Source of the DNA: Prorocentrum cordatum
Taxonomy: Eukaryota
Reading direction: 5' to 3'
Length of the DNA stretch: 64,000 nt
Assembly: GCA_963575745.1 (NCBI GenBank)
Contig: CAUYUJ010000061.1
Coordinates: 1 to 64,000, forward strand
Shown: piece by piece, positions 1-64,000 of the stretch
Layout: the number at the start of each line of letters is the position of its first letter
Numbering within the stretch: position 1 is the stretch's first letter
The notes under the pieces: generated by a model
The model's input: the letters and a program-made list of their open reading frames with translations, nothing else
Database searches by the model: none
What the model was told of the DNA's origin: nothing
Translations under genes and position numbers: made by a program

Positions 1-678
1 GAGGAGGAGGAGGAGGAGGAGAAACCGGTGGCTCCGGAGCGTCCGGAGCCTCCGGAGTTCTCGGGGGCGGGAGGAGTGGCAGATTATAGGGAGGAGTGCG
101 CGCTGGAGGCGCGGGACGGTTCCGGAGGCGTTTCGGGCGTCTGGGGGCATCCGGAGGTCGAAATGGCGGAGGAGGAGGAGGAGGAGGAGGAGGAGGAGGA
201 GGAGGAGGAAAAAACGGAGGTTTTGGAGTTTCCGGTGCCTCCGGAGCTTCCGGGGGCGGGAGGAGTGGCAAAACATGGGGAGGGGTATGCGCTGGAGGCG
301 CCGGTCGGTTCCGGAGGCGTGTTGGGCTTCTGGGGGTCCGTTTCGGGGCTCCGGGGGTATTTGGAGGTTGAAATGGAAGAGGGAGAAGACCCGGTCACGG
401 TCGCCGTGCCAGTCCCAGTGCGTCACTCAGAGAATTCGCCGATGGAAGATCGTGACCACCCCGAATTTATTGAACGTTTTGACGCGGGGGAAATTGGTGC
501 TTTCGCCGCCAGCGACTGCGACGACGACGACGAGAACGACGCGGACGACGATTGGTTTCGAGCTGACGACAACGTCTGTCCAGCAACGGTCCCGGCTTCC
601 GCCTTGGCTCTGGCGTTGGCCTCGGCTCCTGTCGCGGCCGTGGGCCCGCTCCCGGCCCGAGTCTACGGGTCGGAGTAA
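1..678 (+). CDS. Acidic low-complexity ORF, open at the window edge; same frame as the 709 ORF and separated from it by one TAA, so possibly an N-terminal part of the Helentron polyprotein
   Basis: ORF 28..678 with poly-E/D and an imperfect ~200-bp tandem duplication (about 25-170 vs 232-380); no stop between 679 and 709. Confidence 0.35.
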   Translation, partial: EEEEEEEKPVAPERPEPPEFSGAGGVADYREECALEARDGSGGVSGVWGHPEVEMAEEEEEEEEEEEEEEKTEVLEFPVPPELPGAGGVAKHGEGYALEAPVGSGGVLGFWGSVSGLRGYLEVEMEEGEDPVTVAVPVPVRHSENSPMEDRDHPEFIERFDAGEIGAFAASDCDDDDENDADDDWFRADDNVCPATVPASALALALASAPVAAVGPLPARVYGSE

Positions 679-708
679 CGCGCATCGGGCGATCGGCTGC
701 GGGAGTCT

Positions 709-3700
709 TTGCTCGCAGAGCACGCCGTGATCCACGAGGAGGTCGTCGATGATTCCGCGTTGGATGCGGCGGAGCGCGAGCAGAAATCGCTCCGGAAAGC
801 GTGCCGCGCGTCGCGCCGGTGGTCTCGGTGTGCGCGGCGGGAGGCGGAGTGGGCGCGGTGGACGGAGCTGGCGGCCGAGCGGAACGAGCAGATCGCGGGG
901 AGTGTGCTGGCTCCCGTCGTGCCGCGTTCGTTGGAGCGTGATGCGTCCCCGGAGCGCGTCCTGCATGGCCGCCGGGCGCATGGGGGAGCGCACAAGGACG
1001 AGCGATTGGAGCAGTTTCTGAACGCCCGCGCGGCGCGTGCAGTCGACGCGGAGCCGCGTGCGCGCGCCGCTTCGCGCGCTGCCGTGGTGCCGGACGATGC
1101 TGCGTGGACCGTGGGCGACACGGCCCTGCGCGCCGCGTGTGTCCTCGTCGCCCTCGGGGCGTGCCCGCCGCAGGTGGACGATAAGGTGGTCACGGCGCGG
1201 CGGGCCGCTGTGGCGCGCCTGTGGAAGGAGAGAGAGACCTTCTGTCGCGACGCGGAAGCTTTGCCGGACGGTGTGCCGTCTGCCGCGAATGTTCGAGTCG
1301 CCAAGTGGTTTTATTGGGGCTTGCGTGGGCTCTTCGCGCGGAGGTGCGGGGGGCGGCGCGTGTGCGCGCGCAGGTTCTCCCCCGGCATTGGGATCGGCGG
1401 TACCAAGGGCAGGGCGGGCCAGGGCGCGGACGAGTGCGTGGGGGATGCTGCCTGGAGGGCGTCGCAGGGTGCGGGGCAGTGCGTCGGTGTTGCCGCGCTT
1501 CGCGTGGTTTGTCTTTTCGTCGCTCTGGGCGGGGTGCCTTGGGACAAGCTTTCGCGCGTGGGGCTCGGTGCTGCCGGGGCGTCTGGCGCGTCCCGCGCGT
1601 GGCGTCGGCGCCTGCGACGAGGCGTCGCGTCGGGGCGATTCGGAGTCGTCGATGCGGGGGATTGCCTGGGGCCGTGGCGGAATAAGTGCTTGCAATTGAG
1701 TGTGTCTCGGTGTGGGGGTGCCGGCACGCGCGCGCACGCGGAGTGTTTCTTCGAGTTGCAGTGCGCCAATGATTCCGGGGCTGGGGCGTGCGGTGACGCT
1801 GCGGAGAGAATGAATTTTGCGACGTTTCAGGCATGGCTGGAGGCGCGGCGGGCGAGGGTGCGCGTGTATGAGGCTGACAGCGCAGGCCATGTACTGCGTG
1901 GGGAGTGTTCCGGCGCGTGGCCTTTGGGTTGCGCGGAGGGGCAGGACATGGGTAGAGTTGTGTGGTATCCAGAGGGGCACGTCGCCGCGGTCGTCGATGT
2001 GGACGGCCGCCTGGCCGACGGCGTGCCCCTCGGAGATGGCGGCGTCGCGCCGTGGGAGCGGTCGGTGGCGGGGGCGCCGAAGAAGAATGCGCCGAAGAAG
2101 AAAGCGGCCGCGAAGACTCAGCGAGGTGCGCATCTGCGCGGCGCGCAGAACCCGAACGTCATGGCCGGCGTTGTTGCGAGGACGCGGCGCGGCGAGGAGG
2201 CGGCGGGTGTTGCTGCAGGTGTCGAGGGTCCGCGCGGGGCCGACCCGGCGGAAGGGGGGGCGACGCGACGTGCGTCCGAGAGCCGTGGGAGCGATAGCGT
2301 TGGCAGGGCCGCGGCGCTCCCTAGGATTCCGGGGATGACTGATTTCAGTGACGACGACGAGGGTTCAGCGGAGGCCGAGGGCAATCGCGGTGGGATGGAG
2401 GGCGCGCCCGGGCGCGGGGGTGGTGCCGCGCCAGCCGCGCGCGCGCAGATGCCGCGCATTCGAGGTATGACCGATTTCAGCAGCGACGACGACGACGCGG
2501 GTATTGTCGCGGGGCCTGCTGCAGGCGGAGGTCAGAGCGGCCGCGGCGGCCGCGGCCCGCGTGGGGGGCGGGGGCGCGTTGGGGGACGTGGTGGAGGGCG
2601 GGCTTCGGGCAGTGCGTTGCCGCGTATCCGTGGCATGACGGATTTCAGTAGCGACGATGATGGAGGAGGTGCGAGCGGGGCGGAGTTCGTTGGGGTCTCG
2701 CGAAAGGGCAGGAGAGCGCGTCGGTCGCGCGGGGCTGCGGATGGGTCGCTCGCGACGGAGGCGGAGTCCAGGCAGTTCCAGCCGGATTACGTGGACGAGG
2801 ACCGCTGCAAAGGGATGACGTGGGGAGGCGGCTGGGGGCGGGAGCAGTGTCGGTTTCGGCCGCAGAAAGGGAGCGACGTGTGCGGGAAGTGTGCCAGGCA
2901 TGGGTGTCCGCACGGGCGCGTCAGGGGTCCACTTCCTGCGCTCGCGTTGGACAAGTTCAAGGAGTTTGCTTTGAAGGCGAACAAGCCGTCGAAGCAGTGG
3001 TACGCGCGGCACGCGATGTGGGAAGCGGCGGCGAAGATGAAGCCTGAGTTGAAGTCGCTGTGTGAGGTGGACGAGCACGGGCGGTTCGTGCTGTCGAACA
3101 GTGAGTATGAGCAGTGCCTGAAGCAGGTGCATGATAATTTCAGAATTCACAAAAACTATAAGCGATCGGGCTTCGTGTATGACCAGGGCGCAGGTGTGCG
3201 GACCGCGCAGGATCGCTGCGTGGAGGGCGAAACGCGGTTCGGGTCGGAGAGGGAGTCGTACAATGGGCGGGAGGGGGGTAAGGTGTTCATGTGGTACAGC
3301 CGGCCGGTCTTCAACAAGTACTTGGCGCAATTGCAGACCAGCGAGGTGGACTGCAGCGAGAAGGACTGCATGGAGGCGCTGCGCTTGACCAGCGACGAAA
3401 TTCGAAGGTATCCGATGAAGCAGCAGTACCTCAAGCAGTTTGCAGGCCCGCAGTGCTATCCGCACGTCGATCCGCGGTCCAAGGGGAACAGGCTGCACGC
3501 GAACGAGAGTGCGGGGCAAGTGCCCGGCGAGGATCAGGGGGCCGACGGCGGCGGCGGGCCCGGGGGGTGCGCGGGCGCCGACGACGGGGCGTCGCACTTG
3601 TTTTGCATGCGGAACTGGGCGCAGTGCGATCGGTGCCATTGCTGGCGCCTGCTCTTGCCTGCCTGCGCTGCGCGTGCGCGTGGGGATGAGTACTATAAGG

Positions 3701-5835
3701 TTCGCGACACCGACCTGGACTGGGAGGAGTGGTTGAGGGGGGCGGCGGCGCGGTGCGCGGGGGCGGTGGCTGCGTCGGGGGACCAGGGCGCTGCGCTCGG
3801 GGGAGAGGGCGGCGACGCCGCGGGGGATGGGCCGCAGGAGGACGGCGTCGCTGGGGACGTGCGCCGGCGTGGTCGGAAGCGGCGCCTGGGGCGCAAGACG
3901 TCGCAGGAGGAGCGCGACCGGGCGGAGGGCGCTGAGGCGAGTCTTGCGTCGGAGGATCAAGGCGCTGCGCGCGGCGGCGAGGGCGACGACGCGGCGGGCG
4001 GCGCGGTGTGCGAGGGCGGCGGTGCGGGGGGGGCGCGCGGGGGGCGCGGGAAGCGGCGGTTGGGGCGCAAGACGTCGGAGGGGGAGGCCAACGGGGAGGC
4101 GCGCGGGGGCCGCGGGAAGCGGCGGCTGGGCCGTAAGACGTCCGAGGCGGAGGCTGCCGGGGGCGGCGCGGGGCGCGGCGCGGGGAGGCGGCGGTTGGGG
4201 CGCAAGATGTCTGAGGCAGAGGCGGCCGGTGCCAGTGTTGCGAGCGGGGCTGACGATTGCGGGCGTGCTGGCGAGGGCGCGGCGGAGGCGGCGAGGCCAG
4301 CGAAGCGCAGGAGGCTCGGGCGCAAGACGTCCGCCGAAGAACGCGCTGAGGTGAGCGGCGCGGGGCGCGGGGCCGCGGGAGAGGCGCGCGGCGGCGAGCT
4401 GGTCGCCGAGATGGCGGAGGTCTCGGCGTCGGAGCATGACGACGAGCGGTCTGCGTCGGACCGCGAGGTCGCCTCGGAGGACGACGTGGCGCTGCCGGGC
4501 GAGGTGCGCGCGGCGCTCGACGCGGAGCTCGTGCGCCTCGATGGTGCCGGGCCGCTGGCGGAGGCAGACCTGGCGGCGTCGCGAGCGGCAGAGGGCGCGG
4601 AGGGGCGCGCGTCGCGCCGCGCTGCCTTGCCTCGAAGCGGGGGTGGCCCTGCGCGCGCGTGGGCAGTGGCGTCCGTGCCGCACTTGAAGGAGAAGCGGCT
4701 GCGGCAGCTGGTCGATGCCGCGCGCGAGTATTTGGTGTCGCGGCGAGGGTGCGATCGGGCAGCCGTGCGCTTCCAGGGGTCCGACGGGGACGCGCTGTGG
4801 GGTGCGCTGATGGAGCCGGGGCAACCGGGCCGCTTCGGGCGCGCGTTGCTGCAGCTGGAGGGTCGCGCGCAGGGTCGCGACCCCGGCGAGGCGCGCACGG
4901 GGTGGGAGGAGGTGTCCGTGGAGGAAGACTTCCGTTGGCGCTCCCAGTGGCCTCGGGTGCGCTTCGAGTGTAGCATGCTGCAGACGCCAGTCGTGGGGGA
5001 GGGTGGCGCGACGCAGTGTCGCGCGGTGCGGTGCTGCGATGAGCCGGGTGGGGGAGATGCGGACGACTTCCAGGCTCTGTGGCAGCGCGAGTCTCGCGTT
5101 GCGGTGGGCTTCGCGGCGAACGTGGTCCCGGGCGACGACGTGGTCGTCTTGCCCGTGGAGCGGCCTGCAGGGTGGCGGGGGCCCGCGGATATGGCGGGCG
5201 CGTGGTGGCGGGGCCAGGGCCCGCGCGAGCGCAGGGCGGAGGAGGGCGAGGACCCGGGCCGCGTCTGGGTGGGCCAGCTCCAGGAGGACGCGGGAGTGGC
5301 GGGGCTGCTGGCCGAGGGCGGCGCGGGCGAGCGCACTGCAATAGAGGGCCTCGACGCGCTGCGGCAGGCCGCTGCCCAGGGCGCCAGGGGGGCGGGTCGC
5401 GGAGGTCGGGGGAGAGGGCGCCGAGCGAAGAAGCGCGGCCGCTACGGCGATGCTCTGCGGGTGGAGATTCGGACGAGATGGGCTCCAGGGGGGGTCCCCG
5501 CGAAGGAGGGGCCTGCCGCTCGGGAGGTGTTCGTGTTCGGGGCCATGCCCGAGACGCAGGAGTGGGAGTTCAAACCGAAGGGGCGCGTTCGCAATCGTGC
5601 GGGCTCGTTCGCAAGGGAGGTTCTGCTTGACCACCGAGCGCGCCTGGCTGCGGGAGATGTGCACCAGAAGTGCATGCTGCTGGCGCTGAAGACAGTGCCG
5701 CTGCGCGTGGCGAAGTACGACGTGCAGCTGCGCGACGCGTCCGTGCGGGCGGTGCAGGCGGCGCAGGCGATCCTGACGCGGATGGTGAAGTTCACGTGCC
5801 ACGAGTGCCAGGAGCGGTTCCCGGCGTTCCACCCG
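709..5835 (+). CDS. Helentron polyprotein, N-terminal part (repeats, Cys clusters, CW-zinc-finger-like motif); joined to the downstream ORF by a 1-nt frameshift
   Basis: ORF 709..6291 reads as protein-like up to CHECQERFPAFHP (~5835). Contains WAQCDRCHCWRLL (~3616), 3x PRIxGMTDFS and 6x RRLGRKxS. Confidence 0.7.
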
Positions 5836-8800
5836 GCTTCGAGCCGCCGGAGCAGCTCGCGGAGGAGATGCTGCTGCTGCGGCGCGGCGGGGACGGGCTG
5901 GCCGCGTGCAGCACGGAGGTGGCCGAGTGGGACGAGGTGCCGCCGCGCGACCCGCCGGACGGCTTCGCTCTGGAGTGCAGGGGCGTGTGTATGCGGTGCA
6001 GGCAGGACCTGGACAAGCAGGCCGCGGCCGCGGCCACGGAGGACGACCTGTATCAGGTGGTGGGGCTCCGCACCGCGCAGAACCACATGGACCCGTGCTT
6101 CCGCTTCCCGTCCGATGACCTGCGCGAGCTTTTCGACCAGGCCACGCTCACGGAGAGCCTGCTCATTGCCCTGGACCACATGCAGGTGCACCTGGCCACG
6201 GTGTCCCGCACGGGGCTGCGCAAGTTCCGCAAGAACATCATCTCGTTCCCCCAGGATGTGGCAGGGTTCTCGCGGCGCCACGAGCTCATGAAAGGGTTCC
6301 GCGTGGGGGACCGCGTGAACTCGGCGCGCGGGCCCGGCGAGCGCCCCGACGACCCGCGCCGTCCCGAGCGCATGGCCGCGGGCTGCACGGACGAGGAGCG
6401 GCAGCGCTTCGGCGTGGACCTGCACGGGCGCCTGGTCTTCCCAGGGCGCGTCGTGGAGGTGCTGCTCAGCGGGGACGTGATCATCGAGTACGATGGGCGC
6501 GTCGTGGAGGTGCTGCTCAGCGGGGACGTGATCATCGAGTACGATCATGGAGGCAGGGGGAGGGAGCTCCAGGAGAACGTGGAGCCGCGGGTGGTGCTGC
6601 CCTGGCACCCCCGGAAAGTGCCCTTCAGCTTGATGTTGCGGCGGAATGTAGGGTTCGGGAAGGAGGTCGTGGAGGGCCTGCACGTGCGCTGGCGCTACTG
6701 TGGGCACGTGCTCCGGGCGTTGTGTGCGTTTGCGGGCACGTATGGGCCCTGGCGCCTGGGGGGTACTGCGGACGAGCCCATGCACAAGTACTACGACCCG
6801 CGCCTGTTTGACGTGCTCCCGGACGACGAGATCCTCGCGTCCTACGCGCCGAGAGAGAGCGAAGACGGCGTCCTGCCGTCGGGGGGCGAGGCCAGGGAGC
6901 CGGAGGAGCTTGGGCCCGTGACGGAAGCGGAGGCCATTGCTCGGGATTGCGTCCCCTGTGGCGTCGACGTCGTCACGCCGCGCCAGTTCATTGCCGCGGG
7001 CTTCGACGTGCACTTCGTCGGGCCCCGCGACGACGCCGGGCGCGAGCCTGCTGGCCGCGAGGGCGACGATGCGCGGGGAGGCGACGAGGGCGGCGCGGAG
7101 GCCGCGGCCGAGGGTGATGCCGATGCGGCGGCTGACGGGGAGTTCGACGTCGGCGTGGAAGATGAAGCCATGGCCGTTGATCACGACGTGTTCAGTGCGT
7201 GGCTCGACAAGGCGCAGTTTGAGTATGGTGGGGCAGTGCAGCGATGGTGGACGGGGTTGCAGCCGGAGGCGGAGGGCCAGTTGGAGGGGTTGAAGTTTGG
7301 TGACGACGAGACGACGGAGGACCTGTTCGGCCGCCTGCTGGCTGCGGCGCGGGAGGATAACGCCGTGAAGTCCGTGCAGAGGGACCGCGTGGCCGTGGAC
7401 TGCGTGCGCGTCGAGTTCCTCGTCGATTGGATGCGACCCCGTGTGCAGGGCCGGTTTGCCGGTGCGGAGGGCGGCGTCTCTCGCGAGTCGGTTTTGGACG
7501 AGGTGATGCTCGAGCTGGCCATGGCGGGAACGTTCGTGGCAGCTGCGCGCGATAGGGACACGGGGTGCGTCGAGGAGAACTTGCCGGAGTTTGACGAGGA
7601 CGAGGCAGTCGCGCGGACGGGTGAGCGCTTGATTTACGGCTGGCCCGGACAGAGCGAGGACCCGGTCCCGGCGCGCGCCATCGGGCGTTTCGCGAGGGCG
7701 TTCCCGTTGGAGTTTCCCATGGGCATCGGCGACCTCTTCGACGACCGTCCCCGGCGGGTGTCCGTGCAGGACTGGGTGCAGCACCTGATGCGCTACCGCA
7801 CCGGGCAGTTCGTCGGCGGCCCGCGTGGCCAGCGCGTGATGTGGGCCATGGTGAACGTGCTGCTCCTGAACGAGGCGCGGGGCAAGGGTTTTGGGGTGTA
7901 TCGGACCATGTACAGGCGCGCGGGCCTCGGCGTCCAGGGCCCAAGTGTGATGACGAAGGGCGGGCTCAGGCAAATCCTGGAGAGCGAGGACCGCGTGCGG
8001 ATCCTGGTGGGCCAGCTCGCGAACGTGGGCCGCGATGTGCCCTCGACCACCATGCACTGGTCGTATGAGTCGAAGAAGTTGCAGAGCACCGTGAAGCACC
8101 TGTCCTGGCACCCGCCCTGGGTCGAGGGCACTCAGGCGGACGGCGCCGAGCCGGTCGGCAGGCGGTTCCTCCGCGAGCTGGACCTGCCGGCGGGGAAGGG
8201 GCGGACTCAGCGCGGGCGTGCGCTTGTGCCGGATGTCGTCGGGCTCGGCCGTCACCCGTCCATTTGGTGGACGCAGAATCCGTTTTACAACGCCGCGTAT
8301 GACATTCAGCGCATGGGGGGAGGTCCAGGGGCGCGGGCGGCGGGAGACCGTGCTCTGGGGGATTGGGTTGGTGACGGGCGAGAGGAGCGCTTCCGTTTCG
8401 CGCGGGACAACCCGGACCTGGTGGCCTACATGATGGCCTTGCGGGTGGAGCTGAACATGCGGATGGTGATGCCCGCCGTACTGCCCCACTCGGAGCAGTT
8501 CAAGTACATGGCCATGGCCAGGGCCGAGTGTGGCGCGGGTGGCAATCTGCATTACCACGGGTTCAGCGTGGGGCTGCCTGGGCCGGCGGTTGCGCGGGTT
8601 CGCGCGGACGTGGACGGGGAGGGGGACATGCTTCCGCCGAGCGTGGCGAGCGACGTGGCGGCGTGCCTGCCCTCGCTTGAGGCAGGACCGCTGGCCTGGC
8701 CCCTGCAGGAGCGGAGGCGTCGTGGTGCTGCCCTCGCTGCCCTGGAGCAGGTCCTGCGCGCCGTTGCCGGCCGGCCTGGCCAGCGTGCGCCGCGGGCTCC

Positions 8801-11800
8801 TGCGGGTGAGGGCTCTGCGGCTTCGGGATCATGTAGTGAAGATGGCGCAGGCGACGACGAGGATGAGTTCGTGGGCAGGGCTTCTGCGCTCCTCGACGCC
8901 CTGGTGGATCGAGGGTGGCTGGTGCTCGTGCAAGGGGAGGAGGGCGTCCGCGGCCAGGGGGCGGAGGCCGACGTTGCTTTCGAGCGCGTCGGGCCAGAGG
9001 ATCCAGCGCCGGAGGACGAGGCGGGGGGTGATCCCGTGGAGGACGTTCAGGATGGTGATGGCGTTGAGGGCCGCGGTGCTGCTCGGGGGTCGAGACCTGC
9101 TGGGGTCCCCCACGGGGCCCGCGGGCAGCGACTAGGGGGTGCTGGTCTCGACTTCGGCGTGCTGAAGCCGGAGCATGAGGACGTCGCGCTGCAGAGCGTT
9201 TTGGAGAAGCGGTTCTATGAGTTCTTCGGGCACGTTGTCTCGGAGTGGAACCCGTGCTACGACGACGCGGGCGCGTGCAGGTACACGTGGGACGACGAGG
9301 TTGGCGCCTTCGACCTGGACGTGGAGATGGAGGGCGAGGCTGTGCGCGAGACGTCGGAGGGCCGGGCGGTGCGTAGCGTGCCCGCTTCTGCGCCGGAGTG
9401 CTTGAACTTGCGGAAGGTTCTGGACGAGGCCTTTGCGTCCGAGGCGTCGGGGAAGTTGGACGTGCAACCCGTTCGGCGACTGGTGGCTGCGCTGGTGAAC
9501 AGGGTGGCGCGGCACACGAAGCATGGCATGGGGCCGCCGCGGCTCGGGGTTCACGCGTGTGCTCGCGGAAAGGAGGGGTGCGTGTTCTGCCGATATGATT
9601 TCCCGCGCGACAGGTGGGGCCGCGTCGGGCCCCGGCCGTTCCGCATGGAGAAGGGCCGCCGGGAGGGCCACTGGCAGGCGGTGTTTCCGCGGAACGACAG
9701 GCTCTGCAATAGTTACGAGGAGCACGTGCTGTTGGCCAACATGGGGAACATTGACTGGCGTCCCGTTCTGAACTTGTGGGCGGTCGTGGAGTACGTCACG
9801 AAGTACGCGACGAAGGCGCCCAAGGGCTCGCGGAAGATCAAGGAGGTGCTCGACGACGCCGTCAACGAGGTCTGCGCTTACGTCCCAGAGGGCGAAGGGA
9901 CTGATTTCCTTCGGCGCTCCATTCAGAAGTTCTTTGCTCGGATGCTCGGGGAGCGGGACTACCACTGTTACGAGGTGGCGCTGCTGGGGTTGCGCCTGCC
10001 CATGGTTTTGTCCATGCTGCCCGTCGTGACCCTCAACACGACGGGGGCCCGCGCGCTGAAGCCTGCGTCTGCGCTGCGGGACAAGGCAGATGACGAGCCT
10101 GTGCACTGGGATAGCAAAGTGGACAAGTTCGACAAGCGCCTGGAGTTTGTGCGTCGGCAGCGTGCCAGGGGGGACGAGTCCATCTCGGTGGAAGAGGTGC
10201 GCGATGTGTCGTTGTTCGAATTCTATTGGAAGTACGCTGTGTACCGCGGGAAGCTGAGGCGCGGGAACCCTGCGGTGTGTCTGCAGGTGACCCCTGGCTA
10301 TAGCGCGGAGTGCGCGAACGTGCAGCACGCCTGCCACGAGGCGTACGCGCGGGCGAACGTCATCGCGCACTGGCGGCACATGGCGACCGCGGACCGCAAG
10401 GCCATGATCGAACAGGAGATGCTGAGGGACGTCCGGCCGGTGCCGGCGGCTTGCATTGGGGCCACGGAGTTCGTTCAGCCTTTGGCGGGCGGTGCTGGCC
10501 AGGATGCTGGAAGCGAGCGGTTCCTGGGCGTGCAAGATCTCTGGCTCAAGTCGGGGGGAAGGGCCTGGGGGGGGCAGAGCGATCAGTATTGGGGGCATAT
10601 GATGATGGAGATGCTCACTGACCCCATGCTCCGCCAGTGGGTTCCGGCGTGGGTCGTGGAGCAGTACGAGCGCGCGAACCCGTTCTACAAGGAAGTGCTC
10701 GGCGCCATCCTGGAAGACGGGGTCGCTAGCAACCGGGAGCTGCTGCGCCGGACGCGACGCGAAATGGTGAGGCGGCATGAGGCGGGCCAGCAGGGGCGGG
10801 GCGCGGGGGCAGAGGAGGCGGCGGGCGGCGCCGGGGGGCAGGCGTCCGATGATGGCTCTGGGCGCGGCGACGATGACAGAGACAGCGAGAAGGCGGAGTC
10901 GGGGGAGGAAGTGGAGGACTTGGTGGACAGACTCGTGCTGCGCGGGGACGAGGACCCGAACGAGGAGGCTCGGGATGCTGTCTTACGCGAGGCGCGGCCG
11001 GGGGAGGGCGCTGAGTCTGCTGCGGCCGCGGGGGAGGCGTCCGAGTGGGAGCGCCGCCCAGCCGATGAGCGCGTCAGCGCGGCAGGCCCTGCTGTGCAGG
11101 CGGCGGACGTGCGCGTCGGGGATGTTGCGGGCGATGAGGTGCGCGGCAGGGTCCGGGTGAACCCCAAGGACTTCAATTGGTTGAACGAGGCGTGCAATGT
11201 GTCGACGAGCGAGAGAGGGCGTCTGGAGAAGCTCCGGGATGAGTGGTACGGAAAGGCCAAGGTAGGCGACGGGGCCGAGGTCGTCGAGCGCGCCGATCTC
11301 GACCCCTGGCAGAAGTTCGCCCACGACATCGTCATGGACGACCGCCATTCGGAGGCCGACCCGTTGAGATTGATGGTCACGGGCGTGGCCGGCACGGGGA
11401 AATCGCGCACCGTGCGCAGTTTCGTAGCCGCGAGGCGAAAGCGGGTGCGGCAGTTTGCCCCGAGGACGAGGCTGGATCAAGATCGCCGCGGCGTGCGCGA
11501 AATCCGACGAGGGCCTGAAGAGATTGATGAGGAGGAGCGGAATTGCTGCTTGCTCGCCGCTCCCACCGGGTGCGCCTCGTTCCAGTTGAAATATGGCGCG
11601 ACCACCCTGCACAGGGCGTTCGGTGTGCCGGTGGGATATTGCGGCCCTTGGGTACGCAAGGACGGGGACCGGTTTCAAAAGACGCAGACTCGACTGCGTC
11701 AGGCGAGGTTGTTTGTGTTGGATGAGATGAGCATGATCGGGCGGCAGATGCTGGGCAAGATCGAGTTCAAGGTGCAGGATACTCTTGGTGTTGCGGCGAA

Positions 11801-14800
11801 GCGTGCGGCGCAGGGTGCGAGGCCAGTGTATCTCGGCGGGAAGGATGCCGTGCTCGCCGGGGATCCGCAGCAGGCGCCGCCAATCGGCGATGACCCCCTG
11901 TACCGGATGGGCGCGTATGGGGGGTCTGCGAAGAACAAGCCCAGGGGGGCGGAGCGGACCCCCGACGACGCCTGGAGCACGGACAGGTTAGTGAATAATG
12001 GGAGTTTCGTGCGCGATACGTTCCAGGACGTGGCCGTGCTCCGGCGCGTGCACCGGTGGCGCGGTGAGAAAGAGGGGCTGTCGAAGGAGCGGCAGGCGGA
12101 GTACAGGCAGGATGCTGATCGCTTTTTGGAGGTCACGAAAGGCATGGCGCAGTGCACTTGGGAGCAGCGGGATCATGCGTGGTTGAAGCGCCGGAACAGG
12201 TCGGTGCTGCAAATGACCAAGGAGGGGAGGGAGGAGCTGGCGGCCTTCGAGACGGCCCCGCTGCTGATGGACGGCAGGAAGGATCGGGCCTCGGGTGCAT
12301 GTGGCGCCGATAGAGTGAACATGGAGAGGTTGTACCAGGTAGCCGCTGCGAGTGGTAAGCCCATCGCGGCGTTGCGTGCCTACCACGACAAAAAGGAGAA
12401 AAAGCAGAAGTCTAGGCCAGACCAGATGGCGTCCGAGGACTTCCGCGGACTCGAGAACGAGCTGTACGTCTGCGAAGGGGCCCGCGTGCTGTTGACTCAG
12501 AACCTCTGGGTTGAGGCGGGGCTCATGAACGGGGCGATGGGTACGCTGCGCGGCTACATGTGGCCCGAGGGCGCCGACCCGCACAATGGCGCTCGGCCGG
12601 ATTTGCAGGCGCCCCTTTGCGTGTTCGTCGAGTTCGATGATATCGATCTAGGGACAGACGGGCAGGGTCGGCCGCGGTCGTTTTTCCCGGGAGACGAGGA
12701 GCGGCGGAACTGGGTGCCCATTTGGAGGCAGAGAGTGTCTTCCACCATGGAGGAGGGCGTGTGGCGCGAGAACTACCCGTTGCAGCTGGCATGGGCGTTG
12801 ACGCACTGGAAGGCGCAGGGGATGACGTTGGCGAAAGTCCGCGTGCACCTGTCAGCGAAGACCGCGGCCGTTGCAGGGATCGGTTTCGTCGCCACGACGC
12901 GTGTGAAGCATCCCTGGGACTTGGTGTTCGAGGAGGACCTGCCGGAGTATGCGGACTTCATGAGGGCCAGGCATACGACGGCGTTCCGGGAGCGGCGACG
13001 CTTCGAGTTGCGACTGGAGGCTCGCGCTTCCCGCACGTTGCGGAAATACGGGTACTGCGAGGCGGACTGCTGGACTGAGGAGGAGAAACGCGCGGCGGAG
13101 ACATTGCTGGGTCGTTTGAAGACCGTTGCCGCGGCTCAGGCGGAGAGGTTGAGAGGGGCGGGCAGAGTGGTGGATGAGGACACATGGCTGTGGGGTGAGG
13201 AGGGGCCGCCTTTCGCGTCCGAGCTCGACAGCGCCGTTGCTGCCGAGGCTGGAGAGGACGACGTCGCGGCGCGGCGCCTCCGTGCCGTGGCCGAAAGGCT
13301 TCTGGACCGGAGGCGGGTGCGCTTCGCGACGCGGGAGGAGAAGGGCGCCGCGCGGGATCTGCTTGTTGATGTCGGTGCCCTCGCTGCTTGTGCGTCCCGG
13401 GAGGATTTGCGCGAACGTCTGACGGCTGCTGCCGGGCGCCTGACGCATGAGTCTTCGGGTTCGGGTGACAGGGAGGGGTTCCTGCGCGGCGTGGTCGACT
13501 TGATTGTGGAGCGGTGGGAGGCGTCTGGGGCGTGGGATGAGCGAGTGTTCGATTCCGTGGCTCCGAGCATGGGCCCGCTGCATATGAGCGCCGTGAAGGA
13601 GGCCATGGGCGCGCTGGTGCCCCCGCGCCTGCATAAGAGTTTGGATAAGGCGGCGAAGAGGATGAAGGACGCGTTCGGGGACGTCCGTGGTGGCTGCGCG
13701 CTGCGCATGGACAAGTGGGTCGTGAACGTGCGAGCGGAGAGCGCGCTGGCAGAGGGCAGGCTGGAGGGCCAGGCGCTGGAGTTCTTCTTGAAGGTGGCGA
13801 GGCAGTTGTGCGCGGGGTTGGGGCTGCCGACGACTGTGGCTTCGGCAAAGGTAGGCCGGCACGTTGGTGCGGAGGAGACCCCGGAGCATTTTGCCCGGAT
13901 TGCGCACAATTGGACGAGCGTGTGGGATGCGAACTCCGTGAGTGACAAGCAGGAGTTGCTAATGGTCGTCGCCGTGGACCCACTGAGCGGATCTGGTGTC
14001 GCGCAGGATTGGATGTTTGTGAGTGTTACGTCTGGTCGGCCGGGGGAGGCGCTCGGGCGAGCCGAGTCTCTCGCAGTGCGCGTGCACGATCGGGCCCGCA
14101 GGGAGGACGTGGCAGGGCGAATCGCCCGGAATATCGACGCACTGCTGCGACCGCTCGGTGCCAGTGCTGGGCGGCGCCCGCCGGCGGTGGAGTTCGGGGA
14201 CGCGCCGCGCGTTCGTGTTCCTTCGCAGAGGATCGCCTGCGCGCTCGGGCTTCTGCTGGGCCGTGTCGGGCGCCTGGCGAATGCGGGCGTGCTGGATGCG
14301 TCGGCGGAGTCCTTCGTGCCTGACGTGTGTCGCGTGCTGCGGGGCGCGTTCGCGTCGTTCCGGGCGGGCGTCGGCGCGCGGGGGGCGCGGGATGTCATGG
14401 AGTTGTTGCTTTCGGAGCAGGAATGCCGCGACGTTCTGGGCGCGTTCGGCGTCGTGCCTCGCGCGGGTGCTTCGGCGCCCAGCGCGACGGGCGCGAGCTT
14501 GCCGAGGGCGGCTGTGCCAGGGGAAGCGGCGGGTGAGGCTGGCGAAGAGGAGGGCCTGGAGGGCGCGTCGACGTTGTCGTTTGCCACGTGGAATATCGCT
14601 GGTGGGCATCGCTCGGCCGTGGCGCCGCCCTCCTGGAGCGACCGCGACCAGCGCGCGGCGGTCCTGGGCGAAGTGCTCCGTTGGAGGCAGGCGCGCGGGG
14701 TTGATGTCGTTGCTCTGCAGGAATGCGAGGGCGAGGAGGCGTACAAGGAGCTGGAGGCGGAATTCCAATTGGTTGGCGTGGCCCATGCGCACGAGTCCAG

Positions 14801-17800
14801 GGGGTACGTGCACCTGTACGTGAGGCGCGGTCTGCGCGCGGAAGGCAAGGCTTTGTCAGGGGAGGACCCGTGCGTGCTGTGCCGGGTCGAAGTTCCCGTA
14901 GGCGGGGGCGCGGGCGGCGCGGGGTGGGTGAACGTGGCCGCGGTCCACTTGCCCGCGGGTGCGGCATGGGAGCGGCGTCACGCGATACTTCGGAAGATTA
15001 CGAGGACTTGCGCGGAAGGTTGCGACCGGCTGCTCATTGTGGGCGACATGAACAGCACGGACTCCCAGGTGCAGGCCGCTGTGGAGCAGCTGCGTTTGAA
15101 GGACACCTGGTACGAGGGTCGTTCTTGGGGCTGCCCCGGGAACAAGTTTTACTCGGGTCTCGGCGAGAGGGGGGCTGTCGGACAGAGACGGGACCGGGTC
15201 ATGTTCGGGGCGGAGCTTTGGGCGGAGGTGCATTTGGTAGGGAAGGGGAAAGTGTTCTTCGAGGGCTGCGAATTCCATGTGTCAGACCACTTTGGGCTGT
15301 TCGGGTATGTGCGTGCCCACGCGTGCTTCGGTTCTCGCGAGCATAAGATGAGGGCCCTGGCGCAACGCTGCCGGCTCGCGCTCCAGGCGACGCGCGATCG
15401 GTCGCACCGGCTGGAGGGTGCCGAGGTCCAGAATCGGTTGCAGCAGGGGCGGGAGGCTGCGGCCTTGGCGAGGCAGCAGGCGCAGGACCGAAACCGGGAG
15501 GCGTACTTGCGAACGCAGCAACGCGAGGCAGCCCGAAGACAGCGCCGTCGGGAAGAGCTGGTGTCCGCGGCGTTCGGGCCGCAGAGTTTGTTCGCGTCGG
15601 AGCGCCCGGCTCAGCCTCCGCCGAGCCCTGGAGAGATGGACGTGCCTCGCGTGGATGGTATTCGCGCGGCTTCGTGGGACAGCGTGAGTAGCGTGCCCGT
15701 CCGTGGGATGCCGCGGCCTGGGCATTCTTGCTACGTGGTCAGCGTGACGCAGCTGATGCTGCGGACGCCTGCCGTCTGGGAGTGGCTTCGATGGCACGCG
15801 GAGGGCGATTGCGAGGAGAGGGCCAGTGGGCGTTGCTGCGTCTGCGGGATGTGGGACACGCACAATCAGTTGGTGTCGCGACGCTGGCAGGGCGGACCCG
15901 TGAGCGTGCGGCGGCGAACGAATGTTGATAGCGAGGACGTTTTCCTCGGGCAGCCCAGTGAGTTCGACAACGAGTGGCAGCAGCATGATGTGTTTGCGTA
16001 TTGGGGTAAGCTGATGTCGGCTGCGCGCCGCGGAGAGGAGTTGGCCGGACGCTTTGCGTCGTGGGACCCCGAGAGCATTCGTGCGACGAACATGCGCGTG
16101 ACGCACGTGGATCGGATGTTCGGGTTTGTGATGGAGAAGCGGCAGAAATGCCGTCAGTGCGGGCACTTGTCCGTCTCGTACGAGGCGGAGGATGTTCTGA
16201 AGCTGCGGGTCCACGCGCGGCCCGGCGGGCCGATGATGTTGTCGGAAATGTACTCCGACTTTTGCGCGCCTGAACAAGTTGAGAAGAGCTGCCCAGCGTG
16301 TTGCCGCGCGGATGCCGACCGGGTTTGGCACGACCAGCAGACGCGACTCACGGGCGTGCCGCGCGTTTTGGTGGTTCAATTGAGGAGGGGCCATGAGGCG
16401 CGGCAGCCCGTGTGGGTCGAAGAGCAACTGAGGCTGCATGGGCTTCCCCAGATGCAGCTGGTTGGCGTTGTGTACCACAATGGGCAAACAGTGCATACCG
16501 GTCACTATACGACGTTGTGCCGCGTCCCTGACGGGGGCTACGTTTTGTTTGACGACGACAAGCCGCCGCGCAGGATGCGAGGCGAGCCGGCGCACGTGAA
16601 GCCGAAGGAGGCGTACATGGCGGTGTACTGTCGCATGGGGCGCAGTCAGGGGCAGAGCGCCGACGCGGGGGCACCAGGGGTTGGCGGGGCGCCAGATGAG
16701 CAGAGCGGTGGAGGGGGGGGCGGGGCAGGCATCGGGGGTGTGGGAGCTGGCGGGAGTGAGGTGACTGGCGTCGGTGGCGGTGGCGCCGGCGGCGCGAGCG
16801 CCTCGGGTCTCGGCGCGCGTTGCCGCGCTGCGGGGCGGCAGCCTGCAGAGGTCGCGGCGGAGAGCGAGGCGGGGTCGAGCGTGCGGGCGCCGGTGCCGGT
16901 CCGGGCGGGTGCCCCGCTTACGCCGGAGCGCGAAGGGGGCGATGGTGTCCTCAGCTCGCCGGCCACGGCCAGGCGCGTGCGGCGGAAGACTCCGGCTTCG
17001 CCGTCCGGGGAGATGCGCGGCGTCGATGCCGGCGGGGTCGCCGGGAGTGGCGCGGCGACGGCGAAGGGCGGGGTGCTCGGCGCCGCGCGTGCCGTGGGCG
17101 CGGCGGGCGGCCCGGGCGCGAGCGGCGGGGTCGCTGCGGGGTTGGGCTCTGTGCGCGGCGGAGGAGGGGGAGGGGGAGGAGGAGGGGGAGGTGCGGGACG
17201 AGGAGGGGGAGGTGTGCGAGGAGGTGGAGGAGGGGGTGGAGGGGGGTGGGCCGCGGGCTCGCCCGTCGGGGCTGCGCCGCATTCCGCAGCGAGGCGCGCG
17301 CGGAGGAAGAGGGCGGCGTCGCCGTCTGGCGCGGGCTGCGCCTCCGCTGGCGACGGAGTCGGTGGTCGCGCCGAGACGAGGCTGGGTGGCGGCGCCAATG
17401 GCGCGGTAGAGTCTGGGGACGTTGGCGGAGGGAACGATGGTGCCGCTGGGAGAGATGCGCGAGGTGGGGGCGGCCTTGCGAAGCTGCGTGCGGGCGGCAA
17501 AGGCCGCGGCAAAGCGGGGGGGCACGCGGCTGCGTCGGGCGACGCAGAGGTGGCTGTGGAGGAGCCGGGAGTCTGCGCGGGGAGAGGATTGCCGGGGGCG
17601 GCCAGGGCGTCCGCGCCAGGGGGGAGAAAGCCGGAGACTGTGCCAGAGGCAGTGGCTCCGCGCAGGTCTGCCCGGCTGGCGGCGCAATCTGCGCCTGGCG
17701 CGGTCGCGGGTGAGGGGGCGGGGGCGGGCGAGGGCGCGTTTGTTCGCGCGGGGGTGCTGCTGCGCCCGAAGCGCGTGGAGCGGGCGGAATCTTCGCGCGG

Positions 17801-17999
17801 AGGCGGCGCCGACCGAGTGGTGACAGGTTTCGGTTCAGAAAGGGTCGAGGACTTGGCTGCTTTCCAGCGCGGCCGCGCTCGGGCGGATGCGACGCGCGCG
17901 TCGCAGCGGGTGTCGGGGGGGACCCGGGGGTTGGCCGTGGACATGCAGGGGAATGAGCTGGATCGGTCGGCGGGGTCCGCCTGGCATTCGGGCCGATAG
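5836..17999 (+). CDS. Helentron RepHel polyprotein: Helitron N-terminal region, HUH Rep, PIF1-family SF1B helicase, AP/EEP endonuclease, USP/C19 peptidase
   Basis: AFPLEFPMGIGD; Rep motifs PSIWWTQN (~8256), ECGAGGNLHYHG (~8526-8561), YVTKYATK (9792-9815); Walker A GVAGTGKS (11382), APTG, DEMSM (~11721), GDPQQAPPI, LAWALTHWKAQGMTL (~12786); EN TWNI/LQE/GDMN/SDH (14580-15300); USP GHSCY, QQHD, GHY, FDD, AYMAVY (15705-16630). Confidence 0.92.
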
Positions 18000-18049
18000 G
18001 ACAGGGCTGGGCAAGGATTTTGGGTTTCGAAGAGGGAATGAAGGGGAGG

Positions 18050-18080
18050 AGTGTGTGTGTGTGTGTGTGTGCGTGCGTGC

Positions 18081-18120
<40 letters not shown>

Positions 18121-18449
18121 TGGGTGGGGTGGGGTGGAGGGGGGGGGGGGGATGGGATTGGATGGGGGGTGGGGTGGGGGTTGGGGGGGGGGCGAGGGAG
18201 GGCGGGGGGGGGGGGCGCTGAATGAAGCAAGGCTGTGCTGCGAGTTGCGACGGACTGGAGCGGAGGCATGGCTGGCCCCGTAGTGCGGCGGTCCCTCCCC
18301 CCTCTGGAGCGCTGGCGCGGAGAGGGGGGTGCGTTGGTTGGAAGGGCTGGATCTCCGCGCTGCGGCGCCGATCGAGTGGTGCATGGCAGTAGTCAGCGCG
18401 GAGATGGGGAGGAATGCGCTGAATCCAGCGGCGTTGCCCGTGTAATGTG

Positions 18450-18492
<43 letters not shown>

Positions 18493-18511
18493 GTCTGTGC
18501 GTGTTTGTGTG

Positions 18512-18549
<38 letters not shown>

Positions 18550-18614
18550 TGCGTGTGCGTGTGTGTGCGTGCGTGTGTGTGTGTGTGTGTGTGTGCGTGT
18601 GTCTGTGCGTGTTT

Positions 18615-18656
<42 letters not shown>

Positions 18657-18657
18657 G

Positions 18658-18700
<43 letters not shown>

Positions 18701-19105
18701 TCACGGCGCTGGCGCCGCCTGCGCCCCCCTCCCCTCCTCCCCCCCCCGCCCTTTCCTCCGGCGCTCCGCGAGGGCGGAGTGGTTGGAGTGGAGGGAGGGC
18801 CGGCCCCGAAATGGGGCGGTGCCTCCCCCCTCCGGAGCGCCGGCAGGGAGGGCGGGGGGGGGGGGGGGGCGCGCGGAGGCGGCAGAGGGTCGCGGGGGTG
18901 GAGAGCGCTGACCAGCGTGGGGATCGGTTTGTAAGGGCGACGTCATCAGTGTGTCCGTGTCCGTGGGTGTTGTGTGTGTCTGTGTGTGTCTGTGTGTGTT
19001 GTGCGTCTGGGAGGTGTGTGTGCTCGTGTGTGTGTGTGTGTGTGCGTGCCTGTGTCTGTCTTTGTCCGTGTGTGTATGTGTGTGTGTGTGTGTGTGCGTG
19101 CGTGC

Positions 19106-19141
<36 letters not shown>

Positions 19142-20191
19142 GTGTGTGTGTGTGTGTGTGCGTTTGTGTGCGTGTGTGTGTGTGTGTGTGCGCGTGCGTG
19201 TGTGTGTGTGTGTGTGTGTGCTCGTCTTTGTATGCGTTTATGTGCATGTGTGTGTGCGTGTGTGTATGCGTGCAAGTGTGATTATGTGTGTGTGCGCGCG
19301 CGTGTGTGTGTGTGTCTGCGTGTGTATGTGTGCGTGTGTGCATGTGTGTGCGTGTGTGTGTCTGCGTGTGTGTGTGTGTGCTTGTGCGCGTCTGTGTGTG
19401 TGTGTGTGCGTGTGTGTTTATGTTTGCGTGTGTGTGGATGTGCGTCTGTGCTTGTTTACGTGTGCGTGTATGCGCATGTGCTTGCGCGTGTGTGTGTGTG
19501 TGTGTGTGTCGGGTGCGTGTGCGTATGTGTGTGTGTGTGTGCGTGTGTGTGTGCGTGCGTGTGTGTGTGTGTGTGTGTGTGTGCGTGCGTGCGTGCGTGG
19601 GTGTGCGTGTGTATGTGTGCGTCTCTGTGCATGTGTGTGCGTGTGTGTGCGTGTGTGTGTGTGCGTGTGTGTATGTGTGTTTGTGCGCGTCTGTGTGTGT
19701 GTGTGTGTGTGCGGGTGTGTTTATGTTTGCGTGTATGTGCATGTGTGTGTGTGTGTGTGCGTGTTTACGTGTGCGTGTATGCGCATGTGCTTGCTTGCGT
19801 GTGTGTGTGTGTGTGTGTGTGTCGGTTGCGTGTGCGTGTGTGTGTGCGTGTGTGTGCGTGTGTGTGTGCGTGGGTGTGCGTGTGTGCGTGTGTGTGTGCG
19901 TGCGCGCACGGTGCTGGCGCCGCCTGCGCCCCCCTCCCCTCCTCCCCCTCCGCCCTTTCCTCCGGCGCTCCGCGAGGGCGGAGTGGACGGAGTGGAGGGA
20001 GGGCCGGCCCCGACATGGGGCGGTGCCTCCCCCCTCCGGAGCGACGGCGGGAAGAGCGGGGGGGCGGGGCGCGCAGGGGCGGCAGGGGGGTCGCGGGGGC
20101 GGAGAGCGCTAACCAGTGTGGGGATCGGTGTGTAAGTGCGACGTCGTCAGTGTGTCCGTGTCTGTGGATTGCGGGTGTGTGTGTGTGTGTG

Positions 20192-20223
<32 letters not shown>

Positions 20224-20630
20224 CGTGTGCGTGTGCGTGTCTGGCAGGTGTGTGTGGGCGCGCGTGTGTGTGTGTGTGGCTGTGTCTGCGTTTGTCTGTT
20301 TGTGTGTGTGTGTGTGTGAGCGTGTGTGTGTGCGTTTGTGTGCGTGTGTGCGCGCGCGGTGCTGGCGCCGCCCGCGCCCCCCCCCCCCCCCTCCCCCCCC
20401 TCCCCATCCTCCCTCCCCCCCGGCGCTCCGCGAGGGCGGAGTGGTTGGAGTGGAGGGAGGGCCGGCCCCGACATGGGGCGGTGCCTCCCCCCTCCGGAGC
20501 GCCGGCGGGAAGGGGGGGGGCGGGGTGCGCGGGGGCGCGAGGATTTCGCGGGGGATTGAGAGCGCTGAGCAGCGGGGGGATGGGTTTGTGAGTGCGAAGG
20601 CGTCGGTCCGTCTGTATCTGTAGATGTTTG

Positions 20631-20661
<31 letters not shown>

Positions 20662-20782
20662 CTGGCAGGCATGTGTGTGTGTGTGTGCGTGTGTGTGTGT
20701 GTGGCCGCGTCTGTGTGTATGTGTGTGTGTGCGTGTGCGTGTGGGTGTGTCTGTGTCTGTGTCTGTGTTAGTGTCTGTATGC

Positions 20783-20813
<31 letters not shown>

Positions 20814-21020
20814 TGCTTGTTTTTTTTTGTGTGTGTGTGTGTGTTTGAGTGCGTGTGTGTGCGTGTGTGTGTGCGTGTGTGTGTGTGTGTGTGTGCGCGT
20901 GCGTGTGTGTGCATGTGTGTGCGTGAGGGGTGCCGGTGCGTGAGTGAGCGCGCGTGGTTGTGAGTGCGTGCGCGCGTGAGATTGTATTTATTCGCGTGCG
21001 CGCGTATGTGCGTGCGCGCG
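18050..21020 (+). repeat. Compound (TG)n/(TGCG)n microsatellite tract with three interspersed copies of a ~250-bp GC-rich unit
   Basis: Long TG runs; the GC unit recurs at ~18700-18960, ~19908-20165 and ~20355-20620. Confidence 0.95.
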
Positions 21021-21270
21021 CTCGTGCCCGGTGCGTTGCCGCGCCGGCTGACGTCGATCCTATTTTCGCATGCTTGTCCATCTGTACATGTCTACATACA
21101 GGTGCGCTGCCACGGAAGCATCGCTCTCGCGCGCTGGAAGACGCCTTGAAACTCATACATGTATGTGTTCATTCTATTATTGGAAATAAATTCACCGTGC
21201 GCATTCCAGAGATATGCATGGACTTATGACACGTGGCTAGGAGCTCTACGAGGTAGCCATTTTGGCTCAA

Positions 21271-21306
21271 GGAAGCTCTACGAGGTGTCCGGCGGTAACC
21301 TGGTTG
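21271..21306 (+). other. Helentron 3' subTIR, left hairpin arm and loop (LINE target; right arm displaced to 27051-27083)
   Basis: GGAAGCTCTACGAGGTGTCCGGCGGTAACCTGGTTG matches intact ends such as 44419-44476. Confidence 0.9.
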
Positions 21307-21698
21307 TGCAGAGCTTACCTCCTGCTCAGCCTGGCCTCACCGCTGGGGTCCCCTCGTCTCGAGCTGCATTGTGCAGTAGGGAGTCTTCGGTTCCACATAC
21401 TGTACACGGAAGGCGGAAGCGCGGGAATCGAAATCTGGCGGGGCATTCCTTCACAACGTGGTTCCACATACTGTACACGGTGCTTCAGAGCCTGTTTTGC
21501 CTGAGTACCGCGGGTGCACATATCAGATTGTTTCTCCGTATTGCTCCAGTGGTGGGGAACTCTCAATACTTTGGGATTGATTCTTGCCAGAGCTTGTCAG
21601 TTTTGCTCCCTGTGCACATTTCTGTGGACTCTGTCACACGTGTGTTCATTGAAGTTGGCCACAATATACAACTCCGTCGCACGAGTGCCCATTAGAGT

Positions 21699-22820
21699 AT
21701 GGCGCTTCCAGTGTCGGGCAGCCGGCGCAAGAGAGAAGACGACGGGGCTGAGGGCATGGACGCTGAGAATGTACTAGATGCTGATATCCACGGATTGGCT
21801 TTTGATGAACAGAATCCCATGAAGCAATTCTTCGAACTGGGAAAGCAGCAACTGCAGCAGCAAAGAATTACTGACCGCAAGGTGACAGGCATGGTTAACG
21901 ATATGGCTACCATGCAACGACGGCAGGATAGTGCTGAACGACGAATGGCTGAAGGCCAGGCTCAGATGGATAAACGAATGACAGATCTTGAGAAGCAGGT
22001 CTTAGAGCTCAAGTCGCATACTGCTGCAGGTTCTGGGGCATCCACTGGTGCTACTTCTGCTGGCTTTGGGGGTGAGGCGACTTGGCCAAACGAGAGCAGG
22101 CGTCCATTCCGAGCCTTCAATCCAGAGTGGATCGATTTTCGTGGATGGGTGATTGACTGGAGTAATCCGATTCGACGGTCAGAGCAAATGATTTCAGATC
22201 GGGACGTGGGCATTCTCATTCACAACTTGAAGATGAGCCTTCCAGAGGATGACCGTGCGAAGATTGACGAGCTTGGTACGCTTCGTATGAATGGGAATCG
22301 TCCCAACTACGCAAACTTCCGCATCAAGTTTACCACTGGTACTGAGTCAGACGTACTCTGGAGGTGCAAAAAGTTTTGGGAAGAAGCTCTGATACCGCCT
22401 GAGGATCGAACTGAGGAGCAAAGGTCTCTTGCCCGTCCGACACCACAGGATCTTTTCAAAGACATGGACAACAGACCGTGTGCGGCTGGAGGCTCCATTC
22501 GGATCAAGACACAGGCACCGCCATGGAAAGAGGACCACATCAATGCTGTTGGCAGATTCCATGGTGTGTGGCGCGATACGGTCGTTGCGAGGAATCCTGA
22601 TACGCCAATGAAGATCAAGGGAGTGCCTGGGAGTGGAAAGGGGGTCAGTGTGATGTGGACCATTCCCCCATGTCTCCGTACCAAAAGAAGCATGGAGCTG
22701 GCCAAGTGGAAACAGGATACGGGCACTTGGACTGTTGATCAGACGGTCTGGAACGAAGTTGTCATGACATACGGCATCGCCACGACCCACAAAGAAATGG
22801 AGGATGCACTCGGACAATGA
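21699..22820 (+). CDS. LINE ORF1 protein (coiled coil + unknown globular domain), 373 aa
   Basis: ATG start; heptad-like N-terminal segment; blocks shared with family 2 ORF1 (NPMKQxF, FxP..GW, PWKxxHxxAVGR). Confidence 0.85.
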   Translation: MALPVSGSRRKREDDGAEGMDAENVLDADIHGLAFDEQNPMKQFFELGKQQLQQQRITDRKVTGMVNDMATMQRRQDSAERRMAEGQAQMDKRMTDLEKQVLELKSHTAAGSGASTGATSAGFGGEATWPNESRRPFRAFNPEWIDFRGWVIDWSNPIRRSEQMISDRDVGILIHNLKMSLPEDDRAKIDELGTLRMNGNRPNYANFRIKFTTGTESDVLWRCKKFWEEALIPPEDRTEEQRSLARPTPQDLFKDMDNRPCAAGGSIRIKTQAPPWKEDHINAVGRFHGVWRDTVVARNPDTPMKIKGVPGSGKGVSVMWTIPPCLRTKRSMELAKWKQDTGTWTVDQTVWNEVVMTYGIATTHKEMEDALGQ

Positions 22821-22844
22821 GGGTGCTGCGAGAGATCCAAAAGC

Positions 22845-25800
22845 ATGGCTCTCGCTACTCTCGCGGCAGGCACACTCAATGTTGCGAGAGCTGGGCGGCT
22901 CGAGTCTCGGGCGTACGCTATTCTACGAGCACTACATGGGGTAGGCTTAAATGTTGTGGCTTTGCAAGAATGTCAAAACGTGGACTTCAATGACACCTTA
23001 ATTCAGCGTCTGGGGTGGGATGCTGCTTCAAAAAGTACTTGCATGCGGGCAGCGGTGCTTCTCAAACGTCGCCACCTGCCCCACATGATAGCCTCTTATC
23101 AAGCAGATCGGGTTGCGATGATTGTTCATCGATCGGGAGTTTGTTTCACTAGTGCTTACTTTGCTGATGCGTCTCATCCAGATGCTCCAGAGATATGCAG
23201 ACGGATACTGCATGATGTACGCCGCCTGCACCGACAGGCTCAGGCCAACCATGGCCATCACTTTCGCCTGTTGCTTGCCTGTGATGCCAATGTGGAGCTC
23301 ACGCCAGAGTTGGAGGTGGATGGGAGGAGGGTGACGGGACCAGGACTCAGAAGATCGAGGGAGAGGGGACTTGGTCGGAACGGTGCCATCGATTTGGAGG
23401 ACAGGAGGGCCAAGGAGGTGTGCATGAGGGACCAGATTGAGGAGTTCTTGGAGGAGGAGGAGCTGGCTGCGATCAACACTTTTGAAGCACGGGTGCCGAC
23501 CTACTGGCACTTCGGTGAGAGTGAGCCCACAAAGGTTTTAGATTACATCTTGGCGCCCAGGCAGTGGACAGTAGAAGATATCTCGTACAGTTGGTTGCAG
23601 GACGGGCGTGTGGCACGTTTGAGCGATCATGCAGTAATCAAAACCCTGTTGGCCCCAAGGGAACCCCAGCAGATGTACCGACACAAGGTTGTTCGGCCAC
23701 ACGTCACGGCACGCCGGGCATTCGAGTCCCACAGAGAGGAGTTCTGTTTCAGAGCGTTGGTGGACATTGGTATTGAGGCCACACGCCCTGACGAGATCGC
23801 GAAGTCGTTGCATCAGCATGCGTTGCCTCTGCTTAACCCGCCTTCCTCTGCGCATCGTGCACATGCTAAGTCTAAAGAGCTAGCAGATCTTCAGCATCAG
23901 TATCGTGGAGCCCGTGGGAATCCTGATGAGAGAAAGCGCCTGAGGGAACTTATGAGGCCCCTGGTCAAGGCAGATAGGCGTAGTGAGATCGAGTATACCT
24001 TCGCGAACTCCCGCAAAAGCAAGAAAGTGAATGTCAAGTCTCTGAAGATCGACGGGGAGATGACGGAGGATCGTAAGAGGTGGGTGGAGGAGGGGATGAA
24101 GCAGCACAGCTTGAACACGATGACGAGCGAGGAGGAGAGGATGAGGAACAGCGAGCTGGTATCTGACTTACGGCGACGTGCACGAGCAGCTAGGGCACAC
24201 AGCAGCAGCAGTACGATGCACGACATGCGCATGCAGCTCACGATGGGGGTGGTGAACGAAGCACGTGCACGATTGCGATCTGGCAAGAGCTGCGGCCCAG
24301 ATGGGGTCAGCGTGGAGCTCTTGAAGGCTTTGGCGTGGCGAGCTGTTCGCCAGATTTTCCATGTGTTTCGAGATATCTTTCAAGGTGATCGTCGGTCACC
24401 TGACTGCTGGAGAGAGGTACTCATCACGCTGATGCCCAAGCTGATGAATCTTGATTCGCTCACACAAACACGCAATCTAGTTGTACAGAACACGTTAGGA
24501 AAATGGTACCTCACCTGTGTTACTATCCTTATCGAGAGGCATGCTGAACAGTACATGGGGCGATTGGGCTTGTATGGTTTCGCACAGGATCGGAGGACGT
24601 GGGAAGTAGCGGGACCCCTTAAGGCCATCTCACAGCATGCGAGTGTTTGGGGGAAAGATAGAAAAGCGTTCTTCTGTTCATGTGATATAGCACGAGCCTT
24701 CGACCATGTTAAGCTCACTACTTTGGCACGCGCGATGCACATGCTTAACATACCTGTACAGCTACAATATGCTCTGATCGAGCCCTTAACTGACACGACG
24801 GGCACGCTCACGTTCGAGGGCCTGGAGTTAGGTGGGGTACGATGGGATCGATCTCTCAGAACGGGGGGTACCGAGTCTCCCCTGTGCTTTAATTTGGTTG
24901 TGTTGGCCATGTGGGCGGAGGTCATACAGAGGTGGGATAATGAACGTATAGGTGTGGAGATCCCGTACAGCAACATGCACGACATGACGCGCGCACATGT
25001 TTACAATCATGCGATTTGGGCAGATAATATATATCTCGTGGCCAGTACATCGGCTCAGATGCAGCTGATGATCAACACACTCACTCACGCTTTACGTACA
25101 TGGGGACTAGAGTGGAAGTCAGATTCACTTGAATCGATGGTGGTGGGCGACCGCGATACCACTACTTTCTTCGCTGATATCCAGGGGGTGCAGGTCCCGT
25201 TCAAGTCAGTCTCTCAGCTGAATGTGTTGGGAACGATCGTCTCGCAGCAGTATGGGGGCACGCACGAGGACATACAATTTCGGGTTGAGTGTGCACGGCG
25301 CGCGTTTTATGGGCAAGCTAAGTATTATCGTTGTCGTGCTCTCCCTCTTCGTAAGCGGTATCGTCGGTATCAGAGCCTGGTACAGAGTGTATTAGCATAC
25401 GGATTGGATACATGTACGCTGGACCCTGAAGGTGTTCGATTGCTGCATACCTTTGAGGGCAGATGCCTGCTGGCCATGCATTGTCGAAGGAAGCCTGCGG
25501 GACAGAGATGGGAGGTCTGGAAGCCACATATGCTTGACACAGCGAGGGCTTCTTTCTGCTCGCTGGGATTTCCTAGCATCGTCCAGATCGTGGCGTGGAA
25601 GAGTTGGAGCGTCGCGCATTCGGTAAGCACGGCCTACGGCAATTTTGACTTCACAAATCCTGGGCCTCCCCGGTGGACAGGCCCAGGTTCAGGAGTAAGT
25701 TGTGAGGATGGGGTCTCGAGCGGCTCTCAGCAAAATGATGGCGCTGACGGCCGACGTGTTGTACGCAAGATTGAGCCACATCCTGATACCACGAGACGTG

Positions 25801-26867
25801 CATTTGTTGATTCTCGCACGGCATTGCTTTGTACACACAAGACTTGGGAAGCGCACCGCATGGCTCTCACTGAATGTCTCCGCTGTCATGGAGATCGTAG
25901 GCGTGCCTCTGAAGGCAAACGGCTGCGCGCGGGAGGAGATAGTGTTGGGCAGCGGTCTTGGCAGTACCCGTACATACAGACTCATGGGGATGAGTGGTGG
26001 GAGACCTTCCGACCAGGATATGCCACATTTCTGCAGACATGGGAAGCACTTTTACGCACGTATGGTAGGCCTAAGATATTCGAGTACTTCTGCACGAATT
26101 GGAAACAGGTACCAGGAGGAGATGTTGGGAGAGAGTGTAAGGAGGGAACTGGAAGGAACGAGGAGGCGACGGAGGAGGAGAACATGAAACAAGCAAGACG
26201 GTTGGCGATTATTAATGAACGGGAAGCTGTATTTGATATCATGTCGAACGGAGTTGGAATTGAGATCAAGGGAGACTCTTTGTTGGTCCAGAGCTGGCTT
26301 ACGGGACGTTGGCGTTGTCATAATCGTGCATATCGTGAGCGTGTACACAGGTGTGTCAATGACATGTACGCGCTTAGCCTTTCACACCGAGCACGGGCAT
26401 CGAACGTTGGGAGAGACATATTTGTACATGAATTTCGTGAAGCAAACACCCGAGCAGACGAACTTACTCATTTGGCCAGGGATGGCCACACATTTCATCA
26501 TAACTATTGCCATCGATATCCTTTCGAACGAGATTCTTTGAAGGTAGTCGCCTGTCGTGGAGGGTACGACGGGGGAGTGTGCAGCAAGGGCAGTGCATGC
26601 GGTTACTGGATGCAGGTTGGCTATCTCAACATGTCCTCACGGGCGTCTCGGCATGGAGTGTGTTCTACACGATACTCCCCCTACCCGACCTCTTCCTCTC
26701 TACATTATCATGCTGACACACCGTTGATTTGGAGAGACGCTGCTGCTGCGGCCTGGCTGGAGCCAGGCGCCACGATCACCGAATGTGAGTTGTCCGCTGC
26801 CGAAGCATTGACACGTGCCATACGCATACAGCTACAGCAATTTGATGACAGTGATTTTGCTTCTTGA
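22845..26867 (+). CDS. LINE ORF2: AP endonuclease, reverse transcriptase (WADN), permuted RNase H
   Basis: GTLNV, LQE, DAN, LDY, SDH (APE); GPDG, DIARAFD, RTGGTESP, WADN (25017-25028), LG (RT); GDS...NTRAD...YDGG...ECEL (RNase H). Confidence 0.93.
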   Translation: MALATLAAGTLNVARAGRLESRAYAILRALHGVGLNVVALQECQNVDFNDTLIQRLGWDAASKSTCMRAAVLLKRRHLPHMIASYQADRVAMIVHRSGVCFTSAYFADASHPDAPEICRRILHDVRRLHRQAQANHGHHFRLLLACDANVELTPELEVDGRRVTGPGLRRSRERGLGRNGAIDLEDRRAKEVCMRDQIEEFLEEEELAAINTFEARVPTYWHFGESEPTKVLDYILAPRQWTVEDISYSWLQDGRVARLSDHAVIKTLLAPREPQQMYRHKVVRPHVTARRAFESHREEFCFRALVDIGIEATRPDEIAKSLHQHALPLLNPPSSAHRAHAKSKELADLQHQYRGARGNPDERKRLRELMRPLVKADRRSEIEYTFANSRKSKKVNVKSLKIDGEMTEDRKRWVEEGMKQHSLNTMTSEEERMRNSELVSDLRRRARAARAHSSSSTMHDMRMQLTMGVVNEARARLRSGKSCGPDGVSVELLKALAWRAVRQIFHVFRDIFQGDRRSPDCWREVLITLMPKLMNLDSLTQTRNLVVQNTLGKWYLTCVTILIERHAEQYMGRLGLYGFAQDRRTWEVAGPLKAISQHASVWGKDRKAFFCSCDIARAFDHVKLTTLARAMHMLNIPVQLQYALIEPLTDTTGTLTFEGLELGGVRWDRSLRTGGTESPLCFNLVVLAMWAEVIQRWDNERIGVEIPYSNMHDMTRAHVYNHAIWADNIYLVASTSAQMQLMINTLTHALRTWGLEWKSDSLESMVVGDRDTTTFFADIQGVQVPFKSVSQLNVLGTIVSQQYGGTHEDIQFRVECARRAFYGQAKYYRCRALPLRKRYRRYQSLVQSVLAYGLDTCTLDPEGVRLLHTFEGRCLLAMHCRRKPAGQRWEVWKPHMLDTARASFCSLGFPSIVQIVAWKSWSVAHSVSTAYGNFDFTNPGPPRWTGPGSGVSCEDGVSSGSQQNDGADGRRVVRKIEPHPDTTRRAFVDSRTALLCTHKTWEAHRMALTECLRCHGDRRRASEGKRLRAGGDSVGQRSWQYPYIQTHGDEWWETFRPGYATFLQTWEALLRTYGRPKIFEYFCTNWKQVPGGDVGRECKEGTGRNEEATEEENMKQARRLAIINEREAVFDIMSNGVGIEIKGDSLLVQSWLTGRWRCHNRAYRERVHRCVNDMYALSLSHRARASNVGRDIFVHEFREANTRADELTHLARDGHTFHHNYCHRYPFERDSLKVVACRGGYDGGVCSKGSACGYWMQVGYLNMSSRASRHGVCSTRYSPYPTSSSLHYHADTPLIWRDAAAAAWLEPGATITECELSAAEALTRAIRIQLQQFDDSDFAS

Positions 26868-27300
26868 TGATGTGTTATCCCTACGCCCTCCTGGGCTCGG
26901 GAATCGTCTTCAAGTTTAGCAATGTTATATGACACCTCAGCCCGCCTCCGTGGGTAGGTGCTCGTTTCACTGCTGCTCAGTTGCCAGGCTGCGTAGCTGA
27001 CACGGGCTGCGCTGAAGACCAGCGCCTCGCCAGCCCGCGTAAACACAAAAAACCAGGTTGACGGTTTACCGCCGGCGCCCAGTAATTCCGGGGAGCTGGA
27101 GAGCTAGTTGGCAACGAAAATCTCGACGGACCTTTTGCTGACTTTTGGTCGGTTGAAAATTTTGTTCGCGAAATTTGACCATTCGTTAGAGCTCTAGTAT
27201 TTTTCCCATGATATTCGATCTTATTCCCGCTCGCCATCTTGATCTCAGCTCGATCGGGTAACTTTGAAGGCCAAAAAGCAGGGGGGCGGGAACGGCCGTT

Positions 27301-28012
27301 TCGAGTCATCTTGATATGCGCTGACGGTTTTCTGAACATAACTCGAGCTCTAGGGCAGCTACAGAGCTGGTAAGCACAGCTAACTCATGCAGAATGATCA
27401 GGCGCGTTCGCCTGTTCAACCCAGAGGTCTGAACTCGGTCTGTCAGCTGAGCTAGGTTCGCAAACCTGTTTGTATTATTCGAGTCAACTTGACACGCGTT
27501 GTAGATATTTTCTACTTAACTCGAGCTATAGGGCAGCTACAGTGCCGGTGAGCACCCCTCTCGCTCTCAGAATGATCAGACGCGTTCGCCTGTTGAGTCC
27601 ATAGGTCTAAACTCGGTCTGCTAGCCGAGCTAGGTACGCAAACCTATTCGTATTATTCGAGTCAACTTGATACACGTTGTCGGTATTTTCCTCTTAACTC
27701 GAGCTGTAGGGCAGCTACCGCGCTGGTAAGCACCCCTATCGCACTCAGAATGATCAGACGCGTTCGCCTGTTGAATCCATAGGTCTAAACTTGGTCTGCT
27801 AGCCGAGCTAGGTGCGCAAACCTATTCGTATTATTCGAGTGAACTTGCTACGCGTTGTCGGTATTTTCCACTTAACTCGAGCTGTAGGGCAGCTACCGTG
27901 CTGGTAAGCACACCTACCGCACTCAGAATCATCAGGCGCGTTCGCCTGTTGAATCCAGAGGTCTGAACTCGGTCTGCTAGCCGATCGAGAATCACGAAAC
28001 TGTTCGTATTCT
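27301..28012 (+). repeat. 178-bp tandem repeat inside a type-A non-autonomous element (example; recurs through 27-62 kb)
   Basis: TCGAGT(C/G)A(T/A)CTTG recurs at 27301, 27479, 27657 and 27835 (period 178). Confidence 0.9.
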
Positions 28013-31000
28013 TCCAGTTAGCTTGAGAGCTACTGTCGGCGTTCTGCATTCAATTCGGGCTGTAGGGAGGCTGCAGGGCGGGTAATCACAGGAATCGATT
28101 CGGAGACATCAGACGCGTCCGTCTGTCGCATTCAGAGGTCTGGACTCGGTCTGATACTCGAGTTGGGCTCAAAAACTATTCGTTCTCTGCAATTTTTTCC
28201 GACAGTATATGTTGTCAGGAAGCTCTACGAGTCCCCCGGCGGTAACAAAGGTTGACGGTTTACCGCCGGCGCCCAGTAATTCCGGCGCGCTGGAGAGCTA
28301 GTTGGCAAGAAAAATCTCGACGGACCTTTTGCTGACTTTTGGTCGGTTGAAAATTTTGTTCTCGAAATTTGACCATTCGTTAGAGCTCTAGTATTTTTTC
28401 CCATGATATTCGATCTTATTCCCGCTCGCCATCTTGATCTCAGCTCGATCGGGTAACTTTGAAGGCCAAAAAGCAGGGGGGGCGGGAACGGCCGTTTCGA
28501 GTCATCTTGATACGCGCTGTCGGTTTTCTGAACATAACTCGAGCTGTAGGGCAGCTACAGTGCTGGTAAGCACACGTATCGCTCTCAGAATGATCAGGCG
28601 CGTTCGCCTGTTGAATCCAGAGGTCTGAACTCGGTCTGCTAGCCGAGCTAGGTCCGCAAACCTATTCGTATTATTCGAGTCAACTTGAACGCGTTGTCGG
28701 TATTTTCAACTTAACTCGAGCTGTAGGGCAGCTACAGTGCTGGTGGGCACACCCATCGCATGCAGAATCATCTGGCGCGCTCGCCTGTTGAATCCATAGG
28801 TCTGAACTCGGTCTGCAAGCCGAGCTAGGTCCGCAAACCTATTCGTATTATTCGAGTCAACTTGATACGCGTTGTCGGTATTTTCTACTTAACTCGAGCT
28901 GCAGGCCAGCTACAGTGCTGGTGAGCACACCTATCACACTCAGAATAATCAGGCGCGTTCGCCTGTTGAATCCAGAGCTCTGAACTCGGTCTGCTGCGCG
29001 ATCCAGACTCACGAAACTGTTCGTATTCTTCCAGTCATCTTGACAGCTACTGTCGCCGTTCTGCACCTAACTCGGGCTGCAGGGGGGCTGCAGGGCGGTT
29101 AATCACATGAATCGATTCGGAGACATGAAACGCGTCTGTCTGTCGCATTCAGAGGTCCGAACTCGGTCTGATACTTGAGTTGGGCTGAAAAATTATTCGT
29201 TCTCTGCAATTTTTTTTGACATTATGTGTTGTCAGGAAGCTCTACGAGTCCCCCGGCGGTAACAAAGGTTGACGGTTTACCGCCGGCGCCCAGTTGGCCG
29301 ACCCGACCAAAAGAGACAATGTGGTAACCTGGGGTCGGTTTTTGGAACATTGTGCAAGATTTGACAATTCGTTTTCATAAGTTGGATTTTTCCTACCTAC
29401 AATAAGATATGGCGCATCTGCTGGTAAAATTTTCAGGGCTCTAGAAACAATATTACTATCAAAAGACTTGCGGGAACCGACTTTGCCCGCAGTACAGTTT
29501 GGCAGGTGACGGTGGTTGGCTTTACTTAACTCGAGCTGTCAGCAAGCTACAGAGCATCATCAACAGCACAACCATCCGATGCAGAAAATCTGACGCGTCA
29601 CACGGAAGCTCGAGAGTTCCTAGAATTGCTGATTCAGGAAGTTATGCTCGAAATACTGACTCTATGCATGCGTGTTGCGGACGGTGTTTCGATGATTACT
29701 CGAGCTGGCTACATGCTAGGCATGTCTGGTACATTCAAATCGAAGCAGCGGCATACGAGACATCGAGTGGGAGCCACGAGAGTGCCTAAATTGATTCGAA
29801 TTGTCAAAATTAGTGAAAAATATAGATTTCTATAATTTGAATTTTTCGTGTCGGGTGATTTTTCGAATTTATGTCGATCTATGGGTGACCTAGAGAGTTC
29901 TGGTGCAGGTGAGTCGATGCAGAATGATCTCGCGCATCTCACTGTGAGCGCAAGACTTCATATGGATGGCTTCGCTGGTAGAACTGAAAAACTGCGCCTG
30001 TATAGACATGTCGACGACACAAAAAAATGCGTTTTTTCTGAATCATCTTTTTAAGCTTTTCCAGTGCTCTCAGCTTTGAGTTCTAAGCATTTTAAAGTTG
30101 TTTCTGACTTCGTGGAGCTCTACGAGGTCTTCCGGCGGTAACCTGGTTGACGGTTTACCGCCGGCGCCCAGTTATAGCTGGAAGCTAAGAGTAATTCCGG
30201 CGCGCTGGAGAGCTAGTTGGCACGAAAAATCTCGAAGGAACTTTGCTGACTTTTGGTCGGTTGAAAATTTTGTTCTCGAAATTTGACCATTGGTTGGAGC
30301 TCTCTTTCCCATGATATTCGATCTTATTCCCGCTCGCCATCTTGATCTCAGTTCGATCGGATAACTTTAAAGGCCAAAAAGCAGGCAGGCGGGAACGGCC
30401 GTTTCGAGTCATTTTGATACGTGCTATTGGTATTTTGTACTTAAATCGAGCTTTAGGGCAGCTATAGAGCTGGTAAACACAGCTATCGCACTCGGAATTA
30501 TCACGCGCGTTCGCCTGTTGAATCCCGAGGTCTGAACTCGGTCTGTGAGCCGAGCTAGGTCCGCGAACCTATTCGAATTATTCGAGTCATCTTGATACGC
30601 GTTTTCGGTATTTTCTACTTAATTCGAGCTGTGGGGCAGCTATCGTGCTGGTAAGCACAGCTATCGCACGCAGAATCATTAGGCGCGTTCGGCTGTTCGA
30701 ACCAGAGGTCTGAACTCGGTCTGCTAGCCGAGCCAGGTCCGCACACCTATTCGTATTATTCGAATCATTTCGATAGGCGCGCTCGCTTCCCTGCATATAA
30801 CTCGAGCTGTAGGACAGCTACAGGGCTGATAGTTACAGAAATCGATTCAGAACCATCAGTTGCGTTTGTCTGTCGAATCGAGAGCTCTGAACTCGGTCTG
30901 CTGCGTATTCTTCCAGTCATCTTGAGAGCTACTGCCGGCATTCTGCACTTAACTCGGGCTGTAGGGAGACTACAGGGCAGGTAATCACATGAATCGATTC

Positions 31001-32780
31001 GGAAACATCAGACGCGCCCGTCTGTCGCATTCAGAGGTCTGAACTCGGTCTAAGACTCGAGTTAGACTGAAAACTATTCGTTCTCGGCATTTTTTTCGAC
31101 ATTATATGTTGTCAGGAAGCTCTACGAGTCTCCCGGCGGTAACAAAGGTTGACGGTTTACCGCCGGCGCCAGTTATAGCTGCTAAGAGTAATTCCGGCGC
31201 GCTGGAGAGCAAGTTGGCAAGAAAATCTCGACGGAACTTTTGCTGACTTTTGCTCGATTGAAAATTTTGTTCTCGAAATTTGACCATTCGTTAGAGCTCT
31301 AGTATTTTTTTCCGTGATATTCGATCTTATTCCAGCTCGCCATCTTAATCTCAGCTCGATCGGATAACTTTGAAGGCCAAAAAGCAGGCAGGCGGGAACG
31401 GCCGTTTCGAGTCATTTTGATATGCGCTGTCGGTATTTTGTACTTAACTCGAGCTGTAGGGCAGCTACAGAGCTTGTGAGCACAGCTAGCGCACTCAAGA
31501 TTAATTCAGGCGCAGTTCGCCTGTTGAATTCCGGGAGGTCTGAACTCGGTCTGCGAGCCGAAGCTAGGTCCGCAAACCTATTATTCCGTATTATTCGAGT
31601 CAACTTGATACACGTTGTCGGTATTTTCTACTTGACTCGAGCTGTAGGGCAGCTACAGTGCTCGTAAGCACGCCTATCGCACGAAGAATGATCAGGCGCG
31701 GTCGTCCGTTGAATTCATAGGTCTGAACTCGGTCTGCTAGCCGAGCTAGGTCCGCCCCCCCCAAAAAAAAAAATATGGTTATTATTTATTATTCGAGTCA
31801 ACTGATACGCTTTGTCGGTATCTTCTACTCTAAACTCGAGCTGTAGGGCAGCTACAGTGCTGGTGTGCACACCCATCGCATGCAGAATCATCTGGCGCGA
31901 TCGCCTGTTGAATCCATAGGTCTGAACTCGGTCTGCAAGCCGAGCTAGGTCCGCAAACCTATTCGTATTATTCGAGTCAACTTGATACGGGTTGTCGGTA
32001 TTTTCTACTCAAATCGAGCTGTAGGGCAGTTACAGTGCTGGTAAGCACACCTATCGCACTCAGAATAATCAGGCGCGTTTGCTGTTGAATCCAGAGCTCT
32101 GAACTCGGTCCGCTGCGCGATCTAGAATCACGAAACTGTTTGTATTCTCCCAGTCATCTTGAGAGCTACTGTTGGCGTTCTGCACTTAGCTCGGGCTGTA
32201 GGGGGCTGCAGGGCGGGTAATCAGAGGAATCGATTCGGAGACATCAGACGCCTCTGTCTGCTGCATTGAGAGGTTCGAACTCGGTCTGATACTCGAGTTG
32301 GGCTGAAAAACCATTCGTTCTCTGAAATTTTCTTCGACATTATATGTTGTCAGGAAGCTCTACGAGTCCCCCGGCGGTAACAAAGGTTGACGGTTTACCG
32401 CCGGCCCCCAGTTTTGGGTGGTTTTGCAATTTTTTGAAAGATATTTGACAATTCATTTTAAGAAAGCAGATTTTTCGCACCTGTAAACGATTATAAGGGC
32501 CTCTCTGTCTTAGTATGAGCTCTGTAGGCGCACTTTTACTATCAAAACACTTGGAGGAACCATCTTCATGTCGACACGAAAAAAAAAATCTTTCTTTTTT
32601 TCGAGAAATGCTTCCAGAAGCTCTCTCTTTCGACTCTGAGCACGCTTACGCGTGAAAGGAGCTCTACGAGGTTTCCGGCGGTGACCAGGTTGACGGTTCA
32701 CCGCCGGCGCCAGTTGGCAAGAAAAATCTCGACGGAACTTTTGGTGACTTTTGCTCGGTTGAAAATTTCGTTCTCGAAAT

Positions 32781-33180
32781 ACCTCGTAGAGCTCTTCGGC
32801 ATCGATGAGCTAGAGGAATTCCGGCGCGGGGTGGAGCTAGTTGGTCGACCCGACCAGAACGGACAATGTGACAACGTTTCGGTGGTTTTGCGAATTTTTG
32901 AAAGATATTTGACAATTCATTTTGAGAAAGCAGATTTTTCGCACCTGTAGTGGGTTATGACGCGTCCGCCAGTAAAATTTTCAGGTCCATAGATGTAGTA
33001 TTAATATCAAAACACTTGGCGGAACCGAGGTTGTATAAAAACAGAAAAACACGATTTTTCGATTTTTTCGTTTCTCGCCTCAGAAGCTTTCTCTATGTGT
33101 TCCGACAATCGCTGTGCAAGAAAAGAGCTCTACGAGGTTCCCGGCGGTGACCAGGTTGACGGTTTACCGCCGGTTCCAGT
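32781..33180 (+). mobile_element. Complete 400-bp type-B non-autonomous element inserted at T^T inside a type-A element
   Basis: 5' ACCTCGTAGAGCTCT / 3' AGAGCTCTACGAGGT + hairpin + CCAGT; the flanks rejoin as CTCGAAAT^TCAACAATTCG, seen intact at ~46478. Confidence 0.9.
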
Positions 33181-34937
33181 TCAACAATTCGTTTGAGCTC
33201 TAGTATTTTTTCCCGTGATATTCGATCTTATTCCCGCTCGCCATCTTGATCTCAGCTCGATCGGGTAACTTTGAAGGCCAAAAAGCACTGTGGCGGGAAC
33301 CGCCGTTTCGAGTCATCTTGACAGGCGCTGTCGGTTTTCTGAACATAACTCGAGCTCTAGGGCAGCTACAAGGCTTGGTAACATACTAAAATGCATGCAG
33401 AATGGATCAGGCGCGTTTTCGCCTGTTTGATCCCAAGGGCTGGAAACTCGGTCTGTCAGCCGAGCTAGGTCCGCCAAACGCTGTTTTGTATTATTCGAGT
33501 CCATGTTTGAATACGCGTTGTTCCATATAATTTTCTACTTAACTCGAGCTGTAGGGCAGCTACAGTGCTGGTAAGCACACCTATCGCACTCAGAATAATC
33601 AGGCGCGTTCGCCTGTTGAATCGATAGGTCTGAACTCGGTCTGCTAGGCGAGCTAGGTCCGCAAACCTATTCGTATTATTCGAGTCGACTTGATACGCGT
33701 TGTCGGTATTTTCTACTTAACTCGAGCTGTAGGGCAGCTACAGTGCTGGTAAGCACACGTATCGCACTCAGAATCATCAGGCGCGTTCGCCTGTTGAATC
33801 CAGAGCTCTAATTCGGGCTGTATGGAGGGCTGCAGGGCGGGTAATCACAGGAATCGATTCGGAGACATCAGACGCGTCCGTCTGTCGCATTGAGAGGTCT
33901 AAACTCGGTCTGATACTCGAGTTGGGCTCAAAAACTCTTCGTTCTCTGCAATTTTTTCCGACAGTATATGTTGTCAGGAAGCTCGACGAGTCCCCCGGCG
34001 GTAAGAAAGGTTGACGGTTTACCGCCGGCGCCCATCGATGAGCTAGAGGAATTCCGGCGCGGGGTGGAGCTAGTTGGTCGACCCGACCAGAAAGGACAAA
34101 GTGTTAACTTTTGGGTGGTTTTGTCATACCTCGTAGAGCTCTTCGGCATCGATGAGCTAGAGGAATTCCGGCGCGGGGTGGAGCTAGTTCGCCGGCCCGG
34201 CCTTAAGAGACAAAGTGATGACTTTGGGTCGGTTTTGCTGAGATTTGAAAGATATTTGACAATTATTTTTGAGAAACCATATTTTTCTCACGTGCAGTGG
34301 GTTATGCCGCGTCTGCCAGTAAAATTTTCAGGTCCGTAGCTGCAATATTACTATCGAAAGACTTGCAGGAACCGATTTTGGATGGAAACCGAAAAATCGT
34401 TCGGATCTCGCTTTAGAAGTTTCCCTGATCTGTTCTGAGGAGCGCCGCTGTGCAACAAAAGGACTCTACGAGGTGCCCGGCTGTGCAACAAAAGAACAAA
34501 AGGCTCAAGCTGCATTGTGCAGAAAGGAGTCTTTGGTTCCTCATACTGTACACGGTGCTTCAGTGTCTGTTTTGCCTGAGTACCGTACACGTTCAGTGAT
34601 TGTCGGAGTGCGCATTGACTGTTCAGATTGTCGGAGTACCGTGCGCTTTCATTGAGTGTCGAAGGCCTGTGCACATTCTTTGTGGTAGCCTACGAGTACC
34701 GTACACACTCATTCTTTGCTTGACTCAGATTCCCGCACGCGTGCTGCAGAGTGTCTTTTGCCTGAGTACCGTACACACTCTTTGGAGGTCGAGTTTGACA
34801 TCTGTTCAACACTCTTGTGAGGACATCTGTTCGACACGACGACAGATTCTAAGCGTTCGCGTGAGGACATCAATTTCTTGGAACAGTGGGGGTTTCCAGA
34901 GGAGCTCAAGTATTCGAACACCGTCACCTTCGCAGCG

Positions 34938-36014
34938 ATGTCTCAGCAACACCCAGCAGGTGCGCCCTGTTGTAAGAAGAGTAAGGCTGTGGGTGAGGAT
35001 GAGGATATGATTCAGGCAAGCAGTGTGGAGGAGGAGCAGTTCGGCGAATTTGATGACGGCAATCCTATGAAGCAACAGTTTGCTATGATGAAGGCTATGC
35101 TAGCTAAACAGAACACTCAGAAGAAAAGAATTTCACGGATTGAGCAGGATGTGAAACGGATCGACCAGCGTGGTGAGAAAAATGAGGCTGACATTGCTGC
35201 TATGCAGCAGCAGATCCGCTCGCTTCAGCAGAAGGGTCCACCCAGTGATGCAGGATCAGGGTCCACGGATGCTTGGAGTAACTATGCGGGCCCTGCGGGC
35301 TCCTCTGCTACGGCCACTGCTCCCAGGTATGGTAATCGTACGCCAATTCGCGAATGGAATCGAGTGCGGGAGGATTTTACACCGACCTTCAACCAACTCA
35401 CAGGTTGGGCGCGAGGTGGAGTCGGCAATCTCAAGACTCGTTCATCGGATATGCTCTCCTGGGATCATGCCCTGCCTGTCATTCGTAAATTTGTCCGTGG
35501 CACAGGAAAGATGACTGAGGAGCATTTCGACATGAGTAGGATCGAGCGGGAGCACAAAAATAAACCATATGGTCTTTATCGTATACGATTCTATGTTATA
35601 AGTGGCAAGTTGACGAACGATGAAATTTGGGAGATACGCAACTCTTGGGCCGTCGAGCTTGAGAATGACACGCACGACTTGAAGCAAGTCACTCCCATCC
35701 TGGCCAACAAGCGTCTCGGCGTATCCTGTGAACCAGCACCCTGGAAGCAGCCACATGTTTCTGCCGTGGGTCGTTGTCAAGCTATCTTTGCTACTCTCAG
35801 GAGTGGATCCCAGTGGCTGAAGGGTGAGATGGGTCCTCCTGTCAGCTATGTGTGGGGCTACCCTTCGGCCACGACGCCGAAGACGGATGGAGTATGCATT
35901 GCCGTGTTTGATCCTAACTTGGGGTGGAAGGTTGACGCCGAGCTGCTGCGTAAGGTCGATGACAAGTTGGATTGCGAGGTCTTTCTGGCCAAGCTCAACT
36001 TTCGTACCTGGTGA
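34938..36014 (+). CDS. LINE family 2 ORF1 protein, ~358 aa
   Basis: First in-frame ATG at 34938; coiled coil; APWKQPHVSAVGR aligns with family 1 PPWKEDHINAVGR. Confidence 0.85.
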   Translation: MSQQHPAGAPCCKKSKAVGEDEDMIQASSVEEEQFGEFDDGNPMKQQFAMMKAMLAKQNTQKKRISRIEQDVKRIDQRGEKNEADIAAMQQQIRSLQQKGPPSDAGSGSTDAWSNYAGPAGSSATATAPRYGNRTPIREWNRVREDFTPTFNQLTGWARGGVGNLKTRSSDMLSWDHALPVIRKFVRGTGKMTEEHFDMSRIEREHKNKPYGLYRIRFYVISGKLTNDEIWEIRNSWAVELENDTHDLKQVTPILANKRLGVSCEPAPWKQPHVSAVGRCQAIFATLRSGSQWLKGEMGPPVSYVWGYPSATTPKTDGVCIAVFDPNLGWKVDAELLRKVDDKLDCEVFLAKLNFRTW

Positions 36015-39000
36015 AGGTGCCATGGCGCCATCGTGGGCACGTATAACGTGAGGCGCTGTGGCAGCATGAACAGCCACGACATGCTTGCTCAGATCAAGAC
36101 CTCGAATTCGGAAGTTCTCGCTTTGCAGGAGTGCCAGTTCCTTGGAATAGGTAGGTGCTCTGAGCATGGTTTCACCTTAACTCTTTCTAATGATGGGAAG
36201 GCCGGGGTTCTCTACAAGAGGGTGTGGAGAGCCTCCATACGTGAATGCATCAGGGGTAATCGTTATGTCATTCTCGTGTTTCAATCGTTGATTGTTGCCA
36301 GCTTGTACTTACCACATGCGCCGAAAAAAGGGGATCACAATATCTTATTCACACAAACATTGCAGTCGTTTCGAAAGGATTTGGATACGCTCCGAGTTAG
36401 GTTTCCCAAGGAAGGGTGGGACTTGTTCATCGGGATGGATGCTAACGTTGAGCTTCTGCCTCACACGGTATTTGGAGATGTTGCTTTGACTGGTTCTGCA
36501 GTGCAGGGTGAGAGATTTGAAGAAGGGGACAATGCAGGAGGAGGTGGACGTGGAGGTTTCCAGCAGGGTAGGAGGAGGATGCAACAATACATGTGTGACG
36601 AGCTCTGTGAATGTATGTGGCATTATGATTTGGTTTTCTCGATTTCTTTTGGGACCCGTCGTACGACCTGGAAGGCCAGGGAGGAGACGGAGGAGGAGGA
36701 CAAGGTTCTTGATTACCTGTGTATTCCGAGCTCCTGGGAAAGGCCTCAGTGGGAGGTGTCGTGGTTAAGGCCAACACTCAGGGGCTCTGTGGACCCCAGA
36801 AAGACCCGCCTGTCGGACCATGCCCTGCTCACCTTGCTTGTCCCCGAATCGGCCGCTCCGACTCGACGTTGGAGAACGAAGCCACGACAAACGTTCACTC
36901 ATTGGTGCTGCGACGAAGCCTCGGAATTGCAAGTTTCGGCTAACCTTGATCGTCGTTTGCATGCTGCAGCTCGTTACCCATCTGGTCTCTGCCCGGATGA
37001 ATTGGCTCCTGTTATCTTGAATGCATGTACACAGGACAAGGAGTCATACACCAATGTCCCAAAGAAAATGCAGATCCCCAAAAAGACAGATCGTCATAAG
37101 GAACTTGATGATGAATATCGCCGACTGCGTCGTGAAGGAGGGGAGGAGGAGGAGCTCATCAGGGTTAAGAAAGAGAGAAGGAAGGAGATGCGTGCACACA
37201 CTCGTCGTCGACTCGAATACGATCATCGTGACGGGAAGCTCGCTCGGACGGTGGTGGACAAATTGAGTTATGACGATGTGCTCACGGAGGATAGGGAGTT
37301 GTGGGAGAAGGCGCTCTATGCTCACGGGTTCGCCAAGTACCACTGTGCTGCGCAAGGGATACGTAACGTGGAGTGTATCGAGGAGAGGAGGAGGAGGAGG
37401 TTGCAGGACACGAACACAGTGGACGTCTCCCCCATTTCCATGTCCGTATTGTTACAGGCACGATCACGCTTAAAGTGTGGTAAGGCGGTGGGTAAGGACG
37501 GAGTTTCTCCTTCTATGTTGAAACGTATCACGTGGGTAGGTTTGCGTCATATTCTTCGGTTATTCCAAGACCTGTATCTTCAACGGTATCCTACTCCTCG
37601 GATTTGGTCTGAGTTGCTTGTGGTGTTGATGCCGAAAGCTAAAGATATCACTAAGTTGTCTGATACTCGTGCTCTCGTCTTACTTAGCAGCCTAAGCAAA
37701 TGGTATACTTCATGTTTGGTTGAGATTGCTGAAGGTTATCTGAAAAGGGTCCCACAATATCTACATAACTACGGATTTTGCAAGGGAAGGCGCACGCACG
37801 AGATCACTGCCATGCTTAAGCATGCCACCACACACGCTCTGGAGTGGGGGAAAGATGAGACCCTGCACCTCGCGTCATTAGATGTGCAGACTGCCTTTGA
37901 TAACGTCACGGTTGAGAAGGCCAGTCGGGCCTTGGATGCCATCCCTGGGTTCCCCAATGACCTTGCGTTGGCGCTACTCGCTCCCAGTATCCTGGACACA
38001 GCGGACTTTACCTTTCAGGACTCCACGGCGACGGGTATTCCCTGGGATGCATGTGTACGTACTGGTAGTGTGGAGGCCCCCTTCCTGTGGAAGTGTGTGA
38101 CACTACTGATGTGGGATAGGATTGTACTGAATTGGGAGGAGGAGAAGTTGGGGTACGATTTGGGGGTGGAGGCTGGTGGGAGGTATCTTACTCATGCGCT
38201 CTGGGCCGATAACATTTTGCTTTTCTCGAAATCAAAGACTGAGCTCACACGTATGGTGGGGGACTTCTCGGCTCAGCTGTATACGCACGGTTTCAGATGG
38301 AAAGATTCCTCACTACACTATCTTGCCTTTGGGGAGGACTCTGAAGGCGCCTCGACGGGGAACCTCGTTGTCCAGGTGAACGATCTCGGTACCCTGTGTC
38401 TTCCGCGATGCTCTGAAATGGAGTGCCTGGGTTGCCTGGTCACGACCAAGACTGACAAACACCATGATGTGGCTTGGAAATTGGCTCGGGGTTGGAAGCG
38501 ATTTAACCAGTTCCGCAAGTTTTATACGAATCGTGCTGTACCCTTCCAGAAGAAAATCAAGCATTATGAATCTAGGTTGCGTAGTTTTGTACTTTTCGGT
38601 GTTGAAGGCATGCCAGCGGACCACCACACTTTGAAACAGTTGCACACGTGGGAAGGTAAAATATTGTGTTCTATGGTACGCCGCCCGAAACCTGCCGACA
38701 TGGATTGGAGTATATACTTATGCAACTTGTACAAACGTGGGCGGCGTATGCTCCTGGAATTGGGACGGCCGTCTCTTGTGCAGCTATTCTTGTTTCGTCA
38801 GTGGCAGTGGGCTCAGGACTGTACGTTTACTGTGAAACGCCTGAACCCAACACCCGCACAGATTCCTCCAGGTACTTTTGATTCTTCAGGCAAGCCTGGC
38901 CCCAACGTCTTTGCTGCGTGTGAGCCACCGCCGGCCAAGAGACAACGTCAGGATGAACCCATGTATGTGCTACCAAGTATTGCGTGCTCGACATCAATGG

Positions 39001-40193
39001 GATGTCATCCTGACGTGTGTGAGACGATGCATGCTGTTGATTCCTTTGAGCTCCCTGGTTCTCAGACACAATTACCCGCGCATCGGCGCAATCTGATTTC
39101 CCAGATGCATAAGCGTGCAAAGACATTCCATCCATCTCAGGATTCTCTGTCGCAAAAGCGTTCCTCTGTTGAGTTGCCGTCGCAGGAAATCGCTGCAAAC
39201 AAGCGGCGACGGGTGGCTCCACCTCAGCATCGTAGTACAGGGGACTCGCATATGCAGGCTAGAGAATGTATTTTTGCATGGTCGGGGGAGTGGACTGACC
39301 GACGGCAGGCCTTCATTGCATCGCTGCCTTGGAAAGAACGCCCATTAATGACGCGTCGGCATGAGGGGGGGAGACCACTGGCGTTGAGAAACTTCCATTA
39401 CATTTTCGAGTTGGTATCAGGGAAGGATTGGTATCACACGTTATCCTTTTCACGTCAGGGATGGAAAGAATTTCTGAAGCGGGCACTGGATGTTACTAAC
39501 ATGGAGGAGGCGTGGGGGTACTGTTACTTTAAACATGCACAACCTGCGGGATATGCTAGGGAGGAGGAGGAGAGGGAGAAGACGGAGGAGCAGCAAAGGA
39601 AGGAGGACGAGAAGATGGAGAAACGACTTGCGTACATTAATGAACATGCATCGGAGTGGAATGCGGAGCCTCGGGACTCGATACCGATGGAATTGATTGG
39701 GGACTCCGCCACAGGGGTGAATTGGATTAACGGTCTCTGGGCAACATCCAATATTATCTACAAGCACATTCTTGGCGACATTCAAAATAGGCTGGAGCAT
39801 ATCTCTGTGTTGTATGGTATGAGGCCTCCGAGTTGGGGCCACAATATGTTCAAGTGGATCTATCGAAAAGGAAACGAAAGAGCTGACAGGCTGACATGGT
39901 TGGCCAGAACCAAAAATAGTTACGTTACGTTCCATACCTCACTTATTGAACATGCGAGTAAAACAAAACTAGACGGCCTCCGTGGATTCTTCGACGGAGG
40001 TCGCTCTGTGGAGGGATGTGCTGCAGGATGGTGTATAGATTTGTGTGTACACGGGACGTGGCAGTTGGTGGCGGAGGAAGCTGTCTCGCTTGATGCCTCT
40101 GCTTCTGTCATGTTTTGTGAGATGATTGCAGCACAACGGCTCTGTATGGCCGTGGAGCACATTTTGGGTAGCATCTTTCATCCAAGCAGCTGA
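36015..40193 (+). CDS. LINE family 2 ORF2: APE, RT (WADN), permuted RNase H; no ATG before the first APE motif
   Basis: GTYNV, LQE, DAN, LDY, SDH; GKDG, DVQTAFD, RTGSVEAP, WADN (38202-38213); GDS (39699), NERAD, FDGG, CEM. Confidence 0.92.
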   Translation, partial: RCHGAIVGTYNVRRCGSMNSHDMLAQIKTSNSEVLALQECQFLGIGRCSEHGFTLTLSNDGKAGVLYKRVWRASIRECIRGNRYVILVFQSLIVASLYLPHAPKKGDHNILFTQTLQSFRKDLDTLRVRFPKEGWDLFIGMDANVELLPHTVFGDVALTGSAVQGERFEEGDNAGGGGRGGFQQGRRRMQQYMCDELCECMWHYDLVFSISFGTRRTTWKAREETEEEDKVLDYLCIPSSWERPQWEVSWLRPTLRGSVDPRKTRLSDHALLTLLVPESAAPTRRWRTKPRQTFTHWCCDEASELQVSANLDRRLHAAARYPSGLCPDELAPVILNACTQDKESYTNVPKKMQIPKKTDRHKELDDEYRRLRREGGEEEELIRVKKERRKEMRAHTRRRLEYDHRDGKLARTVVDKLSYDDVLTEDRELWEKALYAHGFAKYHCAAQGIRNVECIEERRRRRLQDTNTVDVSPISMSVLLQARSRLKCGKAVGKDGVSPSMLKRITWVGLRHILRLFQDLYLQRYPTPRIWSELLVVLMPKAKDITKLSDTRALVLLSSLSKWYTSCLVEIAEGYLKRVPQYLHNYGFCKGRRTHEITAMLKHATTHALEWGKDETLHLASLDVQTAFDNVTVEKASRALDAIPGFPNDLALALLAPSILDTADFTFQDSTATGIPWDACVRTGSVEAPFLWKCVTLLMWDRIVLNWEEEKLGYDLGVEAGGRYLTHALWADNILLFSKSKTELTRMVGDFSAQLYTHGFRWKDSSLHYLAFGEDSEGASTGNLVVQVNDLGTLCLPRCSEMECLGCLVTTKTDKHHDVAWKLARGWKRFNQFRKFYTNRAVPFQKKIKHYESRLRSFVLFGVEGMPADHHTLKQLHTWEGKILCSMVRRPKPADMDWSIYLCNLYKRGRRMLLELGRPSLVQLFLFRQWQWAQDCTFTVKRLNPTPAQIPPGTFDSSGKPGPNVFAACEPPPAKRQRQDEPMYVLPSIACSTSMGCHPDVCETMHAVDSFELPGSQTQLPAHRRNLISQMHKRAKTFHPSQDSLSQKRSSVELPSQEIAANKRRRVAPPQHRSTGDSHMQARECIFAWSGEWTDRRQAFIASLPWKERPLMTRRHEGGRPLALRNFHYIFELVSGKDWYHTLSFSRQGWKEFLKRALDVTNMEEAWGYCYFKHAQPAGYAREEEEREKTEEQQRKEDEKMEKRLAYINEHASEWNAEPRDSIPMELIGDSATGVNWINGLWATSNIIYKHILGDIQNRLEHISVLYGMRPPSWGHNMFKWIYRKGNERADRLTWLARTKNSYVTFHTSLIEHASKTKLDGLRGFFDGGRSVEGCAAGWCIDLCVHGTWQLVAEEAVSLDASASVMFCEMIAAQRLCMAVEHILGSIFHPSS

Positions 40194-43080
40194 CTCATTT
40201 CATCTTGCTTGGAGCTCTCCAACACCTTTACATTTTCACATGTTGTATTGCATCCTTTTCCTTGTTCCTGCATCCTATTCCGTTGCCTATGCCTCAGTGG
40301 CTCGGCAGTGTGATGATAAGAGTTGCCCTCTCCAGCTACCCTGTGCTCCGTTTGGGAGTCTTAGGGCTCAGCTGTCACAGCTGTCCGCGCCCTGACTCAA
40401 ACTCAAACTCAAAAACCTGGTTCACGGTTTACCGCCGGTTCCCAGTTCCGGCGCGCTGGAGAGCTAGTTGGCTCGAAAAAAAAGAACTGAACTTTTCACA
40501 ACTTTTGATCGGTTGAAAATAACTCGTATAGCTTCCCTTAGCTAGTTATAGCTGGAAGCTTAGAGTAATTCCGGCGCGCTGGAGAGCTAGTTGGCAAGAA
40601 AAATCCGACGGAACACTTTTGATGACTTTTGCTCGGTTGAAATTTTCGTTCTCGAAATTTGAACAATTCGTTAGAGCTCTAGTATTTTTTCCCGTGATAT
40701 TCGATCTTATTCCCGCTCTCCATCTTGATCTCAGCTCGATCGGGTAACTTTGAAGGCCAAAAAGCACTCTGGCGGGATCGGCCGTTTCGAGTGATCTTGA
40801 TATGCGCTGACGGTTTTCTGAACATAACTCGAGCTCTAGGGCAGGTACAGAGCTGGTAAGCACAGCTAATGCATGCAGAATGATCAGGCGCGTTCGCCTG
40901 TTGAACCGAGAGGTCTGAACTCGGTCTGTCAGCTGAGCTAGATCCGCAAACCTGTTTGTATTATTTAAGTAAACTTGGTACGTGTTGTCGGTATTTTATA
41001 CTTAACTCGAGCTGTAGGGCAGCTGCAGTGCTGGTAAGCACTCGTATCGCACTCAGAATGATCAGACGCGTTCGCCTATCGAATCGATAGGTCTAAACTC
41101 GGTCTGCTAGCCGAGCTAGGTCTGCAAACCTATTCGTATTACTCGAGTCAACTTGATACGCGTTCTCGGTATTTCCTACTTAACTCGAGCTGTAGGCAGC
41201 TACAGTGCTGGTAAGCACACCTACCGCACTCAGAATTATCAGACGCGTTCGCCGGTTCAATACAGAGCTCTGAACTCGGTCTGTTGCGCGATCCAGAATC
41301 ACGAATCTGTTCGTATTCTTCCAGTCATCTTGAGAGCTATTGTCGGCGTTCTGCACTTAATTCGGGCTGTAGGGAGGCTGTAGGGCGGGTAATCACAGGA
41401 ATCGATTCGGAGACATCAGACGCGTGCGTCTGTCGCATTCAGAGGTGAACTACCGTCTCGATACTCGAGTTGGGCTGCAAAACTATTCGTTCTCTGCAAT
41501 TTTTTCCGACAGTATATGTTGTCAGGAAGCTCTACGCAGTCCCCCGGGGCGGTAACAAGGTTTGACGTTTGACCGCCGGCGCCCAGTTGGCAAGAAAAAT
41601 CTCGACGGACCTTTTGGTGACTTTTGGTCGGTTGAAAATTTTGTTCTCGAAATTTGACAATTCGTTAGAGCTCTAGTATTTTTTTCCCGTGATATTCGAT
41701 CTTATTCCCGCTCGCCATCTTGATCTCAGCTCGATCGGGTAACTTTGAAGGCCAAAAAGCACGGTGGCGGGAACGGCCGTTTCGAGTCATCTTGCTACGG
41801 TCTGTCGGTATTTTCAACTTAACTCGAGCTGTAGGGCAGCTACAGTGCCTGTAAGCACAGCTATCGCACTCAGAATCATCAGGCGCGTTCGCCTGTTCAA
41901 TCCAGAGGTCTGAACTCGGTCTGCTACCCGAGCTAGGTCCGCAAATCTATTCGTATTATTCGAGTCAACTTGATACGCGTTGTCGGTATTTTCTACTTAA
42001 CTCGAGCTGTAGGGCAGCTACAGTGCTGGTAAGCACACCTATCGCACTCAGAATCATCAGGCGCGTTCGCCTGTTGAATCCAGAGGTCTGAACTCGGTTT
42101 GCTAGCCGAGCTAGAGCTCTAAACCTATTCCTATTATATTCGTATTATTCGAGTCAACTTGATACGCGTTGTCGGTATTTTCTGCTTAACTCGAGGTCTA
42201 GGGCAGCTACAGTGCTGGTAAGCACACCTATCGCACTCAGAATCGTCAGGCGCGTTCGCCTGTTAAATCCATAGGTCTAAACTCGGTCTGCTAGCTGGGC
42301 TAGGTCCGCAAACCTATTCGTATTATTCGAGTCATCTTGACAAACGCTCTCGGTTTTCTGTACTTAACTCGAGCTTTAGGGCAGTTAGAGAGCCTATAGT
42401 CACATAAATCGATTGGGAATCATCGGGCGCGTTTGTCTGTTGTATCGAGAGCTCTGAACTCGGCCTGCTGCCCGAGCTAGCTTCGCGAAACTATTCGTAT
42501 TCTCCGAATCATCGTGCAACGTGCTCTCAATTTTCTGCACTCAACTCGTGCTGGGGGAGGGCTACAGTGCTGCGGGTCATAGAAATCGATTTGCACACAT
42601 CAGACGCGTTCGTTGGACGATTCGAAAGCTCAGAACTTGATTTGCTGCTCGAAACAGATTCGCGAAACTATTGTATTATTCGAGTCATTCTGAGAGATGC
42701 TCTCGGTTTTCTGCACTTAACTCGGGCTGTCGGGGGGCTGCAGGGCTGGTAATCACATGAGTCGATTCGCAGACATCAGACGCGTCCGCCTGTCGCATTG
42801 CGAGGTCTGAACTCGGTCTGATACTCGAACTGGATTGCGAAACTGTTTGTTTTTTTGTTAGAGTCATGGAAACTAGTCGTTCTCTGGATTATTTCCCACT
42901 CTATATACTGTCAGGAAGCTCTACGAGTCCCCCGGCGGTAAGAAAGGTTGACGGTTTACCGCCGGCGCCCAGTGCGGCGTTCCGCGCTTGGCTTTGCTAT
43001 TCGGGTTTTGGACGCTTACAAGTTGGCCGACCGGACGTTAAGAGACAATGTGGTGACTTCGGGTCGGTTTTGCAAAGATT

Positions 43081-44192
43081 AACTCGTAGAGCTTCCCTTA
43101 GCAAGTTATTGCTGGAAGCTTAAGAGTAATTCCGGGGAGCTGGAGAGCTAGTTGGCAACAAAAATCTCGACGAACCTTTTGCTGACTTTTGGTCGGTTGA
43201 AAATTCTGTTCTTCAAATTTGACAATTCGTTTCAGTTCTAGTATTTTTTCCCATGCTATTCGATCTTATCTCCGCTCGCCATCTTGATCTGAGCTCGATC
43301 GGGTAACTTTCAAGGCCAAAAAGCAGGCAGGCGGGAACGGCCGTTTCGAGTCATCTTGATACGCGTTGTCAGTATTTTGTCTTCAACTCGAGCTGTAGGA
43401 CTGCTACAGAGCTGGTAAGCACACCTATTGCATTCAGAATCATCAGCCGCGTTCGCCTGTTGAATCGAGAGGTCTGAACTCGGTCTGCTAGCCGAGCTAG
43501 GTCCGCAAACCTATTCGTATTATTCGAGTCATCTTGACAGATGCTCTCGGTCTTCGGTACTTAACTCGAGCTGTGGGGCAGCTACAGAGCTCATAGTCAC
43601 AAAAATCGATTGGGAGTCATCACGCGTTCGTCTGTTGAATCGAAAGCTTTGAACTCGGTCTGCTGCCCGAGCTAGGTTCGCGAAACTATGCGTATTCTCC
43701 GAATCATCTTGGGAAGTTCTCTCATTTTTCTGCACTCAACTTGTGCTGGGAGAGGGCTACAGTGCTGCTGGTCACATAAATCGTTTCGGACACATCAGGC
43801 GCGTCCGTCCGTCGAACCCAAAGCTCGAAACTTGGTCTGCTGCTCGAACTAGGTCCGCGAAACTATTATATTATTCGAGTCATCCTGGGAGATGCTGTCG
43901 GTTTTCTGCATTTGACTCGGGCTGTAGGGGGGCTGCAGGACTGGTAATCACATGAGTCGATTCGTAGACATCAGACGCGTCCGCCTGTCGCACTCAAGTC
44001 TGAACTCGTTTGATATATTCGAACTGTGTTGCGAAACTGCTTGTTTTTTTTGAGTCATCTAGAGAGGTCCGAAATCGCTTGGGCTGAAAAACTAGTCGTT
44101 CTCTGGAATTTTCTCCACATTATATACTGTCAGGAAGCTCTACGAGTCCCCCGGCGGTAAGAAAGGTTGACGGTTTACCGCCGGCGCCCAGT
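43081..44192 (+). mobile_element. Complete 1.1-kb type-A non-autonomous element inserted at T^T in a type-B element, no TSD
   Basis: Starts AACTCGTAGAGCTTCC and ends GGAAGCTCTACGAGT-hairpin-CCCAGT; the flanks AGATT^TGAAAGATATT are contiguous at ~34241-34256. Confidence 0.92.
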
Positions 44193-47100
44193 TGAAAGAT
44201 ATTCGACAATTTATTTTGAAGAACCAGATTTTTCTCACGTGTACTGGGTTCTGACGCGTCTGCCAGTAAAATTTTCAGGTCTGTAGCTTCAATATTTCTA
44301 CCAAAAGACTTGCAGGAACCAGTTTTGGATGGAAACCGAAGAATCGTGATTTTTCGATTTTCTCGGCTCTCACTTCAGAAGCTTTCTTGATGTGTTTCGA
44401 GGAGCGCTGTGCAAGAAAAGAGCTCTACGAGGTGTCCGGCGGTAACCTGGTTGACGGTTTACCGCCGGTTCCCAGTTTCCAGCGTCCCGCGCATCGTTTC
44501 AGGCAGCCGGGCAGAGGTCCCCGTAACTCGTAGAGCTTCCCTTAGCTAGTAACTCGTAGAGCTTCCCTTAGCAAGTCATTGCTGGAAGCTTAAGAGTAAT
44601 TGCGGGGAGCTGGAGAGCTAGTTGGCAAGAAAAATCTCGACGGACCTTTTGGTGACTTTTGGTCGGTTGAAAATTTTGTTCTCAAAATTTGACTATTCGT
44701 TAGAGCTCTAGTATTTTTTCCCATGATATTCGATCTTATTCCCGCTCGCCATCTTGACCTCAGCTCGATCGGGTAACTTTGAAGGCCAAAACGCAGGCAG
44801 GCGGGAACGGCCGTTTCGAGCCATCTTGATACGCGCTGTCGGTTTTCTCAAGATAACTCGAGCTTCAGGACAACTACAAAGCTGGTCAGCACAGCTAATG
44901 CATTGAGAATGATCAGGCGCGTTCGCCTGTTGAATCCAGAGGTCTGAACCCGGTCTGCTAGCCGAGCTAGGGTCGCAAAGCTATTCGTATTATTCGAGTC
45001 ATTGTAGCAGACGCTCTCGGTTTTTCGTACTTCACTCGATCTGTAGGGCAGCCACAGAGCTGATAATCACAGAAATCGATTGAGAACTATCAGGCGCGTT
45101 CGTCTGTTGAATCAAGAGCTCTGAACTCGGCCTGCTCCCCGAGCTAGGTTCGCGAACCTATTTGTATTGTTCGAGTCATCTTGGGAAGTGCTCTAGGTTT
45201 TCTGTACTTAAATCGTGCTGGGGGAGGGCTACAGTGCTGCTGGCCACAGGAATCGATTTCGAGACATCAGGCGCGTCCGTTCGTCGAACCGAGAGCTCGG
45301 AACTCGAATTCGCTCTGCTAGCCGAGCTAGGTCCGCAAACCTATTCGTATTATTTGAGTCAACTTGATACGTGTTGTCGGTATTTTCTACTTAGCTCGAG
45401 CTGTGGGGCAGTTACAGTGCTGGTAAGCACACCTATTGCACTCAGAATCATTAGGCGCGTTCGCCTGTTGAATCCATAGGTCTGAATTCGGTCTGCTAGC
45501 CGAGCTAGGTCCGCAAACCTATCCGTATTATTCGATTCAACTTGATACGCGTTGTGGGTATTTTGTACTTAATCCGAGCTGCAGGGCAGCTACAGTGCTG
45601 GTAAGCACAGCTATCGCATTCAGAATCATTAGACGCGTTCGCCTCTTGACTCCAGAGGTCTGAACTCGGTCTGCTAGCCGAGCTAGGTCCGCAAATCTTC
45701 ATTATTATTTGAGTCATCTTCACAAACGCTCTCGGTATTTTCTGTACTTAACTCGAGCTGTAGGCAGCTACAGAGCCTGCAGCCACATAAATCGATTGAG
45801 AATTATCGGACGCGTTTGTCTGTTGTATCGAGAGCTCTGAACTCGGCCTGCTGTGCGAGCTCGGTTCGCGAAACTATTCGTCGAATCATCGTGAACATTG
45901 CTCTCAATTTTCTGCACTCAACTCGTGCTGCGGCGGGAGGGCTACAGTGCTGCGGGTCATAGAAATCGATTTGCACACATCAGGCGCGTTCGTTGGTCGA
46001 TTCGCGAGCTCAGAACTTGGTCTACTTCTCGAAACAGGTCTGCGAAACTATTATATTATTCGAGTCATCCTGAGAGATGCTGTCGGTTTCCTGCACTTAA
46101 CTCGGGCTGTAGGGGGGCTACAGGGCTGGTAATCACATGAGTGGATTCGCAGATATCAGACGCGCCCGCCTGTCGCATTCAGAGGTCTGAACTCGGTCTG
46201 ATGACGCGTCCGCTTGTCGCATTCAGAGGTCAAACAATATTCACTATGAGTCAGAATGTTGGTAGGTGCTCTCGGTTTTCTCAGCTTGGAAGCTCTACGA
46301 GTTCCCCGGCGGTAACCAAGGTTGACGGTTTACCGCCGGCGCCCAGTAACTCGTAGAGCTTCCCTTAGCTAGTTATAGCTGGAAGCTAAGAGTAATTCCG
46401 GCGCGCCGGAGAGCTAGTTGGCTCGAAAAAAAAGAACTGAACTTTTCACAACTTTTGGTCGGTTGAAAATTATGTTCTCGAAATTCAACAATTCGTTTGA
46501 GCTCTAGTATTTTTTCTCGTGATATTCGATCTTATTCCCGCTCGCCATCTTGATCTCAGCTCGATCGGGTACCTTTTACTGCCAAAAAGCACACTGGCGG
46601 GAACGGCCGTTTCGAGTCATCTTGATACGCGTTGTCGGTATTTTGTACTTAACTCCAGCTGTAGGACAGCTACAGAGCTGGTAAGCACAGCTATCGCACT
46701 CAGAATCATCAGGCGCGTTCGCCTGTTGAATCCAGAGGTCTGAACTCGCTCTGCTAGCCGAGCTAGGTCCGCAAACCTATTCGTATTATTCGAGTCAACT
46801 TAATACGCGTTGTCGGTATTTTCTACTTAGCTCGAGCTGTGGGGCAGCTACAGTGCTGGTAAGCACACCTATTGCACTCAGAATCATTAGGCGCGTTCGC
46901 CTGTTGAATCCATAGGTCTGAATTCGGTCTGCTAGCCGAGCTAGGTCCGCAAACCTATTCGTATTATTCGATTCAACTTGATACGCGTGGTGGGTATTTT
47001 GTACTTAATCCGAGCTGCAGGGCAGCTACAGTGCTGGTAAGCACAGCTATCGCACTCAGAATCATCAGACGCGTTCGCCTCTTGACTCCAGAGGTCTGAA

Positions 47101-50100
47101 CTCGGTCTGCTAGCCGAGCTAGGTCCGCAAATCTATTCTTATTATTCGAGTCATCTTCACAAACGCTCTCGGTATTTTCTGTACTTAACTCGAGCTGTAG
47201 GCAGCTACAGAGCCTACAGCCACATAAATCGATTGAGAATTATCGGAATCATCGCTGCTGTGCGAGCTCGGTTCGCGAAACTATTCGTCGAATCATCGTG
47301 AACATTTTCTTTTCTGCACTCAACTCGTGCTGCGGCGGGAGGGCTACAGTGCTGCGGGTCATAGAAATCGATTTGCACACATCAGGCGCGTTCGTTGGTC
47401 GATTCGCGAGCTCAGAACTTGGTCTACTTCTCGAAACAGGTCTGCGAAACTATTATATTATTCGAGTCATCCTGAGAGATGCTGTCGGTTTCCTGCACTT
47501 AACTCGGGCTGTAGGGGGGCTACAGGGCTGGTAATCACATGAGTGGATTCGCAGATATCAGACGCGCCCGCCTGTCGCATTCAGAGGTCTGAACTCGGTC
47601 TGATGACGCGTCCGCTTGTCGCATTCAGAGGTCAAACAATATTCACTATGAGTCAGAATGTTGGTAGGTGCTCTCGGTTTTCTCAGCTTGGAAGCTCTAC
47701 GAGTTCCCCGGCGGTAACCAAGGTTGACGGTTTACCGCCGGCGCCCAGTGCGGCGTTCCGCGCTTGGCTTCGCTATCCGGGTTTTGGACGCTTACAAGTT
47801 CCGGCGCGCTGGAGAGCTAGTAACTCGTAGAGCTTCCCTTAGCAAGTTCCCGGATAGCTCTTTGGAGAGCTAAGGGTTTCAGAGAAGAAGCCGGAGGTGG
47901 GTGGTAAGGAGGACACGCCCACGCTCGCCGGTCCACGATCCCCGGAGCAACTCGCCGGAGTTCGCAGCGGGTCCGGGGGCGTGGCTTCCAAGCGTTTCCC
48001 AATGCGCGTGGCTCAAGGGTGCGCGAAGCGCTGCGGCAGAGCTTCGGCAGAGCTTCGCCAGTGCTTGCAGGCACCTAGGAAGAGGTGTCGTTGTTGGTTT
48101 CACAGAGCTCGCGCGTCGTAAAAAACGCCCTCGCCTGCGACGTCTCCAGCGCCCCACGCATCATACCTCGTAGAGCTCTTCGGCATCGATGAGCTAGAGG
48201 AATTCCGGCGCGGGGTGGAGCTAGTTGGTCGACCCGGCCAGAAAGGACAAAGTGGTAACTTTTGGGTGGTTTTGCAATTTTTTGAAAGATATTTGACAAT
48301 TCATTTTGAGAAAGCAGATTTTTCGCACCTGTAAACGACTACGAGGGCCTCTCTGTCTTAGTATGACCTCTGTAGGCGCACTTTTACTATCAAAACACTT
48401 GGCGGAACCATCTTGATGTCGACACGAAAAAATCAGTTTTCCTTTTTTTTCGAGAAATGCTTCCAGAAGCTCTCTCTTTCGACTCAAAGCACTCTTACGC
48501 TTGAATTGAGCTCTACGAGGTTCCCGGCGGTGACCAGGTTGACGGTTCACCGCCGGCGCCAGTTCCAGCAGTCTGGCAGAGGTCGCCGTGCGGCGCTTTG
48601 GAGCGCGCTGAGCTCCGCGCCTTGCCTCGCTATCCGGGTTTTAGACGCTTACAAGTTATTGCTCGAAGCTTAAGAGTAATCCCGGAGCGCTGGAGAGCTA
48701 GTTGGCAAGAAAAATACCTCGTAGAGCTCTTCGTCATCGATGAGCTAGAGGAATTCCGGCGCGGGGTGGAGCTAGTTGGCCCAGCTGGCCGAGGCGGACA
48801 ATGTGACAACTTTTGGGTGGGTTTGCGATTTTTTGAAAGATATTCGACAATTTATTTTGAGAAAGCAGATTTTTCGCACCTCTATACGACTATGAGGGCC
48901 TCTTCGTCTTAGTATGAGCTCTGTAGGCGCGCTTTTACTATCAAAACACTTGGAGGAACCATCTTCATGTCGACACGAAAACAACGAATTTTTCTCTTTT
49001 TCGAGAAATGCTTCCAGAAGTTCTCTCTTTCGACTGCGAGCTCTCTTACGCGTGAAAGGAGCTCTACGAGGTTCCCGGCGCTGACCAGGTTGACGGTTCA
49101 CCGCCGGCGCCCTCTCGACGGACCTTTTGGTGACTTTTGGTCAGTTGAAAATTTTGTTCTCAAAATTTGACCATTCGTTAGAGCTCTAGTATTTTTTCCC
49201 ATGATATTCGATCTTATTCCCGCTCGCCATCTTGATCTGAGCTCGATCGGGTAACTTTGAAGGCCGAAAAGCAGGCAGGCGGGAACGACCGGTTCGAGTC
49301 ATCTTGATACGCGCTGTCGGTTTTCTCAAGATAACTCGAGCTTCAGCACAACTACAGAGCTGGTCAGCACAGCTACTGCATTCAGAATGATCAGGCGCGT
49401 TCGCCTGTTGAATCCAGAGGTCTGAACGCGGTCTGCTAGCCGAGCTAGAGTCGCAAACCTATTCGTATTATTCGAGTCATTGTAGCAGACGCTCTCGGTT
49501 TTTCGTACTTAACTCGATCTGTAGGGCAGCCGCAGAGCTGATAATCACAGAAATCGATTCAGAATTATCAGGCGCGTTCGTCTTCTGAATCAGGAGTTCT
49601 GAACTCGGCCTACTCCCGGAGCTAGGTTCGCGAACCTATTGGTATTGTTTGAGTCATCTTGAGAAGTGCTCTCGGTTTTTCGTACTTAAATCGTGCTGGG
49701 GGAGGGCTACAGTGCTGCTGGTCACAGGAATCGATTTCGAGACATCAGGCGCGTCCGTTCGTCGAACCGAGAGCTCGGAACTCGGTCTGCTGCTCGAACG
49801 AGATCCGCGAAACTGTTGTATTATTCGAGTCATCCTGAGAGGTACTCTCGGTTTTCTGCACTTAGCTCAGGCTGTATGGGGGGCTGCAGAGCTGGTAATC
49901 ACAGAAATCGATCCGCAGACATCAGACGCGTCCGCCTGTCGCATTCAGAGGTCTGAACTCAGTTTCATACTCGAGCTCGATTTAATCGCTTGGGCTGCAA
50001 AACTAGTCGTTCTCTGAAATTCTTTTCAGATTATATATTGTCAGGAAGCTCTACGAGTCCCCCGGCGGTAAGAAAGGTTGACGGTTTACCGCCGGCGTCC

Positions 50101-51177
50101 AGTTGGCCAGAAAGAGCTTCCGTTAGCAAGTTATTGCTGGAAGCTTAAGAGTAATTCCGGGGAGCTGGAGAGCTAGTTGGCAAGAAAAATCTCGACGGAC
50201 CTTGTGGTTTTTTTTGGTCGGTTGAAAATTTTGTTCTCAAAATTTGACCATTCGTTAGAGCTCCAGTATTTTTTCCCATGATATTCGATCTTATTCCCGC
50301 TCGCCATCTTGATCTCAGCTCGATCGGGTAACTTTGAAGGCCAAAAAGCAGGCAGGCGGGAACGGTCGTTTCGAGTCATCTTGATACGCGCTGTCGGTTT
50401 TCCCAGGATAACTCGAGCTTCAGAACAACTACAGAGCTGGTCAGCACAGCTAATGCATTCAGAATGATCAGGCGCGTTTGCCTGCTGAATCCAGAGGTCT
50501 GAACTCGGTCTGCTAGCCGAGCTAGGGTCGCAAACCTATTCGTACTATTCGAGTCATTGTAGCAGACGTTCTCGGTTTCTCGTACTTAACTCGAGCTGTA
50601 GGGCAGCCACAGAGCTGATAATCACAGAAATCTGTTGGAAATTATCCGGCGCGTTCGTCTGTTGAATCAAGAGCTCTCAACTCGGCCTCCTCCCCGAGCT
50701 AGGTTCGCGAATCTATTGGTATTGTTCGAGTCATCCTGAGAAGTGCTCTCGGTTTTCTGTTTTTAAATCGTGCTGGGGGAGGGCTACAGTGCTGCTGGTC
50801 ACAGGAATTGATTTCGAGACATCAGGCGCGTCCGTTCGTCGAACCGAGAGCTCGGAACTCGGTCTGCTGCTCGAACGAGATCCGCGAAACTGTTGTATGA
50901 TTCGAGTCATTCTCTCGGTTGTCTGCACTTAACTCAGGCTGTATGGGGGGCTGCAGAGCTGGTAATCACAGGAATCGATTCGCAGACATCAGACGCGTCC
51001 GCCTGTCGCACTCGTAGGTCTGAACTCAGTTTCATTCTCGAGCTCGATTCGAAAACTGTTCGTTTGTTTTGTTAGAGTCATCTTGAGAGGTCTATAATCG
51101 CTTGGGCTGAAAAACTAGTCGTTCTCTGAAATTCTTTTCCACATTATATATTGTCAGGAAGCTCTACGAGTCCCCCG

Positions 51178-52430
51178 GTGGTTCCTCATACTGTACACGG
51201 TGCTCTCACTATGAGGGACGACGGCGGCGCCGCGTTGGCTGCTTCTCTTGTGGAGGCAGCGGTCCGCGCTGCTGTTCAGGCAGGTGCCCCGCGCAGGACT
51301 GTCGCAGCCGCCGCGGCTGCCGTGGCCTCGGTCATGGCGGCGACGCGGTGTGGCGTTGGTCCGGCGCAGGGCGCCCCTGATCCCGCTGCCGCCGGTTCGG
51401 CCGGATCCCGGCGGCAGCGGAGGAGGCTGAGGAAGAAAATTATGACGTGCAGGTCGGGGCAGGATGCTGTCCTCGGGGAGCCTGTCGGGCAGACCCTAAA
51501 GGCTGATCAGGATGTTGATCATGAGATATCTTGTTATCACAGGTCCAGTGTTGATCATGGCGCCTCTGATTCTCATGTTGGGAGCTCGTCATCTAGGCGA
51601 GTCCAGTTTGATGATCGGTCTTCAGTGGTTTCTTATGAGATACCCCTTCAAGCAAGGCTGAGACCCATATCGAGGAGGCCGAAGAAGAAAACTATGACTT
51701 GCAGGTCGGGGCATGATGCTGTCCTTGGGGAGCCTGTAGGGCAGACCCTAAAGACTCAGCGTGTTGATCATGAAGTTGCGCACGTGGGTTCGCACGTTCC
51801 TGTTCCTGCTCAGACGGCAGCTGATGTGAAGATGTCGGAGTTGGAGAAGGATAACGAGGATAACATGCGGTGCTTACTACTTCAGACGATGCATAAGATG
51901 GATGACAATACTGAGAGGATCCAGGACGCCATAGTAGTTCAGGGTAGTAAAATCGATAATGTTCAGACCCAGGTACAGAAGCAGGGTGTTGCAATTTCCA
52001 ATTTGGAGGCTAGACGAAATCAACTTGAGGCCTCCGTCCAGAGACTTCAGGGACTGGTGCGATCAGGTTCTGTGGCGAGTGCTGCGTCTACGAGGCCTGT
52101 GTCTACGAGACCTGCTAATACTATGCATTGCACCTGAGTATCTGCTGCCTGCCGCCGCCTCTCTTTGTTGCTTGCTTGTATTGTGTCACGTGCTTATTCA
52201 GTGAGACGGATTCAGAGACAGGTTTCATTCATTTTCTTGATTGTTTCGACGTGCTTGTTGATTGAGAATTACGGTTGCCTCAAAGAGGTTCGATTGTATT
52301 TGATCTCATTAATTTATTCTTCTTTTGACGATGAGCATACGTCTCTTGTCATGCCGCGGGTTGTCGTCCGCCCTTTACTGCTTCCGACTAGGCTGGAAAG
52401 CCTGCACAGTCGACCGCAAAGTCCGCAAAA
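51178..52430 (+). mobile_element. RT-less non-autonomous retroelement, copy 1 (5'-truncated), in a hairpin end
   Basis: Begins TGGTTCCTCATACTGTACACGG (leader core) right after GAGTCCCCCGG; ends CCGCAAAA followed by AAGAAAGGTTGACGGTTTACCGCCGG. Confidence 0.85.
51211..52137 (+). CDS. 308-aa protein with an internal ~30-aa repeat and C-terminal coiled coil (possibly ORF1-like)
   Basis: ATG just after the leader; near-identical intact ORF in copy 2; heptads IDNVQTQVQKQGVAISNLEARRNQLEASVQRL. Confidence 0.55.
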   Translation: MRDDGGAALAASLVEAAVRAAVQAGAPRRTVAAAAAAVASVMAATRCGVGPAQGAPDPAAAGSAGSRRQRRRLRKKIMTCRSGQDAVLGEPVGQTLKADQDVDHEISCYHRSSVDHGASDSHVGSSSSRRVQFDDRSSVVSYEIPLQARLRPISRRPKKKTMTCRSGHDAVLGEPVGQTLKTQRVDHEVAHVGSHVPVPAQTAADVKMSELEKDNEDNMRCLLLQTMHKMDDNTERIQDAIVVQGSKIDNVQTQVQKQGVAISNLEARRNQLEASVQRLQGLVRSGSVASAASTRPVSTRPANTMHCT

Positions 52431-53443
52431 AAGAAAGGTTGACGGTTTACCGCCGGCGCCCAGTTGGCAAGAAAAATCTCGACGGAACTTTTGCTGACTT
52501 TTAGTCGGTTGAAAATTTTGTTCTCGAAATTTGACCATTCGTTAGAGCTCTAGTATTTTTCCCGTGATATTCGATCTTATTACCGCTCGCCATCTTGATC
52601 TCAGCTCGATCGGGTAACTTTGAAGGCCAAAAAGCACTCTGGCGGGATCGACCGTTTCGAATCATCCTGATACGCGCTGACGGTTTTCTAACCATAACTC
52701 GAGCTTTAGGACATCTACAGAGCTGGTAAGCACAGCTAATCGATGCAGAATGATAAGGCGCGTTCGCCTCTTGAATCCAGAGGTCTGAACTCGGTTTGTG
52801 AGCCGAGCTAGGTCCACAAACCTATTTGTATTATTCGAGTCATCTTGACAGAAACTTTCGGTTTTCTGTACTCAACTCGTGCTTTAAGACAGCTACAGAG
52901 CTGATATTCACAGAAACTGATTCAGAATCGTCAGTTGCGTTTGTCTGTCTAATCCAGAGCTCTGAACTCGGTGTTCTGCCTGATCTAGAATCGCGAAATT
53001 ATTCGTATTGGTCGAGTCATCTTGAGAAGTGCCCTCGGTTTTCTTCACTCAACTTGCGCTGAGAGGGGGCTACAGTGCTGGTTGTCATATGAATCGATTT
53101 AAAGAGATCATGCGCGTCCGCCTGTCGAATCCAGAGCTCGGAACTCGGTCTGCTGCCCGAACTAGGTTCGCGAAACTATTGTATTGTTCGAGTCATCCTG
53201 AGAGATGCTGTCAGTTTTCTGCACTGACCTCGGGCTGTAGGGTGGCTGCGGGGCTGGTAATGACAGGAGTCGATTCGCAGACATCAGACGCGTCCGCTTG
53301 TCGCATTCAGAGGCCAAAAAATATTCACTATGCGTCAGAATGTTGGTAGGTGCTTTCGGTTCTCTGAACTTAAGTCCGAGCTTGGAAGCTCTACGAGTTC
53401 CCCGGCGGTAACCAAGGTTGACGGTTTACCGCCGGCGCCCAGT

Positions 53444-54032
53444 TTTTCCGGCTCCTAGGCAGATCTTCCATGCGCGCTTTGCAGGGCCCACGCATCGTAA
53501 ACGGCGCCCCTGCAAGCGTCTCCTCCGAGGTTTCCAGCGTCCCGCGCATCGTTTCAGGTGGCCTGGCAGAGGTCCCCGTGCGGCGTTCCGCGCTTGGCTT
53601 CGCTATCCGGGTTTTTCCCGGATAGCTCCTTGGAGAGATGAGGGCTTCAGAGAAGAAGCCGGCGGTGGGTGGTGAGGGAGACACGCCCACCTCCGCCGGT
53701 CCACGATTCTCGCAGCAACTCGCCGGAGGTTGCAGCGGGTCCGGGAGTGTGGCTTCCTAGCGTTTCCCAATGCGCGTGGCTCCAGGGTGCGCGAAGCGCT
53801 TCGGCAGAGCTTCGGAAGAGCTTCGGCAGTTCTTCCAGGCTCCTAGGCAGATCTTCCTTGCGCGCTTTGCAGGGCCCCACGCATCGTAAAAAAGGCCCCT
53901 GCAAGCGTCTCATGCGAGGTTTCCAGCGTCCCGCGCATCGTTTCAGGCGGCCTGGCAGAGGTGCCCGTGCTGCGTTCCGCGCTTGGCTTCGCTATCCGGG
54001 TTTTGGACGCTTACAAGTGGACGCTTACAAGT
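53444..54032 (+). repeat. GC-rich type-C element body (also ~47845-48160, 58041-58345, 60510-60890)
   Basis: Recurrent AGAAGAAGCCGGCGGTGGGTGGT...CCCCACGCATCG blocks; preceded by the same 5' subTIR at 47822. Confidence 0.75.
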
Positions 54033-55325
54033 AATTCGTAGAGTTTCCCTGAGCAAGTTATGGCTGGAAGCTTTAGAGTAATTCCGGAGCGCTGGAGAGC
54101 TAGTTGGCAAGACAAATCTCGACGGAACTTTTGGTGACTTTTGGTCGGTTGAAAATTTTGTTCTCGAAATTTGACCACTCGTTAGAGCTCTAGTATTTTT
54201 TCCCGTGATATTCGATCTTATTCCCACTCGCCATCTTGATCTCAGCTCGATCGGGTAGCTTTTACTGCCAAAAAGCACTCTGGCGGGATTGGCCGTTTCG
54301 AGTCATCTTGATACGCGTTATCGGTATTTTGTACTTAACTCGAGCTGTAAAGCAGCCACAGAGCTGGTAAGCACACCTATCGCACTCAGAATCATTAGCC
54401 GCGTTCGCCTGTTGAATCTAGAGGTCTGAACTCGGTCTGCTAGCCGAGCTAGGTCTGCAAACCTATTGGTATTATTTGGGTCATCTTAATAGACGCCCTC
54501 TGTTCTCTGTACTTAACTCGAGCTACAGGACAGCTACAGAGCTGGTAAGCACATCCATCGCATTTAGAATCATTAACCGCGTTCGCCTGTTGGATCTAGA
54601 GGTCTGAAGTCGGTCTGTTAGCCGAGCTAGGTCTGCAAAACTATTGGTATTATTTGGGTCATCTTGATAGACGCCCTCGGTTCTCTGTACTTAACTCGAG
54701 TTACGGGACAGCTACAGAGCTGCTAAGCACGCCTATCGCATTCAGAATCATTAGGCGCGTTCGCCTGTTGAATCTGGACGTCTGAACTCGTTCTGCTAGC
54801 CGAGCTAGGTCCGCAAACATATTCGTATCATTTTGGTCATCTTCATAGACGCCCTCGGTTTTCTGTACTTAACTTGAGCTCTAGGGCAGCTACAGAGCTC
54901 ATAGTCAGAGAGATCGATTGGGAATCCGCAGGCGCGTTCGTGCGTCGAATCGAGAGCTCTGGACTCGACCTGCTGTCCGAGCTAGGTTCGCAAAACTATT
55001 CGTATTGTTCGAGAGATTCTGAGAAGTGCTCTCGGTATTCCGCACTTAACTCGTGCTGGGGAGGGCTACAGTACTGCTGGTCACGGAAATCGATTCTGAG
55101 ACATCAGACGCGTCTGTCTGTCGAACCCAGAGCTCGGAACTCGGTCTGCTGCTCGAACTGGGTCCGCGAAACTATTGTATTATTGGAGTTGTTCGTTTTT
55201 TTGTTGGAGTCATCTTGAGAGGTCTGAATTCGCTTGGGCTGAAAAACTAGTCGTTCTTGGGATTTTTATTCACATCCCTACGAGTCAGGAAGCTCTACGA
55301 GTCCCCCGGCGGTAAGAAAGGTTGA

Positions 55326-56664
55326 GGACGCGGAGCTTACCTCCCGCTCTCCCTCGGCCTTGTCCCGCCGGGGGGCTCTCTCGAGCTGCATTGTGCAGTC
55401 AGGAGTCTTTGGTTCCTCATACTGTACACGGTGCTCTCACTATGAGGGACGACGGCGGCGCCGCGTTGGCTGCTTCTCGTGTGGAGGCAGCGGTCCGCGC
55501 TGCTGTTCAGGCAGGTGCCCCGCGCAGGACTGTCGCAGCCGCCGCGGCTGCCGTGGCCTCGGTCATGGCGGCGACGCGGTGTGGCGTTGGTCCGGCGCAG
55601 GGCGCCCCTGATCCCGCTGCCGCCGGTTCGGCCGGATCCCGGCGGCAGCGGAGGAGGCTGAGGAAGAAAATTATGACGTGCAGGTCGGGGCAGGATGCTG
55701 TCCTCGGGGAGCCTGTCGGGCAGACCCTAAAGGCTGATCAGGATGTTGATCATGAGATATCTTGTTATCACAGGTCCAGTGTTGATCATGGCGCCTCTGA
55801 TTCTCATGTTGGGAGCTCGTCATCTAGGCGAGTCCAGTTTGATGATCGGTCTTCAGTGGTTTCTTATGAGATACCCCTTCAAGCAAGGCTGAGACCCATA
55901 TCGAGGAGGCCGAAGAAGAAAACTATGACTTGCAGGTCGGGGCATGATGCTGTCCTTGGGGAGCCTGTTGGGCAGACCCTAAAGACTCAGCGTGTTGATC
56001 ATGAAGTTGCGCACGTGGGTTCGCACGTTCCTGTTCCTGCTCAGACGGCAGCTGATGTGAAGATGTCGGAGTTGGAGAAGGATAACGAGGATAACATGCG
56101 GTGCTTACTACTTCAGACGATGCATAAGATGGATGACAATACTGAGAGGATCCAGGACGCCATAGTAGTTCAGGGTAGTAAAATCGATAATGTTCAGACC
56201 CAGGTACAGAAGCAGGGTGTTGCAATTTCCAATTTGGAGGCTAGACGAAATCAACTTGAGGCCTCCGTCCAGAGACTTCAGGGACTGGTGCGATCAGGTT
56301 CTGTGGCGAGTGCTGCGTCTACGAGGCCTGTGTCTACGAGACCTGCTAATACTATGCATTGCACCTGAGTATCTGCTGCCTGCCGCCGCCTCTCTTTGTT
56401 GCTTGCTTGTATTGTGTCACGTGCTTATTCAGTGAGACGGATTCAGAGACAGGTTTCATTCATTTTCTTGATTGTTTCGACGTGCTTGTTGATTGAGAAT
56501 TACGGTTGCCTCAAAGAGGTTCGATTGTATTTGATCTCAGTAATTTATTCTTCTTTTGACGATGAGCATACGTCTCTTGTCATGCCGCGGGTTGTCGTCC
56601 GCCCTTTACTGCTTCCGACTAGGCTGGAAAGCCTGCACAGTCGACCGCAAAGTCCGCAAAAACA
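55326..56664 (+). mobile_element. RT-less non-autonomous retroelement, copy 2 (full leader), with 9-bp TSD AAAGGTTGA
   Basis: Leader GCGGAGCTTACCTCC...GAGCTGCATTGTGCAG...CATACTGTACACGG is homologous to the LINE leader; TSD at 55317-55325 / 56665-56673. Confidence 0.88.
55442..56368 (+). CDS. 308-aa coiled-coil protein, copy 2
   Basis: Near-identical to 51211..52137. Confidence 0.55.
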   Translation: MRDDGGAALAASRVEAAVRAAVQAGAPRRTVAAAAAAVASVMAATRCGVGPAQGAPDPAAAGSAGSRRQRRRLRKKIMTCRSGQDAVLGEPVGQTLKADQDVDHEISCYHRSSVDHGASDSHVGSSSSRRVQFDDRSSVVSYEIPLQARLRPISRRPKKKTMTCRSGHDAVLGEPVGQTLKTQRVDHEVAHVGSHVPVPAQTAADVKMSELEKDNEDNMRCLLLQTMHKMDDNTERIQDAIVVQGSKIDNVQTQVQKQGVAISNLEARRNQLEASVQRLQGLVRSGSVASAASTRPVSTRPANTMHCT

Positions 56665-56728
56665 AAAGGTTGACGGTTTTTACCGCCGGCGCCCAGTTTC
56701 CCGGATAGCTCCTTGGAGAGCTGAGGGT

Positions 56729-58040
56729 AACTCGTAGAGCTTCCCTTAGCAAGTTATTGCTGGAAGCTTTAGAGTAATTCCGAGCGCTGGAGAGCTAGTT
56801 GGCAAGAAAAATCTCGACGGACCTTTTGGTGACTTTTGGTCGGTTGAAAATTTTGTTCTCGAAATTGACCATTCGTTTGAGCTCTAGTATTTTTTCCCGT
56901 GATATTCGATCTTATTCCCGCTCGCCATCTTGATCTCAGCTCGATCGGGTAGCTTTTACTGCCAAAAAGCACTCTGGCGGGAACGGCCGTTTCGAGTCAT
57001 CTTGATACGCCTTGTCGGTAGTTTGTACTTAACTCGAGCTGTAGACCAGCAACAGAGCTGGTAAGCACACCTTTCGCACTCAGAATCATTAACCGCGTTC
57101 GCCTGTTGAATCTAGAGGTCTGAACTCGGTCTGCTAGCCGAGCTAGGTCTGCAAATCTATTGGTATTATTTTGGTAATCTTGATAGACGCCCTCGGCTCT
57201 CTGTACTTAACTCGAGCTACAGGACAGCTACAGAGCTGGTAAGCACATCCATCGCATTTAGAATCATTAATCGCATTCGCTTGTTGGATCTAGAGGTCTG
57301 AACTCGGTCTGCTAGCCGAGCTAGGTCTGCAAGCCTACTTGTATTATTTGGGTCATGTTGATAGACGCCCTCGGTGCTCTGTACCTAACTCGAGTTACAG
57401 GACAGCTACAGAGCTGGTAAGCACGCCTATCGCATCCAGAATCATTAGGCGCGTTTACCTGTCCAATCTAGACGTCTGAACTCGTTCTGCTAGCCGAGCT
57501 GGGTCCGCAAAGATATTCGCATCATTTTGGTCATCCTCGTAGACGCCCTCGGTTTTCTGTACTTAACTCGAGCTCTAGTGCAGCTACAGAGCTCATAATC
57601 ACAGACATCGATTGGAAATCATCAGACGCGGTCGTGCGTCGGCTCGAGAGCTCTGGACTCGGCCTGCTGCCCGAGCTAGGTTCGCAAAACTATTCGTATT
57701 GTTCGAGTTATTCTAAGAAGTGCTCTCAGTATTCCGCACTTAACTCGTGCTGGGGAGGGCTACAGTACTGCTGGTCACGGAAATCGATTCTGAGACATCC
57801 GACGCGTCTGTCTGTCGAACCCAGAGCTCGGAACTCAGTCTGCTGCTCGAACTAGGTTCGCGAAACTATTGTATTATTGGAGTTGTTCGTTTTTTGTTAG
57901 AGTCATCTGGAGAGGTCTGAAATCGATTGGGCTGAAAAACTAGTCGTTCTTTCGATTTTCTTTCAAATCCCTACGAGTCAGGAAGCTCTACGAGTCCCCC
58001 GGCGGTAACAAAGGTTGACGGTTTACCGCCGGCGTCCAGT
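56729..58040 (+). mobile_element. Complete type-A non-autonomous element inserted at T^T in a type-C body
   Basis: The flanks AGGGT^TTCAG...AAGAAGCCGG are contiguous at ~47873-47893. Confidence 0.88.
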
Positions 58041-58345
58041 TTCAGGTAAGAAGCCGGCGGTGGGTGGTGAGGAGCACACGCCCACCTCCGCCGGTCCACG
58101 ATCGCCGGAGCAACTCGCCGGAACCAGCAGCGGGTCCGGGAGCGTGGCTTCCTAGCGTTTCCCAATACGCGTGGCTCCAGGGTGCGCGAAGCGCTCCGGC
58201 ACAGCTTCGGAAGAGCTTCGGCAGTTCTTCCAGGCTCCCAGGCAGATCTTCCTTGCGCGCTTTGCAGGGCCCCACGCATCGTAAACGACGCCCCTGCAAG
58301 CGTCTCCTGCGAGGTTTCCAGCGTCCCGCGCATCGTTTCAGGCGA

Positions 58346-60422
58346 ACTTGACCTCTGAATGCGACAAGCGGACGCGTCTGATCAGACCGAGTTCAGACCT
58401 CTCAATGCGACAGACGGACGTGTCTGATGTCTGCGAATCGACTCATGTGATTACCAGCCCTGCAGCCCCCCTACAGCCCGAGTTAAGTGCAGAACACCGA
58501 CAGCATCTCTCAGGATGACTCGAATAATATAATAGTTTTGCAGGCCTGTTTCGAGCAGCAGACCAACGAACGCGCCTGATGTGTGCAAATCGATTTCTAT
58601 AGCCCTCCCCCAGAACGAGTTGAGTGCAGAAAATTGAGAGCACTTTTCACGATGATTCGGACAATACGAATAGTTTCGAGAACCTAGCTCGGGCAGCAGG
58701 CCGAGTTCAGAGCTCTCGATACAACAGACAAACGCGCCCGATAATTCTCAATCGATTTCTGTGACTGTAGGCTCTTTAGCTGCCTACAGCTCGAGTTAAG
58801 TACAGAAAATCCTGAGAGCGTTTGTCAAGATAACTCGAATAATACGAATAGATTTGCGGACCTAGCTCGGCTAGCAGACCGAGTTAAGACCTCTGGAGTC
58901 AAGAGGCAAACGCGCCTGATGATTCTGAGTGCGATAGGTGTGCTCACCAGCACTGTAGCTGCCCTGCAGCTCGAATTAAGTAAAAAATACCCACCACGCG
59001 TATCAAGTTGACTCGAATCATACGAATAGGTTTGCGGACCTAGCTCGGCTAGCAGACCGAGTTCAGACCTGTGGATTCAACAGGCGAACGCGCCCGATGA
59101 TTCTGAGTGCGATAGGTGTGCTTACCAACACTGTAGCTGCCCTACAGCTCGAGTTAAGTAGAGAATACCGACAACGCGTATCAGGTTAACTCGAATAATA
59201 CGAATAGATTTGCGGACCTAGCTCGGCTAGCAGACCGAGTTCAGACCTGTGGATTCAACAGACGAACGCGCCTGCTGATTCTGAAAGCGATAGGTGTGCT
59301 TACCAGCACTGTAGCTGCCCTACAGCTCGAGTTGAGTAGAGAATACCGACAACGCGTATCAAGTTGACTCGAATAATATGAATAGGTTTGCGGACCTAGC
59401 TCGGCTAGCAGACCGAGTTCAGACCTATGGTTTCAACAGGCGAACGCGCCTGATGATTCTGAGTGCGAGAGCTGTGCTTACCAGCTCTGTAGGTGTCCTA
59501 CAGCTCGAGTTAATTACAAAATACCGACAACGCATATCAAGATGACTCGAAACGACCGATCCCGCCAGTGTGCTTTTTGGCAGTAGAAGGTACCCGATCG
59601 AGCTGAGATCAAGATGGCGAGCGGGAATAAGATCGAATATCACGGGAAAAAATACTAGAGCTCTAACGAATGGTCAAATTTTGAGAACATAATTTTCAAC
59701 TGAGCAAAAGTTGTGAAAAGTTCAGTTCTTTTTTTTCGAGCCAACTAGCTCTCCAGCGCGCCGGAATTATTCTTAGCTTCCAGCTATATCTAGCTAAGGG
59801 AAGCTCTACGAGTTACCTTTGTTACCGCCGGGGGACTCGTAGAGATTCCTGACAGAATATAATGTGGGAAGAAATTCCAGAGAACAACTAGTTTTGAGCC
59901 CAAGCGATTTCAGACCTCTCAAGATGACTCTGACAAAAAAACGAACAGTTTGGCAACCCAGCTCGAGTATCAAACCGAGTTCAGACCTCTGAATGCGACA
60001 GGTGGACGCGTTTGATGTCCGCGAATCGACTCCTGTGATTACCAGCCTGCAGCCCCCCAACAGCCCGAGTTAAGTGCAGAAAACCGACAGCAGCTCTCAG
60101 GATAACTCGAATGATACAATAGTTTGGCGGGCCTAGTTCGAGCAGCAGACCGAGTTCCGAGCTCTGGGTTCGACAGACGGACGCACTTGTTGTCTCCAAA
60201 TCGATTTCTGTGACCAGCAGCACTGTAGCCCTCCCCCAGCACGAGTTAAGTGCAGAAAACCGAGAGCACTTTTCAAGATGACGTGAACAATACGAATACG
60301 TTCGTAAACCTAGCTCGGGCAGCAGGCCGAATTCAGAGCTCTCGATTGGACAGACGAACGCGGCTGATGATTCCCAATCGATCTAGGTCACTATCAGCTC
60401 TGTAACTGCCCTACAGCTCGAG
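58346..60422 (-). mobile_element. Inverted block of two type-A elements, one inserted in the hairpin loop of the other
   Basis: Reverse-complement 178-bp units; the minus strand reads ...CCGGCGGTAACAAAGGT|AACTCGTAGAGCTTCC at ~59799-59850. Confidence 0.85.
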
Positions 60423-62671
60423 CGCTGTCGGTTTTCTCAAGTTAACTCGAGCTTCAGGACAGCTAGAGCCAGCTGTATGACAGTTACAGAGCTCATAATC
60501 ACAGACATTCCCGGAGAGCTCTCAGAGAGCTAGAGGGTGTTCGATTAGAAGCCGGACGGTGGTGGTGCCCGCCAGCAGCCCATCTCCGCAGGTCCACGAT
60601 CCCCGCAGCGCCTCGCCCGGCCCGGCAGCGCGTCCGCAGCAATGCAGGATCGCTTCAGAAAGGTTTCACAGAGCTCGTCGGGCGCCCCAGGGGGGTGTGA
60701 CAGAGCTCTGCAGGCAGGCACGCGTCCACGCGTGCCTGCACGCGTCCACGCGTGCCTGCACGCGTGCAGGCACGCAAGGGGGCGTGCCTGGCAGTGCTTT
60801 CGAAGCGCTTCCGGGAGCCCCCAGCAGCTCACAAGAAAAGATATCCTGCCCCGGAAGGTGTCTTCGCTCTTCGGATTTGGGACGCAGTACCTCGTAGAGC
60901 TCTTCGGCATCGATGAGCTAGAGGACTTCCGGGGCGGGGTGGAGCTAGTTGGCCCAGCCGGCCGAGGCGGACCATGTGACAATTTTTGGGTGGTTTTACG
61001 AAAATTTGAAAGATATTTGGCCGTTTATTTTGAAAAAGCAGATTTTTACGCCGAGCATTGGCATATGAACTCCTCTTTGACAGCAGCTCAGCTCTCTCGA
61101 TGCATATTTGCATAAGTTGACTTCCCGGAACTGAGCGAATATCAACATCGAAAAAATCGAATTTCAAGATTTTCGAAAAATCTTCATTTTTTTAGTCTGT
61201 GTCGATTCTCTGCACTTTTACTAGTGAGAGGAGCTCTACGAGGTTCCCGGCGGTGACCAGGTTGACGGTTCACCGCCGGCGCCAGTAACTCGTAGAGCTT
61301 CCCTGAGAGCGCAGCGGCGAAGCTTGACTCGTAGACCTTCCCTAAGCTAGTTGCTGGAAGCTTAAGAGTAATTCCGGGGCGCTGGAGAGCTAGGTGGCAA
61401 GAAAAATCTCGACGGAACTTTTGGTGACTTTTGGTCGGTTGAAAATTTTGTTCTCGAAATTCAACAATTCGTTAGAGCTCTAGTATTTTTTCCCGTGATA
61501 TTCGATCTTATTCCCGCTCGCCATCTTGATCTCAGCTCGATCGGGTGAATATTACTATCGAAACGCACTCTGGCGGAATCGGCCGTTTTCAGTTATCTTG
61601 ATACGCGCTGACGGTTTTCTGAACATAACTCGAGCTGTAGAGCAGCTACAGAGCTGGTGAGCACAGCTAATCAATCTAGAATAATTAGGCGCGTTCGCCT
61701 GTCTAATTTAGAGGTCTGAACTCGGTCTGTGAGCCGAGCTAGGTTCGCAAACCTATCCGTAGTATTCGAGTCATTTTGACAGAAACTCTCGATTTTCTAT
61801 ACTTAACTCGAGCTGTATGACAGCTACAAAGCTGATGTTTACAGAAACTGATTCAGAATCGTCAGTTGCGTTTGTCCGTCGAATCCAGAGCCCTGAACTC
61901 GGTCAGCTGCCCGATCTAGACTCGCGAAATTGTTCGTATTGGTCGAGTCATCTTGATAGATGCTCTCGGTTTTCTTCACTGAACATGCGCTGAGAGCAGG
62001 CTACAGTTCTGGTTCTCACATGAATCGATTCGAAGAGATCATGCGCGTCCGTCTGTCGAATCCAGAGCTCGAGACTTGGTCTGCTGCCCGAATTAGGTCT
62101 GCGAAACTATTGTATTGTTCGAGTCATCCTGAGAGATGCTCTCGGTTTTCTGTACTTAACTCGGGCTGTAGGGGGGCTCCAGCGCTGGTAATGACAGGAG
62201 TCGATTCGCAGACATGAGACGCGTCCGCCTGTCGCATTCAGAGGTCAAATAATATTCACTATAAGTCAGAATGTTGGTAGGTGCTGTCGGTTTTCTCAAC
62301 TTAAGTCGAGCTAGGAAGCTCTACGAGTTCCCCGGCGGTAACCTGGTTGAGCAGAGCTTACCTCCTGCTCAGCCTGGCCTCACCGCTGGGGCCCCCCTCG
62401 TCTCGAGCTGCATTGTGCAGTAGGGAGTCTTCGGTTCCACATACTGTACACGGTGCTTCAGAGTCTGTTTTGCCTGAGTACCGCGGGTGCACATTTCAGA
62501 TTGCTTCTCAGTATTGCTCCAGTGGTGGGGAACTCTCAATACTTTGGGATTGATTCTTGCCAGAGCTTGTCAGTTTTGCTCCTTGTGCACTTTTCTGTGG
62601 ACTCTGTTACACGAGTGTTCATTGAGGTTGGCCACAACATACAACTCCGTCGCACGAGTGTCCATTCGAGT

Positions 62672-63793
62672 ATGGCGCTTCCAATGTCGGGCAGCCGTCG
62701 CAAGAGGGAAGACGAGGGGGCTGATGACATGGACGCTGAGAATCAACTAGATGCTGATATCCACGAATTGGCTTTCGACGAAAAGAATCCCATGCAACAA
62801 TTCTTCAACATGGGGAAAGCGCAACTGCAGCAGCAAAGAATTACTGACCGCAAGGTGACAGGCATGGTTAATGATATGGCTACCATGCAACGGCGGCAGG
62901 ACAGTGCTGAACGACGAATGGCTGAAGGCCAGGCTCAGATGGATCAACGAATGACAGATCTTGAGAAGCAGGTTTTGGAGCTCAAGTCTCATTCTGCTGC
63001 AGGTTCTGGGGTATCCACGGGTGCTACTTCTGGTGGCTTTGGGGGTGAGGCGACTTGGCCAAACGAGGCCAGGCGTCCATTCCGAGCCTTCAATCCAGAG
63101 TGGATCGATTTTCGTGGATGGGTGGTCGACTGGAAGAATCCGATTCGACGGTCAGAACAAATGATTTCAGATCGTGACGTTGGCATTCTCATTCACAACT
63201 TGAAGATGAGCCTCCCAGAGGATGACCGTGCAAAGATTGATGAGCTTGGCACGCTTCGTATGAATGGGAATCGTCCTAACTTCGCAGACTTCCGCATCAA
63301 GTTTACCACTGGTACTGAGTCAGACGTGCTCTGGAGGTGCAAAAAGTTTTGGGATGAAGCTCTGATCCCGCCTGAGGATCGAACTGAGGAGCAAAGGTCT
63401 CGAGCCCGTCCGACGCCACAGGACCTTTTCAAAGACATGGACAACAGACCGTGTGCGGCTGGAGGCTCCATTCGGATCAAGACACAGGCACCGCCATGGA
63501 AAGAAGACCACATCAATGCTGTTGGCAGATTCCATGGTGTTTGGCGCGATACGGTCATTGCGAAGAATCCTGAAACGACAATGAAGATTAAGGGAGTCCC
63601 TGGGAGTGGAAAGGGGGTCAGTGTGATGTGGACCATTCCCCCATGTCTCCGTACCAAAAGAAGCATGGAGCTGGCCAAGTGGAAACAGGATACGGGCACT
63701 TGGACTGTTGATCAGACGGTCTGGAACGAAGTTGTCATGACATACGGCATCGCCACGACCCATAAGGAAATGGAGGATGCACTCGGACAATGA
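62672..63793 (+). CDS. LINE family 1 ORF1, copy B (373 aa)
   Basis: Colinear with 21699..22820; many differences are synonymous. Confidence 0.87.
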   Translation: MALPMSGSRRKREDEGADDMDAENQLDADIHELAFDEKNPMQQFFNMGKAQLQQQRITDRKVTGMVNDMATMQRRQDSAERRMAEGQAQMDQRMTDLEKQVLELKSHSAAGSGVSTGATSGGFGGEATWPNEARRPFRAFNPEWIDFRGWVVDWKNPIRRSEQMISDRDVGILIHNLKMSLPEDDRAKIDELGTLRMNGNRPNFADFRIKFTTGTESDVLWRCKKFWDEALIPPEDRTEEQRSRARPTPQDLFKDMDNRPCAAGGSIRIKTQAPPWKEDHINAVGRFHGVWRDTVIAKNPETTMKIKGVPGSGKGVSVMWTIPPCLRTKRSMELAKWKQDTGTWTVDQTVWNEVVMTYGIATTHKEMEDALGQ

Positions 63794-63817
63794 GGGTGCT
63801 GCGAGAGATCCAGAAGC

Positions 63818-64000
63818 ATGGCTCTCGCTACTCTCGCGGCAGGCACACTCAATGTTGCGAGAGCTGGGCGGCTCGAGTCTCGGGCATACGCTATTCTACG
63901 AGCACTACATGGGGTAGGCTTAAATGTTGTGGCTTTGCAAGAATGTCAAAACGTTGACTTCAATGACACCTTAATTCAGCGTCTGGGGTGGGATGCTGTT
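63818..64000 (+). CDS. LINE family 1 ORF2 N-terminus (APE), partial
   Basis: Begins MALATLAAGTLNV...LQECQN as in copy A. Confidence 0.87.
   Translation, partial: MALATLAAGTLNVARAGRLESRAYAILRALHGVGLNVVALQECQNVDFNDTLIQRLGWDAV

What the first reader, a model, noticed from the sequence alone, without database searches (positions are those of the whole stretch)
21271..64000. Retrotransposons that target the loop of a Helentron 3' terminal hairpin (hyperparasite system)
Seen: all five retro-insertions (21308, ~34503, 51178, 55326, 62351) lie in the same motif, subTIR-CCGGCGGTAA-loop-TTACCGCCGG-CGCCCAGT, in the same orientation. The four visible 3' junctions resume at the start of the loop and the three intact 5' junctions end at GGTTG(A), so the TSD (9-10 bp visible) roughly equals the loop. 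Two diverged LINE families and an RT-less element share the site even though the loop varies (CCTGGTTG vs GAAAGGTTG). About 20 more copies of the hairpin are empty. Known: Tx1-clade APE LINEs can be site-specific, including for another transposon; I do not know of a case targeting a rolling-circle element's terminal hairpin. Inference: the APE recognises the arms or a cruciform, and the LINE uses a self-amplifying target while splitting the hairpin of its host.
Basis: partly seen in the sequence, partly recalled or inferred. Interest (0 to 1): 0.93.

Follow-up and report, generated by a model that had tools for sequence, protein, structure and literature searches.

The report
LINEs inserted in Helentron hairpin loops
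Two distantly related LINE retrotransposon families and a short non-coding-for-RT relative have each landed, five times out of five, in the loop of the same small terminal hairpin of a rolling-circle transposon (Helentron), which looks like a retrotransposon lineage that specialises in parasitising another transposon.

Summary
The window carries the 3' part of an autonomous Helentron (1-21306), with a helicase, an AP-endonuclease and a UCH protease. It is followed by a dense array of non-autonomous copies, and all end in subTIR, 10-bp stem, loop, stem, CGCC(C)AGT.

I found 19 intact empty hairpins, 1 degenerate one, 1 interrupted by another Helentron copy, and 5 split by poly(A)-tailed retroelements. 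LINE-derived DNA occurs nowhere else in the 64 kb.

The five are separate integration events. Host subfamilies, 5' junctions and downstream flanks differ, two insertions are 5'-truncated, and the LINE A copies are 95% identical. All four visible 3' junctions sit at the arm/loop boundary. All three intact 5' junctions sit at GGTTG(A)^CGG, giving 8-10 bp duplications. All five share one orientation.

LINE A and LINE B ORF2s are only 26% identical. Both have a divergent AP-endonuclease, an RT and an RNase H-like tail.

Most likely this is a target-specific APE-type LINE lineage aimed at a conserved Helentron terminal hairpin. The closest precedent is Tx1L in the Tx1D transposon.

Three things are not shown: genome-wide exclusivity (no genome held), the LINE clade, and whether sequence or a cruciform is recognised.

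Verdict: a new variant of a known kind, of moderate to high interest.

The parts
1..21306 (+). 3' part of an autonomous Helentron. Its 5' end lies outside the window. It holds a long ORF and (GT)n microsatellites at 18.4-20.9 kb, then the 3' subTIR, left hairpin arm and loop.
   Evidence: Pfam, in this order: DUF6570, Helitron_like_N (weak, E 0.025), PIF1, Exo_endo_phos (2.5e-13), UCH (3.4e-15). Microsatellites. Terminus.
5631..17999 (+). Helentron Rep/helicase-AP endonuclease-UCH open frame (4122 codons, stop to stop)
21274..21306 (+). 3' subTIR AGCTCTACGAG, left arm CCGGCGGTAA (21289-21298) and loop copy CCTGGTTG (left duplication of event 1)
21308..27052 (+). LINE A, full length (5745 bp). 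5' UTR, ORF1 21699-22817, TGA, ORF2 22845-26864 in the same frame, 3' UTR, A6 tail.
27053..27083 (+). Loop copy CCAGGTTG (right duplication), ACGGT, right arm TTACCGCCGG and Helentron terminus CGCCCAGT
27084..64000 (.). Array of non-autonomous Helentron copies (HINE-like) of several subfamilies, with 175-178-bp internal tandem repeats. Nearly all are + oriented; a minus-strand block lies at about 58.3-60.4 kb. It holds 19 intact empty hairpins, whose left arms start at 28236, 29253, 30132, 31133, 32371, 32675, 33141, 33995, 42932, 44151, 44436, 46306, 47708, 48524, 49075, 50062, 53402, 57999 and 61247.
34477..34502 (+). Event 2, 5' side: left-arm remnant CCGGC plus 21 nt of filler that repeats the sequence just upstream
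34503..40415 (+). LINE B, 5'-truncated by about 50 nt relative to LINE A (5913 bp). ORF1 frame 34821-36014, TGA, ORF2 frame 36015-40193, (CTCAAA)n then A5 tail.
40416..40446 (+). Loop CCTGGTTCACGGT, right arm TTACCGCCGG and terminus TTCCCAGT after LINE B
51179..52432 (+). Short RT-less element, 5'-truncated copy (1254 bp). Its junction CCCCCGG|TGGTTCC carries a 6-bp target deletion.
52433..52464 (+). Loop GAAAGGTTGACGGT, right arm and terminus after the short element
55306..55325 (+). Left arm and loop copy GAAAGGTTGA (left duplication of event 4)
55326..56662 (+). Short RT-less element, full length (1337 bp). The first 105 nt are 81% identical to LINE A. One ORF (ATG 55442; about 308 codons) has a C-terminal coiled-coil-like stretch. 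A5 tail.
56663..56697 (+). Loop copy (C)AAAAGGTTGACGGTTT, right arm and terminus (right duplication of event 4; shared AAAGGTTGA)
62332..62350 (+). Left arm and loop CCTGGTTGA (event 5)
62351..64000 (+). Second LINE A copy (5' 1650 bp; runs off the window). 95% nt identity to copy 1, and it lacks copy 1's internal 5' UTR duplication.
59807..59840 (-). Minus-strand left arm and CAAAGGT, directly joined to a HINE 5' end (AACTCGTAGAGCTTCC...). This is a Helentron copy inserted at the TT of another copy's loop.

Best explanation
A lineage of AP-endonuclease (APE)-type non-LTR retrotransposons is target-specific for the 3'-terminal hairpin of a very abundant Helentron/HINE family. The lineage comprises LINE A, LINE B and probably a third, unseen LINE that mobilises the short ORF1-only-like element.

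**Proposed mechanism.**
1. The element's endonuclease nicks the bottom strand at the boundary between the left arm and the loop (5'-...CAACC(A/T)GG^TTACCGCCGG-3').
2. The poly(A) RNA is reverse-transcribed from that 3'-OH (target-primed reverse transcription).
3. The top strand is cut 8-10 nt downstream at GGTTG(A)^CGG. This produces the loop-sized duplication.

**What is recognised.** Recognition uses asymmetric sequence: the conserved loop core GGTTGAC and, for LINE A/B, the CCTGG loop variant. It may also use the stem.

**Consequences.** The hairpin of the host copy is split, and the LINE gains a multicopy target that is harmless to genes.

**Status of each step.**
- Shown: element identities, junction positions, duplications, orientation, and independence of the events within this window.
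- Inferred: the order of nicking, that the LINE's own endonuclease confers the specificity, and that the preference holds genome-wide.
For: 1. **Site use.** All 5 of 5 LINE-derived segments in 64 kb lie in the hairpin, and none lies elsewhere.
   - 4 of 4 visible 3' junctions are at the arm/loop boundary.
   - 3 of 3 intact 5' junctions are at GGTTG(A)|.
   - 5 of 5 share one orientation.
   - The chance estimate is about 5e-15 for four events.
2. **Independent events.**
   - The LINE A copies differ by 5% in nt and 7% in ORF1 residues. They sit in different host subfamilies with different 5' junctions.
   - The two short elements have different 5' junctions and different downstream flanks.
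3. **Canonical TPRT hallmarks.** These are poly(A) tails, 8-10 bp duplications, and 5' truncation with filler or microdeletion.
4. **An endonuclease is present.**
   - The N-terminal domain has a weak Pfam Exo_endo_phos hit.
   - Its profile hits exonuclease III (E 0.006).
   - N, E, Y, D, D and DH are invariant across five family members, and the DH lies in a (S/R)DH motif.
5. **Shared site over deep divergence.** LINE A and B share the site although their ORF2s are only 26% identical (359 of 1376).
6. **A stable target.** The loop core GGTTGAC is nearly invariant while the stems co-vary. This holds across 29 hairpins from this window and from contigs of an unrelated record.
   - 85.6% of cells are paired, against at most 46% when the partners are slid.
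   - 30 cells carry a double change, against 14.2 +/- 3.1 in shuffles; 0 of 500 shuffles reach that.
7. **Sequence discrimination.** LINE A/B sit 3 of 3 in CCTGG loops, a class of 5 among 26 sites (hypergeometric 0.004, post hoc). The short element sits 2 of 2 in GAAAGG loops (0.046).
8. **Precedent.** Tx1L's endonuclease targets the DNA transposon Tx1D (PMC1950540 and PMC6719617, passages read).
Against:
- **No genome-wide check.** No whole genome is held.
- **Unequal abundance.** In the contig lay-on, the Helentron-derived flank has roughly 2000-fold the summed depth of the LINE A body. Very few hairpins are therefore occupied, and LINE A may be low-copy.
- **Weak junction support from contigs.** Contigs that carry the LINE A 3' end run only 21-27 letters into the loop and arm. 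That is below the tool's 31-letter bridging rule. 534 loose-end rows were not shown.
- **Endonuclease not tested.** Its specificity was not tested, and a structural hot spot is not excluded.
- **Orientation is weak evidence.** With n=5 the orientation argument is weak (1/16).
- **Loop-class test is post hoc.**
Confidence: 0.7

Rival explanations
1. Structural hot spot rather than sequence-specific targeting. The palindrome extrudes as a cruciform or forms a hairpin on single-stranded DNA during replication or Helentron rolling-circle transposition. Any LINE endonuclease or reverse transcriptase then preferentially uses the exposed loop, so the LINEs themselves are not specialised.
For: - The hairpin is stable as single-stranded DNA (-11.3 to -14.5 kcal/mol; z -2.3 to -4.0).
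- Three different retroelements use it.
- A Helentron copy also inserted into a loop once.
Against: - Nick positions are exact on both strands and anchored to sequence. They sit at GGTTG(A)^CGG and at the arm boundary, and the duplication is 9 or 10 bp according to loop length.
- All five insertions have one orientation although the arms are a perfect palindrome.
- LINE A/B and the short element partition by loop variant.
- Both LINE families keep an endonuclease domain with conserved catalytic residues.
Confidence: 0.17
2. Few true integrations, multiplied afterwards. One or two LINE insertions into a Helentron copy were copied by Helentron transposition, tandem duplication or gene conversion in the array, so the 'five hits' are not independent.
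For: - The array is highly repetitive, with head-to-tail copies.
- The two short elements are 99.8% identical.
Against: - Each pair differs in junction structure. LINE A shows GGTTG-t|GCAGAGC against GGTTGA|GCAGAGC. The short element is full-length in one copy and 5'-truncated with a target deletion in the other.
- The pairs also differ in host subfamily and downstream flank.
- The LINE A copies are 5% diverged, and one has a 5' UTR duplication the other lacks.
- LINE A, LINE B and the short element are three different elements.
Confidence: 0.05
3. Insertion at breaks made by the Helentron's own machinery. The Rep or the Helentron-encoded AP endonuclease cuts at or near the terminal hairpin during transposition, and LINE reverse transcriptases prime from those nicks.
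For: - The Helentron encodes its own AP endonuclease, whose role is unknown.
- Thomas et al. 2014 hypothesise that it makes a nick for transposition (PMC4067079, passage).
Against: - Endonuclease-independent LINE insertions typically lack duplications and poly(A) tails (established knowledge, recalled). Here both are present and regular.
- The LINEs keep their own endonuclease.
- Most occupied hairpins belong to non-autonomous copies.
Confidence: 0.08

Closest known systems
Tx1L / Tx2L of Xenopus laevis, APE-type LINEs of the Tx1 clade that insert at one sequence inside the DNA transposons Tx1D / Tx2D
   Same: - An APE-type LINE whose only known target lies inside another, multicopy transposon.
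- Fixed position and orientation.
- An endonuclease thought to carry the specificity.

Source: PMC1950540 and PMC6719617, passages read.
   Different: - The target here is the terminal hairpin loop of a rolling-circle Helentron, a cis-element the host transposon probably needs. It is not an internal repeat of a presumed cut-and-paste element.
- Two families at 26% ORF2 identity, plus an RT-less element, share the site.
- Clade membership could not be tested. The endonuclease profile found no LINE endonuclease in the PDB, only exonuclease III.
R1/R2 and other LINEs specific for multicopy genes or repeats (rDNA, snRNA genes, telomeric and microsatellite repeats)
   Same: - The strategy of living in a conserved multicopy target.
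- Old lineages keep one site while their proteins diverge.

[quoted passage not shown]
   Different: - The target is a selfish element rather than a host gene.
- No 5' ribozyme was detected (Rfam).
- The elements have poly(A) tails and no read-through of target sequence.
Helentrons and their non-autonomous HINE / DINE-1-like partners (Thomas et al. 2014)
   Same: The host element matches the described anatomy:
- Rep/helicase fused to an AP endonuclease.
- SubTIRs 2 nt from the 5' end and about 46 nt from the 3' end.
- A short palindrome 8 nt from the 3' end.
- Internal tandem repeats and microsatellites.
- T at the flanks.

   Different: - It carries a UCH-type protease domain in the long frame. 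The paper mentions OTU proteases.
- It is very GC-rich (about 68%) compared with its non-autonomous copies (about 50%).
HAL1-type ORF1-only LINE derivatives (listed among human L1-clade repeats in PMC5753468; their nature is recalled)
   Same: - The short element has a LINE-like 5' UTR, one ORF, no RT, a poly(A) tail and target duplications.
- It uses the same site.
   Different: - Its ORF shows no blastp similarity to ORF1 of LINE A or B.
- Its 3' end differs from both LINEs, so its autonomous partner is not in the window.

Membership tests
Helentron / HINE (host element) | Rep/helicase protein with a C-terminal AP endonuclease domain | tested here: met
   PIF1 2e-11 and Exo_endo_phos 2.4e-13 in one frame, in the expected order. 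The Rep (Helitron_like_N) hit is only weak (E 0.025, below Pfam's cut-off).
Helentron / HINE (host element) | 12-15 bp subterminal inverted repeats, 2-4 nt from the 5' end and about 38-60 bp from the 3' end (PMC4067079) | tested here: met
   5' (T)|AA-CTCGTAGAGCT(TCC) and 3' (GGA)AGCTCTACGAG. The 3' subTIR ends 46 nt before the terminus in the copy at 28221-28277.
Helentron / HINE (host element) | Short palindrome 8-35 bp from the 3' terminus | tested here: met
   A 10-bp stem lies 8 nt (CGCCCAGT) from the end. Covariation is shown.
Helentron / HINE (host element) | Insertion next to T / between T and T | tested here: met
   Of the 15 matches to the 5' subTIR listed, the 13 that are element 5' ends are all preceded by T. 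The other two rows, at 59836 and 61328, follow a hairpin arm and a partial copy. All 3' ends read ...AGT. Empty pre-insertion sites were not available.
Helentron / HINE (host element) | Internal tandem repeats or microsatellites | tested here: met
   175-178-bp repeats in the non-autonomous copies, and (GT)n in the autonomous copy.
APE-type non-LTR retrotransposon (LINE A, LINE B) | Reverse transcriptase of the LINE type | tested here: met
   RVT_1 at 1.2e-10 and 2.2e-09. The best PDB match is the human L1 ORF2p core 8c8j (2.3e-10). 1308 library proteins score E<=1e-10.
APE-type non-LTR retrotransposon (LINE A, LINE B) | N-terminal AP-endonuclease-like domain with catalytic residues | tested here: met
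   Weak but consistent. Exo_endo_phos 0.0019 in LINE A and 5.1e-05 in relative P0012. The profile hits exonuclease III at 0.006. N, E, Y, D, D and DH are invariant, the DH within a (S/R)DH motif.
APE-type non-LTR retrotransposon (LINE A, LINE B) | Poly(A) tail, target-site duplication, variable 5' truncation | tested here: met
Tx1 clade (target-specific L1-like LINEs) | Placement within the Tx1 clade in an RT phylogeny with reference elements | not testable with these tools
   No labelled LINE reference set is held.
Tx1 clade (target-specific L1-like LINEs) | Insertion at one defined sequence in one orientation | tested here: met
   5 of 5 within this window. Genome-wide use was not tested.
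R1 clade (target-specific APE LINEs) | Placement within the R1 clade; endonuclease related to R1Bm/TRAS1 EN | tested here: inconclusive
   The endonuclease profile search of the PDB at E<=10 listed exonuclease III family chains only. This is a sequence search of a very divergent domain, so it excludes nothing.
ORF1-only non-autonomous LINE derivative (short element) | Shares its 5' end with a LINE and lacks RT | tested here: met
   The first 105 nt are 81% identical to LINE A. Its single ORF has no RT.
ORF1-only non-autonomous LINE derivative (short element) | The ORF is homologous to ORF1 of the partner LINE | tested here: not met
   There is no blastp similarity to ORF1 of LINE A or B. The partner may be a family not present in the window.

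The most novel reading that the evidence does not exclude
This would be an old LINE lineage that is an obligate parasite of Helentrons.

- It recognises the Helentron's own termination hairpin, through the conserved loop core GGTTGAC and possibly the extruded or single-stranded hairpin form.
- It has kept that site while its proteins diverged to 26% identity.
- It cripples the host copy's 3' signal while using the Helentron's amplification to multiply its targets.
- The insertions are in sense orientation, just downstream of the Rep/helicase frame. [quoted passage not shown]
Probability: 0.2. Interest if true: 0.85.

Novelty: new variant of a known kind. Interest (0 to 1): 0.62.

Why it matters
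**A new class of target.** Target-specific LINEs are known for rDNA, small RNA genes, telomeric and simple repeats, and for one class of DNA transposon (Tx1D). A LINE lineage aimed at the terminal hairpin of a rolling-circle transposon would add a new class of target. It would also be a clear case of one selfish element specialising on a functional cis-signal of another.

**An experimental handle.** The target is a defined 33-nt sequence with natural stem and loop variants. It could be used to ask how a very divergent AP endonuclease reads sequence versus DNA structure.

**A link to Helentron origins.** It offers a concrete model for how Helentrons could have acquired their endonuclease domain.

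**Not found in print.** Five full-text searches found no report of LINEs targeting Helitron or Helentron hairpins. Subscription-only papers and Repbase Reports are not covered by that library.

Tried and rejected
**Wider context**
- No whole genome is held for the window.
- Our own earlier findings held nothing by place, words or sequence.

**RNA families**
- Rfam at gathering thresholds found nothing in the window.
- A permissive scan of the LINE A 5' region gave only a chance-level lncRNA row, so no ribozyme was found.
- The consensus fold of the shared 5' UTR of three copies had 0 of 29 pairs with compensatory change.

**Protein relatives and names**
- The word-based protein search with LINE A ORF2 found none at E<=1e-3.
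- A 26-sequence profile gave 6 unnamed proteins.
- The protein atlas was busy, then did not hold the sequences.
- So no organism or clade names were obtained.

**Public contig scans**
- Metagenome contigs: the protein profile gave 194 pattern matches, and none was confirmed.
- Metagenome contigs: the shared 5' UTR motif gave 0 matches.
- Viral contigs: the hairpin core gave 0 matches.
- Genome contigs: there were 3 loci. Two are real relatives of the hairpin in one record. One (L002) is a chance match in a coding-looking region.
- That record holds no relative of the LINE.

**Sequencing runs**
- No RNA holder is listed among the 24 runs.

**Contig lay-on**
- No listed piece spans the whole stretch.
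- Contigs crossing the LINE A 3' junction reach only 21 (X1) and 27 (X3) letters beyond it, below the 31-letter rule.
- The listed loose ends at 21306 are empty hairpins.
- 534 loose-end rows were not shown, so alternative flanks can neither be seen nor excluded.

**Other comparisons**
- The Helentron endonuclease and the LINE endonucleases share only family motifs (E 0.003 and 0.21 over 20 and 9 residues). The LINEs here are therefore not the donors of the Helentron's domain.
- Pfam on ORF1 of LINE A, LINE B and the short element gave only coiled-coil-like noise.

**RNase H side question**
- Foldseek had no match at E<=0.001.
- VIA-align gave RNase H1 chains only at Z 3.7-4.2, covering the first half of the model.


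Full report
**1. What the window is**

Bases 1 to about 21300 are very GC-rich (0.59-0.75 per 2 kb, mostly about 0.68). The rest is about 0.48-0.54.

The GC-rich part holds a stop-free frame at 5631-17999 (4122 codons). Pfam finds these domains in it, in this order:
- DUF6570.
- A weak Helitron_like_N (Rep) match (E 0.025, below Pfam's cut-off).
- PIF1 helicase (2e-11).
- Exo_endo_phos AP endonuclease (2.4e-13).
- A UCH protease (6.5e-16).

Long (GT)n tracts follow at 18.4-20.9 kb. Then comes the terminus ...GGAAGCTCTACGAGgtgtCCGGCGGTAA-loop.

From 27 kb to the end lies a dense array of non-coding copies with 175-178-bp internal tandem repeats. Each copy begins (T)|AACTCGTAGAGCTTCC... or (T)|ACCTCGTAGAGCTCTTC.... 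Each ends ...AGCTCTACGAG-nnnn-CCGGCGGT(A/G)A-loop-T(T/C)ACCGCCGG-CGCC(C)AGT.

These features are the ones Thomas et al. 2014 give for Helentrons and their non-autonomous HINE/DINE-1-like partners (PMC4067079, passages read):
- SubTIRs 2 nt from the 5' end and about 46 nt from the 3' end.
- A short palindrome 8 nt from the 3' end.
- Central repeats and microsatellites.
- T at the flanks.
- A helicase fused to an AP endonuclease.

**2. The hairpin is a real, conserved element**

The exact motif occurs 14 times, against 0 in 100 shuffles. With one mismatch allowed in the loop core there are 19 intact hairpins and 4 right halves in the window. There is also one degenerate copy near 41545.

As single-stranded DNA the hairpin folds at -11.3 to -14.5 kcal/mol (z -2.3 to -4.0).

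A scan of prokaryote genome records for the loop core plus right arm found two contigs of one metagenome-assembled record (L001, L003). These are presumably stray eukaryotic contigs. A search of that record found 17 matches on four contigs, and I counted 28 distinct hairpins there.

Those copies have a related subTIR (CTCTACGAG) and different stems (mostly CGAGCGG/CCGCTCG). They keep the same inner pairs AAACC/GGTTT and the same loop (A/T)GGTTGAC, but have another terminus (TTGCCAT).

I aligned 29 hairpins that were in register: 7 of the 19 from the window and 22 from the other record. The 12 window copies with a one-base-longer loop were left out because they fall out of register in an ungapped alignment. 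The results:
- The 12-pair stem is 85.6% paired, against at most 46% when partners are slid.
- 30 cells have changes on both sides, against 14.2 +/- 3.1 in shuffles (0 of 500 reach it).
- The loop columns GGTTGAC are invariant or above 90% conserved.

So the stem is kept by compensation and the loop by sequence. That is what one expects of a cis-signal read by the Helentron's own proteins.

**3. The five insertions**

A blastn of LINE A, LINE B and the short element against the whole window finds LINE-derived DNA at five places only. All five lie in hairpins and all are on the + strand, like the hairpins. Junctions were read and re-printed.

- **Event 1, LINE A, 21308-27052.** Left flank ...CCGGCGGTAA CCTGGTTG, then an extra T. 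Right flank A6|CCAGGTTG ACGGT TTACCGCCGG CGCCCAGT. The 8-bp duplication has one mismatch.
- **Event 2, LINE B, 34503-40415.** The 3' junction is precise (A5|CCTGGTTCACGGT TTACCGCCGG). At the 5' side the left arm stops after CCGGC, followed by 21 nt of filler that repeats the sequence just upstream. The LINE lacks about 50 nt of its 5' end.
- **Event 3, short element, 51179-52432.** It is 5'-truncated, joined at CCCCCGG|TGGTTCC, with 6 bp of target lost. The 3' junction is A6|GAAAGGTTGACGGT.
- **Event 4, short element, 55326-56662.** It is full length. Left ...GGTAA GAAAGGTTGA|, right A5|CAAAAGGTTGA CGG.... The shared duplication is AAAGGTTGA.
- **Event 5, second LINE A, 62351 to the window end.** Left ...GGTAA CCTGGTTGA|GCAGAGC.

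All four visible 3' junctions therefore fall at the boundary between the left arm and the loop. All three intact 5' junctions fall at GGTTG(A)|CGG. The duplication is 8-10 bp and follows loop length.

With 26 hairpin sites in 48,101 non-LINE bases, a random insertion hits that position and strand with p of about 2.7e-4. Four such hits give about 5e-15.

**4. The events are independent**

LINE A copies 1 and 5:
- They are 95% identical in nucleotides and 93% in ORF1 residues.
- They differ by an internal 5' UTR duplication.
- They sit in different host copies: the autonomous element with ...GAGGTGT-CCGG, against a HINE with ...GAGTTCC-CCGG.
- They have different 5' junctions.

The short elements:
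- They are 99.8% identical.
- One is full length with a duplication, and the other is truncated with a target deletion.
- Their downstream flanks differ.

LINE A and LINE B are different families. ORF2 is 26% identical over 1376 aligned positions and ORF1 is 24%. Copying of one or two events by array duplication is therefore not a sufficient explanation.

**5. What the inserts are**

LINE A and B:
- Both have ORF1, a single in-frame TGA, then ORF2.
- ORF2 has an RVT_1 match (1.2e-10 and 2.2e-09). Its best solved relative is the human L1 ORF2p core 8c8j (2.3e-10).
- The N-terminal 270 residues are a very divergent AP-endonuclease-like domain.
  - Pfam Exo_endo_phos scores 0.0019 in LINE A and 5.1e-05 in the relative P0012.
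  - A five-member profile hits exonuclease III at 0.006.
  - N, E, Y, D, D and DH are invariant, and the DH sits in a (S/R)DH motif.

Relatives in the protein library:
- An exhaustive profile search of 1.84 billion representatives gave 7309 hits at E<=1e-3 and 69 at E<=1e-30.
- The best full-length ones (P0003, P0004) are only 33-34% identical to LINE A. So there are further families of this lineage.
- One 263-residue fragment (P0005) is identical to LINE A.
- None carries a name, and the look-up that might have given names was unavailable.
- I could not place the lineage in a LINE clade. No labelled reference set is at hand.

The short element:
- It shares its first 105 nt with LINE A at 81% identity. 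It also shares the block CTCGAGCTGCATTGTGCAG...GGTTCC(A/T)CATACTGTACACGG with both LINEs.
- It encodes one protein of about 308 residues with a coiled-coil-like C-terminus. That protein shows no detectable similarity to ORF1 of A or B.
- It has a different 3' end.
- It looks like an ORF1-only or deletion derivative of a third family that is not in the window.

**6. How it most likely works**

The hallmarks of target-primed reverse transcription are all present: poly(A), regular duplications, 5' truncation, filler and microdeletion at 5' junctions.

Reading the junctions in the usual way gives the following. This is inference from the established TPRT model.
- First cut, on the bottom strand: 5'-...CAACC(A/T)GG^TTACCGCCGG-3'. 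Two bases further is also possible, since the target's AA cannot be told from the tail.
- Second cut, on the top strand: GGTTG(A)^CGG.

Both positions are anchored to conserved sequence. The spacing changes with loop length (9 bp in CCTGGTTGA loops, 10 bp in GAAAGGTTGA loops).

The two arms are a perfect palindrome, so arm recognition alone would allow both orientations. All five inserts have the same orientation, which points to the asymmetric loop or the flanks as part of the recognised site (weak, n=5).

A further hint of sequence reading comes from loop class:
- LINE A/B are in CCTGG-type loops 3 of 3 times, although that class is 5 of 26 sites (hypergeometric 0.004).
- The short element is in GAAAGG loops 2 of 2 times (6 of 26; 0.046).
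- These tests are post hoc and small.

I cannot tell whether the enzyme sees duplex DNA, a cruciform or a hairpin on single-stranded DNA. A structural hot spot remains the main rival (about 0.17).

**7. Evidence from outside the window**

The stretch 21200-27200 is held, at least in part, by 20 listed public runs of 13 studies. They carry coded organism labels, marine metagenomes and one freshwater metagenome. The organism is presumably an aquatic protist.

I laid the contigs of four runs on 21000-27400:
- The LINE A body is covered in all four. Summed word depth is about 90-280 in X1 and about 3-30 in the metagenomes.
- The Helentron-derived flank at 26992-27400 has about 2.4-3.5e5 in X1. That is roughly three orders of magnitude more.
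- So hairpins vastly outnumber LINE A copies, and only a tiny fraction can be occupied.
- Many contigs join the left arm directly to the right arm (empty sites).
- Contigs with the LINE A 3' end continue into the loop and right arm for 21 letters (X1) and 27 letters (X3, a copy with 10 differences in 539). Both are under the tool's 31-letter rule.
- No loose end at a LINE terminus is among the 24 listed, but 534 rows were not shown.

This is compatible with a constant flank but does not prove it. Scans of JGI metagenome contigs and of viral contigs found nothing. The record with the related hairpins has no relative of the LINE.

**8. Comparison with what is known**

The closest precedent is Tx1L, whose highly specific endonuclease directs it into the DNA transposon Tx1D (PMC1950540, passages). 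A review cites it as a case of transposons preferring other transposons (PMC6719617, passage).

Five full-text searches found no report of a LINE that targets a Helitron or Helentron hairpin. That library lacks most subscription journals and Repbase Reports.

What is new:
- The target is the terminal hairpin of a rolling-circle element, with its loop sequence conserved between organisms.
- At least three retroelement families use it.

What is not new is the principle of a site-specific APE LINE living inside another transposon. Hence 'new variant of a known kind'.

One further link is worth noting. [quoted passage not shown] Here LINEs insert in sense orientation just downstream of the Rep/helicase frame, which is the geometry such a capture needs. 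However, the LINE endonucleases in this window are not specially similar to the Helentron's.

**9. Verdict**

The Helentron and LINE identifications are supported.
- Target specificity is strongly supported within the window, untested genome-wide.
- The recognition mechanism is inferred.
- Confidence in the main explanation is 0.7.

Noticed in passing
window 26178-26864 (LINE A ORF2 C-terminus); 39597-40190 (LINE B): The C-terminal domain carries the RNase H catalytic motifs in a permuted order. GDS and R..N..AD.L come first, then DGG..G.G and (T)E.EL. All four acidic residues are invariant in six family members. AlphaFold gives a confident model (pLDDT 81.7, pTM 0.79). Only its first half (residues 15-106) aligns to the C-terminal two thirds of RNase H1 chains, at 23-29% identity and Z 3.7-4.2 (Foldseek rows). 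It is possibly a circularly permuted RNase H. This is not shown.
   Followed up: partly
window 59807-59840, minus strand: A non-autonomous Helentron copy's 5' end (AACTCGTAGAGCTTCC...) is joined directly to ...CCGGCGGTAACAAAGGT. That places it between the two T's of another copy's hairpin loop. So the loop's TT has also been used once as a Helentron insertion site. The matching right half is not in the window.
   Followed up: partly
window 22818-22847 and 36012-36035: In both LINE families ORF1 ends in TGA and ORF2 continues in the same frame. LINE A has an in-frame ATG 24 nt downstream. In this LINE B copy the only nearby ATG is one base out of frame, so it has either a frameshift or stop read-through.
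   Followed up: no
window 21360-21409, 34503-34555, 55381-55431, 62402-62453: A block of about 50 nt in the 5' UTR is nearly identical in LINE A, LINE B and the short element, although their proteins are 26% identical or unrelated. The block reads CTCGAGCTGCATTGTGCAG..GGAGTCTT.GGTTCC.CATACTGTACACGG. This suggests a shared promoter or exchange of 5' modules. A fold of three copies showed no compensatory changes, and there was no Rfam match.
   Followed up: partly
window 21308-21322 compared with 46348-46365: The first bases of LINE A (GCAGAGCTTACCT) resemble the Helentron 5' subTIR (GTAGAGCTTCCCT). This may be chance.
   Followed up: no
window 46340-46365, 61280-61300, and 5' ends listed: Some Helentron copies abut head to tail (CGCC(C)AGT|AACTCGTAGAGC). 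Many others start at different internal positions of the 5' region, right after a neighbour's 3' end. The pattern fits rolling-circle read-through or repeated insertion into the same region.
   Followed up: no
window 679-6291 and 15,700-16,600: A second long frame (1870 codons, no Pfam match) overlaps the start of the Helentron frame by about 660 nt. The Helentron also carries a UCH-type ubiquitin hydrolase domain, whereas the literature reports OTU proteases.
   Followed up: no
L001, L003, L008, L009, L014, L018 (contigs of one metagenome-assembled 'Nitrospinota' record): Four short contigs of a bacterial MAG are packed with Helentron-type 3' ends (28 distinct hairpins). They are therefore probably eukaryotic contamination of that bin.
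   Followed up: partly

What the first reader, a model, noticed from the sequence alone, without database searches (positions are those of the whole stretch)
21308..21510. Conserved, multi-hairpin 5' leader shared by both LINE families and the RT-less element
Seen: the core AGCTGCATTGTGCAG-nnn-GGAGTCTT(C/T)GGTTCC(A/T)CATACTGTACACGGTGCT occurs at ~21362, ~34509, ~55385 and ~62407 although downstream sequence is unrelated. Potential stems: GAGC-TTACCTCCY-GCTC; CCTGGC/GCTGGG, which is CCTCGGC/GCCGGGG in the RT-less element (pairing retained); CTGCA-TTG-TGCAG; and a C(UUCG)G-capped hairpin. Known: trypanosomatid ingi/RIME/L1Tc elements share a 5' signature acting as promoter and HDV-like ribozyme. 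I could not fit a known ribozyme here. Inference: an internal promoter or a structured/self-cleaving RNA that frees the element from host-element transcripts.
Basis: partly seen in the sequence, partly recalled or inferred. Interest (0 to 1): 0.7.

Follow-up and report, generated by a model that had tools for sequence, protein, structure and literature searches.

The report
LINE leader pairing with its target
Jumping genes in a dinoflagellate-type genome share a leader whose first half is a near-mirror copy of the DNA site they land in, so their RNA can fold back on target-derived sequence, and one copy shows that its RNA start was made by the cell's spliced-leader machinery rather than by a recognisable ribozyme.

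Summary
The shared leader is real: 6 core matches against 0.01 expected, in three lineages rather than four. All five elements sit in the terminal hairpin of Helentron-type transposons. In the three copies that keep it, the leader's 5' half is an imperfect reverse complement of the ~36 target bases upstream, giving a ~95-nt hairpin (z about -6; -0.05 to -2.3 without the flank). Its transitions are G·U-type (5 to 0), and family A's arm fits one target subtype best. One copy begins with 19 nt of dinoflagellate spliced leader joined at the hairpin's base, where most hosts have AG. Best reading (0.5): read-through transcript, released by trans-splicing, keeping a target-homologous tag as some R2 elements do with a ribozyme. 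No Rfam ribozyme fits; an HDV-like topology fails in L3. A separate 54-nt core hairpin shows no covariation and looks swapped between families. The scan already noted hairpin-targeting and SL-headed LINEs elsewhere in this genome; none of the notes shown mentioned leader-target pairing. Bold reading (0.12): the arm guides target choice. Evidence rests on two arm lineages; no RNA data.

The parts
21240..21252 (+). 3' subterminal repeat of the host Helentron into which LINE A1 inserted; the left hairpin arm that should follow is missing at this junction
21253..21271 (+). Last 19 of the 22 nt of the dinoflagellate spliced leader, exact
   Evidence: SL sequence in PMC6050394; chance 4e-7 in the window
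21272..21306 (+). RNA-borne copy of the target's upstream half (subterminal repeat, left hairpin arm, loop); 5' strand of the long hairpin; loop type CCTGG differs from CCAGG at A1's own 3' junction
21308..21325 (+). Apical stem-loop of the long hairpin; one A-U/G-C compensatory change between A and C
21326..21365 (+). Target-complementary arm of A1, an imperfect reverse complement of the ~36 nt upstream
21362..21409 (+). Shared core hairpin, first copy in A1, cut off at 21409
21410..21459 (+). 50-nt insert of unknown origin between two core copies
   Evidence: no other match over 13 nt in the window
21460..21484 (+). Second, partial core copy starting at GGTTCC in the loop; continues into the A 5' UTR
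21699..26867 (+). LINE A1: ORF1 (21699-22820), one TGA, ORF2 in frame (22821-26867; endonuclease, RT, RNase H-like end). A-tail ends 27052, target resumes 27053
34506..34585 (+). Core plus 26-nt extension in LINE B; arm absent; untidy 5' junction with target deletion and short repeats. Target resumes at 40416
51179..51204 (+). RT-less element C1, 5'-truncated at (T)GGTTCC in the core loop. Target resumes at 52433
55289..55325 (+). Target flank of RT-less element C2 (subtype T-I)
55326..55435 (+). Full leader of C2: apical stem, target-complementary arm (about 55353-55387), core (55382-55435); ATG at 55442. Target resumes at 56663
62315..62350 (+). Target flank of LINE A2, preceded by AG
62351..62457 (+). 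Full leader of A2: apical stem, arm (62369-62409), core (62404-62457)
5631..17999 (+). Host context: Helentron/HLE2 frame with DUF6570, HYH and YxxKY motifs, PIF1 helicase, endonuclease, UCH
   Evidence: group features

Best explanation
A two-part RNA leader for LINEs that live in the terminal hairpin of Helentron-type transposons. Step 1 (shown): all five elements lie in that hairpin in one orientation, and the four visible 3' junctions fall at the same place. Step 2 (shown for A1, likely for C2): the template RNA starts upstream, in host sequence, so it is a read-through transcript. Step 3 (shown for A1, inferred for the rest): its 5' end is made by spliced-leader trans-splicing just before the host's 3' subterminal repeat, leaving ~36 target-derived bases on the RNA. 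Step 4 (computed): the first ~58 nt of the leader fold back on those bases, giving a ~95-nt hairpin whose base lies 2 nt from the splice junction. Step 5 (inferred): the hairpin hides the internal AGs and shields the tag, so the RNA keeps target homology, and the cDNA end can anneal to the next target for a seamless 5' junction, as proposed for R2 elements that cut upstream in 28S rRNA. Step 6 (inferred): the downstream 54-nt core is a separate hairpin, probably a protein-binding or processing site, moved between families by template switching.
For: Same-site insertion: (5 of 24 listed hairpin left halves lead into a leader; 4 of 4 visible 3' junctions agree). Folding z -5.99 and -6.46 with the flank (0 of 200 shuffles each) against -0.84, -0.05, -2.26, -1.01 without. 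Flank-leader duplex reached by 0, 0 and 2 of 1000 leader shuffles and by none of 1130 LINE-body windows. The A arm on target subtype T-II pairs 32 of 36 target bases. Transitions against the best-fitting target are all G·U-type: 2 in A and 3 in C, one shared, plus A62382G in a contig of run X1; 5 distinct against 0 of the pair-breaking type. SL joined directly to the flank. AG precedes 12 of the other 22 listed subterminal repeats (13 of 23 with the SL's own AG). Host AG unpaired 0.74-0.93; internal AGs at most 0.16 except one at 0.82. Loop type differs between 5' flank and 3' junction in A1 and C2. Core 49-51 of 54 nt identical between elements with 24-30% protein identity (A, B) or none (C). 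R2 precedent: PMC3774820, PMC11331408.
Against: Only two arm lineages (A, C) and three copies, plus one contig variant. Only one clear SL junction. The apparent SL relic in B (GGCTCAAG at 34502) is weak: GG and CTC can come from a target duplication, the A from a CpG transition, and the 8-mer occurs at 2 unrelated places. A1, the one copy proven to carry the full tag, did not form a seamless junction. The A arm fits T-II (-50.9, -52.4 kcal/mol) better than the flanks it sits behind (-39 to -42), which a purely cis hairpin does not predict. C discriminates weakly (-45 to -46 on T-I, -44.7 T-III, -43.4 T-II). The G·U tally uses the best-fitting reference, which biases it; the arm also has transversions and gaps. 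Sense-antisense energy gap is only 2-6 kcal/mol. 10 of 23 subterminal repeats lack the AG at that spot. The core has no compensatory change. Two copies start in the core loop, which this model does not explain.
Confidence: 0.5

Rival explanations
1. Neutral relic. The arm arose once by snap-back synthesis or capture of an inverted Helentron end, and the leader spreads by template switching among elements sharing a target. Trans-splicing frees the RNA and the pairing does nothing.
For: Snap-back and extra-template junctions are described for R2 protein (PMC11331408). A1 has a doubled core with a 50-nt insert. Inverted host copies exist in the window. The core has no covariation.
Against: A and C share the apical loop and right end yet fit different target subtypes. 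Transitions are 5 to 0 in favour of G·U. One compensatory change in the apical stem.
Confidence: 0.17
2. Guide. The arm pairs with the top strand of the target DNA (R-loop) during integration and helps choose or open the site, so part of the specificity is RNA-encoded.
For: The A arm fits T-II better than the flank its RNA carried, and A1 landed in a site with T-II marks at both junctions. Both C copies, which have no RT hit, sit in T-I sites that fit their arm. Helentron ends are plausibly single-stranded at times (inference).
Against: In an RNA carrying the flank the arm is already paired in cis (-47 to -59 kcal/mol). T-I is common (9 of 22 listed halves, 10 with one variant), so two C hits are unremarkable. 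B-family protein and elements lacking the arm were not tested, and endonuclease specificity may suffice. No such natural case appeared in the listing.
Confidence: 0.12
3. Self-cleaving RNA: either an atypical HDV-like ribozyme with P1 supplied by the target (as in many R2s), or an unknown motif that cuts in the core loop just before GGUUCC.
For: A permissive descriptor finds P2, P3, a GG for P1.1, P4 and a CGA joiner in the A leader; by inspection the target's AGGUUG would complete P1. A1's second core and C1 both start within 1-3 nt of the same loop position.
Against: L3 lacks the G of the U·G pair whose loss abolished cleavage in an R2 ribozyme (PMC3774820). C has no clean P1. The descriptor gives 0-5 starts per 400 nt of background. 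P2 probability is 0.00 with the flank, and the compensatory change supports the rival apical stem. No Rfam ribozyme at E up to 10. A1's template was uncut. C1's start has GGT microhomology with the target.
Confidence: 0.09
4. The core is an internal promoter or DNA-level protein site, like Pr77 of L1Tc/ingi; the hairpins are incidental.
For: The core is conserved in sequence without covariation. It survives in B without the arm. A GAGTACCG word occurs 4 times in B's 5' UTR and once in each A copy.
Against: A1's RNA started upstream of the leader and was trans-spliced, while Pr77 makes unspliced RNA from +1 (PMC8190864). It does not explain the target complementarity. C1 lacks half the core yet is 99.5% identical to C2, which fits a truncated copy. 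The only promoter scan on hand is bacterial and says nothing here.
Confidence: 0.08
5. The long hairpin is a pre-miRNA-like precursor whose small RNAs are antisense to Helentron ends and modulate the host transposon.
For: Size and shape give weak generic matches to miRNA precursor models (best E 0.053, far below gathering scores).
Against: Such matches are expected for any long hairpin. Dicing would destroy the element RNA's 5' end. No small-RNA data.
Confidence: 0.04

Closest known systems
R2 elements whose HDV-like ribozyme cuts up to 36 nt upstream in 28S rRNA (PMC3774820, passages; PMC11331408, passages)
   Same: Site-specific element transcribed by read-through; mature RNA keeps target-derived 5' bases that pair with element sequence and can anneal the cDNA to the next target.
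   Different: R2 pairs ~7 target bases (P1) inside a ribozyme; here ~30 target bases pair in one long hairpin, no ribozyme consensus is met, and the one visible RNA end is a spliced leader. These are two-ORF elements with an AP-type endonuclease in another transposon, not in rDNA.
Pr77 hallmark of trypanosomatid L1Tc/NARTc/ingi/RIME/SIDER (PMC4035085 and PMC8190864, passages)
   Same: One 5' module shared by autonomous and non-autonomous elements in an organism that trans-splices.
   Different: Pr77 is an HDV-like ribozyme plus promoter giving unspliced RNA from +1. Here the RNA was trans-spliced upstream, and half the module mirrors the target.
Target-specific AP-endonuclease LINEs of the Tx1 and R1 clades (PMC4640811, passages); Tx1L in the DNA transposon Tx1D (recalled, also named in scan notes; not found in the passages read)
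   Same: LINE with fixed insertion site inside another repeat or transposon.
   Different: Target is a Helentron end hairpin. Clade membership was not tested by a tree. I know of no target-complementary leader in these (recall plus searches listed in the report).
Dinoflagellate retrocopies with SL relics (PMC6050394, passages)
   Same: Genomic spliced leader as proof of reverse transcription from a mature RNA.
   Different: Here the SL tags a LINE and is followed by a copy of its target site, which maps the trans-splice point of a read-through transcript.
Helentron/HLE2 and HINE ends (PMC4067079 and PMC11417382, passages)
   Same: Describes the host: short subterminal repeats, 3' stem-loop, T after the end, DUF6570, endonuclease, UCH.
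   Different: This is the target, not the leader. The leader rebuilds a longer hairpin over the disrupted end.

Membership tests
HDV-like ribozyme | Nested double pseudoknot P1, P1.1, P2, P3, P4 | tested here: inconclusive
   Permissive descriptor finds the topology in A, not cleanly in C; background 0-5 starts per 400 nt; P2 probability 0.00 with flank, 0.62 only in flank-less A1.
HDV-like ribozyme | Conserved G in L3 forming a reverse wobble with U | tested here: not met
   Candidate L3 is UUACCUCC(U/C), without G; importance of this G in PMC3774820.
HDV-like ribozyme | Match to a curated covariance model | tested here: not met
   No Rfam hit at gathering score in the window; no ribozyme family at E up to 10 for A2, A1, C2. 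B was covered only.
HDV-like ribozyme | Self-cleavage 5' of P1 | not testable with these tools
   Needs an assay. A1's template kept sequence upstream of the candidate site.
Hammerhead, hairpin, hatchet, twister, pistol ribozymes | Family core words or Rfam match | tested here: not met
   Recalled core words: no CUGANGA, no hairpin loop B, no hatchet words in A2, C2, B; single stray 4-5 nt words only. No Rfam match.
Pr77-type hallmark | Shared 5' module on autonomous and non-autonomous elements | tested here: met
   Core 49-51 of 54 nt identical among A, B, C.
Pr77-type hallmark | Unspliced RNA beginning at +1 of the module | tested here: not met
   A1 carries SL plus 35 nt of flank upstream of the module; one copy only.
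Pr77-type hallmark | Internal promoter activity | not testable with these tools
   Only a bacterial-type scan is available.
R2-like upstream-processed co-transcript (works like, not member) | RNA keeps target-derived 5' sequence | tested here: met
   A1 (SL plus flank) and C2 (5' loop differs from its own 3' junction and from the sister host at 57982). A2 is uninformative.
R2-like upstream-processed co-transcript (works like, not member) | Uniform, seamless 5' junctions | tested here: inconclusive
   2 of 5 insertions look seamless (A2, C2); A1, B and C1 do not.
R2 clade | Single ORF, restriction-like endonuclease, 28S target (recalled definition) | tested here: not met
   Two ORFs, N-terminal AP-type endonuclease, Helentron target.
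AP-endonuclease LINE | ORF1, endonuclease-RT ORF2, A-rich tail | tested here: met
   RT E 1e-10 and 2e-9; endonuclease weak in A (E 0.002) and 5e-5 in relative P0010; tails of 5-6 A.
Tx1 clade | RT phylogeny | not tested
   No named reference sequences were held; relatives are unnamed.
Helentron/HLE2 (host) | Short subterminal repeats, 3' stem-loop, T after the end, DUF6570, endonuclease | tested here: met
   21 of 22 right ends followed by T; inverted repeats on both strands; domains (DUF6570 below its cut-off, E 6e-4); criteria. No empty site was checked.

The most novel reading that the evidence does not exclude
A natural LINE whose own 5' leader reads its target by base pairing: the ~40-nt arm pairs with the target's top strand and biases insertion to matching Helentron subtypes, even for an RT-less element moved in trans, while host trans-splicing supplies the 5' end. 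This would be RNA-guided site choice in a eukaryotic non-LTR retrotransposon.
Probability: 0.12. Interest if true: 0.92.

Novelty: new variant of a known kind. Interest (0 to 1): 0.64.

Why it matters
It suggests a third way for a site-specific LINE to get a usable 5' end from a host transcript, besides an internal promoter or a ribozyme: borrow trans-splicing, and fold the target-derived tag into a hairpin. The arm appears to track sequence variants of another transposon's end, which would be base-pair-level co-adaptation between two mobile elements. Target homology at the RNA 5' end governs junction precision in R2-based gene insertion (PMC11331408, passages), so a natural 36-nt tag with its own cover strand is of practical interest, more so if the arm affects site choice. 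It also ties LINEs to SL-tagged retrocopies in dinoflagellates, where the responsible element type is stated as unknown (PMC6050394).

Tried and rejected
More copies: the metagenome scan gave 4 loci, all chance 19-mers in ~35% GC DNA with no further similarity. The viral scan gave 1 chance match. The protein-based viral scan found 39 pattern hits, none confirmed. No whole genome is held for this window, so no genome-wide leader set could be built. Sequencing runs: one run listed, no RNA holder listed; its contigs show at least one further leader variant and empty targets but cannot show RNA ends; 6 of 39 loose ends and 8 of 2338 pieces were displayed, none with SL. The word-index protein search found nothing; the profile search found unnamed relatives. 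Rfam: no ribozyme. No tRNA in the leader (one gene at 14374 only). Arm as a direct copy of a Helentron end-to-start junction: scores 19.5-25 against 35.5-38.5 for the best inverted-target model, rejected. B's GGCTCAAG as an SL relic: considered, left as weak (about one in three). Covariation in the core: none among 3 sequences (one search used a structure string one column off and is void). 3' UTR complementarity to the target was computed without a control and is not claimed. Promoter scan is bacterial and uninformative. Earlier scan notes by sequence: none.

Full report
Observation. The core pattern occurs six times exactly, against 0.01 expected. The four stated places are right within one base. 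They belong to three lineages. Family A has two copies, A1 at 21.3 kb and A2 at 62.3 kb, 95% identical. Family B is at 34.5 kb. The RT-less family C has two copies, C1 at 51.2 kb and C2 at 55.3 kb, 99.5% identical. A and B are related LINEs: ORF2 30% and ORF1 24% identical, each with endonuclease, RT and an RNase H-like end (the RNase H label rests on weak Pfam hits in relatives and on inspection). Their 54-nt cores are 49-51 of 54 identical, and A and B share 25 of the next 26 nt. Such identity beside such diverged proteins points to recent exchange or strong selection; three sequences cannot separate the two.

Setting. The window holds one long Helentron frame (DUF6570, HYH and YxxKY motifs, PIF1 helicase, endonuclease, UCH) and many nested non-autonomous copies with 178-bp arrays. 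Their right ends are a 13-nt subterminal repeat, a stem-loop and a short tail followed by T in 21 of 22 cases, which fits Helentron/HLE2 as described in PMC4067079 and PMC11417382 (passages). Of 24 listed left halves of this hairpin, 5 run into a leader and 19 are intact. All 4 visible 3' junctions are a 5-6 A tail followed by the first loop base; A2's 3' end lies beyond the window. Earlier scan notes report the same targeting in other pieces of this genome; I reached it before reading them.

The main new point. Folded alone, the leaders are unremarkable (z -0.84, -0.05, -1.01; C2 -2.26). With the ~36 upstream target bases they fold at z -5.99 and -6.46, 0 of 200 shuffles each. The reason is that leader bases ~19-59 are an imperfect reverse complement of the flank: loop, left arm and subterminal repeat. 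The duplex is reached by 0, 0 and 2 of 1000 leader shuffles, and by none of 1130 windows from the LINE bodies. An inverted-target origin fits better than a direct copy of a Helentron end-to-start junction. The A arm fits subtype T-II best (-50.9 and -52.4 kcal/mol, against -39 to -42 for its own flanks), pairing 32 of 36 target bases. The C arm fits T-I only slightly better than the others (-45 to -50 against -43 to -45). Against the best-fitting target, transitions in the arm are 2 (A) and 3 (C) of the G·U kind and none of the A·C kind, one being shared. A contig from run X1 adds A62382G, again G·U, C62392G, which would extend the helix, and C62402T in a bulge (placed on the fold by hand). 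That is 5 to 0, or 1 in 32 under a symmetric null, with the caveat that choosing the best reference favours this result and that transversions and gaps also occur. The apical stem has one two-sided change, A-U to G-C; the two other two-sided columns in that call come from an uncertain alignment and I do not count them.

How the RNA end is made. A1 begins with the last 19 nt of the dinoflagellate spliced leader (sequence in PMC6050394, passages; chance 4e-7), joined directly to a second copy of the subterminal repeat, then left arm, loop and leader. So this copy came from an RNA that started in host sequence and was trans-spliced 2 nt before the base of the hairpin. AG precedes this position in 12 of the other 22 listed hosts, after a U-rich stretch in T-I hosts. 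In the fold the host AG is open (0.74-0.93) and internal AGs are paired (at most 0.16 unpaired, except 55315 at 0.82). The RNA-borne loop (CCTGG) differs from A1's own 3' junction (CCAGG). C2 shows a similar mismatch, and its sister host at 57982 has the 3' type. A2 is uninformative because hosts with its loop type exist. B lacks the arm and has an untidy junction; its possible SL relic is weak. Scan notes describe SL-headed LINEs and an SL-plus-target retrocopy elsewhere in this genome; these are unchecked leads that agree, not evidence.

The core. Downstream lies a second hairpin of 18 pairs, 53 of 54 cells paired in A, B, C, with no two-sided change; its main stem has probability 0.83-0.97 but its stability alone is ordinary (z -1.0). 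Variation sits in a 3-nt internal loop, with a fourth variant in X1, the apical loop and one closing pair. Two 5' ends, A1's second core and C1, fall within 1-3 nt of each other in its apical loop. This may mark a processing or protein-bound site, but C1's junction also has target microhomology. I cannot explain it, nor the 50-nt insert in A1.

Ribozyme test. Rfam gives no hit at gathering score in the window, and no ribozyme family at E up to 10 around A2, A1 or C2. A permissive HDV descriptor finds the topology in A, with P1 to be completed by target bases as in many R2s, but background is 0-5 starts per 400 nt, C has no clean P1, and the candidate L3 has no G; loss of that G abolished cleavage in an R2 ribozyme (PMC3774820, passages). 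The supplement of that paper, with all R2 active-site alignments, was not read and could show more L3 latitude than the passages did.

Mechanism. Best reading (0.5): read-through from the host, SL trans-splicing at the host AG, a hairpin that keeps and covers a ~36-nt target tag, and annealing of the cDNA end to the next target, by analogy with upstream-cutting R2s (PMC3774820; PMC11331408; passages). Shown: same-site insertion, the complementarity, one SL junction. Computed: the fold. Inferred: what the fold is for. Against it: two arm lineages only, A1 itself joined imprecisely, only 2 of 5 junctions look seamless, and the A arm fits T-II better than its own flanks. Rivals: neutral relic 0.17, guide pairing with target DNA 0.12, self-cleavage 0.09, internal promoter 0.08, small-RNA precursor 0.04.

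Comparison and novelty. It works like an upstream-processed R2 but is not an R2 and fails the HDV-like tests. It resembles Pr77 in being shared, but Pr77 yields unspliced RNA from +1 (PMC8190864 and PMC4035085, passages). Target-specific AP-endonuclease LINEs are known (PMC4640811 and PMC3706591, passages); the Tx1L/Tx1D case is recalled. Searches (listings and abstract starts only, except papers named above) showed no report of a LINE leader that is a long antisense copy of its target, or of LINEs in Helentron hairpins; passages of PMC3229502 and PMC11453091 had none either. The library lacks most subscription journals and Repbase reports, so this is not proof of absence. Scan look-ups by sequence and by words showed no note on the pairing (each shows at most 8 of the notes that fit). 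Verdict: real, a new variant of a known kind, interest 0.64.

Noticed in passing
window 22818-22826, 63791-63799, 36012-36020: ORF1 and ORF2 are in frame, separated by one TGA in the same context (TGA, then RGG TGC) in families A and B despite 24-30% protein identity. B's ORF2 has no in-frame Met before the first endonuclease strand, which suggests stop read-through or an unusual start.
   Followed up: partly
window 21410-21459: 50-nt insert between two core copies in A1, with no match in the window; possibly a template jump or the UTR of another family.
   Followed up: partly
window 34578, 34634, 34694, 34764, 21503, 62476: The word GAGTACCG occurs four times in B's 5' UTR and once in each A copy, and nowhere else on the + strand.
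   Followed up: no
window 51211-52137 and 55442-56368: The RT-less element keeps an open frame of about 308 codons starting 6 nt after the core, with a ~105-nt internal repeat and a coiled-coil-like end, unrelated to ORF1 of A or B.
   Followed up: partly
window 59800-59848, minus strand: A non-autonomous Helentron copy appears to have inserted at a T inside the loop of another copy's terminal hairpin, close to the LINE site.
   Followed up: no
window, last ~200 codons of ORF2 in A (to 26867) and B (to 40193): RNase H-like end shared with relatives P0001, P0002, P0007, P0010; a scan note calls it circularly permuted, which I did not test.
   Followed up: no
window 14374-14465: ARAGORN calls a tRNA-Asn inside the Helentron frame; probably spurious in GC-rich coding DNA.
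   Followed up: no
window 62309-62485 on run X1: Summed contig depth is several hundred times higher on the target hairpin than on the leader, so occupied targets look rare in that run while 5 of 24 are occupied here; the tool warns that depth is not copy number.
   Followed up: no

What the first reader, a model, noticed from the sequence alone, without database searches (positions are those of the whole stretch)
22818..22868. ORF1 and ORF2 in frame behind a conserved UGA-RGG-UGC and stem-loop: candidate programmed readthrough
Seen: in all three LINEs ORF2 is in the ORF1 frame and separated from it by one TGA (22818, 36012, 63791), followed by GGG TGC or AGG TGC. In family 1 an 11-bp stem starts 3 nt after the stop (TGCTGCGAGAG 22824-22834 / CTCTCGCGGCA 22858-22868, one G-U pair). 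Known: 3' stem-loops stimulate stop-codon readthrough in viruses, and gag-pol readthrough occurs in some retroviruses and LTR elements but is not the usual LINE mechanism. Inference: a ~1,720-aa ORF1-ORF2 fusion made at low frequency. Family 1 also has an in-frame ATG at 22845, so reinitiation remains possible.
Basis: partly seen in the sequence, partly recalled or inferred. Interest (0 to 1): 0.8.

Follow-up and report, generated by a model that had tools for sequence, protein, structure and literature searches.

The report
Stop-anchored hairpin between LINE genes
Two very distant jumping-gene (LINE) families in this dinoflagellate DNA keep their two genes in one reading frame, split by a single UGA stop that is followed at once by the same short motif and a strong RNA hairpin, which looks like a signal letting ribosomes carry on into the second gene.

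Summary
All three LINE copies (two families, 24-26% protein identity) have ORF1 and ORF2 in one frame, split by one TGA followed by RGG-TGC.

It is 12 bp (17 bp with an inner extension) and starts at the same offset, 3 nt after the stop. All 11 shared stem positions pair in both families, 5 of them through changes on both sides. In family 2 this is the most stable 52-nt window of the whole element.

The hairpin keeps its distance from the stop, but its place in the protein differs by 9 codons between families. In family 2 the endonuclease's first strand and active-site Asn lie before the first in-frame AUG.

Best reading: a stop-linked recoding signal. UGA readthrough giving an ORF1-ORF2 fusion is about 0.45; termination-coupled reinitiation, as in SART1 and human L1, is about 0.33. 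The 3-nt spacer and the purine after UGA do not match known readthrough stimulators, which have 6-9 nt spacers.

No related DNA from elsewhere could be fetched.

The parts
21699..22820 (+). Family 1 copy A, ORF1 (373 codons plus TGA)
   Evidence: dN/dS 0.23 against copy B
22818..22826 (+). Family 1 copy A: UGA stop plus conserved GGG-UGC
22824..22834 (+). Family 1 copy A: 5' arm of the 11-bp stem, starting 3 nt after the stop
22858..22868 (+). Family 1 copy A: 3' arm of the 11-bp stem; it can pair instead with 22880-22890
22846..22855 (+). Family 1 copy A: loop segment complementary to 22884-22893 (10 bp) and, over 22849-55, to 22828-34. It allows a tandem-hairpin fold or an H-type pseudoknot
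22880..22893 (+). Family 1 copy A: downstream segment that repeats the 5' arm and pairs with 22858-68 or 22846-55
22845..22847 (+). Family 1 copy A: first in-frame AUG after the stop (9th codon), inside the hairpin loop and 8 codons before the GTLNV strand
22821..26870 (+). Family 1 copy A: ORF2 frame from the codon after the UGA (endonuclease, reverse transcriptase, C-terminal part), ending in TGA TGA
34938..36014 (+). Family 2: ORF1 from its first ATG (the frame is open from 34878) to TGA
36012..36020 (+). Family 2: UGA stop plus conserved AGG-UGC
36018..36063 (+). Family 2: hairpin, 12-bp stem 36018-29 / 36052-63 plus inner 5 bp 36031-35 / 36047-51. It is the most stable 52-nt window of the element
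36030..36047 (+). Family 2: codons 6-11 after the stop (I V G T Y N), which form the first beta-strand and the conserved Asn of the endonuclease
36066..36068 (+). Family 2: first in-frame AUG (codon 18 after the stop), 2 nt after the hairpin and downstream of strand 1 and the Asn
36015..40193 (+). Family 2: ORF2 frame from the codon after the UGA, ending in TGA
62672..63793 (+). Family 1 copy B: ORF1 (93% identical to copy A in protein)
63791..63841 (+). Family 1 copy B: UGA, GGG-UGC and the same stem (63797-63807 / 63831-63841). The one difference from copy A lies in the loop
63794..64000 (+). Family 1 copy B: start of the ORF2 frame, cut by the end of the window

Best explanation
This is a translational recoding signal of a dinoflagellate LINE clade. 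It consists of the ORF1 stop (UGA), the conserved next six bases (RGG-UGC) and a stable hairpin whose foot begins 3 nt after the stop. I propose that a small share of ribosomes decode the UGA with a near-cognate tRNA instead of terminating, and continue in the same frame into the endonuclease/reverse-transcriptase gene. The product would be an ORF1-ORF2 fusion of about 1,720-1,770 residues, in the way retroviruses make Gag-Pol. Most ribosomes would stop and make ORF1 protein alone.

Shown here: the anatomy, its anchoring to the stop, and its conservation through compensatory changes across two very distant families.

Inferred: that the stop is read through, the role of the hairpin in this, and the existence of a fusion protein.
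For: 1. Same frame and a single stop in 3 of 3 copies, representing 2 of 2 families that share only 24% (ORF1) and 26% (ORF2) protein identity.
2. The stop sits at nearly the same place in ORF1: 26 and 25 residues after a shared W-x-V-D.
3. The six bases after the stop are 5 of 6 identical between families, although the protein around them cannot be aligned. TGARGGTGC occurs only at these three stops in the window.
4. A stem of 11 or 12 bp starts at offset +6 in both families, against a background of about 5.6e-4 such stems per nt. All 11 shared positions are paired in both: 3 unchanged, 3 changed on one side, 5 changed on both sides.
5. The window just after the stop is the best-folding 52-nt window of family 2 (-27.6 kcal/mol; the same hairpin holds ranks 1-2 of 5264; element mean -9.9, sd 4.2). 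In family 1 it is among the best (80-nt window rank 5 of 5089, one of two clusters). Nothing comparable follows the ORF2 stops (-15.3 and -4.4).
6. The hairpin is fixed relative to the stop, not the protein. The conserved Asn is codon 20 after the stop in family 1 and codon 11 in family 2. The length difference between stop and endonuclease is 27 nt, a multiple of three.
7. In family 2 the endonuclease fold starts at codon 6 after the stop. The model has pLDDT 80.5 with strand 1 at residues 6-11, and its best matches are AP endonucleases and L1 endonuclease at E 1e-10 to 6e-12. The Asn aligns with L1-EN Asn14, an active-site residue (passages of PMC8565326). The first in-frame AUG is codon 18.
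8. Both family 1 copies come from lineages under purifying selection (ORF1 dN/dS 0.23) and both keep the TGA.
Against: - The spacer is 3 nt. Documented stimulatory stems and pseudoknots lie 6-9 nt from the stop, and shortening by one codon impairs them. With UGA in the A site, much of an 11-bp stem would already be unwound (inference from the 11-12 nt channel length quoted).
- The base after UGA is G or A, not the C of the UGA-CUA and UGA-CGG readthrough contexts named in the papers read.
- Family 1 has an in-frame AUG 24 nt after the stop. A 42%-identical relative (P0008) begins with Met at the same aligned place, as expected for a real start codon.
- In family 2, near-cognate codons AUC and GUG (codons 6, 7) could serve as starts.
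- In a longer context, family 1 folds into a different pair of hairpins.
- No fused ORF1-ORF2 protein without a stop was found. The 'longer' search found none, and 0 of the 2 long relatives carries an ORF1 part.
- Only two independent families were examined here, and the shared phase may simply be inherited.
- No expression, ribosome or protein data were available.
Confidence: 0.45

Rival explanations
1. Termination-coupled reinitiation. Ribosomes terminate at the UGA and release ORF1 protein. The hairpin just downstream holds the small subunit (or the whole ribosome) in place. Translation then restarts a few codons on: at AUG 22845 in family 1, and at a non-AUG codon (AUC 36030 or GUG 36033) or without any start codon in family 2. 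ORF2 protein is made separately, as shown for SART1 and proposed for human L1.
For: - LINE precedent: SART1 couples ORF2 to ORF1 at UAAUG and needs a downstream RNA structure, and human L1 uses an unconventional termination-reinitiation (passages of PMC5972666; whole text of PMC3894237).
- A structure 3 nt from the stop fits a post-termination role better than the 8-nt rule for readthrough.
- Family 1 has an AUG in the hairpin loop, and the called Met of a 42%-identical relative aligns with it.
- Candidate near-cognate starts lie at the 5' end of the family 2 hairpin loop.
Against: - Reinitiation does not need the same frame, yet both families here are in phase, and the stop-to-endonuclease distance differs by a multiple of three. 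Four more copies are reported in phase by e1-7693723 (not checked here).
- There is no overlapping stop-start in the ORF2 frame. The AUGA (family 1) and GUGA (family 2) overlaps open frames that end after 58 and 11 codons.
- A start at GUG 36033 would leave only four residues before the Asn.
- Reinitiation after a 373-codon ORF is generally inefficient (argued in PMC3894237).
Confidence: 0.33
2. The hairpin has a role that is not translational, for example a binding or packaging site for ORF1 protein or a site for the reverse transcriptase. On this view the shared frame and single stop are inherited from a common ancestor without function.
For: - Only two independent families were examined.
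- Shuffle-based z-scores of the local folds are modest, -2.0 to -3.1.
- Family 1's preferred fold changes with context.
- The whole region from 22626 to 23024 is unusually conserved between the two family 1 copies: 5 differences in 399 nt against 65 in the 1119 nt of ORF1. This could reflect a broader RNA element or a recombinant history.
Against: - The stem starts at the identical offset from the stop in both families, although its position in the protein differs by 9 codons.
- The six bases between the stop and the stem body are conserved.
- The missing AUG in family 2 still needs a translational explanation.
Confidence: 0.1
3. A separate ORF2 messenger. The conserved AG just after the stop (UGAG|G, UGAAG|G) would be a spliced-leader trans-splice acceptor, or the structured region an internal ribosome entry site, so that ORF2 is translated from its own 5' end.
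For: - An AG follows the stop in both families.
- Sequences resembling the 3' part of the dinoflagellate spliced leader lie upstream of the elements, one directly abutting the shared 5' block of family 2. This suggests that these LINE RNAs are trans-spliced at their 5' ends. The leader sequence itself is recalled, not taken from a call.
Against: - It explains neither the common frame nor the hairpin's offset.
- In family 2 the first AUG of such an RNA would be out of frame (36022) and stops after 9 codons (read from the bases); the next one (36066) truncates the endonuclease.
- The contigs laid showed no joints, but they were DNA or of unknown kind, so they cannot test this.
Confidence: 0.07
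4. The stop is removed at the RNA level, by editing UGA to a sense codon, or it is decoded as selenocysteine.
For: In the 63-nt fold of family 1 the UGA can be drawn into an extended helix (UGAG with CUCA). A hairpin near a UGA also recalls selenocysteine redefinition elements (SEPN1, 6-nt spacer; passage of PMC3159437).
Against: - No SECIS or any other Rfam family was found at E up to 1 in 21000-41000.
- The UGA is unpaired in family 2.
- No RNA data were examined.
Confidence: 0.03

Closest known systems
Gammaretrovirus (MuLV) gag-pol readthrough signal
   Same: The upstream structural gene and the downstream polymerase gene are in one frame with a single stop. A purine follows the stop, and an RNA structure lies just downstream. 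The expected outcome is a small share of fusion protein (passages of PMC3159437).
   Different: MuLV uses UAG and a compact pseudoknot 8 nt after the stop. Here the stop is UGA and a hairpin starts 3 nt after it; family 1 could form a pseudoknot, but this is not shown. The element is a LINE, not a retrovirus.
Alphavirus, tobravirus/furovirus and Drosophila hdc/kelch type 3' stems that stimulate UGA readthrough
   Same: UGA followed by a stem of 10-14 bp that is supported by compensatory changes between relatives (passages of PMC3159437).
   Different: Those stems have spacers of 7-9 nt and loops of about 100-270 nt, mostly with UGA-C. Here the spacer is 3 nt, the loop is 22-23 nt and the context is UGA-R.
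SART1 (silkworm LINE) UAAUG translational coupling
   Same: It is a LINE in which ORF2 translation depends on the ORF1 stop and on an RNA structure just downstream of it (PMC5972666 passages; PMC3894237).
   Different: SART1 has an overlapping stop-start, UAAUG. Here there is no AUG overlapping the stop in the ORF2 frame, family 2 has no early AUG at all, and the two ORFs are in phase.
Human LINE-1 unconventional termination-reinitiation
   Same: A bicistronic LINE RNA in which ORF2 is made at low level after ORF1 translation (PMC5972666 passage).
   Different: L1 has a 63-nt spacer between the ORFs. Here the endonuclease fold begins 6 codons after the stop in family 2.
Plant LINEs of Arabidopsis reported with in-frame ORFs split by an amber codon (recalled only; not found in the held library)
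   Same: If my recollection is right, they are LINEs with ORF1 and ORF2 in phase and one stop, for which suppression was suggested.
   Different: I recall no conserved downstream hairpin or conserved stop context for them. Nothing was checked here, so this is a lead, not a comparison.

Membership tests
Programmed stop-codon readthrough signal with a 3' stimulatory structure | Downstream ORF in the same frame, with one stop and no further stop before the functional domain | tested here: met
   3 of 3 copies, 2 of 2 families
Programmed stop-codon readthrough signal with a 3' stimulatory structure | Stable RNA structure downstream of the stop, kept by compensatory changes | tested here: met
   11 of 11 positions paired in both families, 5 with changes on both sides; best or near-best fold of each element
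Programmed stop-codon readthrough signal with a 3' stimulatory structure | Spacer of about 6-9 nt between stop and structure | tested here: not met
   3 nt in both families. Only the alternative family 1 fold gives 7 nt.
Programmed stop-codon readthrough signal with a 3' stimulatory structure | Known leaky context (UGA-C, UGA-CUA/CGG, UAG-CAA-UUA) | tested here: not met
   The context is UGA-GGG-UGC or UGA-AGG-UGC. It is conserved but is not one of the listed contexts
Programmed stop-codon readthrough signal with a 3' stimulatory structure | Downstream domain lacks its own start codon | tested here: inconclusive
   Family 2 has no AUG before strand 1 and the Asn. Family 1 has an AUG at 22845
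Programmed stop-codon readthrough signal with a 3' stimulatory structure | Fusion protein made at a set low ratio | not testable with these tools
   No protein or ribosome data
Termination-reinitiation (SART1 / stop-start type) | Stop and restart codons overlap or abut in the downstream frame | tested here: not met
   The AUGA and GUGA overlaps are out of the ORF2 frame and end after 58 and 11 codons. The nearest in-frame AUG is 24 nt away (family 1) or 51 nt away (family 2)
Termination-reinitiation (SART1 / stop-start type) | RNA structure close to the stop is needed for restart | tested here: inconclusive
   The structure is present. Whether it is needed could not be tested
APE-type LINE with two ORFs | ORF2 with an AP-endonuclease fold followed by reverse transcriptase | tested here: met
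   RVT_1 at E 1e-10 and 2e-9. The AlphaFold model has the AP-endonuclease fold. Profile against L1 endonuclease gives E 0.008
APE-type LINE with two ORFs | Upstream ORF1 of a known type (coiled coil, RRM, zinc knuckle) | tested here: inconclusive
   No Pfam family, no usable Atlas hit, no fold made
Selenocysteine recoding | SECIS element | tested here: not met
   0 Rfam matches at E up to 1 in 21000-41000

The most novel reading that the evidence does not exclude
A whole clade of dinoflagellate LINEs makes its polymerase as an ORF1-ORF2 fusion by reading through a UGA. The signal would be of a new kind: UGA-RGG-UGC with a hairpin only 3 nt from the stop. This would be the first non-LTR retrotransposon with a Gag-Pol-type strategy, and a readthrough stimulator that breaks the 8-nt spacer rule.
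Probability: 0.4. Interest if true: 0.8.

Novelty: new variant of a known kind. Interest (0 to 1): 0.62.

Why it matters
How LINEs translate their second gene is still an open question. The only worked examples are SART1 and mammalian L1, and a review of LINE protein biogenesis read in full lists stop-start coupling, reinitiation, IRES and 2A but not readthrough (PMC3894237).

A compact signal of about 50 nt, conserved by compensatory change in families that share a quarter of their residues, gives a direct handle for experiments. Frame-shift and stem mutants in a reporter would tell readthrough from reinitiation.

If it is readthrough, it adds a recoding signal with unusual geometry and shows that LINEs and retroviruses converged on the same way of setting the ratio of structural protein to polymerase. 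If it is reinitiation, it is a second, independent LINE case of a downstream structure coupling ORF2 to the ORF1 stop, here without an AUG.

Tried and rejected
**Fetching related DNA.** All attempts failed.
- Metagenome contigs, 2 of 2 scans: 194 and 146 pattern matches, 0 confirmed.
- Viral contigs, 3 scans: 39, 62 and 37 pattern matches, 0 confirmed.
- Genome contigs, 1 scan: 31 pattern matches, 0 confirmed.
- No whole genome is held for this window.
- So frame and hairpin could not be checked in further families.

**Protein searches.**
- Family 1 ORF2 residues 1-500 in the word-indexed library: no hit.
- ORF1 against longer proteins, looking for fused forms: none, which the tool itself calls weak evidence.
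- The exhaustive search with the first 450 residues after the stop gave only 22 hits.
- I looked at the 11 of these 22 that I fetched, chosen because their match reaches the N-terminal part of the query. P0004, P0008 and P0010 have a Met upstream of strand 1. P0006, P0009, P0019 and P0021 have called starts inside or after it. The other four (P0011, P0012, P0015, P0017) do not reach that region.
- These are gene-caller starts without DNA, so they are only a hint.

**Reads.** Contigs of 4 runs were laid on 22250-23450 at 80% likeness.
- There is no variant row between 22638 and 22912.
- Contigs of X1 and X4 cover the stop and stem unchanged.
- The copies are near-identical, and X10 and X12 do not cover the stop, so the test has no power.
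- No run on record as RNA was laid (the kind of X4 is unknown).

**Other checks.**
- Rfam: nothing.
- Overlapping AUGA/GUGA starts: dead-end frames.
- 'UGA as the leaky stop': rejected as an argument, because both ORF2s also end in TGA.
- Atlas look-up of ORF1: no usable hit.
- Look-ups of this scan's notes by sequence: nothing.

**Literature.** Searches for a described LINE with in-frame ORFs and readthrough and for dinoflagellate LINE organisation found no such description in the held library. Most subscription papers are not held. Kojima et al. 2005 on SART1 could not be read.


Full report
**What is there**

The window is eukaryotic repeat-rich DNA. Earlier notes of this scan call the genome a dinoflagellate.

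It holds three LINE copies of two families.
- Family 1, copy A: ORF1 21699-22820, ORF2 to 26867.
- Family 1, copy B: ORF1 62672-63793, ORF2 cut by the window end.
- Family 2: ORF1 to 36014, ORF2 to 40193.

tblastn of the four proteins against the window finds only these three copies. The two families are 24% identical in ORF1 and 26% in ORF2. ORF2 carries a reverse-transcriptase domain (RVT_1, E 1e-10 and 2e-9) and a weak Exo_endo_phos match.

**The observation**

In all three copies ORF1 and ORF2 share one frame and are split by a single TGA, at 22818, 36012 and 63791. The stop is followed by GGG TGC (family 1) or AGG TGC (family 2). TGARGGTGC occurs three times in the 64 kb on both strands, all at these stops. 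Shuffles give 1.45 matches anywhere, and 15 of 100 shuffles reach three, so the count alone is not significant; the placement is.

Family 2 has a stronger hairpin at the same place.
- The stem is 36018-29 / 36052-63, 12 bp, extended by 5 more pairs after a one-base bulge. It starts 3 nt after the stop.
- With the stems set in register from the stop, all 11 shared positions are paired in both families. Three are unchanged (the U-A, G-C, C-G foot), three are changed on one side and five on both sides.
- Loops are 23 and 22 nt.

Such stems are rare. Stems of 11 bp or more (at most two G-U, loop 3-40 nt) number 3 in each 5.2-kb element and 36 on the + strand of the window, about 5.6e-4 per nt.

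Sliding-window folding points the same way.
- Family 2: the 52-nt window after the stop has -27.6 kcal/mol against an element mean of -9.9 (sd 4.2). The two best of 5264 windows are this hairpin.
- Family 1: -21.0 against -10.5 (sd 3.8), rank 45 of 5117 in five clusters. With 80-nt windows it ranks 5 of 5089, in two clusters.
- Family 2 with 80-nt windows ranks only 125 of 5236, so that structure is compact.

The windows after the ORF2 stops fold to only -15.3 and -4.4. Dinucleotide-shuffle z-scores of the local folds are modest, -2.0 to -3.1.

**Anchoring**

The ORF1 stop lies 26 and 25 residues after a shared W-x-V-D. The conserved endonuclease Asn is codon 20 after the stop in family 1 and codon 11 in family 2.

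So the hairpin keeps its distance from the stop while its position in the protein moves by 9 codons. In family 1 it precedes the GTLNV strand; in family 2 it spans GTYNVRRCG. This is the main reason to tie the structure to the stop codon and hence to translation.

**Family 2 has no usable AUG**

- An AlphaFold model of the 300 residues after the stop has pLDDT 80.5 and pTM 0.83. It puts the first strand at residues 6-11 and the first Met (residue 18) in the following helix.
- Its best structural matches are AP endonucleases, APE1, exonuclease III and L1 endonuclease, at E 6e-12 to 1e-9.
- A profile of 16 relatives matches L1 endonuclease (E 0.008-0.02). The family's Asn falls on L1-EN Asn14 and its LQE on Glu43. 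Passages of PMC8565326 place both residues in the active site.
- A start at AUG 36066 would therefore delete strand 1 and an active-site residue.
- Translation must enter within about five codons of the stop, either by reading through or by starting at a non-AUG codon (AUC 36030, GUG 36033).

Family 1 does have an AUG, 8 codons before its strand. P0008, a 42%-identical relative, starts with Met at the same aligned place.

**Ambiguity in family 1**

Four segments are mutually complementary: 22824-34, 22846-55, 22858-68 and 22880-93. Three folds are possible.
- Two tandem hairpins, which are the minimum-energy fold in 123- and 146-nt contexts. Their first stem starts 7 nt after the stop.
- An H-type pseudoknot (22824-34:22858-68 plus 22846-55:22884-93). 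This is my inference from the pairings; no pseudoknot energy was computed.

The family 2 hairpin persists in context.

**Mechanism**

The features fit stop-codon bypass. They are phase, a single stop, a conserved post-stop hexamer, a stop-anchored structure and a missing AUG.

I rate readthrough to an ORF1-ORF2 fusion as the most likely, at 0.45, mainly because phase is kept and the stop-to-endonuclease length differs by 27 nt.

Against it:
- Known stimulators sit 6-9 nt from the stop: MuLV 8, alphaviruses 8-9, furoviruses 7, hdc 8, SEPN1 6 (passages of PMC3159437).
- A recent review states that spacers are eight or more and that shortening by a codon severely impairs readthrough, with 11-12 nt downstream of the A site inside the channel (passages of PMC13517186).
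- With a 3-nt spacer the ribosome meets the hairpin two to three codons before the stop and has opened much of it when UGA is decoded (inference).
- The base after UGA is a purine.

The main rival (0.33) is termination-coupled reinitiation, for which LINEs give the only experimental precedents. One of them, SART1, needs a downstream structure. The overlapping AUGA and GUGA at the stops are not routes to ORF2.

Minor rivals:
- a non-translational role for the hairpin;
- a spliced-leader acceptor at the conserved AG, or an internal entry site;
- RNA editing or selenocysteine decoding (no SECIS).

**Limits**

- No DNA of further families could be fetched.
- The only run data were near-identical contigs.
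- The two family 1 copies differ at 65 of 1119 ORF1 positions (dN/dS 0.23), but at only 5 of 399 positions from 22626 to 23024, and one of those is in the hairpin loop. This is suggestive of constraint. It is equally explained by a recombinant history.
- The in-frame stop was already noted by this scan on other DNA of the same genome (e1-7693723: four distant copies). I could not see those sequences.

**Novelty**

In the held library I found no description of a LINE using readthrough, or of this signal. The review of LINE protein biogenesis, read in full, does not list readthrough. I recall that Arabidopsis LINEs with an in-frame amber codon were described around 1996-2000, but I could not find or read those papers.

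I file this as a new variant of a known kind.

Noticed in passing
window 5670-17996 (+), within the 62-75% G+C region 1-20000: A 4109-codon open frame carries DUF6570, a PIF1-like helicase, an Exo_endo_phos endonuclease and a UCH ubiquitin-hydrolase domain (composition). It looks like a giant Helitron/Helentron-type transposase gene. That family label is my recollection.
   Followed up: partly
window 21364-21511, 62404-62488 and 34510-34585: The 5' untranslated regions of families 1 and 2 share a block of about 76 nt at roughly 90% identity, although their proteins are only about 25% identical. Copy A of family 1 has a 71-nt internal duplication inside the block. This suggests a conserved promoter or leader module, or exchange between families.
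   Followed up: partly
window 21253-21271 and 34502-34509: Upstream of family 1 copy A lies GTAGCCATTTTGGCTCAAG. Directly abutting the shared 5' block of family 2 lies GGCTCAAG. Both resemble the 3' part of the dinoflagellate spliced leader as I recall it. They may be relics of trans-spliced LINE RNA copied back into DNA.
   Followed up: no
window 21289-21305 with 27051-27075; 27081-27214 with 40564-40700: Family 1 copy A is flanked by inverted sequences (CCGGCGGTAACCTGGTT ... AACCAGGTT GACGGTT TACCGCCGG). Both families are followed by the same repeat of about 135 nt.
   Followed up: partly
window 26865-26870: The family 1 ORF2 ends in a tandem stop, TGA TGA. The family 2 ORF2 ends in a single TGA followed by C.
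   Followed up: no
window 21699-23024 against 62672-63997: Divergence between the two family 1 copies falls from 9-12 differences per 100 nt at the start of ORF1 to 0-2 per 100 nt around the ORF1/ORF2 junction. There are none at all in 22626-22789.
   Followed up: partly
window 22519-22566 and 35813-35872: Each ORF1 holds another perfect stem (10 bp and 14 bp), 299 and 199 nt before the stop, at different places in the protein. This may be chance.
   Followed up: no
window 51151-52137 and 55322-56368 (+): Two open frames of 328 and 348 codons give the same weak, sub-threshold Pfam match at corresponding positions, so they look like two copies of one repeat unit.
   Followed up: no

What the first reader, a model, noticed from the sequence alone, without database searches (positions are those of the whole stretch)
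24850..25028. Non-canonical RT active site: WADN for YADD and RTG for RQG, in both families
Seen: HAIWADNIYL (25017) and HALWADNILL (38202); motif B reads SLRTGGTESP and CVRTGSVEAP. The second catalytic Asp is Asn and the dNTP-contacting Gln is Thr in two diverged intact ORFs. Near-identical RT-less copies imply recent retrotransposition in this system. Known: the equivalent D-to-N change in Ty1 RT keeps polymerase activity but blocks transposition. Inference: a co-evolved variant active site, possibly with altered metal use or fidelity.
Basis: partly seen in the sequence, partly recalled or inferred. Interest (0 to 1): 0.75.

Follow-up and report, generated by a model that had tools for sequence, protein, structure and literature searches.

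The report
LINE reverse transcriptases with WADN active site
Two intact dinoflagellate LINE-type retrotransposons carry Asn where all reverse transcriptases are said to need their third catalytic Asp, and this turns out to be the conserved hallmark of a large, apparently active clade rather than a defect.

Summary
ORF2-A (22845-26867) reads SLRTGG / HAIWADN and ORF2-B (36033-40193) reads CVRTGS / HALWADN. A family profile aligns WADN onto FADD of human LINE-1 ORF2p, and RTGG onto RQGC.

This is not a private oddity. Motif C is covered in 129 of the 151 closest database representatives: 77 read xxDN and 47 read xxDD. The motif A Asp and the first motif C Asp never vary.

A tree puts both window elements in an all-WADN, all-RTG clade. 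It also needs several D/N switches, and one origin of DN is rejected.

Evidence for function is indirect but consistent:
- long intact ORFs;
- mostly synonymous differences among copies;
- different Asn codons in the two families;
- a dinoflagellate spliced-leader relic at the 5' end of element A.

A new point: a Lys/Arg two residues before the motif A Asp accompanies WADD (21 of 24) and never xxDN (0 of 70).

The Thr is not obligately coupled to Asn: most DN sequences keep Gln. The near-identical RT-less copies are weak evidence for retrotransposition.

No enzyme activity was tested and no RNA data were found. I rate this a new natural variant of a known kind, with moderately high interest.

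The parts
21251..21271 (+). Dinoflagellate spliced-leader (DinoSL) relic AGGTAGCCATTTTGGCTCAAG, directly 5' of the start of element A; preceded by a 13-nt stub GGAGCTCTACGAG that repeats the following element/unit start
   Evidence: (19 of 21 bases, matched in 0 of 100 shuffles); relic consensus CCATTTTGGCTCAAG is quoted in PMC12014239 (passages)
21699..22820 (+). ORF1 of family A (373 aa), no Pfam family; homologous to ORF1 of family B
   Evidence: 24% identity, E 7e-14
22845..26867 (+). ORF2 of family A (1340 aa): APE-type endonuclease, reverse transcriptase, C-terminal RNase H-like domain; in the same frame as ORF1, separated by one stop and 7 codons
22845..23699 (+). APE/exonuclease III-type endonuclease domain (approximate limits)
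   Evidence: family profile positions 6-238 match exonuclease III/APE1 chains over their whole length, best E 1.9e-10; the single sequence gives only a weak Pfam Exo_endo_phos match below cut-off and no PDB sequence hit
24222..25544 (+). Reverse transcriptase fingers-palm-thumb part that was modelled and searched (ORF2-A residues 460-900)
   Evidence: AF2 pLDDT 94.4, pTM 0.90; Foldseek top hits R2 and LINE-1 ORF2p, 8sxt_A TMq 0.76
24678..24686 (+). Motif A: S612-C613-D614. D614 is the invariant catalytic Asp; S612 is the column that is Lys/Arg in WADD relatives
24858..24866 (+). Motif B R672-T673-G674 (Thr in place of the usual Gln)
25017..25028 (+). Motif C W725-A726-D727-N728 (Asn in place of the second Asp of YxDD)
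26157..26864 (+). RNase H-like domain with its parts in circularly permuted order (GDS.., N..AD, then FDGG, then AE)
34878..36014 (+). ORF1 of family B (378 aa as listed from a TTG; first ATG is codon 21)
36033..40193 (+). ORF2 of family B (1386 aa as listed from a GTG), in frame with ORF1-B behind a single stop; the first ATG is codon 11, after the conserved N-terminal GTYNV
38058..38066 (+). Motif B R676-T677-G678 of family B
38202..38213 (+). Motif C W724-A725-D726-N727 of family B (N = AAC)
62313..64000 (+). Second copy of family A, cut by the window end: 5' UTR, intact ORF1 (93% aa identity), first 60 codons of ORF2 (identical protein)
27055..33975 (+). Head-to-tail repeated units (about 220-nt head, 178-bp tandem repeats, tail) following element A; the same units follow element B (40405-62300)
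51179..52465 (+). RT-less copy with a 328-aa ORF (51151-52137); 99.5% identical to 55410-56698
55410..56698 (+). RT-less copy with a 348-aa ORF (55322-56368), preceded by a 5' UTR block related to that of element A

Best explanation
The window holds two diverged families (A, B) of an APE-type non-LTR (LINE) retrotransposon of a dinoflagellate, each with ORF1 and an ORF2 made of endonuclease, reverse transcriptase and RNase H. Their RT belongs to a large clade whose motif C hairpin reads W-A-D-N instead of Y/F-A-D-D. I think these are working reverse transcriptases. Inferred mechanism: two carboxylates (motif A Asp, D614 in A; first motif C Asp, D727) hold the catalytic metals. Asn728 replaces the third carboxylate with a neutral hydrogen-bonding or weakly metal-binding side chain. 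The lost negative charge is balanced because the Lys/Arg that sits two residues before the motif A Asp in the WADD relatives is absent (Ser612), and a His three residues before the Trp is mostly gained. Shown here: the substitution, its residue equivalence, its conservation, its repeated D/N switching, the covariation, purifying selection on the ORFs, and an RNA-mediated origin of at least one copy. Inferred, not shown: polymerase activity, metal usage, the spatial contact of the co-varying residues, and that the element's own RT made the copies. The Thr for Gln in motif B is a later change that arose several times, almost only on the Asn background.
For: Equivalence: the profile-to-LINE-1 ORF2p alignment puts WADN on FADD, RQGG/RTGG on RQGC and the motif A Asp on the L1 motif A Asp (E 1.6e-39). 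The AF2 model places the motif on a beta-hairpin turn, and the fold matches L1 ORF2p and R2. Conservation: 2237 library proteins match at E<=1e-3, of which the best 150 plus P0002 were examined. Motif C is covered in 129 of these 151: 77 xxDN (67 WADN), 47 xxDD and 5 other. The motif A Asp is present in 132 of 132 covered. In a 58-sequence alignment the only invariant columns are D155, G215 and D268 of the modelled part. Intact long ORFs: 13 DN representatives at no more than 50% mutual identity are 1000 aa or longer. Tree of 84 rows with the trait columns removed: canonical Y/FADD rows form one side (99*). A and B lie in a 5-row clade that is all WADN/YADN + RTG (99*), inside an 18-row all-DN clade (98*). 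DN needs 5 changes, and holding DN together costs 172 lnL (AU p 6.9e-5). Both states therefore persist and interconvert. Selection: of the 40 best-supported differences between element A and copies in four public runs, 29 are synonymous and 11 are not. In ORF2 codons 478-867, 20 of 23 are synonymous, and none of the 40 listed differences falls in the WADN codons, although 212 further differences are not shown. ORF1 of A against the second copy in the window gives dN/dS 0.23. The Asn codon is AAT in A and AAC in B, and Thr is ACG and ACT. RNA-mediated origin: a DinoSL relic lies directly 5' of element A. DinoSL relics also lie about 3 kb upstream of the RT in relatives L005 and L007. Covariation: Lys/Arg at motif A -2 occurs in 21 of 24 WxDD proteins, 0 of 66 WxDN and 0 of 4 Y/FxDN. 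His at -3 of the Trp occurs in 59 of 72 with Asn and 9 of 40 with Asp. Precedent: Ty1 D211N still polymerises (PMC2148107). Birnavirus ADN and negative-strand virus GDN are natural xDN motif C polymerases (passages of PMC9752661 and PMC3121795).
Against: No enzyme assay, and no RNA run holding the element was listed, so activity is inferred only. In Ty1 the same change lowers kpol 223-fold and abolishes transposition, so a cost is expected unless compensated. The 151 proteins are the nearest to the query, not a fair sample of the 2237 hits. Their organisms are unknown. The tree is a quick LG+G4 search with composition warnings and one long-branch warning, and the DN group was named after the tree was seen. 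Only 4 phylogenetically independent D/N pairs exist. The Lys/Arg column goes the same way in 2-3 of them and never the other way, which cannot reach significance. The 40 differences are the best supported of 252 and mix copies, strains and perhaps species. All seven loci fetched from metagenome contigs carry ADN by construction, because the search pattern required it. The spliced-leader relic shows that an RNA was copied, not which RT copied it.
Confidence: 0.68

Rival explanations
1. The WADN proteins are polymerase-dead. The elements and the RT-less copies are mobilised in trans by a partner with a canonical DD active site (WADD or YADD) elsewhere in the genome.
For: Ty1 D211N cannot transpose. 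WADD relatives exist in the same broad clade, 23 of the 129 covered. The own genome could not be searched for a DD partner.
Against: A dead RT domain would not keep 20 of 23 differences synonymous. It would not keep the other two Asp invariant over 58 sequences. It would not stay open for more than 1000 aa in 13 lineages at no more than 50% identity. Whole starred clades are DN only (18 rows). Both ORF2s in this window are WADN, and no DD RT lies in the 64 kb.
Confidence: 0.1
2. The Asn codon is corrected at the RNA level: A-to-I/G editing of AAU/AAC to GAU/GAC, so the translated enzyme has the canonical Asp.
For: One transition at the first codon position would do it (AAT, AAC). RNA editing in dinoflagellates is known from recall only, not from a call.
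Against: If the edited mRNA were the template for copying, new copies would carry GAT/GAC. Yet the Asn codon is fixed across deeply diverged lineages, with synonymous AAT/AAC variation. The correlated loss of Lys/Arg at motif A -2 makes sense only if Asn is what the protein has. No RNA reads could be examined.
Confidence: 0.04
3. The RT domain is retained for a role other than DNA synthesis (RNA binding or scaffolding, as in Prp8-like cases), or these ORF2s are host-domesticated genes rather than mobile elements.
For: Loss of a catalytic Asp is the usual sign of exaptation. That view rests on recall only, not on a call.
Against: The full LINE gene set is kept: ORF1, APE endonuclease, RT and RNase H with its four acidic residues invariant. 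There are several copies in one window. The 3' part has high and uneven copy depth in public runs. A spliced-leader relic lies at the 5' end. Only one of the three Asp is changed, and it is always changed to Asn.
Confidence: 0.05
4. Another acidic residue, brought in from elsewhere in the fold, supplies the third carboxylate, so the chemistry is canonical three-carboxylate catalysis with a relocated ligand.
For: The close RTG subclade has an invariant Asp four residues before the Arg of motif B (WDRSLRTGG; D209 of the modelled part, 7 of 7 sequences).
Against: That Asp is not among the invariant or 90% columns of the 58-sequence alignment that includes most DN lineages, so it cannot explain DN in general. 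Its distance to the metals could not be measured.
Confidence: 0.08

Closest known systems
Human LINE-1 ORF2p (PDB 8uw3, 8sxt, 9hdo, 8c8j)
   Same: N-terminal APE-type endonuclease followed by a LINE-type RT. The family profile aligns over EN and RT up to motif C (profile 6-702 to chain 8-706, E 1.6e-39). The predicted RT fold has TMq 0.74-0.76 to ORF2p. ORF1 lies upstream.
   Different: FADD and RQG in L1 against WADN and RTG here. These elements have a C-terminal RNase H-like domain, and it is in permuted order. ORF1 has no Pfam family. Clade membership (L1 or another APE+RNase H clade) was not tested, for lack of reference sequences.
Ty1 reverse transcriptase mutant D211N (PMC2148107)
   Same: The same substitution at the same place: the second Asp of YXDD changed to Asn. 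Polymerase activity is retained in vitro.
   Different: It is a laboratory mutant of an LTR-element RT: kpol down 223-fold, Mn2+ preferred, transposition lost and only 5-10% restored by RNase H suppressors (abstract and Introduction). Here the Asn is the natural, conserved state of a LINE clade.
Birnavirus VP1 (ADN motif C) and negative-strand RNA virus L proteins (GDN)
   Same: Natural right-hand polymerases in which the last Asp of motif C is Asn, at the apex of the same beta-hairpin (passages in PMC3121795 and PMC9752661).
   Different: They are RNA-dependent RNA polymerases, not reverse transcriptases, and are unrelated in sequence. PMC9752661 reports that ADN lowers replicase activity.
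R2 retrotransposon proteins (PDB 9dou, 8gh6)
   Same: LINE-type RT fold; best Foldseek E-values (1.4e-18, 1.1e-17).
   Different: R2 has a C-terminal restriction-like endonuclease and no APE or RNase H (from recall). The profile matches the RT part only.

Membership tests
Non-LTR (LINE) retrotransposon, APE type | N-terminal apurinic/apyrimidinic-type endonuclease in ORF2 | tested here: met
   Family profile positions 6-238 align to whole exonuclease III/APE1 chains (best E 1.9e-10) and to the EN of L1 ORF2p. Single-sequence evidence is weak.
Non-LTR (LINE) retrotransposon, APE type | LINE-type reverse transcriptase domain | tested here: met
   Pfam RVT_1 above cut-off for both ORF2s; L1 ORF2p E 1.6e-39 by profile; predicted fold matches L1 and R2.
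Non-LTR (LINE) retrotransposon, APE type | Three catalytic Asp: motif A D plus YxDD | tested here: not met
   Motif A D614 and motif C D727 are present, but the third position is N728 (A) and N727 (B). This is the point of the finding. It lowers 'canonical LINE RT', not 'works like a LINE'.
Non-LTR (LINE) retrotransposon, APE type | ORF1 upstream of ORF2 | tested here: met
   373-aa and 378-aa ORFs directly upstream, homologous to each other (E 7e-14), with no Pfam family.
Non-LTR (LINE) retrotransposon, APE type | Insertion hallmarks: A-rich or defined 3' end and target-site duplication | tested here: inconclusive
   A-rich ends (..AAACACAAAAAAC..CTCAAACTCAAAAAC) and a repeated CNGGTTG/C at both junctions of A are readable. 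Alternatively, the flanks are parts of the element (joint 21298 to 27055 in DNA runs).
L1 clade or another named LINE clade (Tad1, I, Ingi, ...) | Placement inside the clade in an RT phylogeny with reference elements | not testable with these tools
RNase H1-type domain | DEDD acidic tetrad on the RNase H fold in the order beta1(D) - alphaA(E) - beta4(D) - alphaE(D) | tested here: inconclusive
   Four invariant acidic residues, D40, D101, D138 and E211 of 26157-26864, in 15 of 15 sequences. RNase H1 chains match by profile (E 1.1e-12, 3.8e-11), but only with their C-terminal halves. The model topology reads as a circular permutation. VIA Z is only 3.4-3.8, over the first half. Pfam gives nothing above cut-off.
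xDN motif C polymerases (Birnaviridae ADN, Mononegavirales GDN) | RNA-dependent RNA polymerase fold and motifs | tested here: not met
   The best structural and sequence matches are LINE RTs. HCV NS5B-type RdRps appear only far below (E about 1e-9, TMq 0.42-0.49). The resemblance is in chemistry only.

The most novel reading that the evidence does not exclude
Dinoflagellates harbour a large, active LINE lineage whose reverse transcriptase works with two carboxylates only. The Asp/Lys pair (motif C second Asp plus Lys two before the motif A Asp) has been exchanged, repeatedly and in both directions, for an Asn/Ser(/His) arrangement of equal net charge. The 'third catalytic Asp' would then not be a metal ligand in this clade at all. 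These WADN enzymes, whose own copies carry spliced-leader relics, would be the long-sought machinery behind the massive spliced-leader-tagged retroposition of dinoflagellate genes. They may be tuned (metal preference, speed, fidelity) to the cation-rich dinoflagellate nucleus.
Probability: 0.25. Interest if true: 0.8.

Novelty: new variant of a known kind. Interest (0 to 1): 0.62.

Why it matters
Textbook and primary literature state that all reverse transcriptases keep three spaced Asp residues (Introduction of PMC2148107). The only well-studied D-to-N case, Ty1 D211N, is a crippled laboratory mutant. A diverse natural clade that keeps Asn under selection, toggles between Asp and Asn, and shows a matching charge swap next to the motif A Asp offers a ready-made series of natural 'revertants'. 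These could be used to ask what the third carboxylate does in RTs: metal A binding, pyrophosphate release or translocation. It also names a concrete candidate for the enzyme behind dinoflagellate retrogene formation. [quoted passage not shown] If active, such RTs might have unusual metal dependence or fidelity of practical interest.

Tried and rejected
- Own genome: none is held for this window, so copy counts and a search for a DD partner were impossible.
- Earlier findings of the scan: nothing by place, sequence or words.
- Rfam on the whole window: no family at gathering score, so the repeated units are not a known RNA gene.
- Word-indexed protein search: only 2 hits. The exhaustive search was needed.
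- Cluster look-up of 10 relatives: no organism or useful name.
- ESM Atlas: only generic RVT_1 clusters.
- Sequencing runs: no RNA holder listed. Run X20 is only guessed to be RNA and holds about 95%-alike pieces, which says nothing on expression.
- Metagenome contig scans: the 58-sequence alignment was too divergent to make a pattern. The single protein found no relative. The 7-sequence alignment found 7 loci, but through a pattern that demands ADN, so they cannot count towards conservation of Asn.
- Pfam on the C-terminal domain: nothing for A; RVT_3 at E 0.1 for B.
- phmmer of the N-terminal 285 aa against PDB: no relevant hit.
- VIA-align wide search with the C-terminal model: top rows are unrelated small alpha/beta folds at Z 5.3 or less. 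RNase H1 chains appear only at Z 3.4-3.8.
- Literature: WADN + retrotransposon gave 1 irrelevant paper. YADN + reverse transcriptase gave 4 papers, all on the E. coli gene yadN or otherwise irrelevant, judged from listings only. A six-motif search returned only noise. The dinoflagellate + non-LTR and dinoflagellate + ORF2 searches listed no paper describing this motif.
- The independent-pairs test of the Lys/Asp covariation has too few pairs (4) to be significant.
- I considered reading the phmmer alignment, which put L1 FADD on 'NMHDM'. I rejected it because that stretch is not conserved in B or P0001, and the profile alignment and the model place FADD on WADN.
Full report
**Observation**

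The window region 21.2-27.1 kb holds a complete ORF1 + ORF2 element (family A). The region 34.0-40.4 kb holds a second one (family B).

- ORF2-A (22845-26867, 1340 aa) reads SLRTGGTESP at residues 670-679 and HAIWADNIYL at 722-731.
- ORF2-B (36033-40193, 1386 aa) reads CVRTGSVEAP and HALWADNILL.
- The two proteins are 26% identical end to end, E 7e-107.
- Both pass the Pfam RVT_1 cut-off.

**Are these really the catalytic positions?**

A single-sequence phmmer alignment to human LINE-1 ORF2p already puts RTGG on RQGC and the motif A Asp on the L1 motif A Asp. It mis-places motif C, because of an insertion.

A profile of 15 family members removes the doubt. It aligns to L1 ORF2p from the endonuclease through motif C (E 1.6e-39), with 'thllWADNvyl' on 'klsLFADDmiv'.

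In a phmmer alignment of the nearest library proteins, canonical elements place their YADD/FADD in the same four columns.

An AlphaFold2 model of residues 460-900 is confident (pLDDT 94.4, pTM 0.90). It has strands 263-266 and 269-274 with A-D at the turn, the usual motif C hairpin. Its best structural matches are R2 and LINE-1 ORF2p (E 1e-17 to 1e-18, TMq up to 0.76).

**How widespread is it?**

The exhaustive search found 2237 proteins at E<=1e-3, and I could examine the best 150. With P0002 added, 151 proteins were aligned.

| Motif | Covered | States |
|---|---|---|
| C | 129 of 151 | 77 xxDN (WADN 67, FADN 3, WSDN 3, WVDN 2, YADN 1, WFDN 1); 47 xxDD (WADD 23, YADD 14, FADD 8, YSDD 1, WMDD 1); 5 other |
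| B | 132 of 151 | Gln 105, Thr 22, other 5 |
| A | 132 of 151 | Asp in all 132 |

In a 58-sequence alignment of the W-type clade the only invariant columns are the motif A Asp, the motif B Gly and the first motif C Asp.

This sample is the neighbourhood of the query, not the whole family. The organisms of the hits are not recorded.

**Phylogeny**

I built a quick maximum-likelihood tree of the 84 rows that cover at least 300 of the 441 query positions, with the trait columns removed.

- It separates 20 canonical rows (19 Y/FADD, 1 FAEN; 99*) from the rest.
- A 57-row group has 43 DN, 13 DD and 1 other row.
- A and B fall in a 5-row clade that is entirely DN + RTG (99*). That clade sits inside an 18-row all-DN clade (98*).
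- DN needs at least 5 changes and Thr/non-Thr needs 7.
- Forcing DN into one clade costs 172 log-likelihood units (AU p 6.9e-5). The group was defined after the tree was seen.

Both states thus persist in multi-member subclades and have interconverted more than once.

**Is the variant enzyme in use?**

The evidence is indirect.

1. Thirteen DN representatives, mutually no more than 50% identical, are open for 1000 aa or more.
2. Four public runs were laid on element A. Of the 40 best-supported differences (of 252), 29 are synonymous and 11 are not. Within ORF2 codons 478-867, 20 of 23 are synonymous. None is listed in the WADN codons.
3. A second family A copy at 62313-64000 has an intact ORF1 with dN 0.036, dS 0.155, ratio 0.23. 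Its first 60 ORF2 codons carry 2 differences, both synonymous.
4. The Asn codon is AAT in A and AAC in B, and Thr is ACG and ACT.
5. A 19-of-21 match to the dinoflagellate spliced leader lies at 21251-21271, directly before the 5' end of element A. It matched in 0 of 100 shuffles. Degenerate relatives L005 and L007 carry the same relic about 3 kb upstream of their RT.

Such relics mark DNA made from trans-spliced mRNA (PMC12014239, passages). They also identify the host as a dinoflagellate.

None of this shows which RT did the copying. No RNA run holding the element was listed.

**Covariation**

The counts say otherwise. DN goes with Gln in 53 proteins and with Thr in 18. DD goes with Gln in 46 and with Thr in 1. 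Thr is therefore a later change, arising repeatedly, almost only on the Asn background.

A stronger partner appeared in a column scan: the residue two before the motif A Asp. Over all 114 proteins that cover both sites:

| Motif C type | Lys/Arg at motif A -2 | Commonest residue there |
|---|---|---|
| WxDD | 21 of 24 | Lys/Arg |
| WxDN | 0 of 66 | Ser (32) |
| Y/FxDN | 0 of 4 | Ser (3) |
| Canonical Y/FxDD | 3 of 17 | Phe (12) |

A His three residues before the Trp accompanies Asn in 59 of 72 proteins and Asp in 9 of 40.

Only four phylogenetically independent D/N contrasts exist. The Lys/Arg column moves the same way in two or three and never the other way, which cannot be significant.

I read this as charge compensation: Asp + Lys is exchanged for Asn + Ser. 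This is an inference, because I could not measure distances in the model.

**Mechanism and rivals**

Most likely (0.68) the WADN proteins are active RTs that bind the catalytic metals with two carboxylates and use Asn as a neutral ligand or hydrogen-bond partner.

The Ty1 work shows the chemistry is possible. D211N still polymerises, but 223-fold slower, prefers Mn2+ and cannot transpose, and suppressors in RNase H restore 5-10% of transposition.

Natural xDN motif C polymerases exist among RdRps: birnavirus ADN and negative-strand virus GDN.

The rivals are:
- dead RTs mobilised in trans (0.10);
- a relocated third carboxylate (0.08);
- a non-polymerase role (0.05);
- RNA editing of AAU to GAU (0.04).

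The conservation pattern and the Lys/Ser covariation argue against the first, third and fourth. The second cannot explain DN outside the close subclade.

**The RT-less copies and the array**

From 27.05 to 62.3 kb the window is a head-to-tail array of about 16 units. Each unit has a 220-nt head, 178-bp tandem repeats and a tail.

Both A and B sit at the same point of a unit, after ..GGCGGTAAC and before ..GGTT(G/C)ACGGTTTACCGCCGG. They show A-rich 3' ends and a repeated CNGGTTG at the junctions of A. There are two readings:

- The units are a satellite that both families target. This would explain why the flanks are 80-97% alike while the ORF2s are 26% identical.
- The units are internally deleted derivatives. 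DNA contigs joining 21298 to 27055 exist in two runs, and the 3' part has a summed depth of 54,646 against about 100-150 over the ORFs in run X1.

I could not decide between them.

The two 99.5%-identical RT-less segments (51179-52465 and 55410-56698) carry an ORF that gave no BLASTP match to ORF1-A or ORF1-B. They differ in their 5' extent and have much less similar flanks. They are compatible with 5'-truncated retrocopies, and equally with local duplication or conversion.

**Comparison with what is known, and novelty**

By gene content this is an APE-type LINE with RNase H. Its closest solved relative is LINE-1 ORF2p.

It fails one defining feature of canonical RTs, the third Asp. I therefore file it as a variant, not as a standard member. 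The named LINE clade could not be determined.

Searches of the paper library for WADN, YADN, FADN and related strings together with reverse transcriptase or retrotransposon found no description of such a clade. Searches for dinoflagellate LINE/ORF2 papers found none either. Subscription journals and Repbase reports are not covered, so prior description cannot be excluded.

**Limits**

- No biochemistry, no RNA data, and no genome to count copies.
- The sample is biased to the nearest 150 relatives, and the tree is a quick search.
- Supplementary files were not consulted.

Noticed in passing
window 26157-26864 (ORF2-A C-terminus); also ORF2-B 39570-40190 and proteins P0001, P0004, P0008, P0009, P0109: The RNase H-like domain has its conserved parts in circularly permuted order: GDS.. 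and N..AD come before FDGG and AE. Four acidic residues are invariant in 15 of 15 sequences. The AF2 model (pLDDT 86) reads beta4-alphaB-alphaD-beta5-alphaE then beta1-beta2-beta3-alphaA (element names from recall). RNase H1 chains match only with their C-terminal halves (profile E 1.1e-12). A degenerate extra alphaA-like helix lacking the Glu precedes beta4, as expected after duplication and trimming.
   Followed up: partly
window 5670-17999 (+): A 4109-aa open frame in 65-75% GC DNA, with PIF1-like helicase, an APE-type Exo_endo_phos domain and a ubiquitin C-terminal hydrolase (UCH) domain, plus a weak DUF6570 match. It looks like a giant Helitron/Helentron-type transposon protein; that name is from recall.
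   Followed up: partly
window 27055-33975 and 40405-62300: A head-to-tail array of about 16 units, each with 178-bp internal tandem repeats. The unit start contains an inverted repeat, CCGGCGGTAA..TTACCGCCGG. Families A and B both lie in its loop with A-rich tails and a CNGGTTG repeat. So the units are either a site-specific target or internally deleted derivatives.
   Followed up: partly
window 22818-22847 and 36012-36035: In both families ORF1 and ORF2 are in the same reading frame, separated by a single stop codon (7 further codons before the ATG in A). ORF2-B has no ATG before its conserved N-terminal endonuclease motif. This suggests read-through or reinitiation.
   Followed up: no
window 21360-21520 and 34500-34590, also 51151-51210 and 55322-55440: An approximately 80-nt 5' UTR block (..GCTGCATTGTGCAG..CATACTGTACACGGTGCTTCAG..TTTTGCCTGAGTACCG) is shared by families A and B and by the RT-less ORF copies, although the proteins of A and B are only 24-26% identical.
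   Followed up: no
window 51151-52137 and 55322-56368: Two 99.4%-identical ORFs (328 and 348 aa as listed) with an Ala/Arg-rich N-terminal part and a helical C-terminal part. They gave no BLASTP match to ORF1-A or ORF1-B and only a sub-threshold Pfam Spc29 match. Possibly the ORF of a non-autonomous element.
   Followed up: partly
window 18300-21050: A GT-rich low-complexity tract with 8-14-nt periodic repeats and extreme skew (GC skew 0.49, AT skew -0.69) lies between the GC-rich transposon ORF and element A.
   Followed up: no
window 21238-21283: The spliced-leader relic is bracketed by two copies of (G)GA(A)GCTCTACGAG. A form lacking these 31 bases exists in one contig of run X2.
   Followed up: no
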